From Anolis carolinensis (lineage: Eukaryota), in NCBI RefSeq assembly GCF_035594765.1, contig NC_085841.1:259934525-259998524 (forward strand): DNA of 64,000 nt, given 5' to 3'. Of this stretch, positions 1 through 64,000 are shown piece after piece (positions within the stretch are counted from its first letter, which is position 1; each line of letters opens with the position of its first letter). The translations under genes and the position numbers were made by a program. The notes under the pieces are model-generated. The model did not search any database. It worked only from the letters and a program-made list of their open reading frames with translations, and was not told the origin of the DNA.

Positions 1-773
1 TTCTATTATGGTTCTATTTTCATTTATTTTTCTAGTACATAATTTCTCATTAGGTATGTGGTATTCTCCTTGGACAGCATGTGACTTTTATGTTATATTA
101 ATTCTGGATGATATTTTAGGATCCTGAAAATAACTGGTCTTACTAGATTGCTGTTCTACAATCATCTATCAATTATTGTTGTGAACCATCAGATAGTTGT
201 CCTTTATCTTACAAAGCTAAAGAAAGGGGCCACCACCATCAGTAGTACCTCACTTTTCTCTCTGGATTGAGACCTAAAGTGATTTACAATCTTAAAAACA
301 ATACAAATTAAAACCTACAAAATATAATTATGAAACCAAGTTAGTTAAAATCACATAAAACAAATAAGTAAAAACTGTTAAAACAAATTGAAACACCATT
401 GTGGTTGAAGTAACCAAAGGATTTGCTCAAGTATAAGGTCCCACATCTGTGCAAATGAAATAGCTCAATATTTTGGGCATTTGCTGTTGTTAATCTGTTG
501 AGGAAAATAATAGACATGAGGCATCTAACAGCCATAACAAATGTATTGGCCCATATACTATGGGCTGTAATCCATTGAAGCTCATGCTATATTAAATGTA
601 TCAGGTAAAAATAGGGGATCCTTAAGAACTAGTTGCAAGTGTTTGTAACAGCCTGACATCCTTTAAAATCTTTCAGATACATATCCTTTTGTAGTGTCCA
701 TTATAATTGCAGACTCTTTTGTTTGATATTTATATTATAAATGAAACTAGCAGTCAGGTATGATTGTAAATAA

Positions 774-2116
<1,343 letters not shown>

Positions 2117-2672
2117 AGGACTTTGCACTGGCTAAGGGAATATCTTGTGCTGTTCCTGAAAGTGGCAGTGCCTGACCACTGACTCTGTACTGAATTCTAT
2201 TAAAAGGGGGGCTAGGGGAGGAGGGGGAAGAACTACTTTTCTGATGCTTGTACAGAGGACTAAGTGGCCTTTGCTGTATAACCCTTTGGTGCTTGGAGTC
2301 GGGAATTCCCTCTTAAGCACTAGCATTTTTATTAGTGCTTTCCCATCCTGTTGTCACCAAAGGGGGGAGCTGAGGACTCCATAACAGTGGATTAATCAGT
2401 CTTGGTGTGATGTTGCAGTGGAGGATGCTGGGGGGACTATGTGCTAAGGGGTGGAGGGCATTGGTTCAGCAGTGGGAGGGCAGCAAGTCTTCCATTTTGC
2501 ATTAATTGTGCAGGAAAGAAAGGCCACCATTGACAGATATGGGGGAGGAGAGTGTGACCTTCCCCCTGCCAGCCCAAAGGCAGCATAACTGAGAAGACAT
2601 GCTTCTTTCCCCTTGCCTCCCCCCCTCCATTTTTTCAGTAGAAGCTGCTCAATCCCATCAATGTTTTCCAAG

Positions 2673-2678
2673 AATAAA
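2673..2678 (+). terminator. Candidate PSMD13 polyadenylation signal AATAAA (second at 2782-2787)
   Basis: AATAAA about 560 nt after the stop, followed by T/GT-rich sequence. Confidence 0.6.
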
Positions 2679-4934
2679 GTCATACATTTAATGGATTTGT
2701 TTTTATATTATACTTGGGTTTGCTCTTGTCTTTTATGAACATTTAACCAGAAGTGTGATGCAGGGGAAAAAAAACTGCTGGAATAAACGTCTGCCTTCCC
2801 TCTTGTGCGTTTCTATTTTTGTGCTTTTACAATGAGCTGAACTCAGCAGCATTCCTGTTTATAATATATTATTTTTACTCTTTGGAGGTCAACAGGAAAA
2901 GCCAATTTGTCTTCTGATAAAAATTGTCTTCTATTTTAGTAAGTTGTTAGGATATAGTGACCTTTTTATTTTAAAAGGTGTAGTGGGTATACTTTGGAGA
3001 TCACACATCTGTTTTGACTACACAGCAGTTAGTAAAATAAGCACTTATTTTCAGATCAGATGTTCTTCCAATGGGTGTGGGTTAGAATTATACATAATAT
3101 GCTTAAAATCATTTTCTTAGTGTGATATAAACATTCCTAAATCCATTTTGAATTGGGTTCATATTAACTGTGATGGTCATGATGTAGATTACATCTTCAA
3201 ACATTACTAAGAATTATAAAAATCAGCAATTGAGTTTACATCTCTTTGTCATTGCTCATTTGCCAAGAAGGAAAACAGATTAACTAAACACTGATCCATT
3301 ATTCAAGCAAATAAGCTGTAATTTCAATGCAGTAGTATGGAGAAGTACAAAACCACTAGCCAATTATTTTGGGTTATCATCAGTTGACATATAGGTTTGT
3401 AACCTTAATAAGAACTAAATGTTTCTCAGCAGTGTTAGATGTGTAGCCTTTTTTTCTAGAGGCTAGATTTTCATGTGTAGCGAATTTGCAAAGAATTTCT
3501 CACCTACAGTTTCAAGTGGTACAGACTAACTGGAGGCTTCCTTACTTTGTGAGTACTAGGTTCATTTATTACTTGCTGCCTTGATGTTCTCCGAAAAACT
3601 TCTGTTTGAAGAAAGCGTTTCCACCTGGATATTGGGAAAAACTTTCTACAGCCAGAGCTATTGGACAGTAGAATGTGCTGCCTTGGGGGATGGTGGAGTT
3701 TCCCTGGAGACTTTAAGAGGCTGGATTGCCATCTGTCAGGAGTGCTTTGGGTGTTCCTACATGGCAGAATGGAGTTGAACTTGATGGTGCTTGTCCTCTC
3801 ATTCAACTCTATGAATTTTATGCATTTGGGAGCACCGAATGCATTCTGAACGAGTGCCAAGTTGTGACATCTAGGGGACGGTTTACTCATCTACAATCTG
3901 ATCTATCACTATAACATCACTAGGTTACTTCCAGTGGTTTTGGAGTTTCAGAACATGCTAGAAGAGACATCTCGCTTAATTTGGACCAGGATCCAACCAT
4001 TATAATGCCCCAAATAGCTGAATGCTCCCCCCCCCCCCACTAAATGAGCTTGAAATGTCATGGATTGGCTGATCCCAAAAGCAAACAACGTGTTCATCCC
4101 CAACATCTTTTCCTAGAGAGGAATTAATGCTGTACCTTATTGTCACTCATTAAAAAGTTATTCTGAGAGCTTGCTCTCTCACTAGTTCCTCTGTTATAGC
4201 TTTCTTTTTTCCTTGGTTCTTTTCCGTTATAGACAGCTAACCCCATACCAGTTATTAAAGTAATATATTATGTTTTTAACACATCTGGGATATAGGTGCC
4301 CATTTCACTGATTATGTACATATAGAATTTAGCATTTTCAGAATCTTGTTCCATCTTTTATTAAGGTGGACTTTCTACACATCGTCTTAAAAACTAGAAA
4401 GTCCATCTTAATAAAATATGGAAAACAGGAGCTTCTTCCATACAAACTCCAGATGTAGAGAGAGCTTGTGCCTATCTAGGGAAGGTGAAAGATGGATTAC
4501 ATGTGTTCTGCAATGGTTGAGGCAATTTCCTTAGCACACACTGGTCACTCAAGTCACAAATGCATCCCTTTCCCTGCGTATCCATAAAATCAATGCCCTG
4601 CATCAGAATTTTGAAACGGCAAATACAGATAACTGCTTTGTGTTTCCACAATGAAGTAGATGTTATTGAGAATGTGTATAGAGAACTGAATAGGTTAAAC
4701 TGGCTTTTCCGTATATGTTTTTTAAAATACAGCACTAACAGATCCAGCACATCTTTCCAGCGTTAGTGTACTTTTTTCTCTTTTCAAAGAAAAAACATTT
4801 GGCCCCAGTGATTTTTAACTATTTTTAATCATGAAAATCTCCAGAGACAGCTTTGTGTGAAACAGGATACAATTTTCTTTTTGATACTGCCTTCTTTGTA
4901 ATTATACTTATAGCAGAAGCCTTTTGCTTGCCCT

Positions 4935-7900
4935 TCATTCCCTGGAATGGTTCTTGTAGTCCTCCAGATGGCTCAAAACCCAGCCTGATGGGATCAAGAA
5001 AGCTGCAAACATCACACTCAGTGCTATAACTTGCTCCTGCAAATAAAATAAAAAGATACGATTGATATCTGTAGCAGGTTGCTTTGGGTAATCTTGGGTT
5101 CATGACAATTTATAAATGGACAGAAACAGGACTACTATATAATGTTGGATTTCCACTCCCAGCAGCCCCAGCTAAGATGGCAGCGGTAATGCATAACAGT
5201 ATGGCTAATCTATCAATCCCCGGAGGCCTGCAGTTACTCTACCCTTTCCCTAACAAGTTGTGTGTTTTCAGACCAGGGAATAGGAGTTGAAGTTAGACCT
5301 GGAGTTAAGAGATGAACGTTCTGTTATCCAGTGGGATATGAAATTCACTGTGACATTGAGACACACTGATCTATGCCATTAGGCTTGTGAAAATTAAATG
5401 TTGCTTTGAGTTCACTGGAGAAAACAGTATGTAAATGAAGCAAGTAACCTGTTAATGATAAGGAAAGCATGTGCCATATATATTGTTGGCCATACTATAG
5501 TTTGCCACCTTTTCCACTGAGGAGTGAAGTCTTCATACTGCAATACATACAGAGTTGTCATCGTGATTTGAAAAGGTTCTCAGTTGTTTCAATAGTAGAA
5601 GCACTAGGTGCCAGAAAACCTAAAGATTGTTCAAAGCACTGCTTATTAAGCCATGAGTCCTGACCCCAGATGGAGTTCCCTTAGCTCAATGTTGGGGTCA
5701 CAAAAAATTGTCAGCAGTAAATGGTTTCTGAATACCATTCATGTACACAAATCAGTTAGCAACAACATGCAGGAGTTACCAGGGACTCTGCAGAAAATGT
5801 TGCAGATGTACCCCACAAAATGGAAAATCAACCTATTTAGCAAGCTTTGCAAAGTCCAAACGTTTGATTTTTATGCATATTTTATATACCTGTATACCTG
5901 GGATCACGTAAAACTTTCCTGAGTGGAAAGGTGTCCTGAGTGGAAAAAGTTAAAGAAGCCCTGGTTTAAAGGAACCCTGAGTCCCCTCGGGTGAGAAAGG
6001 TGGGGTATAAATGCTGGAAATAAATAAATTCTGTAAATTTCTGTTTTAACAACAGCCTCTCGGAAAGAACCTAGCTTGTATCACCAACAAATGTCACATA
6101 CATTCATACACAAGTTGTTTGAATAACTGTTTTGATATACAGAATACATATGGCCACTGTGACACAACCACATTTGATACTGACTTGAAGATAGATCATG
6201 CATATGCTGGTGAGAATGAAACAGTTCTTGATTTATGTACTTTTCCTACTTAAAGGATGGAGGTGATTTTCACCCTTTAATTTCCCTCTCACAACTAAAC
6301 TGTGCCAAAATTCACTTGATCAAGGAATGAAGAAAAAAAATCTTCCTCAGAAATTGATGTTTTCTCAAAACACGGCATGGTGCAAAATATTAATTTCAGC
6401 CAGGAAATTAATATGTACATTACAATAACTGAAAATCAGAAATAATTTCAACAACAGTTTTATAAGACTTGCATACACTGAAGTACTCAAATTGTATGTT
6501 CCACTCTAAAACGTCTAGTGTTTAAAAGGCTTATATGTATGAGCAGTGTTTTTTTGAATGAAGGCAATGAAACGAAAAGATACCATTTTTAAAGATGAAT
6601 ATTCCTAACTGATTAACTTTCATGCAACCTTTGTTGAAATTCATAATCTTGAAAGTTGCAGAATTATTATGCCTAATGTCTCTCGTCCTAGTAGAGCTCA
6701 TTTGACTTGTGCTTTTCTTTTTAAAAAAACCAAGCATGCCAAACATCAGTGTAAATCTGAATTTCTGTTTCCTGGTACGTGTGGCAGATCTTAGGAACAA
6801 TGGCCCAAACCAGGCACATTGCCAAAATTCCCAATACTCTTCAGCTGTCAACGGTAGGGAAGTGAAATGTTGAATTATACTTGTGAGTAATTTTAACTAG
6901 TATATTTGGTGTTTAAGAAAGAGGAAGTGATCATACTTGTAGTATCTCTCTGTGTGCAACTGTAGTTAGTATGTGCTTGTAGGGAGGAGATTCCATGTAA
7001 TTCTTAAAACTGGGTTCTCTCCCTCCCCACTCTATATTTCCTGGAGTTTTGTGATTGATTACATAGCAACTCAGTCGTTTTAGGGGAAGGCACTTAAAAA
7101 TGCTTCTAGATCAGGGTGGTTCTCCCTTTATGTACACTGGTGTTTCCTTTACTGAAGTGGGGATGCCAGTAGATAATATGCAAACACATTTTGGAGCCCC
7201 CTTCTTTGGAGCTTTTAAACAGGCTGGATGGCCATCTGTCAGGGATGCTTTGAATGTGATTTTCCTGCTTCTTGGCAGGGGATTGGACTGGATGGCCCAC
7301 AAGGTTTCTTCAACTCTATGATTCTATGATTTTTAAGCATCCTTGGTCCCAATATTCTCAGATGTGTTATGGGAAACAGTGGCATAAGGTATGGTTTTAC
7401 ATGTTGAATGAAATATGGAGCTACACTTGCACCAAGTTCCTGCTTTGGCTAACTGGAAATGAGACTGGGGAGAAACCAGTTCTGATACCGTATTTTCTCA
7501 TATCTAATGCACACATTTTGGGGGCTAAATTACCTTGCCAAAATTAGGATGTGCATTACATTTGCGTGATACAGTAAACTTAAGTGTTGAGCCAAAGCAA
7601 AATGGGAAGCTGTTTCAAGAGAGCACCCAGAGCTCCTATTTGAGGGATATCATCTCTAATTTAATGGCAAGGGTTCAATGCTATGCCAGCCTGGGATATG
7701 TAGTTGGCTGCATTCTTTGGCAGAGAATAATAATATCTTATTTATAACCCGCCCTGTCTCCCTGAGGGGACTCAAGGTGGTCTTAAGAAGGCTAAGACCT
7801 TGTAAAACTACACTCTCCATGATTCCATAGCACTGAGTCTATTTATTTATTTATTTATTTGCTGTACTAATACCTCACCTTTTTCACCCCTGAAACTTAC

Positions 7901-10078
7901 AAACTATGGCAATAATTCAGTGCCATTCAGACAACAATATCAGTAAAACACATTATAAAACTGTAAAAAATATACATATCAATTAAAATTGTCTTTCAAA
8001 TGACCCAAATGTATGAACAAATCATACAGCAACTGTAATGCATAGCTTTTTTGGTCAAATTACAAAGTGCACCTTTTGCCACTGCCCATTACATTTGCCA
8101 GTAAAAAATTTTTTTGGGGGGGGGTGGGGTTCAGGATTTTGAAAACCCCCCCCCCCCCATTTGATAGCTAATTAGACTCAAGTAAATACAGTAAATATTT
8201 ATGCTGCAGTTGAATCAAGATTTATATCCAGTCAACTACTACTGCACATTAAAAGAGGAACTAGCTGGACTCACTTAACATTATTGTGGTTTCTATGTAT
8301 TCATAGATGGACAGCACCTTTGGGAACACAATATAGGGGATGAAGGTGCAATGCCCTCACCTTTTGATTTCTGAGGGAGGGCTTATGACACCCTAGATAC
8401 TTAGAAATCAGTTATGTGTTTTGGTTGAATGCCACAGTACATTAAATATACTAATGTCAGCACCACCTTAAAAAAACCAAAACAAGAAGTGGTTGGCTCA
8501 GGGACTCCAACCCTGTCTGTCTGCTTCTCATCAAATTTATTTGCTATCACTGACTCCCCTGCATGTTAGGCATTCAAGTGGCAAGAATGTTTTTTTCAAT
8601 AGGAAGATGTTGTGAAAGGAGAATTAATTTATTCATGTCCCTTAAGAATGTAGTTGTGGAAGATGAAATCCCAAATACAAAGAGGGCCAGTATGGTGTAG
8701 TTGTTCTGAGGATTGAACTAGCACTCAGAAATCATGGTTCAAATCCTCACTCAAGCATTGGGAACTCCCTGGTTATCCTTGGGCAGATAATGTTCTTTCA
8801 GCCTCAGAGGAAGGTAATGGTAAATCTCTAGATAAAGCTTGCTGAGAAAATGTCTAGAAGGAGCCTCTCTATCTTAGATATATCCCAGGGCACTGTAGTG
8901 GTTAAGCATTAAATTACGACTAAAAGATCAGGCTTGGAGTCCCTGCTGAGCCAGGGAAAACCATTGGTTAACCTTAGGGAAGTAACACTCTCTCAGCCTC
9001 AGAGAAATGTAAACCCTCTCTGAACAACTCCCCCCCCCCCTCCCAAGAAAACCCCATGATAGTTTCACTTTTGGGTTGTCACAAGTCAGGAAGGGCACAT
9101 GACAAGTGGAATGTATTGCTAATGTCACCCACCAGCGTCCATTTCAGGAAATAAACAGCTATGATTTCATTTTGCAGTGTCAGCGAGTGAAGTAGACGGC
9201 AAGGTGACCTCTATTCGTTTCTTTCCATTGGTTTCAGTTAACCATTCACAAGTTCTACAAGGACTACCGTCTCTTCTAAGAAAAGTTTCTGCCAGGCCAG
9301 GGTACAATAACACACTCTCCGGGCCAATTTTTAACATTAAGTTCCTCTCTCGAGAGAGAGCTATAAAGTATACAACCTCTGAACTGTTTTAATAGCTTTT
9401 AAAAAAACAACTTATAATGGTATTTTATCTTTTTATTTATTTATTAGGGAAATTTTAATGCCTAATAGGATGAACCCATATTTTAAAAATATACATACAA
9501 ACTTCAAAACCGTAGCTAAACAAGTATTAGAGGTCCAATAATCCTTAAAACATTCCGCATTACTGGACATTAAAAGTTAAAATCAATCTAAAATTCCCCA
9601 TTCTTCTGTAATCATATGTGCCTGGCTGCTTCGAAGAGGAAAGTCTTCACTTCTTTCCTAAATGTCATGAGGGTGGAAGCTGATCTAAGGAAGAGTTCCA
9701 CAACTTAGGAGTCAACCCGAGAATGTACCTTCTGTAGTGATTTTTAAGTGAATGTTGGCCAGGGACAGTGTTAAAATACCTGTTGTTTAAAATTATTTTA
9801 ATACTGTAAACGTTTACTCCTGTTTTGATGTTCACTTTTAGTATGTTTCTGTAAATTTCAGGTCTATTGTAAATTGAGATAAGCTGCTTAATAGGCTATG
9901 TCACCATTTAATTTGAGGTTGTAAGTTTTAATTGCACTGTAGGTGTTTTTGTGATTAGGTCGGGTTGTTATTTCATTTGTATTTGTGGTTGTGTCATGCA
10001 TTGAATGTTTGCCTTTTGTCTATTGGAATCTGCCCTGAGTCCCCTCGGGGAGATAGGGCGGAAAACAAAAGTTTTGTG

Positions 10079-10111
<33 letters not shown>

Positions 10112-11904
10112 TATAATGTGTTTTTATAATATAATAATAATAAAATTTTATTTATAACCCATCCTATCTCCCCGTGGGGGATTCAGGGCAGTTTCCAACA
10201 AAAGACGACAAACATTCAATGCCATAATAAACAATAGAAACAAACGAAATCAAAACAGTAAACAAACATATCAATAAAAACTTATAGTAATTAGCCAAAA
10301 AGGCAAGTAATTAAATAGACGTGGTAGATCTGAATCAGGCATAGGAAAACTTCAGCCCTCCGGGTGTTTTGGACTTCAACTCACACAATTCCTTACATAC
10401 TACTGGCTGTTAGGAATTGTGGGAGTTGAAATCCAAAACACCTGGAGGACCAAAGTTTCCCCATGCCTGTTCTAAATCAATCACACTTACAGCATAATAA
10501 AAATCTAATAAGCTAAAATGCATTAAAATTAATGAATTCTTTACATTAAACCCCCCCCCCCCTTCAATCCCAATTTCAAGAGAAAACTGGAATGCAAATA
10601 GCAGTAACAGCCAAAATAACGGTAGCTGGCAATACCTTTGCTGTCACTGCTGGCCCACTTCAAGTCAGGAAACCCAGGAAAGTGTCTCTGCCCTTGTTCT
10701 CTCTCCCACAAGGTCACCTAAAGCTTTTGCATTTTTTCTAAAAATAACCCCTTTTGAATGAAGGCTCAGTCTACATCAGGCATTGGCAAACTTCGGTCTT
10801 CCCTCCAGGTGTTTTGGATTTCAACTCCCACAAATTCCTAACGGACTTGGCCCAAGGCGATGGAGGCCTGGAATAGGAAGTTAGGTGAGGGCCCTTCCAG
10901 ACAGGCCCTAGGTAGGCAGTTAGGAATTTGTGGGAGTTGAAGTCCAAAACACCTGGAAGGAAGACCGAAGTTTGCCCAGCCTGGTCTACATGGTCGAATA
11001 AACGCTGTTTGATACCACATCAAACTGTCACGGCTCAAGGTGATGAAACCATGGGAGTTGTTGTTTTCGCCTTCTCTCCCAAAGAGTGTTGCTGCCTCAG
11101 GGCCTTTCCAGACAGGCCCTATATCCCAGACTTTCTGTTTATCCCAGATTATCTGACAGTGTGGACACATATAATCCAGTTTAAAGCAGAAGATCTGGGA
11201 TTGTTTTTGTATCGTGTCAGTCAGAAGCGACTTGAGAACATACTGCAAGTCACTTCTGGTGCGAGAGAACTGGCCGTCTACAGAGACCTTCCTCAGGGGA
11301 TGCCTGGGTGTGTTGCAGGGAGGATTCTCTCATGTCCCCGCAAGCTAGAGCTGACAGACGGGAACTCACCCCTGTCTGGCGGATTCGAACCGGCAACCTT
11401 CAGGTCAGCAGTCCAGCTGGCAGAAGACATGGACAAACTTGGGCCCTCCAGGTGTTTTGGACTTCAACTCCCACAATTCCTAACAGCCTACCGGCTGTTA
11501 GGAATTGTGGGAGTTGAAGTCCAAAACACCTGGAGGGCCCAAGTTTGCCCATGCCTGGGTTAGCCCATTGCGGCTCTCCTGGGACTAGAGGCTGGGATAT
11601 CGGGCCTGCCTGGAAGGGCCCTCACCCAACTTCCAATTTCAGGCTTCCATCGCCTTAGGCCGCGGCAGTTACAAGTGGCGCCAAACTGCGTGGACGGACC
11701 CTCTGAGGGAGGCATTCTCTGAGGGAGAAGGGTGACTTCGACTGCAAGCGGGCTTGATTTCCCAGTTCGGCTAAAGAAGGAAGTACTCACGACAGGAGAG
11801 ACGGGGTCTTTGGGCGGCTTGGCTATAATGTTGGCCTTCGGGACGACTTGGAAGCCCCTCGCCGTCGCGCTGAGGAGCCTGGAGGCCTTTTGGAAAACCA
11901 GCAT
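4935..11904 (-). CDS. COX8B: Cytochrome c oxidase subunit 8, 71 aa; exon 1 11904-11791, exon 2 5036-4935
   Basis: Exon 1 [38 protein letters not shown] (basic mitochondrial presequence) ends at gtgagt. Exon 2 starts after ttgcag: [33 protein letters not shown], with the COX8 '[11 protein letters not shown]' signature. The B-type label rests on synteny with PSMD13; it could be annotated COX8A in sauropsids. Confidence 0.92.
7160..7331 (+). mobile_element. CR1 LINE 3' end (other CR1 ends at ~3560-3815, 12248-12320, 21958-22035)
   Basis: ggctggatggccatctgtcaggg...ggactggatggccc...caactctatgattctatgatt tail. Confidence 0.75.
8683..9105 (+). mobile_element. Two adjacent old tRNA-derived SINE copies (~8683-8855, ~8890-9105)
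   Basis: A-box-like tggtgtagt, B-box-like ggttcaaatcc, shared body ccttgggcaag...tctcagcctcagag; related inverted copies near 32250 and 44170. Confidence 0.6.
10337..10469. mobile_element. Palindromic hAT-type MITE (family copies at 10777-10983 and ~11424-11557)
   Basis: caggcat...atgcctg termini and a long internal palindrome. Confidence 0.8.
10777..10983. mobile_element. hAT-type MITE with perfect 8-bp TSD gtctacat and a foreign insert in its centre
   Basis: TSD at 10769-10776 and 10984-10991; inverted arms. Confidence 0.85.
11100..11621. mobile_element. PIF/Harbinger-like MITE containing a nested tRNA-SINE (~11210-11415, -) and a hAT MITE (~11424-11557)
   Basis: 20-bp TIRs gggcctttccagacaggccc / gggcctgcctggaagggccc with 3-bp TSD tca; the SINE has B-box ggttcgaatcc on the - strand. 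Confidence 0.7.
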
Positions 11905-12150
11905 GGTTTCTTTTTTGGAGGGGAACCCGCTTCTGTCAATGCTAAAGGAGAAAAGCGGCTGCCCTTTATGCCCTGTCTGCAGCTGTCGCTGTCTGTCGCC
12001 TGAAGAGAGAGCGAGAGGCTGGGAGGTGGCCTGGCTCCCGCCTCCGCTCCGGACGCCTTTGCAACAAGTGGATCTAGTCCCGTTGGTCGGCTGCTCGCGG
12101 AGAAGCAACAGAGGGAGCTCAGCCTCGTGGGGAGGAGGGCGGGCTCCACA
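11905..12150 (-). promoter_or_regulatory. GC/CpG-rich COX8 promoter/5'UTR with a CATAAA TATA-like element (11970-11965)
   Basis: Local CpG enrichment directly upstream of the ATG; CATAAA about 60 nt upstream. Confidence 0.45.
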
Positions 12151-12551
12151 AGAGAGCGACATTCAATGCTCTAAAAAGGAAGTAGGTGCTTCACCTATGT
12201 GATTTCACTGGAATTAACACTTTTTTCTGTCACAATAGCTACATATTTCCTGTTTCTTGGCAGGGGGTTGGACTGGATGGCCCATGAGGTCTCTTCCAAC
12301 TCTACTATTCTATGATTCTACATATTCAGAAGCTACCAAACTCTCACAAAGTATTTTTATAGAATATATATTTTTATATTCACACCATACACTTATCTTG
12401 TTACATCATGTATTCCCGGATATAAACTCCCCTCACCCCCACCCCAATATTGACATAGTGTTATATACAATACAGCTCTGCCAATTCCATACCACAACTT
12501 ATTGTAGTTATATCATGATTAGATATAATTGCTGTAATGGGTTGTTGTGGA

Positions 12552-12945
12552 CCCATTAAAAAACTCCAAAATCGTTAAATAAGGAGCAACACTCTGAAAA
12601 CAGAATTCCAGACATGAATCAATCAGGGGCAGTTAACGACTCTGAACAAAGGATTCCCCCAGGTCAGGATATGAAGCTTGGAAGGCAATTTAATGCTAAT
12701 TAAGGTGATTAATTACAACATTCACACTTGCCTCTAACAGACGAGTTCTTTCCTCCACCCTGGATCTTCTACAGATATATATATAAACCTTCCTTGCTTA
12801 GTTTCTTCATATATCTCACAACTTCTGAGGATGCCTGCCATAGATGTAGGTGAAACGTCAGGAGAGAATACTTCTGGAACATGGCCATACAGCCCAAAAA
12901 CACACAACAACCCTGTGATTCCAACCATGAAAGTCTTCGACAACA
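12552..12945 (+). mobile_element. Penelope-like retroelement 3'/pLTR fragment
   Basis: Terminus ctgaggatgcctgccatagatgtaggtgaaacgtcaggagagaatacttctggaacatggccatacagccc; inverted homology to the adjacent copy. Confidence 0.8.
12822..12862 (+). ncRNA. Minimal type-I hammerhead ribozyme motif in the Penelope end
   Basis: CUGAGGA core 12825-12831, stem II gcctgc/gtaggt, GAAA 12852-12855, palindromic ACGU, GUC cleavage triplet, short stem I ctt/agg. Confidence 0.6.
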
Positions 12946-12980
12946 CAATTGCTGTAATATATGTTCTAATTGGGTTGATG

Positions 12981-13650
12981 TGAGGTTTCCGGCCGTGTTC
13001 CAGAAACATTCTCTCCTAACTTTCGCTTGCATCTATGGCAGGCATCCTCAGAGGTTGTGAGGTATATCCGAAACTAAGCAAGGGAGGTTTGTATATCTGG
13101 AAGGTCCAGGGTGGGAGAAAACTCTTGTCTGTTGGAGGTCAGTGTGAATGTTCTAACTAATGACCTTGATTAGCATTAATGGCCTCACAAGTTTCATTCC
13201 TGCCTAGGGGAATCCTTTGTTCGGAGGTGTTAGCTGCCCCTGATTGATTCATGTCTGTAATTCCTTTGTTTTCAGGGTTTTGTTCTGTTGCTGTGAAGTC
13301 TGTGGGAAACTAGGCAAGTGAAGTTTATATATCTGTGGAAGGCCCAGGGTGGGAGAAAGAACTCTTGTCTGTTGGAGGCAAGTGTGAATGATGCAATTGG
13401 TCATATTGGTCAGCATTTAATGGCCTTGCAGATTCAAAGCCTGTCTGCTTACTGCCTGGGGGAAGACTTGGTTGGGAGGTGTTAGCTGGCCCTGATTGAT
13501 TCATGTCTGGAATTTCCCTGTCTTCTGAGTGTTGTTCGTTATTTAATTTCCTGATATTAGAGTTTTTTTAAATACTGTTGGCCAGATTTTGTTCATTTTC
13601 ATTTTCCTTTCTGTTGAAATTGTCCACATGCTTGTGGATTTCAATGGCAG
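12981..13650 (-). mobile_element. Penelope-like retroelement 3' fragment, tail-to-tail with the previous copy and internally repeated
   Basis: - strand encodes AIEIHKHVDNFNRK (end of the GIY-YIG endonuclease), followed by two repeats of the 3' region. Confidence 0.8.
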
Positions 13651-14021
13651 CCTGGAAAACTCACAGCAGTCCTTTTGAGTATTTCCCTGTATTTTTTTTC
13701 CAAGTCACTCGCAAAAGCTGAAAGAGGAAAAAAGAGCATTGGTAGCCATATACTGGGGGGAGCTGCCTTTATGATTTGACTCTCACATCTGGAAATGATT
13801 TTGGCTTTGGTATTTAGATTTCGTGTTCTCATCATGTGACTTCATAATTGCATTTCTCATTCCTAGGGTTCCTCTACACCAGTGCAGTAAATGTGTAGCT
13901 TCTTTCCAAAAGGTAAGTCCTTCTGAAAAAAATGTTATAGAAATTGGAAAGAAAATTGCTATAATATGCCCTGGACTCAACTGATATGATACATTTTGAT
14001 AGTTTTGATCTGGACATAATA

Positions 14022-14356
14022 CAGAGTTGCCTCACTACTTTGCGGTTCGCTTTTCGCGGATTCGCTGTTTCGCGGTTTTTCAATAAACTCTAAAAGAATA
14101 TTATAAATAAAAAATTACAATTTACAGCCTAAGGAAGGGAGGAAGGAGAAGCTAAAGGGAGAGGAAAGGAGCCCAAGCGGCAACGGGAAGAGAAGGAGGC
14201 AATTTATCAACATCCGATTGGTTGATAAAGACTTAAAATAGTGTATAACAACTACAATAATGTATAAATATTAAAATAAGTGTCCCTACTTTGTGGATAT
14301 TTTCTTATTGCGGGTGGTCCTGGAACCTAACCCCCTCAATAAGTGAGGGAACACTG
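14022..14356. mobile_element. Tc1/mariner (Tigger-like) non-autonomous element
   Basis: TA-flanked imperfect TIRs cagagttgcctcacta...taagtgagggaacactg. Confidence 0.75.
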
Positions 14357-17166
14357 TATTCTACTTCTAGTGTACAATACGCTGCCACCTATAACTCGTT
14401 TTTCTTTTTCTTTTCTCTTTTTACTTGGTAGCTTTTAGAAAAAAAAATCCACTCATATGCCCTGGAGCAGCGTTAGTTTGCTCCAAATTCAGGGCCATTG
14501 TTCAGATGGTGGGAGATAACTGCTGCTCCACTGGGGTAACATACATCTTACCTCCTCTGTGTTGCCACTGCTGCTCCTAGCTGGCCACAAAGTTGACTAC
14601 TTTGTGCAAGTTCCTGGCTGTTGTGGGTACCTCTGCTGACATCAGAATGAGGCATCCACACCACTAGCATGATAGAAATGGGAGATACCCTCTCTTCTTC
14701 TTGATTTTGCAGATGCCCTGTTCTGATCTCAGCAGAGGCGCCTGCATAACCAGACAGACGAGGGGAAGCCACTTGGTTGCATGGCCACCTCTGCAGCATG
14801 AGTGCCATCCATCTGCTTTCCCTGTGCTAGTGTGCACGGGGAAAGGGTGATGACACTAGTACTCAGTCGGGAATACAATTCAAGCTGAATTGGATCTGAA
14901 CTTACTGTTCAGACTGCTCCAAAGCCGCAGGATATTCTGGCGTTCCCAGAAAAGGTGAATACTCACCTGACATAGCTGTGCATCATGAAGACAGACAGCC
15001 TTCCATTGGGGTGAGTCCAGTGGTTTTGACCAGTGCATACAAGACCCCGGTCTTTTTCTGATTTCTTAATTATACTCTCCGTTATGACTAATAACTGAGC
15101 CAAGGTATGGAAAATCTTTTAAGAATTTCAATCTAGTCCTTATCCACTTTAAATCTTATACATTTTAAGGGGTTATTGTTTTTACTTTCTTAATGGATAA
15201 TTTAGCTCTTAGCTTTGTATTTTCATCTTTAATTTTCATCAGCAACCTATTTAGTGTCTTTGCTATGCTCTGATAGTAATATTGTGGTGTTTTGTACCTT
15301 AAATTGTTGATTTTTTTCCTCCTGTTTTTATACCTCTCTTCCTCTTAATCTATTCCCACATTCTGTATAAAATTTGTGCACAACCTAAATATACTCCTTC
15401 TGTCCTTTCAAGTTGCTGCAGAGTTTGTTTGCTTTGCAGGCTAAAGTTTTTCTTTTCCTCTTCCTTATATTTGGTAGGTGTGGCTGGTTAGGCTACTTGT
15501 TGTTACAGGTGTATTATTACAGGAACATTTGGAGAGGAATCTGGAAAGTAAACGTGCAAATAACTGATAGAGGATTTATAATTATATAATACTGAGAGAC
15601 ATGGCTATCCATTAGCACTTTAAAAGCACATGGTATTTAGAATTTCTGACTGATTCATTTTTAAAATTCCCAAAATGCTATAAAGAGAACTATGCAGTTC
15701 ATTCATGCCTTGCCTGTTTCACATTGCCATTATATATATTTGCACTGGTAAAACGTTATGTAAAAGAATATTGTTCATATAATTGCACATAAATTATTTT
15801 TCTCCCAAACTTATGATCTTGCAACCTTGGTGATGCTCCTGCAGGAAGGAGGCACTGCTTCAGAGAAAAAAAACCTGTTTGCCCTTTTGGCAGTGGAAGC
15901 ATGTGAAGCAATTGATGGTGGAGCGCCAGAGATTGACTGGGATTTGTTGATTGTTAATTGTAGCAGAATTTAGCTGTCTTAAGTCATGACCAGCTTGGTT
16001 CACAATCAGGACATCAGGGTTAAGATATGCATCCTTTTGTGGGTGCATCAGCACTGTAGAATTATTGCAGTTAGACACCACTTTGACTGCCCTGGCTCAT
16101 TGCTGTAAAATCCTGGGAAGACAGGGACCTCTGTAGCAGAAAATTCAAAAGACCCTGCCCTAAACTATATTTCCCAGAATTCTGTCCGTTTCCCGCGTTA
16201 AAGCCTCAATGTAAATGTGGTCTCTGCCCGTCTTTCTCTGGTCTGGCCATATGCTGGAGGAGTTTATTCCTTGCCTGGCCATCCATCCAGCCAGACATCC
16301 CTCACACCCTTCCTCCCCCCCTTTGCCACCCCCTTTGGGGAAAGAGTGGGGTTTCTCTCTTCACACTGGCCTTGCCATCTTCCTCAGGGCCCTTTGGGAG
16401 AATTAAATCCAGCCCTATTGGGGGAGAAGCGGTGTCCGCAACGGAGACCTGGAGCCATTTACAAGACTTACATAACTCTTCTGTAAGTCGTTGGTCAGTG
16501 TTTTGAATCTTAAGTTTTTTGCATGGGCACCTCTTGCATTTGTTAATATCGAGTCGTATGTATGAATCTTACAAAATAGATATGACAAATGAGGAACAAA
16601 TTAAATGTTGCACAGCCCTACACCTCATGTAAGAAATTGATCCAGTGTGACTTACACAGAAATAATCAAATTGATTCAATTTATTAAAGGGTTAAACATA
16701 ATAGAGTTTAAGGGGTACAGCTGCTGCTAGGTCCATTCCTGATCCTAATGCTTCGAAACCCCACAACTTTGTACCCCAGGAAAAGGTTTTTAATAAAAAG
16801 GAAAATCATATATAAGTCCGTGCCTTATGGGACTTATCAGCCTTTCGCAGGGCATATAAAACACACCTGTTTCAGCAGGCTTTTGATCTCTGTTACTGCT
16901 ATTTTTAAATTATTTTAGATTTTAGCCTGTTCTTGTAAGCTGCCCCAAGCTCTAGGGGAGTGGTGGCATATAAGTTTGAATAATAAATAAATAAATATCT
17001 ATTTGTAGTTTTTGTGAACTATAAATCTTTCAAGTGGGGGGAGTACTGTGGCTAGATAACAATTGCACCAATTCTGTATAATTCTTGTGTCCATGGTCAC
17101 TACATTATTGATATGTGTGTTTGTGTGGGTTCTAAAGAAGTGACCAACTCATTAGAAAACACCTTT

Positions 17167-17630
17167 AATAATAATAATAATAATAATAATAACAACTTTA
17201 TTTTTGTATGCCGCCTCCATCTCCCCCAACGGGGACTCGGAGCGGCTCACATGGGGAGCAAGCCCAGTCAATCACATTTAACATCAGAAGGTCATCCGTC
17301 ATACAAAAAGCATCATAATAAAAACAATTTAAACAAAACATAGTTAAAAGACATCATTAAGACACAATAATAAAATTACTAACAATCACCATATGCCAGT
17401 AAAAAAGTCCAATATAGAACATAAATGGGCAACAATCCAAACTGATAAAAGTATCTATATCAAGATAGGCATACTTGGAAAAAATATAAAAGGGAAGATG
17501 AATCTAGGTGGAAATACAGTTGTAAAGTGACAAGGAAGTTTCAATATAGATAAGGGTCAGGTATAACAGACTTGTTTAGTCGAAAGCATGACCAAACAGC
17601 CATGTTTTTAACTGTTTCTGAAAGACATCG
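17167..17630 (-). mobile_element. L2-type LINE 3' fragment with (TTA)n tail (similar at 60188-60390; + copy ~16810-16995)
   Basis: gccgccccgagtcccc...ggagatggaggcggc-like L2 terminal stem-loop plus microsatellite tail. Confidence 0.65.
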
Positions 17631-18007
17631 ATTTGTCATGAAATACATTTGTCATGTATTTCATGACAAATAACAGGCAGCATTTAAAACTGGGCAAAAA
17701 GAAATCCAACGCAAGGGACAACTGAGCATCACCAGTACATTGCTCTTTTCCGGTCAACAGACTGGGCTATTGATGTCCCCTCTGTCTCATATAGGCATCC
17801 ATGTGCAAGTTTAAAAGAGAGCTCAACTACATACAGACTTTATAGGGATATTAAAGACCTTGCACCCAGTATTTAAAATGCCCAGCATTCAAGGTTTGCT
17901 ATGCCAGGTGCAGACATAATAAAAATTATCTTCCCATAAATTTGAGGCAGATTTTAAAAAGAATTAAGGTGTGTTTATAGAACAGCCTCAAGAGAGAGAG
18001 ATTTCAT

Positions 18008-18735
18008 TTACTGAGGTCGAATTTTCATTTCTGCATATTTGTAAGAATAATGGTGTCCCTTTCCAGCAACCCAGTTGATGCCATCAGCATAAGAGGTATG
18101 TTCCCCCCTGAGGTACAGGCCATTCAGGTTGGATGTGTGGCAATGACTATACCACCAGCCTCCCTTATACATCACAGCACAGCTTCCTGATTCATAGCCA
18201 TCATTGTCCCTGTCTCGTGTGGAGAATGCAAAGCCACTGTGCCCTGAAAATGAATCACCTGAAAGAGAATGAAAAAAGGAAAAGCAGATATAAACTCTTC
18301 AGAATCAACTTAGTATGTGTTCTCTATGTGATGAAAATGCAAATTTGTTGCTAGAAAATATTAAACAAGTGATCAAACCAAAGGAAATTGTTTGCATTCA
18401 GAAGGTCCCTGTTTCTCTGTATAAGTTTGGGAAAAAAACCCTTTCTTGGACCAGAAAGATTAACTGCCACTTCATGTAGACTAGGGTATGGACAAATTTT
18501 GCAGGTAGGAATGGGAGCTTACATCCCTCATTTCAATGTAGTGGGGCCAGATATATGTTCAACATTGGATTCCTCCAAAGCTTTCTAAGGGTCCTATTCC
18601 TTTCGTTGTTTCTAGTTTTGTTATTCATTTAGGACAGTTAACTAAATATTTAAAACAATGCAAATTAAAAACAAATCACCCACTAACATAGCATATAAAC
18701 GTCATATTTACAAACAATTAAAATATAACTTAAAG

Positions 18736-18768
<33 letters not shown>

Positions 18769-21700
18769 CATCATTTATACACCATTTTTTCTTTCCACAT
18801 TAAACATTAAAGTGTTGTAGTAGAGCCTGTGAGTAACGTTACAATCAGTAGTATGGGCGCCAGAAGGGGAAAAAGGGTTACTCAGGAGCAGGAATCCAAT
18901 GATGAGCAGCAGAGAAAGAAGATCCGGGACATACTTACAGCATCTATAGATGAGGAGTCGTTTGAGGGATTCTCTGGGGATGATAATGTTGCAGACAGTA
19001 GTATGGGTGTCAGAAGGGGGGAGAGTTACTCGGGAGCAGGAATCTGATGATGAGCAGCAGAGAAAGAGAATTCGGGACATACTTACAGCACCTACAGATG
19101 AAGAGTCGTTTGAGGGATTCTCTGAGGATGATGGGTCAATGAGTGAAGGAGAAGAAGGAGACACCATGGATTGGACTAAGATAAGAGAAGTGCAAGCTAT
19201 TTGTGAGGCACCAACAACTAGTGATACCTGTATGGGGTTCTCTGGGAGTGAAGACTGGTAATCAGGGGATCCAACTTATTCTTGGGGGGGATCTAAGTCT
19301 TGACAGGAGATGGAGGAATTAGAGGGAGAGTCAAAGGAATTCACGTGAAGAGCTGGGAGCAGCTGTGGGGGATGGTGATGGGGCGGTGGTCAGTTCATCC
19401 TCTGATGATGGTTTGTAGATAAAAGTGGGTTCAGGGGTGAGGGGTCTTTGCAGAAGGCAAGGTGTTGATGTGTGTTCGTGTGCTGTGTATTGGGAAAGTT
19501 TCTTGTAGTCTTGCTGCTTCCTGTTTCATGTTCGGCGTTGGACTCGGATCTGCAGTTTGGACTGGTTTGGCTGGAGACGCTGCTTCTGCAGACATTGGAG
19601 CAACACTGCTTTGATTCCTCCTGCTTTGACCTTGGACTTTGGCTGACCATGCTTCTCTTCTTGCAACTCCCTCTTTTAACCATTTGTGTAAGGTGCCTTT
19701 TGTTTTGCCTTAGAGCACTTTGTTTGACTTGTTGATTTTTGCATCCAGTTGATTTCTGTTTACCTTTTGTACCAGGTGTGGTTTTTGAGTTTTTGACCAG
19801 TGGAACTGCATTTAAGTATCCCTGCGTCCTTTTCCTTTTGTTTCAATAAACTCTGTTTTGAAGACACTTTTAAGTCTGGCCCTTTAAGGCGTATGTGATT
19901 CCAACATAAAATATTACAATGCATTCAAAGACTACAGGCAATCCCCAAGTTCCAAACAAGGTAGGTTCTCCAGCACATATATATGATGAAAATGCAAATT
20001 CATTGCTAGAAAATATTAAGCAATTGATCATATGTACATACATACATGCATACAAAATAGGGAAGGTTTAAAACCTCTGTGGTGTTTGTTTTGCTGTCTA
20101 TGCCCCTGTTCAGAATATTTCACATCACTTTCTGTCCCTGTGAATGATAACTGGATTTTGAGAAAATTGTCTTGTTGCAGAAACAAGGATTGGCGAGAAA
20201 GCTTCAGTGGAGACACCCGATAACCCTTTCAGGAGTAAATGTTCTTTCTTAGGGGTAGATTTCTGTCACTTCCTGTTGTAAGTTGGGGACTGCCTATATA
20301 TGCAAACTCTTTAAAATCCCTTAGAAACATGCACTATGCATGGTGTTTTAATAAAGGTTCAGGCAAATTTATGTCAGATAGGACACATCTGTCAAGGGCA
20401 ATTTGCACACATCTTTTCATATCCTTACCGATAGTTACTTTACACATCCTCATGTTCAAAAGTGTAACTCACCCATGTTGCCACCTATATAAGAGCCCAC
20501 TAACAGTGTGTAATTTTCTTCCTCACTTGAGATTTTGAAATTAGTGTACGTTGCATAAGTTCTAGTGTCACTCATGTCCTTCACCTCAATCCTCAACTGC
20601 TGTGTTCCTGGTAAGAGACATCACAGAGGAAGTATTATTTTCAAGAGAACCCCATAGACTTGGAGACAGAATGCTCTGTCTGGGCTTCACATTTGGTTAA
20701 CGTGTAATTTCAATCCAAAAATATGGGGAATGAAAGATTAAGGTAGTGAGTTTCTTCAAAGAGTCTTTCTACTGATGTGTTTCCATGAAACAGAGGAATA
20801 AATCAAGAACCCTAGCGACATGGCATGGGTGAAGGAAGCTATGGGTGCAACTGCATTATACAATTAGAGCAGTTTTATTCCACTAACTGCTATACTTGCA
20901 TGCTATGGGCTCCTGGGATCTGTAGTTTCATGAGGTGTTTAGAATTTCCTATTAGAGGGCTCTTGAACTCCCTTGAACTATGTCTTTCCAAATACGTTTC
21001 CCATATTTCCCAGGGATTAAGGATTAAATCAAGACACCTGGAGATCTCTACTGCAGAAGAAAATGCTAACAGAACCAACTGTTCAACTGTTAAATTGTTT
21101 AATTTCTGTTGATCAAGCACTGTATATCAACCTTCAAATGGAATATTTTAGCATCTTCCCTCCTTTGCCACCTCCTGGTCTAATGGCTGACTTCCAAAAA
21201 TGCAGTTGAGACTTGCTGAGGGGGAAGGGAATATCCTAAAGGGAAGGGGCTAACTCTGGATCCCTCCCATAATGACTATTTACAATATGCAGGATAACCT
21301 CTCCTAACTAAGCAAGAAAACAGAGGAGGTTTCTGTGGGGGCTTGACAAAACTAGTTCTAAAAGCCTCCATATCCCAAATTCATAATCTCTTACTGATAG
21401 ATTTTGTGTAGAAATATAAGCTCTAACCACCCAGTTCAGTAAATCACATACTCACACTGTTCCACATTTCATTTTTCAACAATCATGAATATTGTTCTAT
21501 TTGTAACAAGCAGCAGCAACATGGGTTTACCTGTGATTGTGAGTAGATGGATTTTATCATTGCCCAGCCAGAATTCTGATGCTTGGTTTCCAAACCCATT
21601 TTTGTAGGATGACCAGTCACGGTAGAAATCCACTGATCCATCTTGCCGCCTCTGGAAAACCTAGGTGTGGACAGAGGGCAATGATATATAGTATGCAACC

Positions 21701-24700
21701 ACCATGGAACTGATTTGCCCCCACTTTGGGATAAAGGGTCCGTGTAATTAGGTTCTGTGACACAAATTGAGTATAATACTGATTTTGTGGAAAGATCTGC
21801 TTACTGACTGACATTGCACCCAGGAGGCAAGTGTGCAAGATGGGAAAAGGTTGAAATTGCACAAATGAAAGTTGTGTGAGCATAATGACCCCCATCGGCA
21901 ATGTTTTTAAAAGGATTGTAAAGGAGAGATTTGCACATATCTTCATTACTCCCTTCTTAGAATCATAGAATCATAGAATAGTAGAGTTGGAAGAGACCTC
22001 ATGGGCCATCCAGTCCAACCCCCTGCCAAGAAGCACCCACATGACCATTGATTCAGATTAATAATTTGGGTACTCGGTTAGTATCCACCATGTTTCCTTA
22101 GGGAAACTTCTGTGACTTTCCCTCCACATTATATGGTGGTTAGTGCAGATTGTAGGCTCATATCTTGCACCCTTTGTTAAAGCTTACCAGCCAGCCTCCT
22201 CCATCAGTCTCCATGTCACAGAAGACGGCCATTGCTTTCCCCGTGGCAGGGTAGATTGTATACCAACCACTCAGTGTCTCTCCACGTCTGAGAAGCTCTT
22301 TGCAGTCTTTGGCTCCTGCCGCTACATGACATATCAAAGAGGAATGTGTTAACCCGTAAATGCAGTCTCCATTCTGGTAATATAATATGCATGAGGAGGG
22401 AAATAGGCCCTTTATTGCAGGGGTGAACAATTTCTAGAAGCGGTGTAGCCTCACAGCCTTCCTGCCTGAACTCCTGGGGGCTGCACCATCTCTAGAAACA
22501 CACCTGCTTCTCTAATCCCCTCTGCACTCTCTACCAGCCATGGAGAGGCTGTTGAGGACAGGATGGTGGTGGTATTGAAGCAACCTAGTGAGTCCGGCAG
22601 ATGGCCACAAGGAAGCTGTAATAGAGTTCCACATGCAGAACACATAATGTTATGCACATACAATTTATCACTTTTAAACTTATTTATTATGCAGTGCTTT
22701 TCCCATGAAATAAATAAATAAATATAAAATCTCAACTGTGAATTTTTGCATGCAGAAACAGTTTAATGCAATATTTTTGAAACTGATATAGGGCGCTTCC
22801 AGATAGCAATTTATTGCAGGTGCTGCCCACACGGGTGCCCAAAAGAAGTGGGCTTTCCGCTGGAATGGGGGCAACCAAAAATCCTGCTCTAAAACCTTTA
22901 AAATAAAGATTGGGCCCACGAGGCCCAAAGAAGTGAATTGGGCAGTGGGGACAGACTACTGGGTCCATGCTCCATTAGATCTGGGTCTTTCAGGAAGAGC
23001 TGGGTCTAATGAAGTATCAAAATAATTCATTACTTTTTTTTTTTTACCTAAGGTGTCGTTTGGATGCCTCTGGTAAAAGTCTGACGGGGCCCGCATTTCG
23101 GGCTCTGCCTGGATGGGCCCATAGTGATCGATCTTTGCTTCTTTTTTTTAAAAAAAGCAATGGCAACTCCACTAGAAAGTGGCAGTGTGTAAGATAATGA
23201 GTATATCTGTATCAGTCCGCTGTGACCCAGTATTTGCAGCACTTCCACTTTAGTGTCCTCCAGACTGAAAGAGCAAGAGGCAAAGGTCTGGTTGATGCAA
23301 AGCTGACACTGAAAATCAGTGACTCCCAGGGACCACAGACAGCTTTCAAAAACTATCTGCACATTTGATTTTTAAAGCCTAATGGTTAACTTTAAGCCAT
23401 AGCTGTTCTTCTAACATTTCTTGCTTTGCCTATACAGTAGAGTCTCACTAATCCAAGCTAAACGGGCCGGCAGAAGCTTGGATAAGCGAATATCTTGGAT
23501 TATAAGGACTGATCAAGGAAAAGCCTATTAAACATCAAATTAGGTTATGATTTTACAAATTAAGCACCAAAACATCATGTTAGACAACAAATTTGACAGA
23601 AAAAGTAGTTCAATACGCACTAATGTTATGTTGTAATTACTGTATTTACGAATTTAGCACCAAAATATCACGATATATTGGAAACATTGACTACAAAAAT
23701 GGCTTGGATTATCCAGAGGCTTGGATAAGCGAGGCTTGGATTAGTGAGACTCTACTGTATTTGACATGATAATTTTATTCTAGAAGTAGCAGTATCACAT
23801 TCATCCATGAGATGGCAGACTTCTCTAACCTGCCCTTGGGAAGCTGAAATCAGCTCTAAGAAATACTTTTCAGCAGACAGCCTCTGGGTTGCTTTCCTGG
23901 GAATTATAATCTTCCCCCTTTTGCTCCTTAACATTTCAATAAATTGCATTTGTGAGAGAGAAAGAGAAGAAATGCCACTGCCTGACAAATGGGAGAAGCA
24001 TGAACAGAGAAAAAGACTAAATGAGCATTGGGATGAAGAAAGAGAGAGAGAAAAAAGAAAGGAAGGGGAATAGAAGAGGGGGGAAACAAAAATTGACATG
24101 GTAATTAAGGGACATCTGTTTCATATTACATTCATTGTTAGCTGGCTTGAGCACCTATACTGGTGAGATATAAAACAAAGTTAATAATAATTTCTACATG
24201 AGGTTTCAGATCTATTTTGTCTATGTATGCATATGCTTCATCATTTAATACATTTTGATTGATATTTCCTAATGAGACTAATCTTCATTGACCATGACTG
24301 ATTATTTGAGATGGAAACTTATACCCCTCAGCCTTGCTTAAGGAGAACTGACCCATACTATCAGCCCCTGCCCCCAGTTTTGAGTCCGTGCTGAAGATGG
24401 TATTGGTGACAAGACATACCTTGGTGATGACAGTTGGCAAGGCTGCATGCCTCTCTTGTAGAAAGAGAAAAGCAGTTTCTGAAGTCAGCAAAGATGGTCC
24501 CCACATCATAATTAAAATGAGAATAAGAGCAGTTTCAGGGGCACTGTCTAGTGGCACTACATTTGTTTTTTTTTAAAAAAAATACAAATGTATTTTACCT
24601 GGGGAAGTAGAATTATGCAAAGTTTCTTCCACTCTGGACCTATTTTTGCAGACAAATGTAATAAGCAGAAGCATAAAGGCGAGTGCAGCTTGTAATGTTT

Positions 24701-25277
24701 GTGTGGGTTAGGTGTCACCTGTAATCCTGTTTCTATTTCTTCAAATGAGGTTGTAGTGAACTTACCCTGGTCTCCTTTCTCTCCCTTGGGTCCAGCTTTC
24801 CCAAGTGCCCCATCGGGGCCTCTGTCACCTGAGGGAAAGAGATCAGTGACTTTTCGGAAAACATTTGAAACACCTCTAGAATCCATATTTTCAAGCCATC
24901 CAATATATTGGTAAAATGTAGAAATCAATAGAGACCAGCCTGATAGATTGGAGTTGGTTGGTTTTCAGAACCTGGGTTAAATTTCAGCTTGAATTTGTAA
25001 GGACTCCCTTGAAGGCACTATCCTAGGTCACATCCACTTTAGTAATTTTTGGTCATTGGTTTTTGGAGAACATTGTTTGATGGAGCTTCAATGCTGCTGT
25101 TTTATACTTTATGTTTTAATTGTGTGTTTATCTGGTGTGGTGTATTTTATGATGCTCTTATTTTAATGGTGTGTTTTGTTTTAATTGATCATTTTTTTAA
25201 TGTCTTATGGACATTTTGTCCCATATTAAGCCGCCCTGTGTCTCTTCGGAAAGATGGTGGTGGGTATAAGAATAAAG

Positions 25278-25353
<76 letters not shown>

Positions 25354-25992
25354 ATAATAGTAAGTAAATCATAATGACTCTGTCCCTGCCAGAATGGCTT
25401 GAACTCTTACTCTTTCACCCCCACTTCTATTGTCTCTGCCCATAAGATTGCCCATATATACCCAAGGTATAAATCCACAGCCAGAGTTTAGAAAAGTTGC
25501 TTTTTGGATGAAAAGCAAATGCAGGGATTTTTTTGTGTGGACTATGTCTTTTTAAAAAACACAGCTGGCTGTGCTTAATGCGGGATTGTATGGCTGCACA
25601 GAACTGTACAGAACTGATCCAAGGTAACATGAGGCAAGAATGTGGCTTTGTCCCTGTGTTAAGTAAACTCAGGGGATTTGGACTATACCCTGACTTTGGT
25701 ATGTCTGAACAGTTGGGCTGATTCCACAGTGGAACTGGCTGCAACCGTTCCCTCTTCCATCCTGTGTTTCCCGCATGGGCAGTCCAGGGCCCTGAGATAG
25801 CAGTCACAATTCCCTCCTGCCCTCTGTGTCATGGAAGTCTCTGTCCGTGACGCATGTCTTAATGTCTGTCATTACCAACAGTGGCATTAGGTTTTTTTCC
25901 CTTCGTGTCAGGAGTTACTTGAGAAACCGCAAGTCGCTTTTGGTGTGAAAGTATTGGCCGTCTGCAAGGAAGTTGCCGAGGGGTCACCCAGA

Positions 25993-26047
<55 letters not shown>

Positions 26048-40100: not shown

Positions 40101-40489
40101 TTTACCAGCTGTTAGGATTTCTGGTAATTGAAGGCCAAAAACATCTAGAGGCCCCAGGTTGAGAACCACTGCAAAAATGGGTTTGCACCAGCTCTGAAGT
40201 ACACATTTCTAGTTGGATGTAGAAGTTCAGCCAGCATCTCTTGTGAAATTGCTACAGCAGTGTGAACAATGCCCACATTCCCTATCTGCATATACTTGAA
40301 AGATACAGGAGTTCTCTCCTCCAATGACCTGGGTCCTGCCCAGGAGAAACAAATACCCTTTGTCCTTCCCTCCCAGTTTGACTCACGTGCACAGCAGCTG
40401 GCTTCAGTCTCTTCTCCAAAGCTTCCTCTCTCCATAGACATGACAGCAAAGCAGATCACAGCCAGATGAAAGCCCAGCCAGCCAGCCAT
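31106..40489 (-). CDS. Ficolin-like gene B, ~327 aa; exons 40489-40387, 39961-39824, 38129-38067, 37776-37741, 35645(or 35651)-35518, 33351-33222, 32685-32551, 31356-31106
   Basis: Eight GT-AG exons with the same sizes as the paralogues (103/138/63/36/128/130/135/251); open frame from signal peptide through collagen and neck to FBG domain, ending MKIRPQ*. Confidence 0.93.
33503..33894. mobile_element. hAT non-autonomous element (paralogous copy ~45433-45821; partial duplicate ~34100-34312)
   Basis: caaactaagacc...gaggactcctg ends flanked by (a/g)tctagga TSD-like sequence; absent in gene D. Confidence 0.7.
36117..37252 (+). mobile_element. 5'-truncated L2-clade LINE (end of RT domain + 3'UTR, (GAT)n tail) in ficolin B intron 4
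   Basis: ORF 36067-36579: [21 protein letters not shown]...[13 protein letters not shown]...[12 protein letters not shown]...[15 protein letters not shown], then in-frame stops. Confidence 0.9.
38798..39187 (+). mobile_element. 5'-truncated L1-type insertion with A-rich tail and 19-bp TSD, specific to gene B
   Basis: TSD aaacataattccaatcgta (38779-38797, 39188-39206); ORF end ...[21 protein letters not shown]; empty site in gene C (~50370). Confidence 0.8.
39233..39690 (-). mobile_element. Full-length tRNA-derived SINE with L2-like 3' tail, specific to gene B
   Basis: 5' ggggccaggctgtggcgcagg A-box, tail ccgccctgagtcccc...(aaat)n; absent from gene C. Confidence 0.75.
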
Positions 40490-40561
40490 CTTGCCTCATA
40501 GAACTGACCTGGCCACCTTCCTGGACCTTCTGAACCTTCTGAACAAATGCCCTAATACTCC

Positions 40562-40606
40562 TTTTATAGAGAGCAAATAGTTCTGCAAATAATGGCATGA
40601 GGAAGT
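40562..40606 (-). promoter_or_regulatory. Ficolin B core promoter: TATAAAA, two TATTTGC, ETS-like GAGGAAGT
   Basis: Conserved block 73-117 nt upstream of the ATG. Confidence 0.6.
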
Positions 40607-43022
40607 GGTAATATTTCTTGGTTGAGGGGGGGTTGGGCTGAAAACCTGTTTTGAAATGGAAGCTGTCGTAACAGCTGGCATTCCTGACATTATGTTATTG
40701 AAATATATGTTCCCTTTCTACAGTGAACATTGGAAGTCCCTGAATTGTGTAACTCCTTTATTGAGGAAGTATTTCCTCTTGTTGAACAGCATGCATCTTT
40801 GAGTTTTGATCCCTTTGCTTAGTCATAAAGGTTTCCTTTGCTTTGCCTCAGTGCAATAGTAGAGAGAAGTGCTCCCTCTTGGTGCCCACATGTCGTTTTC
40901 ACTCTTATTCGCTTTACTGTCTATCTCTTGGTTGCCTGGGTAATAATGATGAGTGAGTTGAACTATACTGTATTATATAGTCCGTTGTTAATGTTATTAC
41001 ACCCTGTTGTCGTAGCTAATAACTGTTATTTGTGTCTAACTGCCGAATGAGACCACACAGCTGAATTCAGAAAGGATATAGGCATTCTCTTTAACATTAA
41101 GCAGACTACATAAACAGTTGAAATCTTTATACAGAACATAAAAAAAAATCAGTCAGGGCTTCAGTAATTTTTGCAGAAATATCTTCATGCTGTCATTCTG
41201 GCAAACGTAAACTCTTGTGGATCTCTCCCTCACTTTGAGATGTAAAAGTGCCACTCATGAAAGATGCGCACCCAATCTATGTTGAAAGACCTCCAAAGAT
41301 GGAAAGTCTATTCCACTAGTGAATAACTGATAGAGTAAAATGAAAGTCTTAAACAGAGCAAGTAGAGCAGTGGTTCTCAACCTGTGGGTCCCCAGATGCT
41401 TTAGCCCTCAACTCCCAGAAATCCCAAAGGCTGGTAAACTGGCTGGGATTTCTGGGAATTGTAGGCCAAAACACCTGGGGACCCACAGGTTGAGAACCAC
41501 TGAATTAGAGCTTTGGTGCATATGCAAGGTCCAAATCCTTCTGAGGGCAGATGGAGCCTCTGTGTCCATCAGACTCAGTTCGGCATCCCCTTTTGTGACA
41601 TTGAGATCATGGGCAACCAGGGTCCTGATCAATTTGAGGGCATGTGGCCCACATTCAGGTGGCAGAGGAGCCACTAAATTTTGCCTTTGCCCACATAGAA
41701 TTCCCCATCCATCACCCCGGATATACCCAACAAGGTGGCTGGATGAGTTGGTTGTCATTGATCATCAGGCAGATTGACTCAAACCTGAATGTCATGCTGG
41801 GTCCAACCCATTAAAGTAGTCTGTTTCACACTAATGACTGTAATATGTGTCCTATTCCAAGTGAGACCACGCGGATGAGTTCACAAAGGACACAAAAAAT
41901 CTCTTTAACTTCCAGCAGACTACTTACATTAGAAAGAGGGGATTTTGCTTTTAAGTGCTGTGGTCTCATATTTTGAATAACAGACATGCCCTCTTGTTTT
42001 ACTATTTCTCTTTCTGTACCCCCAGCCGCACGTCATGAGTCTGTACTTTGAGTAGCCTTGCTGCAAGAAATCGTCCTTGCTTGGAGGGCAGAAACCCATT
42101 TGCCCCTAGTGGCAATAGGAGGCTGTGGAATAGTTACTTCAGATAGCATTTATTAATTTAAAATTTTAAATTTCATTTCTTGTCCTCTACCTAGAAATAT
42201 CAAAGAAATGTACATTAAAAACAATTCAACAATTTTTCAACACTTTAAATTAAAAAATAGTTTTAAAAGACTACAGAATATTAAACTATTAAGGAATTAA
42301 AAAGACAAATTGAAACAAGTTAAAAGATCCAGAAATAGTTTACTGCCAGGCCATCCTGATCTCATTTGATGCATAACACATCTTTCCCCATGGCTCCAAT
42401 CCAAAATTGACAAAATAATATCAAAATGACTTCAAATACAATTGTGCATATATACAAACTTTATTTCCAGTTCAATTTTCTCTTTGTATGCTTTCATAAT
42501 GTTTCCTTAATTTAAGGTTTAGACACATTCATAGCCTTGCTCTTCCTGCCATAACTGAAGGAATGAGGTTTTTGAAAAATAGAAATTGTGTTGTTTTTTT
42601 AAAAAGCAGTTGCACCAATTTGGCATAATTCTTGTGCCCAAGACCACTTCAGTATTGATAAGTGTGTTTGTATGTGTTCTAAACAAGTGGCCAACCCGAA
42701 TAGTTTTCAATGCAGGCAGCGTCTCAAGCTGGACAAAATGAAACCCAACACAAGGTACAACTGAGTTAACATCACCATCAAGTCACCCTTTTTCAATCAA
42801 ATTTCAGTTGTACCTTTGTCTTGCATAGAGATTCCATGTACAAGTTAAGAAGAGATCGCTCACCTGTATTCTCACTGTATGGGGATGTTAAAGACTTTGC
42901 ACCCAATAATTCAAGTGGCAGGATTCAACATTTGCTTTGTTAGGCCCACACTTAAATACAAAATTTACCAGTAAATTTAAGGACCATGTCTATAAAATAG
43001 TTTGAAGAGAGATATATTTTAA

Positions 43023-46000
43023 TTACTGTGGTCGAATTTTCATGTCTACATATTGATAAGAATAGTGGTGTCCCTTTCCAGCAGCCCAGTTGATGCCATC
43101 AGCATAAGAGGTGTGTTCCCCTCTGTGGTACAGGCCATTCAGGTTGGAAGAGTGGCATTTACTATACCACCAGCCTCCTTTAAACATCACAGCACAGCTT
43201 GCTGTTTCATGTATATCATTGTCCTTGTCTCGTGTGGAGAATGCAAAGCCCCTGTGTCCTGAAAATGAATCACCTAAAAGAGAATGAAAAAAAATCAAAT
43301 ATAATCTCTCGGACTGCTCAGAATCATATCCCTTATTTCAACCTGATGGAGACGGACATTGGGACCAAACCCCATAGGTATGGAAAGCTCATTCTACATA
43401 TTGCAGTTGAAGGGAGCTGTGAGGCACTCCTACCCTGTGGAGATGCTGAAGAAACTTTCTGTTGTGCACCTGTGTTTTGTTTGTGACCCATCAGATGAGG
43501 ACAAGTGGCATCATGTCAGGGCTCTTAAAGTTTCAGATTGTGGAATATTTCCGTTTTTCAAACAAGAGATGCCCAACCTATAATAGTGTATGTCCAGTTT
43601 ATGCTATTGTAAATATTGAAAAAGATGCCAGCCAAGGTGTACTCATAAAGATTCTGGACACTATAGCATCTTACAATGAGTCGCAGACTAGAGTGAAATA
43701 ACGAAAGGAGCAAATAAAGCACTGACTTATAAAATTAGAACTTGAGAGTCACCTGATCAAATCAACTGAAAAGCAGTAGTCGGTGATCTCCATGAAAGTG
43801 AGTAGTGAAACCACTTCAGATTGTGTTCTTATAATAAAAAATCCAATTGTTATATACCCCAGCACTCTGTTGGGGGCACATTTGAGCTCCTGGGGATTTC
43901 TTCAACACATCCAGAGGATACAACTACCAGATCAATCTCCAGACCTTGTGCTTCTACTGTTACCAGGGCACAACCGGAGAAGGTTCTCCAGGTTTCCCTG
44001 GGGAGAAAGTCAGGTCTCCTTCTCAGCAGGCACTTTTCTCAGTACAATTGCAGCTAAAAATAAACGTTACCATATGTTATTATGTATGAGCTAGTCAACT
44101 CTCACTAATGGTAAAGCCATTGTAGAGCTTTCCTCAAAAGATTTGATCAGAGGAGAGTGAATATTGTCTTTCTCTAAGGCTGAGAGTGTGATTTGCCCAA
44201 GATCATCCAGTGAGTTTCCACAAGGATCCAAATCCTGATCTCCTAGAATCCTAATTCAGCATTCAAACCATGAAACCACACTGACACATATTTCCATATG
44301 CAAAATGTAATGATTGAATTCACTATACATGATATTTTAAGAAATATTTATGCAATACACAGGATAGGACACATTCATCAAGGGCAACGGCACCTGAAGT
44401 TGACTAAAAAAATACAGCCTTCTCCACATTATTATTGTCATCTGCTATACAGATCCTCCATGTTTCAAAATTGTAACTCACCCATATTGCCATCCATATA
44501 AGAGGCCACGGAAAGTGTATAGTTTTCTTTCTCGCTTGAGATTTTGAAACTACTGTATGTTGCATAAGTTCTAGTGTTATTGAAGTCCTTCACATCAATC
44601 CGCAGCTGCTGTGTTCCTGATGAAAGATGTCATAGAGTAAGTATTGTTTGGAAGAGAAACCCATTGACTTATTTATGATCACACTGGAGACAGAGTATTC
44701 TCTAAGTGACCAAGCAAGATGGTGAACTGTGGGCTTCTCCTCTGATAATCATCCGGGGGTGAACTCATCACTTATGGAAAACCACCAATTCTGAGAAATC
44801 CTGAGAGCAGTGGAGACACCCCCACCCCACACAAGGAGGAAACAGAGGGTTTCAAAAGACCTAGTTTCTGTTTCTAATGCTTTGTCAAGACACTTTTCCC
44901 CTCTTGGTAATGCAGAGACTGCTGACGTTTTTTCATGAAGCAGAGGAACAAATCAAGAACCTAGCAGCATGGCAAGGGTGCAGGAAGCCCTAGGTGAATC
45001 CACATTACACAATTGGAGCAGTTTTGTCCCTCTTTCACTGCTATACCTGCATCCTATGGAATTCCATAATCCCATAGAAGACCTCATTTTGTTTTTCAGC
45101 AGTTTAGGAATACTGTCATATCTGCAACAAGCAGCAGCAACATGGGATTACCTGAATTTGTGAGAAGATGGATGTTATCATTTCCCAACCAAAATTCTGA
45201 TGCTTGGTTTCCAAACCCATTTTTGTAAGATTTCCAGTCACGGTAGAAATCCACTGATCCATCCTGTCTCCTCTGGAAAACCTATATGTGGATGTGGAGA
45301 GTGATATTTCAGTGTTTATACTGAGAAACAATTTGTTTTCTGATTCAGTGCTAAATGGACTGTTTTAGGCTAGCCTAATGCTCTGAAGAGGAATCTCCTA
45401 GTACAAGGAGGCATTATGCGCGCTATCTAGGACAGACAAAGGCCGCAAACTAAGGCCCGCAGGCCAGGTGAGGCCCTACAAGGTCATTTACCCACCCCCT
45501 CCCTAAACTTTAGGCCTAGGGTTGTCCAAAGTCTGAAATGACTTGAAGACACACAACAGCAACAATCCTAGTTAGCATGACTCTCATCAGCCAAAAGCAG
45601 GCCCACACTTCCCACTGAAATACTGCTGAGTTTATGTTGGTTAAAATTGTTCTTCATTTTAAATATTGTAATGTTCTTTCATTTTTTTGCACTACAAATA
45701 AGATGTGAGCAGTATACATAGTAATTTCTTCATTTTTTTTCTAAACTATTATCTGCCCCTTAACCCAAGAATCTGAGGGACTGTGAATCCGCCCTCAGTT
45801 TTAAAAGTTTGAGGACCCCTGTTCTAGGAGAAAGAGCTGTGTAGTATAATGACTAGAATGCTCCTCAGTAGATGATTGCTATTTTCAGTCCATTGAAAGA
45901 ATATTGGAATAAAAAGAAAATACATTCTTTATGGGAACGTAGTCTGAACACAAGCCAGACTTCCTTTATTTGACAATTGAGGCACATCTACACAGGCCAC

Positions 46001-49000
46001 CAATGGCAATGCTGGGGTACTCCATAGTCTGTATGGACAGTCACTGAAAAGGCTGAAGGGCTGCATGGAAGCTACACAAGCATGCCCCCAAGCTTGCCTG
46101 GTGGCTGGATGGTGTTCATGCTGCCCAGCAGTGCCAGAACTGGTTCAGCACTGCTGGACTGCCACCCTTACCTTGCCCCATCATTCTGGATGTTAGAGTG
46201 CCCATCAGCACGAAAATGGTGTTCATCACTTGGTGACTGGAGTGATGATAAATGGAGCAAGTAAGCAACATGAGAGAGGGGCGGAGGAAATGAAGTATTG
46301 CTTCCTCCTTTTGACCTTTCTTACTCTGATGGCGTTGTTGTTCCAGCCACTCCTTTCCCAAAGCAACATACACTGCCATTTTTCTGCCAGGTGGGCACCA
46401 CAAAGTCCAAAATGATGGGGCAAATTAGATGCCATTCCTGTCCAGGGAAAGTTGGAAGGTGGTATAAAAAGCCACAGCAGCTTCCTGAATAGGAAGTGGT
46501 CTAAAATGTGGAAAAAGCAATGTAGTATCACACGACTTTAATTAATGAGGTTCAAGACTGTATTAATTCAAATCAACTCCATACGTTACACAGTCACCAC
46601 GAAGCTGATTTGCAACCCCCACAGGATAAAGGGTCCATTGTAGATGTGCCCTATGTCTAAGGTTATTCAGTCTGCTTACTGAGTAACACTGGTTGCCAGG
46701 AGGATGGCAGCAATCAGCAGTAGCCAGGACAATGGTGACAGGAAATTCTGGTATCCCCAGAGCAGGCTGGGCGCTTCTGGCATCCTGCTCTGAGTCAGTG
46801 ATTGCTTCTCTTGGCTCTTGTTACGTGTATGTGTGAGGTGGTAGAAGAAATGTTCCTGATCAACATGGAGAATGGGGCAAGTGTGCAAGGTGTAAGAAAA
46901 TTAAATTACTGGCACACCTGCCAATTATGTGAGCAAAAGGATCCAATTGGGAAATATTTTAAAATAGAGATTTGCACATACTCTCATGGCTCCCTTCTTC
47001 TCACCCACATGACCACAGATTCAGGTGAATATAGCTCTGGGATTCATGTAGTATGTACCATGTTTTTCTTTGGGAAACTTCAATGACTTCTCCTCCATCT
47101 TACATTGTTGTCAGTTCAGATTGTGGACATGTCTATGACACGTAGCAGTTTTGCACCATTTGTTAAAGCTTACCAGCCAGCCTCCTCCATCAGTCTCCAT
47201 ATCACAGAAGACACTCATTGTTTTCCCCGTGGCAGGGTAGATTGTATACCAACCACTCAGTGTTTCACCACGCTCCAGAAGCTCTTTGCAGTCTTTGGCT
47301 CCTGTCTCTAGATGAAATACCAAAGAGGAAAGTCTGAAGCTGGTAAATGCAATCTCTCTTCTGATAGTATAATATGAATGAGGAGGATGGATAGTACAGA
47401 CATAACTCTCTGCTGCAAGAGTGGACAATTTCTGTTAGTGGTGAGGATGTAATGTCTCTAGAAAGACAGGTGCTTCTCTGAAGCTTCAGCAATCTCAACT
47501 AGCCATGGACATGCTTTTGGGTGGCGTGGGGGTTCTATTGCACCAATGTAGTGAGTTCTGCAGCTGGCCACAGGAATGCTCTAACAAAGTTGCACATGCT
47601 GAACTCTTAATGTTCTGCACCATCATATGAATTTGGTGCATGCATAAACAATTTGATGCAATGATTTAAATCTGATATGGTGGACTATGCCCATTAAAAA
47701 AGCAATGGTGATTCCATTGAAAAGTGACAGTGGGTAAACATGTGTATCAGTCAGTTGTAGTGACCCATTGTATATATCGGTGCCTGTCATCAATAATGGA
47801 CAGGATGAGGGCTAACAAATTAAAGCTAAATCCAGACAAGACAAAGGTCAGTTGGAAAGCAGATCAGGGTACAGGATTACAGCCTGTGGTAGATGGGGTT
47901 ACACTCCCTCTGAAAACTCGGGTTCACAGCTTGGGGGTAATCCTGGACTCATCGCTGACATTGGAACCTAAGGTGTTGGCGGTGACCCGGAGCGCTTTTG
48001 CACAATTAAAACTTGTGCACCAGCTGCACCCATACTTTGAGATACCAGATCAGGCCATGGTAGTCCACGTCTCAATTACATCGTATCTGGACTACTGCAA
48101 CGCTCTCTATGTGGGGTTGCCTTTAAAGACAGTTTGGAAACGTCAGCTGGTTCAAAGATAGGCAGCCAGATTACTAACTGGAGCACCGTACAGAGAGAAG
48201 ACCACTCCTATACTGCGGCATCTCCACTAGCTGCCGGTCTGATTCTGGGCTAAATACAAAGCGCTGGTTATTACCTTTAAAGCCCTAAACGGTTCAGGCC
48301 CAGACTGTTTGGCAAACTGCATCTCCTTATACAAACCAGCTCGGGCACTATGGTCTGCGGATGAGGCCGTGCTCTCAGTCCCATCCCCGTCTCATGCAAG
48401 GCAGGTGGGAACGAGAGAGGGGGCCTTCTCTGAGATTGCCCCCGACTCTGAAACTCTCTCCCCAAAGAACTAAAAACAGCCTACTCCTTACTCTCTTGTA
48501 AAAAACTGCTAAAACGCATTTATGGTCCTTAGCATATGGAGAGAAGGAGGTTTAGAATATCATGTATTTTTACCTCAGACTGGAAATAGCGTTTCACTCT
48601 AGCTTGGCTGGCTGTATAAAAAATCTTAATAATTTTAAACAGATTTTAGATTTGCTTAAATTTCTGTCATGTTTTAATGTAAGATATGCAGTGGTTGATC
48701 GGTTATGATATTATCTAATTTTTATCTGTTGTAATCTCAATTTTGTTATTGTTGTGAATTCTCTTTTGGGGTGGGGGTTGTTTCTTTTTTCTTTTTTGTT
48801 AGTGTGTTCTTGCATTGAATGTTGGCCATTTTTGTTGGAAACCATCCTGAGTCCCTTTTTGGGGAGATAGTAAAGAAAGATGATGATGATGATGATTATA
48901 TCTGCTGCATTTTCACTTACGTGTCCACATCACTGAAAAAGTGGGGGGGGGGGAGCATGCCTGATACATAGTTGACACTGAAAATCTAGGACTCTCAGGG

Positions 49001-51811
49001 CTTCATCACATGGGGGACCCTCCCCACTTGCTGTTTTGCCAGCCTCCGTCACACAGGGAGAGCATCACCAAAGCTGTGCAGAAATCCCCCGTGTCGCAAT
49101 GAAAGTGTCATTTATGCTTCCATTCCGGTTGTGAGCAGGGCATCCAACGGAAGTCTAGCTATGTTGTGTGATGGGCAGCAGATCCCCACACCCCCTGGGC
49201 AGGCACCGCCGAGATCACTGCAATCTGTGGTGATTCTGGCAGTGTTTGTGGCAAGATCCCTAATGAGTCTCTGATTGTGCAATATGCCTGTTTACTTGGG
49301 TAGGAGGGTTACACCATTGTTAAAAGAGGCCTCAACCATACTGTCTGTGGTAGTGGTGACAAGACGTACCTTGATGCTGACAGCTGGCAATTGTGCATGC
49401 CTCTCCTGTAGGAAGAGAAAAGCAATTTCTGAATTAAACAAAGATGGTGCCCTTGTTGGAATTAAAATGAGAATGAGAGCAGTTTTGGCAGCCTTGTAAA
49501 TTGGCACTGCATTAAAAAAAATACAAGTTTATTTTACTTGAACAATTAAAAAGTAATCAGTGGTTCTTCCACTCTATCCCTATTTTTGCAAACACATCTA
49601 AACAGCTAAAGCATAAAGTCTAGTGCAGCTTGTGATGTTTGCATGGGCCAGGCTTCACCTGCGATCCCTCTTCAAATGAGGCTGTAGGGGAAGGTACCTT
49701 GCTCTCCTTTCTCTCCCTTGGGTCCAGCTTTCCCAGGTGCCCCAGCAGAGCTTCTCTCACCTGAAGGAAAGAGGCAGAGGACATTTGAAACTTCTCAAGA
49801 CACCATATTTTAAGCCCTCCAATGTAATGGTAAAATGCACGTATTAGTAGAGATCAGCCTCATCACATTGGGGCCTTATCACATTGGGGTTGTAATTCAT
49901 TGGGCATCTGCGAGATATGCCATACAGCATGGCAAATCCATGGGGCAGTGGGGAGAAACCATTGCTACACAACTGCATCACCCGCTGCACCCCTTACCCC
50001 ATCCTATGAGGAATCATTGCTGCCCAAATTCCTCCCATTTTTATAGAACACAGAAAACCTCCCATATTCTGGGGGAAGTGTCATACCATGCTGTCAGGAT
50101 GTTTCTTCCACAGAGCCCCCTCAGAAGTTGCCTGAAGTTTGTATGATGGCATCCGGCGGGCTCTGAGGAGGAAGCGTCCTGGCAGTGTACTAGGAAGCTG
50201 ATTTTTCTACACGTGAAGAGGTGGTTTGTTTCAGCTTGAGCTTGTATGGATTCTAATGCCCCCTTTTATCAGCTGCTTGAAGAGCTCTGTAGTATATTAT
50301 AGAAAATGGGGAGTTGAACTTTCTCCATCTAGATCACTATATCCTGATCTGTTATATTGTGCATATGTCAAACATAATTCCAATTGTAATTTCCATTTTA
50401 ATAAATTATGCCAATAACCTCCCCCTTCCAGATGCACCTTTTGCCTAATCATAATCTTACCACTTCATCACATAACTTAAATTCCACTGAGTTCTACACT
50501 TAAAATCTGGTATTTTATGGATCCAATACATTTGTTTTGATTAAAGTGCAGTTTTTGAGTCTTTTAAACATCGAGGGCAGCATTTTTTTTCCAAACGTAT
50601 CAGGAAGAGGTGAAGGAATGGATTTTCCTCAAAACTCCAGATGTTTTGCCAAATTTCTAATGAAGTAGCACTTATTGTTCTTAGGTTAGGATCACCCAAT
50701 TTGTGGGAGGAGAAATTGGGGGAGGAGTGAAAATAAACTTTTTTGGGCAATTTCCTTTTGCTCCCCAAGCAGGAAGGTTTGGTTGTAAGCTACCTCATAA
50801 GACTTCTACTTTGTAGAAAAATAAAATAGCCTATTAGGGTACATTTTTCCTTCCTTCCATGATTTGTCTGTGTCCTGTGTTGGGAGGGCCAGTGCTGTTG
50901 CCCTTCCAAATGGGATTCCTTCCCATCCATTCTCTCTCTCCCTCTTCCTCTCTGTTGTTGGGAATTGTGGGAGTTGTAGTACCAAGAAGCACCAAGAGGC
51001 ATGTGGGCGGGGCCAAATGTCTGCAGTGTGGAAACCTCTTCATTGAAAAATACGCAGAATAACTGAATGCACTAAACAGGGTGATCCCAAGATAGGGAAA
51101 AACTACTTTTTATTACAGAATGGAGTTAGACTGAACTGTCTTCTTCTGAACACTTCTGAACACTTTCCAGTGTAATCTGATGAAGTCCTTTATCTGTTAG
51201 TGATGAAACACAGAAATCTGTTGCCTCTGGTTTGCAACAGATCTGCAGTCCAGAAGATTCTTGTCTCACCTGGGGGGCCCTGGGGGCCGGGGTCTCCCTT
51301 CATCCCGGGTAACCCATTTGTTCCTGGGATGCCGGGAATTCCTGGGGTGCCTGCCTGACCTTGGAAAAAGACCTTGTCCGTTCCACACTGCAATAAGCCC
51401 TTCAGCTCTGCAACGAGATGGGAAAGCACAAACAAAATGGTAGATCATAAACCTAAGTGAGTCATTACAGTGTAACAAACAATACTGGGTTTGCACCAGC
51501 TCTATACTATTCATTTCTTACATGTAATCTAAGAATACAGTTGTATGTAGAAGTTCAGCCAGCATCTCTTGTGAAATTGCTTCAGCAATGTGAGCAATGC
51601 CCAAATTCTCTTTCTGTACATTCTTGAAAGCTACAGGAGTCCTCTCCTCCAGTGACCTGGGTCCTGCCCAGGAGAAACAAATACCCTTTGTCCTTCCCTC
51701 CCACTCACGTGCACAGCAGCTGGCTTCGGTCTCTTCTCCAAAGCTTCCTCTCTCCATAGACATGACAGCAAAGCAGGTCACAGCCAGGTGAAAGCCCATC
51801 CGGCCAGCCAT
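43023..51811 (-). CDS. Ficolin-like gene C, ~327 aa; exons 51811-51709, 51407-51270, 49760-49698, 49405-49370, 47301(or 47307)-47174, 45281-45152, 44616-44482, 43273-43023
   Basis: Same 8-exon structure, open frame; near-identical to gene B from exon 3 onward. Confidence 0.93.
47777..48896 (+). mobile_element. Duplicated copy of the same L2 insertion in ficolin C intron 4
   Basis: ORF 47724-48161, same breakpoints as in B. Confidence 0.9.
50460..51188. mobile_element. Harbinger-like non-autonomous element in gene C intron 2 (related copy 54214-55032 in gene D intron 7)
   Basis: Ends ccacttcatcac / ctgatgaagtcc, 3-bp TSD-like flanks; absent at the homologous site in B. Confidence 0.65.
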
Positions 51812-51878
51812 CTTGCCTGATAGAACTGACCTGGCCACCTTCCTGGATTGGTCTCTGATCAAATGCCCTAATACCCTT

Positions 51879-51922
51879 TTTATAGAGAGCAAATAGTTCT
51901 GCAAATAATGGCACGAGGAAGT
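51879..51922 (-). promoter_or_regulatory. Ficolin C core promoter: TATAAA, two TATTTGC, GAGGAAGT
   Basis: Conserved block upstream of the ATG. Confidence 0.6.
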
Positions 51923-53471
51923 GGTCATATTTCTTGGCTGGGGGTGGGGCTGGGGGGCTGGGCTGAAAACCTATTTTGAAATGGAAGCTGTCACAACAGT
52001 TGGCATACCTGACGTTGTGTTACTGAAATATGTGTTCCCTTTCTACAGCAAACATTGGAAGTCCCTGAATTGTGCAACTCCTTCATTCAGCAAGCATTTC
52101 CTCTTGTTGAACAGCATGCATCTTTGAGTTTTGATCCCTTTGCTTACTCATGAAGGTTTCCTTTGCTTTGCCTCAGTGCAATATTAGAGAAAAGTGCTTC
52201 CTCCTGGTGCCCACATATCGTCTTTCACTCTTACTCGCTTTCTATCTATCTCTTGGTTGCCTGAGTAATAATGATGAGTGAGTTGAACTATTCTATATTA
52301 TATAATCCTTTGTTATTGTTATTACTCCCTGTTGTCGTAGCTTCGCTGTTTTACGCTAATAACTTTTATTTGTGTCTAATTGCCAAATAGTCCTCACAGC
52401 TGAATTCAGGAAGAATATAGGCATTCTCTTTAACCTTAAGCAGACTACTTAAATTAGATGGAAAGTATTCTGTTTTTTAGTACTGTGATCCTATATTTTG
52501 AATAATGAACATGCCTTCTTGTTTTATTATCTCTCCCTCCCAAACTTCACCCCCCAGATTGTAATCCTGTAATTTTAGTAGTCCTGGTGCAAGAAAAATA
52601 TCTTGCTTGGTGGGCAGAAATGTATTTGCCCTTTAGTTCTGCAATTGATTAGACCTGACTGGTGTTAATAGGAGGCTGGGAATAAGTCAGTTCAAATAGC
52701 ATTTATTTATTATTAGTTTATTTCTTGTACTGTGTCTAGGCATCTCAAGGAGGTACAGTATATAATAAAACCAGTCAAATAAATTTCAAACAGTTTCAAT
52801 AAATAAAAATGATTTTAAAAGGCTAAACAATTTATGGAGTTAGAAAGACAAATTGGAAAAAGTTCAACATTTTAAAACATTTTAAAACCTTAAGTACGAA
52901 TGCACATGCATGCAAACTAGATGGCCAATTCAAATTAATCTTTCTGTGCTTTCAAAAATGTTTCCATAAGCTAAGCTTTGACACAGTCATGGCCTTGCTT
53001 CTCTTGCACTAGTTTCAGGAGTGATTTTTTAAAAATAGTAATTATGTTATTTTAAAAAGCCGCTACACCAGTATTTTGTGTCCAAGGCCATTACAGTATT
53101 GGTATGCGTGTTTGTGTGTGTCTCAAACAAATGAGAGTCTTTCATTCATTAGAAGCCACCATTCATGACATTATAGAAGGCTGTGCCTCAAACCAGACAA
53201 AAGAAAATCCAACTCAAGGTACAACTGGGCAAAAATCACCATCAAATTGCCTTTCTCCAATAAGTATATTGGGACTATGAGTGTCCCCTCTGTCTCATAT
53301 AGGGCTTCCATGTGCAAGAGGGTTCATCTACATGCACAATGTATGGGAATGTTAGAGCCCTTGCGCCTAGTATTTCAATGCCTAGCATTCAACATTTGTT
53401 ATATCAGGTGACACTTTAAAAAAATCATTTGCTTTTAAATTTAATGACAGAACAGTCTGAACAGATTTCAT

Positions 53472-56400
53472 TTACTGAGGTCGAATTTTCATGTCTGTGT
53501 ATTTGAAAGAATAGTGGTATCCGTTTTTAGTGGCCCACTCAATGCCGTCAGCATAAGAGGTGTGTTCCCCTCTGAGGTACAGGCCATTCAGGTTCGATGA
53601 GTGGCAAGCCGTGTACCACCAGCCTCCCTTATACATCACAGCACAGCTTGCTGTTTCATGGCTATCATTGTCCTTGTCTCGTGTGGAGAATGCAGAGCCA
53701 CCGTGTACTGAAAATGAATCACCTGAAAGAGAAAGACAAAAAAGGAAAATCATAATTTTATCAATATTTGTATGTATGTATTTTTATCCTTTACAATTTT
53801 ATCTTGTAAAAATCGCCTAGAGCATCTTGGATGGAGGGCGATTAATAAATAATTAAATGATGATGATGATGATGATGATAAATAAACCCTTTAATAGTTC
53901 AGAATCCACACAATATGTGCTATGGATGTGGTGAAAATGCAAATTCATTACTAGAACAATATTATACCCAAAGCAAATTGTTTGCACACAAAAGGTTGTG
54001 ATTTCAGTTCCTGGTCTCTCCCTGTCGGTTAGGGAAATACTCTCTTTCTTGAACCAGAAAGACCTGCTGCCACTCCATGTGGACTAGGGCATGGGCACCT
54101 TTTGCAGGGTGGGAATAGGAGCCCATTGGGTTTCCATGACAATCCAAACCCTGGTTCAATAGTTAAGCCACAAAATCCCTCATACACATTTCTGCATACA
54201 AAATGCAGTTATACCACTACATCACATAACTTACATTCCACTGAGTTCTACACTTAAAATCTGGTATTCCACTGGGTTCACCACATTCGTTTTGGTTAAA
54301 GTGCAGTTTTTGAGCTTTTTAATCGTTGAGGGCAGCATTTTTTTCCAACGTATCAGGAAGAGGCGAGGAAATGGATTTTTCTCAAAACTCCAGATGTTTT
54401 GCCAAATTTCTAATGAAGTAGCACTCGTTGCTCTCAGGTTATGATCACCCAATTTGTGGGAGGAGAAATTGGGGGAGGAGTCAAAATAAACTTTTTTGGG
54501 CAATTTCCTTTTGCTGCCCAAGCAGGAAGGTTTGGTTGTAAGCTACCTCATAACGCTTCCACTTTGCAGAAAAATAAAAAGCCTTTATTCCTTCCTTCCT
54601 TCCATGATTTGCCTGTGTCCTGTGTTGGGAGGACCAGTGCTGCTGCCCTTCCAAATGCAATACCCTCTCACCCTTTCTCTCTCTCTCTCTCTCCCTCCCT
54701 GCTCTTGGGAATGGTGGGAGTTGCAATCCAAAAGACCACCAGAGCCACTGCTGCTGCTGTTCCAAATGGGCTTCCCCACCATCCCTTTTCTCTCTCTCTC
54801 CCTCCCAGCTGTTGGGAATTGTGGGAGTTGAAGTACCAAACAACACTGTGAGGGATGGTGGCCAGGGCCAAATGTCTGCAGTGTGGAAACCTCTTCATTA
54901 AAAAATACGTAAGACAACTGAGTGCATTAACAGTGTGACTAAAAGGTAGGGAAAAACTCCATTTTATTATGAAATGGAGTTAGACTGAACTCTCTTCTTC
55001 TGAACACTTCCTAGCATAATCTGATGAAGTCCATAGAGTTAACCATGCATGGTGTTTTAATGAAAGTTCACAGGCAAATTTAGGTCGGATAGATAGCACA
55101 CATCCATCAAGGGCTATGATACCCGAGTAAGCTGCACTAAAATTACACATTTCTCTCCATATCCTTATTGGTAGCTAGCTATTATACAGATCTTCCATGC
55201 TCAAAAGTGGAACTCACCCATGTCGCCACCTGTATAAGAGCCCACTGAAAGGATGTAATTTTCTTCCTCATTTGAGATTTTGAAACTAGTGTACGTTGCA
55301 TAAGTTCTGGTGTCATTCATGTCCTTCACATCAATACGCAGCTGCTGTGTTCCTGGCAAGAAATGTCATAGAGTAAGCAAGCGAAACACCTGGACTGTGT
55401 TTATGATCACTTTGCATACAGTGAAATCTCTCTCCAGGCTTCACATTAAGTTAAACGTGCAATTTCAATCTTAAAATATGGGGAATGAAAAATTAAAAGT
55501 AGTGATTTTTAGCAGCCTAACAATACTGTTTGATTTGCAACAAGCAGCAGCAACATGGGATTACCTGAACTTGTGAGAAGATGGATTTTATCATTGCCCA
55601 ACCAAAATTCTGATGCTTGGTTTCCAAACCCATTTTTGTAGGACTGCCAGTCACGATAGAAATCTACTGATCCATCCTGTCGCCTCTGGAAAACCTAGAT
55701 GGAGACAGAGTGAACTTATATTTTAGTGTTTTTACTGAGAATCAATCTTTTTTTTATTCAGTGTTAGATGACTTTGAAGAGGCTTCTCTTAGAAGAAAGA
55801 AGCGTCATATGCGCTATCTAGGACAAAGTACCATGTGGTATAGTCATGTAAGTATTACGTAGATGATCCTAAAAAATTCAGTCTTTCAGCCTCATTCATC
55901 ACATAAATTGGTTGTGCTGATCCAAGGAATAATTTTGATTTTATTTATTTTTTACTTTTGGTCCATTGAAGGAACAGAAGACTAAAAACGAAATGAGACA
56001 CTGATGAGATTAAGGCAGAGGCTGGACACCAACCCGACCTCTTCTATTTGACACTAGGAGCACATTCTACGTGGGCCACAAGGAGCAAGGTTGGGGTACT
56101 CCAGCCTCGCTCCTTGAAGCCACAGTCTGCATGGCCAGCCACCAAGCAGCCTTTGGGGCTGGATGTCAGGACCCAGGCTGCAGAGCACCAATAACCTTAC
56201 ATGGAGGCCAGTCTCTATCTAATATCTTTATTAAAGAAATATATAAAATCAATAAAAACAAGTGAAGAATATAGTTCAGAAGCAGACCTTTCAGATAAGG
56301 TCAAATATAGTCCAGAAATGTATTGTCCAATATAAGATATTAGAGTTCAAAGTTTTAATCCACTTGACCGAAACACACACTTTGCCAAGCAATAGTGTGG

Positions 56401-59400
56401 GGAAATAACAGAGTCTTAAAAGTCCAATGAAGCTTGACAACAAGGCTGGAAATAAACTTGATTCTCGACTAGATCCGTGACTGGAGGCAAGACGAACATG
56501 AAGCATGAAACAGAGTCCGTGGTAAATCCGTGAGACAAGGCAAGGCTTGAAGCTTGATCCGGGAAGCAAGGAACTGGGATTACGAAGTCCACACACGATC
56601 TCTCTCCTCAAGCTGATCAATTGACTCCGCAAAGTATCCCTTGCGCCAAACACCTATATTGGGTCTCGTTTTCTCGCCAACAGAACTCTTTCCCTAGAGA
56701 ACGAGAAGCGAAACCCAACTCTGTCCAGATGCATGACTCCTTAGAATTTCCCAAGGGAAGCAGACCTAATCAGCCATTTGTTTGGCAGCGATTCTCAGGC
56801 TTCTGCGATTAGCCTCCCTGGCTCCCCTATCTTTAGCATAATTTTCCCTCCTGGAAAACGGGGGGGAGTTCTGCCCAAGGCCTGTTTGGCTGAATTCTTG
56901 AGGGCAAACGTCAACATCCTGCAGGTGAAGAGGCTCCGGCTCTGGCTGAACCGGCGAAAATCCCATGTTTTCCTCTTCGTCTGCCACAATAGTACTAGGA
57001 ACAGGACTACAAGGCCCATGAGTCATCACACTGGATGGCAGTCACATTGCGCTCTTCCAGGCTTGCCTGGTGGCTGGATGGTGTCTAGGTGGTTCAACAT
57101 ATTTGGAATGGTTTCACCATCACTGGATTGCTAATTTTACGTTGCCCCACCATTCTGGAACTTGCAGTACCCACTTAGCACGAGAATCATAGAATCATCA
57201 AGTTGGAGGAGACCACATAGGTCACCCAGTCCAACACTCTGCCATGCAGGAAAAGCACAATCAAAGAACCTCCAACAGATGGCCATCCAGCCTTTGTTTA
57301 AAAGCCTCCTAGGAAGGAGCTTTCATGACACTCCAAGGCAGAGAGTTCATAGCTCTTACAGTCAGGAAGTTCTTCCTAATGTTCTGTGGAATCTCCTTTC
57401 CTGTCATTTGAACTCACTGCTCCGGGTCCTAGTCTCCAGGGCAGCAGAAAACAAGCCTGCTCCCTTATGGCATCCTTTCAAATATTTTAACATGGCATCA
57501 TGTCCCTTCTCAACTTTCTCTACTGCAAGCTAAACATACCCAGCTCTTTAAGCCGTTCCTCATAGGGTATGGTCTCCAGACATTTAATCATTTTAGTCAC
57601 CTTCTTCTGGACAGGTTCAAACTTGTCAATATCCCTCTTGAATTGTGATGCCCAGAATTGGACACAGTATTATTCCAGGTGAAGTCTGACCAAAGCAGAA
57701 TATTGGGGCACCATTATGGTATTCATTGCCTGGCACTTGCAGTGATGATAACTGCGAAGGAGGAATTACTCCATCCTTTTGGCCCTTCCTTCTTGGATTA
57801 CTTTTCCCCCCTCTGGCTAACATCACTCCAGGCTCCAAGCAACAAACACTGCCAGGTAGGTCTAACAAAGTCCAAAACAACATGAAAAGGTAGTTGACAT
57901 CCCCTGCCCAGAGAAAGTGAGATGGTAGTGCAAAAAGCTGCAGCTTCTTCTCAAATGAGAAACGGCACGACTGTTTACACTTATTCAAAACATGGGTAAA
58001 GTGTCAGAGTAACCCAAGACTTTTATTAGCACAAGTTGAGGCTGCATGAACCAAAACCAGCTCCATGCAACATGAATCTGAGCCCTGTTTTTGAGATCCA
58101 GTGTAATACTAATCCTGTCCAAAGATGTGCTTACTGACTAATACTGGTACCCAGAAGGATGGAAGCATCCAGCAGCAGCCAGAATAATGGTGTCAGGATT
58201 TTCTGATATCCCCAGAGCAAGCCAAGTGCTTCTGGTGTCCTGGTCTGAGTCAGTGATTGCTTCTCTTGGCTCCTGGTGTATGTGTGGGGGGTAGATGGTA
58301 TGTTCCTGACCAACATCGAAAATAGGGCAAGTGTGCAAGGTGTGAGAAGATTAAATTACTAGGACAATTTGCAATTATGTGAGCATAATGATCCAATTGG
58401 CAATGATTTTAAAAGGGTCACAAAAAAGAGATTTGCACATATCCTTATGTGGGTTCTTTCCTCCCCCCCCCCCCCCCCCCCCAATATACACCATATTTTC
58501 CTTTGGGAAACATCAGTGACTTTTCCTCCACCTTACATGGTTGTCAGTGCAGATCATGGGCATGTCTATGACACATAGCAGTTTGTTAAAGCTTACCAGC
58601 CAACCTCCTCCATCAGTCTCCATGTCACAGAAGACGCTCATTGCTTTCCCCGTGGCAGGGTAGATTGTATACCAACCACTCAGTGTCTCTCCACGCTCCA
58701 GAAGCTCTTTGCAGTCTTTGGCTCCTGTCTCTAGATGAAATACCAAAGAGGAAAGTCTGTGCTGGTAAATGCAATCTCCATTCTGGTAATATAATATGCA
58801 TGAGGACAGCAATGGGTTTATCATAGGAGTGAACAATTTCTAGAAGTGGTGTAGCCATACAGATCTCTGCTTGAACTACCAGGGGCTGCACTCTCTCTAG
58901 GAATAAATTTGCTTCTCTGACACAAACACCCTGCCCCCAGCCTTAGAAAGGCTGTTGGGGGTGAGCGTGGGCTGGTGGGTAAATGCAGACTCCATTCTGG
59001 TTATATAATTTGCATGCTTATGCAACTAAACCTTTATTGCTGAAATTGATAATTTCTAGAAGTTGTTGCAGCAGCACAGTGAGTACTGTGGTTGTCTACA
59101 GGGAAGCTGTAATAGTTCTGCATGCAAGACTCTGCACAGGTGCGAAAAATCTTGGCCTACATGTGCATGCACAGAATTTTTAGTGCAATGGTTTGAAACT
59201 GATATCGTGGACTATGCTTATTTAAAAAAAAATTCAGTGGTGATTCCATTGAAAAGTGACAGTGGGCAAAAATGTGTATATCTGTATCAGTCAGTTGATG
59301 GCATGATGGGTTAAGCCCTTGTGCTGGCTGGACTGCTGACCTAAAGGTTGGGTGGCTGACCTGAAAGTTGCCGGTTCGAATCCGGAAGATGGGGTGAGCT

Positions 59401-62255
59401 CCCGTCTGTCATCTCTACTTGTGGGATGTGAGAGAAGCCTTCCAGCAGGATGTGTTACCCGGGCATCCCCTGGGCAACGTCTCTGTAGACTGCCAATTCT
59501 CTCCCACCAGAAATGACTTGCAAAATGTTCTCAAGTTGCTTTGGACACAATAAAAACAAGTCAGTTGTGACCTATGGTTTATATCATCTTCACTTCCAAA
59601 TTAGTCCTCCTGACTGAAAGAGTGAGAGGGAAGGCCTAGTTGATGCATTGCGGACTCTCTGTGACTCCTGGGGACCTCCAACAGCTTTCGTAGACCATCA
59701 AATGTTTATAGAGCCTAAGTTGTTAGCTGATGCTTTTGTTTAAGGTTTAACTTCCTAGAATTTTAAAGAGAAGAAAATATTCTCCTATACTGGGAGAGAG
59801 CAGGATATGAAATAAATAGTAATAGTAATACAGTAGAGTCTCACTTATCCAAAACTCGCTTATCCAACGTTCTGGATTATCCAACGCATTTTTGTAGTCA
59901 ATGTTTTCAATACATCGTGATATTTTGGTGCTAAATTTGTAAATACAGTAATTACTACATAGCATTACTGCGTATTGAACTACTTTTTCCTGTCAAATTT
60001 GTTAAACATGATGTTTTGGTGCTTAATTTGTAAAATCGTAACCTAATTTGATGTGTAATAGGCTTCTCCGTATTATCCAAAATATTCGCTTATCCAAAGT
60101 TCTCCCGGCCCGTTTATGTTGGATAAGTGAGACTCTACTGTATTAATAATGGTCCACATGAAGTTGGAGGTCTATTTTGTGTATAACAATAATATAATAA
60201 CTTTATTTTTGTATCCCGCCTCCATCTCCCCGAAGGGACTTGGGGCGGCTCACATGGAGACAAGCCCAACAACACAAGTTAAAACACAGAAAAATTAATT
60301 TAAAACATTATAACTACATAAAACAATAAAACACATCAACAGAATTAAGACCAGGACAATAATAATAACTAAATATTCAGATGGTAAAATTGTGTAGAAC
60401 TCTGAATGTGCTTGATCATTTAATACATTTTACATTGGTACTGCCTAATGAGTCTCATCTACTTTGATCTTGGTGGTGCAATATGCCTGATTATTTGTGA
60501 AAGAAGCTCATAACTCTCAGCCTTGTGTAAGGGGAGCTCAACCATACTATCCGTGCACCCACCCAGTTTTGGATCCGTGGTGAAGATGGTATTGGTGACA
60601 AAACATACCTTGGTGTTGACAGCTAGCAAGATTGCATGCCTCTCCTGTAGGAAGAGAAAAGCCATTTATGAACGAACAAATGTGGTTCCTGGGTCAGAAT
60701 TAAAATGAGAATAAGAGCAGTTTCAAGTGCTCTGTATAGCAGTACAGTACTTTATTTTATTTTACCTGGAGAAGAAGAGGTAAGCAAAAGTTTTTCCACT
60801 CTGGCCATGTTTTTCCTGACAAATTTAATAAACCAATGCATAATGTCGAATGTAGGTGATGGTTGCACTGAAAATTGTTCTAAGATTGACCAGTTCCTTG
60901 GGCTGGTCAGTGCATGGACAGAGGGTGCTTTTTTGTGTGATATCCCCTTATTTAGGCAACAGGAAACTATACAAACTGAGTCCATGAATACCCTTTGACC
61001 ATATACATTGCAAAGTTGTAAATTTCTCATTAGCCAGATAGGCCATGAGATACTAGCTGCTAGAGATATGGTGAACAATAAAACCATTTGTTTTTCCTAC
61101 ACCTAGGCTAGGCAGCTAACACACATGTGAACTTTTGATTTTTCTTTTCTTTTCTGTAAGCCTGACTAAGCCCTACTCTTGATCCAAGAAACCTCTGGTC
61201 ATTTTCCCAATTCTTGAAGCTTCTGAAGCTGTTCATTCCTGGCCTGATGGTGACAGCATGGTCCAGGCTTCATCTGTGATCTCTCTTCAATTTCTTCAAA
61301 TGAGGTTGTAGAGGACTCACCTTGATCTCCTTTCTCTCCTTTGGACCCAGCTTTCCCAAGTGCTCCAGCAGAGCCTCTCTCACCTGAGAAAAAGAGATCA
61401 GTACCTTTTCAGAGAACATTTGAAACATCTCTAGAAGACATTCCCCTTTTGTGTAACCAACCCACCCCATCCCTCCTCAGCACATTTTCTGTAATTGAGT
61501 ACATTAGAGAAAATGGGGAGTTGAATTTTATCCATTCAGACTGCGGTATCCTGCTCTGCTACTTTGTATGTGTGTCAAAAACAATGCAATTCCAATCGTA
61601 ATTTACATTTTAAAGTGCTAATATTCACCGTATGCCTTATGTTAATGTTAATCTGTTAGCGAAAAAAAAGACTGCTGCCTGTGGTTTGGTTTGCAACTGA
61701 TTTGTGGTCCAGATAGGCTTTGTCTCACCTGGGGGCCCTTGGAGGCCAGGGTCTCCTTTCATCCCGGGCAATCCGTTTGTTCCTGGGATGCCGGGAATTC
61801 CTGGGATACCTGCCTGGCCTTGGAGAAAGACCTTGTCCGTTCCACACTGAGATAAGCCCTTCAACTCTGCAACGAGGTACGAAGGACAAACAAAATTGTA
61901 CACCATAAACTTAAGTGGGGTGCAGCAAACAGTGATGAGTTTGCACCAGTTCTATACTATCCATTTTTCTAAGAATGAAAAAGATTGTCCTCAGTAGTTG
62001 TATGCATTAGAAAGAAATTTTGTGAAATTGCCCCAGCAGTTTGAACAATGACCATATTTTCTTTCTGCACATACCTAAAAGATATGAGAGCCCTCTCCAC
62101 CAGTGACCTGACTCCTATCCATAATTTCCACATCTCTCCCAGTTTGACTCACGTGCACAGCAGCTGGCTTCAGTCTCTTCTCCAAAGCTTCCTCTCCCCA
62201 TAGACGTGACAGCAAAGCAGGTCAGAGCCAGATGAAAGGCAGCCCAGGTAGCCAT
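53472..62255 (-). CDS. Ficolin-like gene D, ~327 aa; exons 62255-62153, 61866-61729, 61383-61321, 60644-60609, 58724(or 58730)-58597, 55694-55565, 55352-55218, 53722-53472
   Basis: [18 protein letters not shown] signal peptide, collagen, neck GEACNLASC, complete FBG domain; all splice sites canonical. Confidence 0.93.
56164..57030 (-). mobile_element. Solo LTR (867 bp, gypsy/ERV-type) in gene D intron 5
   Basis: TG...CA termini with perfect 5-bp TSD ctgga (56159-56163, 57031-57035); AATAAA on - strand at 56232-56227. Confidence 0.85.
57184..57700 (-). mobile_element. CR1 LINE 3' fragment
   Basis: gaatcatagaatcat tail with upstream degenerate CR1 ORF2 end. Confidence 0.8.
59300..59555 (+). 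mobile_element. tRNA-derived SINE
   Basis: B-box ggttcgaatcc (~59373), body homologous to the 11210-11415 copy. Confidence 0.75.
59831..60140. mobile_element. Tc1/mariner MITE, same family as 23435-23757, opposite orientation
   Basis: TIR cagtagagtctcacttatccaa, TA TSD. Confidence 0.88.
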
Positions 62256-62309
62256 CTTGTCTTGCGAAACCGAACTGGATTTGTTTCTGAATGAAGGTTT
62301 TTGTGCCCC

Positions 62310-62354
62310 TTATATAGAGAGCAAAGAGTTCTGTAGATAAGGACATGAGGAAGT
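62310..62354 (-). promoter_or_regulatory. Ficolin D core promoter: TATATAA, GAGGAAGT
   Basis: Conserved block upstream of the ATG. Confidence 0.6.
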
Positions 62355-62571
62355 GCTTTTGTTTCTTGGCTGAGGGGGACTGGGCTGAAAACTTGTTTTG
62401 AAACAACTGCTGACATTTCACTTTCTACAGCAATTATCTAAATCTCTGAATTGTGCAGCCCTTTGTTCAGCAATAATTTCCTCCTGAATAATGTGCACCT
62501 TTGAGTTTTGGACCAGTGGCACAAAGTTTCCGTTCCTGGAGTCTTTTGGATTTCCAGATAAGAGACACTTA

Positions 62572-62719
62572 GGCCCCTTCTACACTGTCAAATAAAATTC
62601 AGATTATCTGTTTTGAACCGGATTATATGGCAGTGTAGACTCAAATAATCCAGTTCAAATCAGGTTATGTGGATTATCTGCATTGATAATCTGGATTATA
62701 TGGCAGTATAGAAGGAATC
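62572..62719. mobile_element. PIF/Harbinger MITE upstream of gene D
   Basis: ggccccttctacactg...cagtatagaaggaatc, TTA TSD. Confidence 0.75.
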
Positions 62720-62761
62720 TTAGCCTGTGTTGTTACAATATATCATATTGTATTAATTTTT

Positions 62762-63110
62762 CATTGCCTCCTAAATATCCTGCAAATTTCTTGGGAAGAC
62801 AGGCAGACAAATGTCAGCGTACTGGAAGAAGCAAAGGCCACCAGCACTGAAGCGATGCTCCCACGCTACCAACTCCGCTGGACTGGCCACGTTGTCCAAA
62901 TGCCTGATCACCGTATCCCAAAGCAGTTACTCTACTCCCAACTCAAGAACGGAAAATGGAATGTTGGTGGACAGGAAAAGAGATTTAAAGATGGGCTTAA
63001 AGCCAACCTTAAAAACTGTGGCATAGATACCGAAAACTGGGAAGCCGTGGCCCTTGAGCACTCTAATTGGAGGTCAGCTGTGACCAGCAGTGCTGCACAA
63101 TTTGAAGCCC
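62762..63110 (+). mobile_element. RTE-clade LINE fragment (ORF C-terminus)
   Basis: QLRWTGHVVQMPDHRIPKQLLYSQLKNG..GGQEKRFKDGLKANLKNCGIDTENWE..A..SNWRS is the typical RTE post-RT motif. Confidence 0.85.
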
Positions 63111-64000
63111 CCCCCCCCAATGCTTTCATACAATTGGTGGTGGACTCCCAGCCACTGAAGTGGAGAGGTAGGGGAAGCTGAGCATGGGTCCTGAAGTAGG
63201 AAGTCTGGCCTCTGCACCCCTGTAGTTTCTGTCTTGTTTAGAAGCCAAGATCAACTCAGAGGCCATCATCAGTGAAAATGAATGTGATTCACCCACAACA
63301 TAAAGCACACATAAGAAAAGATTTAATAAAAAGCAACAGATGTATTATTTGCTCAGTAAACAAAGGGCAAATAGTTCCTATATCAATAAGGAAACCTGCT
63401 AAAATGGAAGAAAGAAGTCCTATGAAGAGGTACAAGGGACAGACTTGATGAAGATCCAAAGCAGCTTTGCTTTCCACGTTTGGCTTTTTATTCAGATGCT
63501 CATTACAAGGGTAGTCTGAATGTTGGTTTCTTCTTTGTTCATCCATGGCAGTAGCTGACATGTTTCAGCGAAGGTGCACTGGACTCCTGTATTTGTCCAC
63601 ATCACAGCCTTCCAGCACCATTACTGCCCTATTTATGTGTCTATGGTCAGTCTAGGTTTCATCCGTTTCAGATATTTAAGCTCTCGCACTGTGTCTTCAC
63701 TCAATTCTTCAATATCAAGACTGTAAACATGAGAAAAAGACAAATGCTCATGCTCAGGTCAGTTGCAACAGGAGTCTTATCCAAACCACTAGACCCTCCT
63801 GTTCTCTTGACAAGGAAAACCTCTTATCTCCATTTAGAGAGAAAAGATCCCTGTGGTCTATCACAACTGCTTTGAGACTTTCAAAAAAACCTCTACTTCT
63901 CACTTTGGAAGTGTGTGAGTATATATACAGGTTTGGATAAGACAATCACATGCTCTTGCTAGTACAGATCTCCCTATGTCCTTGCCTGAATCTAATCCAA

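What the first reader, a model, noticed from the sequence alone, without database searches (positions are those of the whole stretch)
18008..62255. Four-gene ryncolin/veficolin-like ficolin array at the PSMD13-COX8B locus
Seen: four complete, co-oriented 8-exon ficolins with identical exon sizes, directly beyond COX8. Established: mammalian FCN1/FCN2 sit by COL5A1/OLFM1, whereas the human PSMD13-COX8BP neighbourhood continues to NLRP6/PGGHG/IFITM. From memory, WAAFHL (signal peptide), C..DK...[22 protein letters not shown] and GE.CNL..C resemble toxicoferan venom ficolins (ryncolin/veficolin). Inference: a lineage-specific, expanding innate-lectin cluster at a non-canonical locus, and a candidate non-venom source locus for venom ficolins.
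Basis: partly seen in the sequence, partly recalled or inferred. Interest (0 to 1): 0.8.

Follow-up and report, generated by a model that had tools for sequence, protein, structure and literature searches.

The report
Anole four-gene ficolin (veficolin) array
Four tandem, intact innate-immune lectin genes (ficolins) lie between COX8 and an NLR gene in the green anole; they are the anole copies of the gene that snake and monitor-lizard venom studies call ryncolin/veficolin, and geckos, an anguid lizard and a snake hold that gene at the same place, whereas a turtle and a caecilian hold it elsewhere.

Summary
Four co-oriented minus-strand genes (18008-28793, 31106-40489, 43023-51811, 53472-62255) have intact reading frames and AG/GT introns throughout. 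Each encodes a collagen stalk plus a fibrinogen-like head.

Three of my models equal RefSeq Anolis carolinensis 'veficolin-1' proteins residue for residue. In the fourth (G1) the exon-4 acceptor is mutated, and RefSeq skips that exon (317 aa).

PSMD13 (3' end) and COX8 lie on one side and a NACHT-LRR gene on the other, so the array is complete.

In a careful tree the four genes fall in an Anolis clade. That clade sits inside a pan-squamate clade holding Varanus veficolin-1, Vipera veficolin 2 and snake ryncolin-3/-4. Grouping them with canonical FCN1/2 is rejected (AU p about 1e-86).

The NLR-ficolin-COX8 order recurs in Elgaria and in a gecko, and ficolin-COX8 recurs in a boid snake. Turtle and caecilian relatives sit beside IFI6-like and FAM76 genes instead, which are the human FCN3 neighbourhood.

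It is a known family, already auto-annotated. I obtained no expression evidence.

The parts
1267..2116 (+). 3' end of PSMD13: the last two coding exons (about 1267-1356, and 2021-2113 plus the stop codon)
   Evidence: The translation of 1267-1356 matches human PSMD13 residues 314-343 in PDB (E 8.6e-14). The last exon reads ...[24 protein letters not shown].
4935..11904 (-). COX8 gene: exon 1 at 11791-11904, a roughly 6.8-kb intron, and exon 2 at 4938-5036 plus the stop codon at 4935-4937
   Evidence: Exon 2 hits Pfam COX8 at 4.6e-16. Exon 1 begins with M, ends at a GT donor, and aligns with exon 1 of Elgaria and Candoia.
18008..28793 (-). Ficolin G1 (RefSeq 'ryncolin-1', formerly 'veficolin-1'). 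Exons: 28691-28793, 28244-28381, 24766-24828, [24420-24452 doubtful], 22188-22321, 21531-21660, 20473-20607, 18008-18258
   Evidence: Models. The exon-4 acceptor is mutated (CAAGAG). RefSeq P0337 (317 aa) equals the model without exon 4. Pfam finds Collagen and Fibrinogen_C. It is orthologous to A. sagrei copy b (100/99).
31106..40489 (-). Ficolin G2 (RefSeq veficolin-1, XP_062823583.1). Exons: 40387-40489, 39824-39961, 38067-38129, 37741-37776, 35518-35651, 33222-33351, 32551-32685, 31106-31356
   Evidence: The model is identical to P0326. Pfam finds Collagen and Fibrinogen_C. It is 94.8% identical to G3 with dS 0.067.
43023..51811 (-). Ficolin G3 (RefSeq veficolin-1, XP_003214910.2). Exons: 51709-51811, 51270-51407, 49698-49760, 49370-49405, 47174-47307, 45152-45281, 44482-44616, 43023-43273
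   Evidence: The model is identical to P0327. Pfam result.
53472..62255 (-). Ficolin G4 (RefSeq veficolin-1, XP_062823586.1). Exons: 62153-62255, 61729-61866, 61321-61383, 60609-60644, 58597-58730, 55565-55694, 55218-55352, 53472-53722
   Evidence: The model is identical to P0204. PDB: human FCN2 288.8 bits, FCN1 283.5, FCN3 252.6.
63633..64000 (-). 3' end of a NACHT-LRR (NLR) gene that continues beyond the window. It closes the array on the far side.
   Evidence: In L001 (the same record; the window's bases are identical), a 1071-aa product with NACHT, NLRC4_HD2 and LRR ends 1378 bp upstream of the G4 ATG.

Best explanation
The region is the complete ficolin array of Anolis carolinensis. It holds four tandem paralogues of the single squamate gene that venom-gland studies named veficolin (Varanus) and ryncolin (snakes).

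That gene belongs to an old tetrapod ficolin lineage separate from FCN1/2. By its neighbours in a turtle and a caecilian, this is most likely the FCN3 lineage. By the base of crown squamates a copy of it lay between an NLR gene and COX8B, next to PSMD13. It was later amplified independently in anoles (4 copies here, at least 7 in A. sagrei) and in snakes.

How it probably works (inferred, not shown):
- Each gene makes a secreted chain with a hydrophobic leader, N-terminal cysteines, 17-18 Gly-X-Y triplets and a fibrinogen-like head.
- Chains trimerise through the collagen stalk and join into larger bouquets through the cysteines.
- The heads bind acetylated sugars on microbes at the calcium-dependent S1 pocket.
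- The stalk lysine in the xGKAGP motif docks MASP proteases, which starts the lectin pathway of complement.
- The paralogues differ most in the ligand-binding P domain, which suggests a widened range of targets.
For: - Gene models and intact frames. They are identical to RefSeq proteins.
- Domains: Collagen and Fibrinogen_C in all four.
- The head aligns with human FCN2 over 214 residues. The DxDND calcium site, the CAVM.xGxWWYxxCHxSNLNG stretch and the cysteines are kept.
- The xGKAGx lysine motif sits at residue 89 in all four genes and in nearly all ficolins compared.
- Purifying selection: dN/dS is 0.27-0.37 overall, 0.24 in the A+B domains and 0.49 in the P domain.
- Tree supports: Anolis clade 100/99; squamate clade with veficolin/ryncolin 100/99; sauropsid clade 98/95; tetrapod clade including the amphibian 'ficolin-3' proteins 98/93.
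- The AU test rejects union with FCN1/2 (p 9.7e-87).
- Synteny within squamates: Anolis NLR-4 ficolins-COX8-PSMD13; Elgaria NLR-ficolin-COX8; Paroedura LRR exon-ficolin-COX8 exon 2; Candoia ficolin-COX8 exon 1.
- Tandem copies occur in Pantherophis and Erythrolamprus.
- Outside squamates, the ficolin lies by an IFI6-like gene in the turtle and by FAM76 in the caecilian.
- In cattle the order is PSMD13, COX8B, NLRP6 with no ficolin between (PMC10804543).
- Human FCN3, IFI6 and FAM76A lie in one 1p35.3-36.11 interval (PMC8269103).
Against: - No expression evidence was obtained. The four runs laid on G1 covered only intronic repeats.
- Secretion, oligomerisation, sugar binding and MASP binding are inferred from conserved motifs and from knowledge of human ficolins. 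None was tested.
- G1 has lost its normal exon-4 acceptor. G2 and G3 carry a Gly-to-Ser break in the collagen repeat ([11 protein letters not shown]). Either change could impair assembly.
- No mammalian FCN3 sequence could be put in the tree, so orthology to FCN3 rests on neighbours alone. By score, human FCN3 is not closer to this clade than FCN1/2 are.
- The Cerberus ryncolin proteins themselves were not in the data set. Only genes that NCBI or UniProt name after them were.
- The Varanus gene could not be located.
- The tree does not resolve whether the COX8-side copy arose by a move or by an older duplication.
Confidence: 0.85

Rival explanations
1. There was no move. The amniote ancestor already had two FCN3-type genes, one by IFI6/FAM76A and one between NLR and COX8B. 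Turtles (and crocodilians and birds) lost the second. Squamates kept it, and some also kept the first.
For: A second squamate clade exists (Zootoca, Elgaria copy b, three geckos; 97/93). In Elgaria it is on a different contig (35.9 Mb against 184 Mb). The two squamate clades, the tuatara and the turtle+alligator clade form an unresolved fork, and 'both squamate clades' is not a clade.
Against: No non-squamate was seen with a ficolin between COX8 and NLR, and cattle have none there. The neighbours of the second squamate clade could not be read because look-ups were exhausted. The short internal branches fit a duplication near the base of lepidosaurs equally well.
Confidence: 0.3
2. One or more copies are decaying rather than working. 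G1 may be failing because of the lost exon-4 acceptor, and G2/G3 because of the glycine break in the collagen helix.
For: G1 reads CAAGAG instead of CAG|G. RefSeq lists several exon-skipping G1 isoforms of 271, 272 and 317 aa. GGC has changed to AGC at residue 84 in G2 and G3, which cuts the longest Gly-X-Y run from 18 to 11 triplets.
Against: All frames are open and all other splice sites are intact. dN/dS is 0.27-0.37 for every pair. Skipping exon 4 keeps the frame. G1 has a one-to-one orthologue in A. sagrei (100/99). A single interruption in the collagen stalk is tolerated in MBL (from my own knowledge).
Confidence: 0.15
3. The genes are oral-gland or venom-type secretory toxins recruited in Toxicofera, not general immune lectins.
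For: Their names derive from venom-gland transcripts and venom proteomes. Sea-snake genome work counts ficolins among venom genes (PMC8557462).
Against: The clade includes geckos, skinks, lacertids and an amphisbaenian at the same locus. Comparative transcriptomes found this ficolin in many body tissues and concluded it is not a Toxicoferan venom component (10.1101/006031). The immune-lectin motifs are all kept.
Confidence: 0.04
4. They are relocated orthologues of canonical FCN1/FCN2.
For: Human FCN2 and FCN1 are the best-scoring solved structures (288.8 and 283.5 bits, against 252.6 for FCN3).
Against: The tree separates them from the turtle, crocodilian and bird FCN1/2 genes. The AU test rejects the union (p 9.7e-87). 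A canonical turtle FCN2 scores 352 bits against human FCN2, far more than G4 does.
Confidence: 0.01

Closest known systems
Veficolin-1 (Varanus komodoensis) and ryncolins / 'veficolin 2' of snakes
   Same: They share the clade (100/99). The architecture and length are the same (326-336 aa), as are the GIPG.PGTNG collagen motif, the xGKAGP lysine motif, the GE/DxC...C linker and the W.GFHL-type leader. They also share the chromosomal place beside COX8, shown for Elgaria (sister of Varanus veficolin-1) and for Candoia.
   Different: The anole has four lineage-specific copies. It has no venom apparatus and no venom-gland record. G1 lacks a normal exon 4, and G2/G3 have a glycine break. The Cerberus ryncolin proteins themselves were not compared.
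Human FCN3 (H-ficolin)
   Same: Turtle and caecilian members of the clade lie next to IFI6-like and FAM76 genes. IFI6 and FAM76A are neighbours of FCN3 on human 1p35.3-36.11. NCBI names the alligator, caecilian and newt members ficolin-3. The gene layout (8 exons) and the domain order are the same.
   Different: The squamate genes are not at that locus. By sequence score FCN3 is no closer than FCN1/2. No tree with a mammalian FCN3 could be built here.
Human FCN1/FCN2 (M- and L-ficolin)
   Same: These are the best-scoring solved structures. The calcium site, the cysteines and the S1-pocket stretch are conserved, and the collagen stalk carries the MASP-type lysine motif. This is the likely model for how the anole proteins work.
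   Different: They belong to a different ficolin lineage (AU test). They lie at a different locus (9q34 beside OLFM1/COL5A1, from my own knowledge; not tested here). The two-cysteine linker exon is absent from the canonical FCN1/2 sequences compared.

Membership tests
Ficolin (collagen + fibrinogen-like lectin) | C-terminal fibrinogen-like (FReD) domain | tested here: met
   Pfam Fibrinogen_C at 5e-79 to 6e-76 in all four genes. A 214-residue alignment to human FCN2.
Ficolin (collagen + fibrinogen-like lectin) | Collagen-like Gly-X-Y stalk N-terminal to the head | tested here: met
   Pfam Collagen at 2e-10 to 2e-9. There are 17-18 uninterrupted triplets in G1 and G4, and 11 plus a further run after a Gly-to-Ser break in G2 and G3.
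Ficolin (collagen + fibrinogen-like lectin) | Signal peptide and N-terminal cysteines for oligomer assembly | tested here: inconclusive
   A hydrophobic leader ([13 protein letters not shown]) and the cysteines SCCA...QC can be read in the sequence. No signal-peptide predictor or assembly test was run.
Ficolin (collagen + fibrinogen-like lectin) | Calcium site and S1 acetyl-binding pocket residues | tested here: met
   DKDND (DRDND in G1) and [18 protein letters not shown] align with FCN2. The pocket residue roles are taken from my own knowledge of FCN1/FCN2/TL5A structures. Binding was not tested.
Ficolin (collagen + fibrinogen-like lectin) | MASP-binding lysine in the motif Hyp-Gly-Lys-X-Gly-Pro | tested here: met
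   PGKAGP in G2 and G3, LGKAGP in G1 and LGKAGS in G4, all at residue 89. The role of the motif is from my own knowledge. Binding was not tested.
Squamate veficolin/ryncolin clade | Groups in a tree with the proteins named veficolin/ryncolin | tested here: met
   A 30-row squamate clade with support 100/99. Cerberus ryncolin-1 to -4 themselves are absent from the data.
Squamate veficolin/ryncolin clade | Same chromosomal position as the snake and anguimorph genes | tested here: met
   Elgaria, Candoia and Paroedura hold the gene next to COX8, with an NLR on the other side in Elgaria and Paroedura. The Varanus gene was not on record.
FCN3 orthologue group | Conserved neighbours of FCN3 (IFI6, FAM76A) | tested here: inconclusive
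   This is met for the turtle and caecilian members of the clade. It is not met for the squamate genes, which lie by COX8/NLR.
FCN3 orthologue group | Groups with mammalian FCN3 in a tree | not tested
PDB scores do not favour FCN3.
Canonical FCN1/FCN2 | Groups with sauropsid FCN1/2 | tested here: not met
   AU p 9.7e-87, lnL difference 235.

The most novel reading that the evidence does not exclude
A copy of the FCN3-type ficolin was inserted into the otherwise conserved PSMD13-COX8B-NLRP6 block in the squamate stem lineage. It became the main (in anoles and snakes perhaps the only) ficolin of this type. It then served as the seed for independent tandem amplifications in anoles and in snakes, and the snake copies gave the 'venom' ryncolins. 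On this reading, the origin of a supposed toxin family is a datable relocation of an innate-immune gene next to an inflammasome sensor gene.
Probability: 0.5. Interest if true: 0.45.

Novelty: new member of a known kind. Interest (0 to 1): 0.3.

Why it matters
This gives the ryncolin/veficolin 'venom ficolins' a genomic address and a history. They are ordinary positional orthologues of a pan-squamate immune lectin gene. That supports the view that their presence in venom glands is not a toxin recruitment.

It also documents that copy number varies between anole species and that snakes too hold tandem copies. That makes this array a small natural system for studying how pattern-recognition lectins diversify: the ligand-binding P domain evolves about twice as fast as the rest of the head.

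It is not a new kind of system, and the genes are already auto-annotated in RefSeq.

Tried and rejected
- Word search with exon 8 alone returned only 67-143-aa fragments and no named full-length relative.
- The big representative search with exon 8 gave no close squamate representative. Its use was to supply a full-length axolotl ficolin as a scaffold.
- Ten further representatives turned out to be arthropod or mollusc techylectins and FIBCD1, not FCN3.
- Look-ups of Varanus veficolin-1, Chrysemys ryncolin-1-like, Alligator ficolin-3 and Elgaria copy b found no gene on record. Their loci are therefore unknown.
- RNA evidence failed. No listed run is on record as RNA. The four low-share runs laid on G1 exons 3-7 covered only two intronic repeats plus one unspliced 84-nt contig at the exon-3 edge. 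That gave neither expression evidence nor a decision on G1 exon 4.
- Pfam found nothing in four incidental ORFs.
- Mammalian FCN3 would rank below the 120 rows shown for any query I hold.
- The spliced models were never sent to a search tool as letters. Searches went exon by exon by reference, and later by the ids of identical RefSeq proteins. The joined models were used only inside scripts.
Full report
**Observation**

Six-frame scans and four-way alignments of the repeated units let me place every splice site. Pattern-anchored models give four genes on the minus strand:
- G1: 18008-28793
- G2: 31106-40489
- G3: 43023-51811
- G4: 53472-62255

Exons measure 103/138/63/36/134/130/135/251 nt. 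Every intron has AG..GT and there are no internal stops. The outer coordinates equal the finding's.

G1 deviates at exon 4. Its acceptor reads CAAGAG where the others read CAG|G. So either a 33-nt exon is used or the exon is skipped, and skipping keeps the frame.

Intergenic gaps are 1.7-2.5 kb. tblastn finds no further ficolin piece in the window.

**Independent check of the models**

The spliced models have no reference, so I searched exon by exon. Pfam was run on single exons. A word search with exon 8 found fragments only. The representative search with exon 8 yielded a full-length axolotl ficolin, P0102.

I aligned P0102 with the in-frame exon references of all four genes (A1) and used that alignment for the word search. 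It returned named relatives, among them Anolis carolinensis 'veficolin-1' and 'ryncolin-1'.

Cluster look-up and exact comparison give:
- G2 = XP_062823583.1
- G3 = XP_003214910.2
- G4 = XP_062823586.1
- RefSeq's main G1 product (XP_008107215.1, 317 aa) = my G1 with exon 4 removed

The window is base-identical to GCA_035594765.1 CM069367.1. The joined models were used only in scripts and were not sent to any search tool.

**Surroundings**

- PSMD13's last two exons lie on the plus strand at 1267-1356 and 2021-2113.
- COX8 is on the minus strand, with exon 1 at 11791-11904 and exon 2 at 4938-5036.
- Beyond G4, a 1071-aa NACHT-LRR gene ends at window position 63633.

The array is therefore complete at four genes, inserted between COX8 and an NLR. 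In cattle the listed order is PSMD13, COX8B, NLRP6 with nothing between (PMC10804543).

**The proteins**

All four carry Pfam Collagen and Fibrinogen_C. The head aligns with human FCN2 over 214 residues. The DxDND calcium site, the cysteines and the S1-pocket stretch are kept.

The stalk holds the xGKAGx lysine motif at residue 89, as do almost all ficolins compared. From my own knowledge of human and rat ficolins, this lysine is the MASP-docking residue.

Pairwise identity is 83-86%, and 94.8% for G2/G3. dS is 0.22-0.29 (0.067 for G2/G3) and dN/dS is 0.27-0.37. dN/dS is 0.24 in the A+B part of the head and 0.49 in the ligand-binding P domain.

G2 and G3 share a Gly-to-Ser break in the collagen repeat.

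**Phylogeny**

I built a quick tree of 77 rows and a careful tree of 70 rows. Seven rows were left out of the careful tree: Xenopus ficolin-1-B, two techylectins, two over-long turtle models and two partial Salvator proteins.

The two trees agree. Supports below are ultrafast bootstrap / SH-aLRT from the careful tree.
- The window genes and four A. sagrei proteins form an Anolis clade (100/99). G1 pairs with sagrei copy b (100/99). G2+G3 are sister to sagrei c+d (97/94).
- With Pogona they form an iguanian clade (97/97).
- That clade lies inside a 30-row squamate clade (100/99). It holds Varanus veficolin-1, Vipera veficolin 2, snake ryncolin-3/-4, and also geckos, skinks, a lacertid, a cordylid and an amphisbaenian.
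- This clade joins a second small squamate clade, the tuatara, and turtle 'ryncolin-1-like' plus alligator 'ficolin-3' (98/95).
- It then joins the caecilian and newt 'ficolin-3' proteins (98/93).

Canonical FCN1/2 of turtles, crocodilians and birds lies elsewhere. Holding it together with the window genes is rejected (lnL difference 235, AU p 9.7e-87).

**Synteny**

- Elgaria (sister of Varanus veficolin-1 in the tree): NLR, then one ficolin, then COX8 exons 1 and 2 (Pfam 2.8e-16).
- Paroedura (gecko): an NLR-type LRR exon, the ficolin, then COX8 exon 2 (Pfam 2.9e-11).
- Candoia (boid snake): the ficolin, then COX8 exon 1. That exon starts with M, has the same length as in Anolis and Elgaria, and ends at a GT donor.
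- Pantherophis has three ficolins in tandem and Erythrolamprus two. Their array ends were not reached.
- In the hawksbill turtle the clade's gene lies between a cathepsin-like gene and an Ifi-6-16 family gene. No COX8 or NLR match was found there.
- In the caecilian Microcaecilia, 'ficolin-3' is followed by a FAM76 gene.

Human FCN3, IFI6 and FAM76A share one 1p35.3-36.11 interval (PMC8269103). From my own knowledge, IFI6 and FAM76A are adjacent there, about 0.3 Mb from FCN3.

The simplest reading is an FCN3-type lineage whose squamate copy came to lie between NLR and COX8B by the base of crown squamates. An older two-locus state followed by differential loss is not excluded. The fork among the two squamate clades, the tuatara and the turtles is unresolved. 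Elgaria's second copy is on another contig, and I could not read its neighbours.

**Function and the venom question**

Nothing here tests function. The mechanism I commit to is a secreted, oligomeric, calcium-dependent lectin for acetylated ligands that recruits MASPs. It rests on conserved motifs and on the human proteins.

Comparative transcriptomes found this ficolin in many tissues of snakes and a gecko and concluded that it is not a Toxicoferan venom component (10.1101/006031). A sea-snake genome paper counts 2 and 6 ficolin paralogues in two species (PMC8557462).

My attempt at RNA evidence failed. The runs found were DNA-like or held only intronic repeats.

**Comparison and novelty**

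The genes are members of a known family. RefSeq already names them after veficolin and ryncolin.

I found no paper linking ficolins with PSMD13, COX8B or NLRP6 in reptiles. So the shared squamate address, its contrast with turtle and caecilian, and the independent amplifications (A. sagrei has at least seven distinct proteins) appear undescribed. They are of modest reach.

**Verdict**

This is a new member of a known kind, and interest is about 0.3.

Noticed in passing
window 24420-24460 (-), G1 exon 4 acceptor: G1 reads CAAGAG where G2-G4 read CAG|G. All RefSeq G1 proteins seen (271, 272 and 317 aa) skip this exon. G1 therefore lacks the two-cysteine linker (GEAC....C) that the other copies and most lepidosaur relatives keep.
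   Followed up: partly
window 38118-38120 and 49749-49751 (-), exon 3 of G2 and G3: A shared GGC-to-AGC change (Gly84Ser) interrupts the Gly-X-Y repeat two triplets before the GKAGP lysine motif. It is absent from G1, G4 and all A. sagrei copies. It may introduce a kink or weaken the stalk.
   Followed up: partly
window 18829-19261 (+), inside intron 7 of G1: Two overlapping ORFs carry ...[20 protein letters not shown]... and ...[20 protein letters not shown].... This is the same acidic FxGF-type peptide that earlier notes on this genome describe in Gypsy integrase tails encoded in the LTR. It is probably an LTR fragment.
   Followed up: no
window 27379-27958, intron 2 of G1: A GC-rich stretch is open in several frames on both strands and gives Pro/Gly/Arg-rich ORFs. 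It includes a 65-bp unit repeated 2.1 times at 27602-27737. It looks like a repeat, not a gene.
   Followed up: partly
window 36067-36579 and 47724-48161 (+), intron 4 of G2 and of G3: Paralogous ORFs of 170 and 145 aa (..[18 protein letters not shown]..) resemble the tail of a retrotransposon polymerase. Their shared presence shows that the G2/G3 duplication copied introns as well. Pfam gave no hit.
   Followed up: partly
G1 versus G3, codons 47-102 (collagen exons): dS is only 0.05 between G1 and G3 in the collagen part, against 0.35 in the head A+B domains and 0.48 for G1-G4 in the same part. The leaders of G1 and G3 are also more alike than those of G2 and G3. This may reflect gene conversion at the 5' ends.
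   Followed up: no
L002 (Pantherophis) and L005 (Erythrolamprus): Snakes hold tandem arrays of the ryncolin-type copy (three and two genes in view). In Candoia it is the veficolin-type copy that sits next to COX8. Snakes therefore have two old paralogue types within one array.
   Followed up: partly
proteins P0147 and P0163 (pig 'Ficolin 1', UniRef): These models lack any collagen repeat, carry DMDTD at the calcium site and sit on a long branch at the base of the ficolin clade in the tree. Two over-long turtle models carry the same DMDTD site. They may be mis-named or mis-predicted and should not be used as FCN1 references.
   Followed up: no
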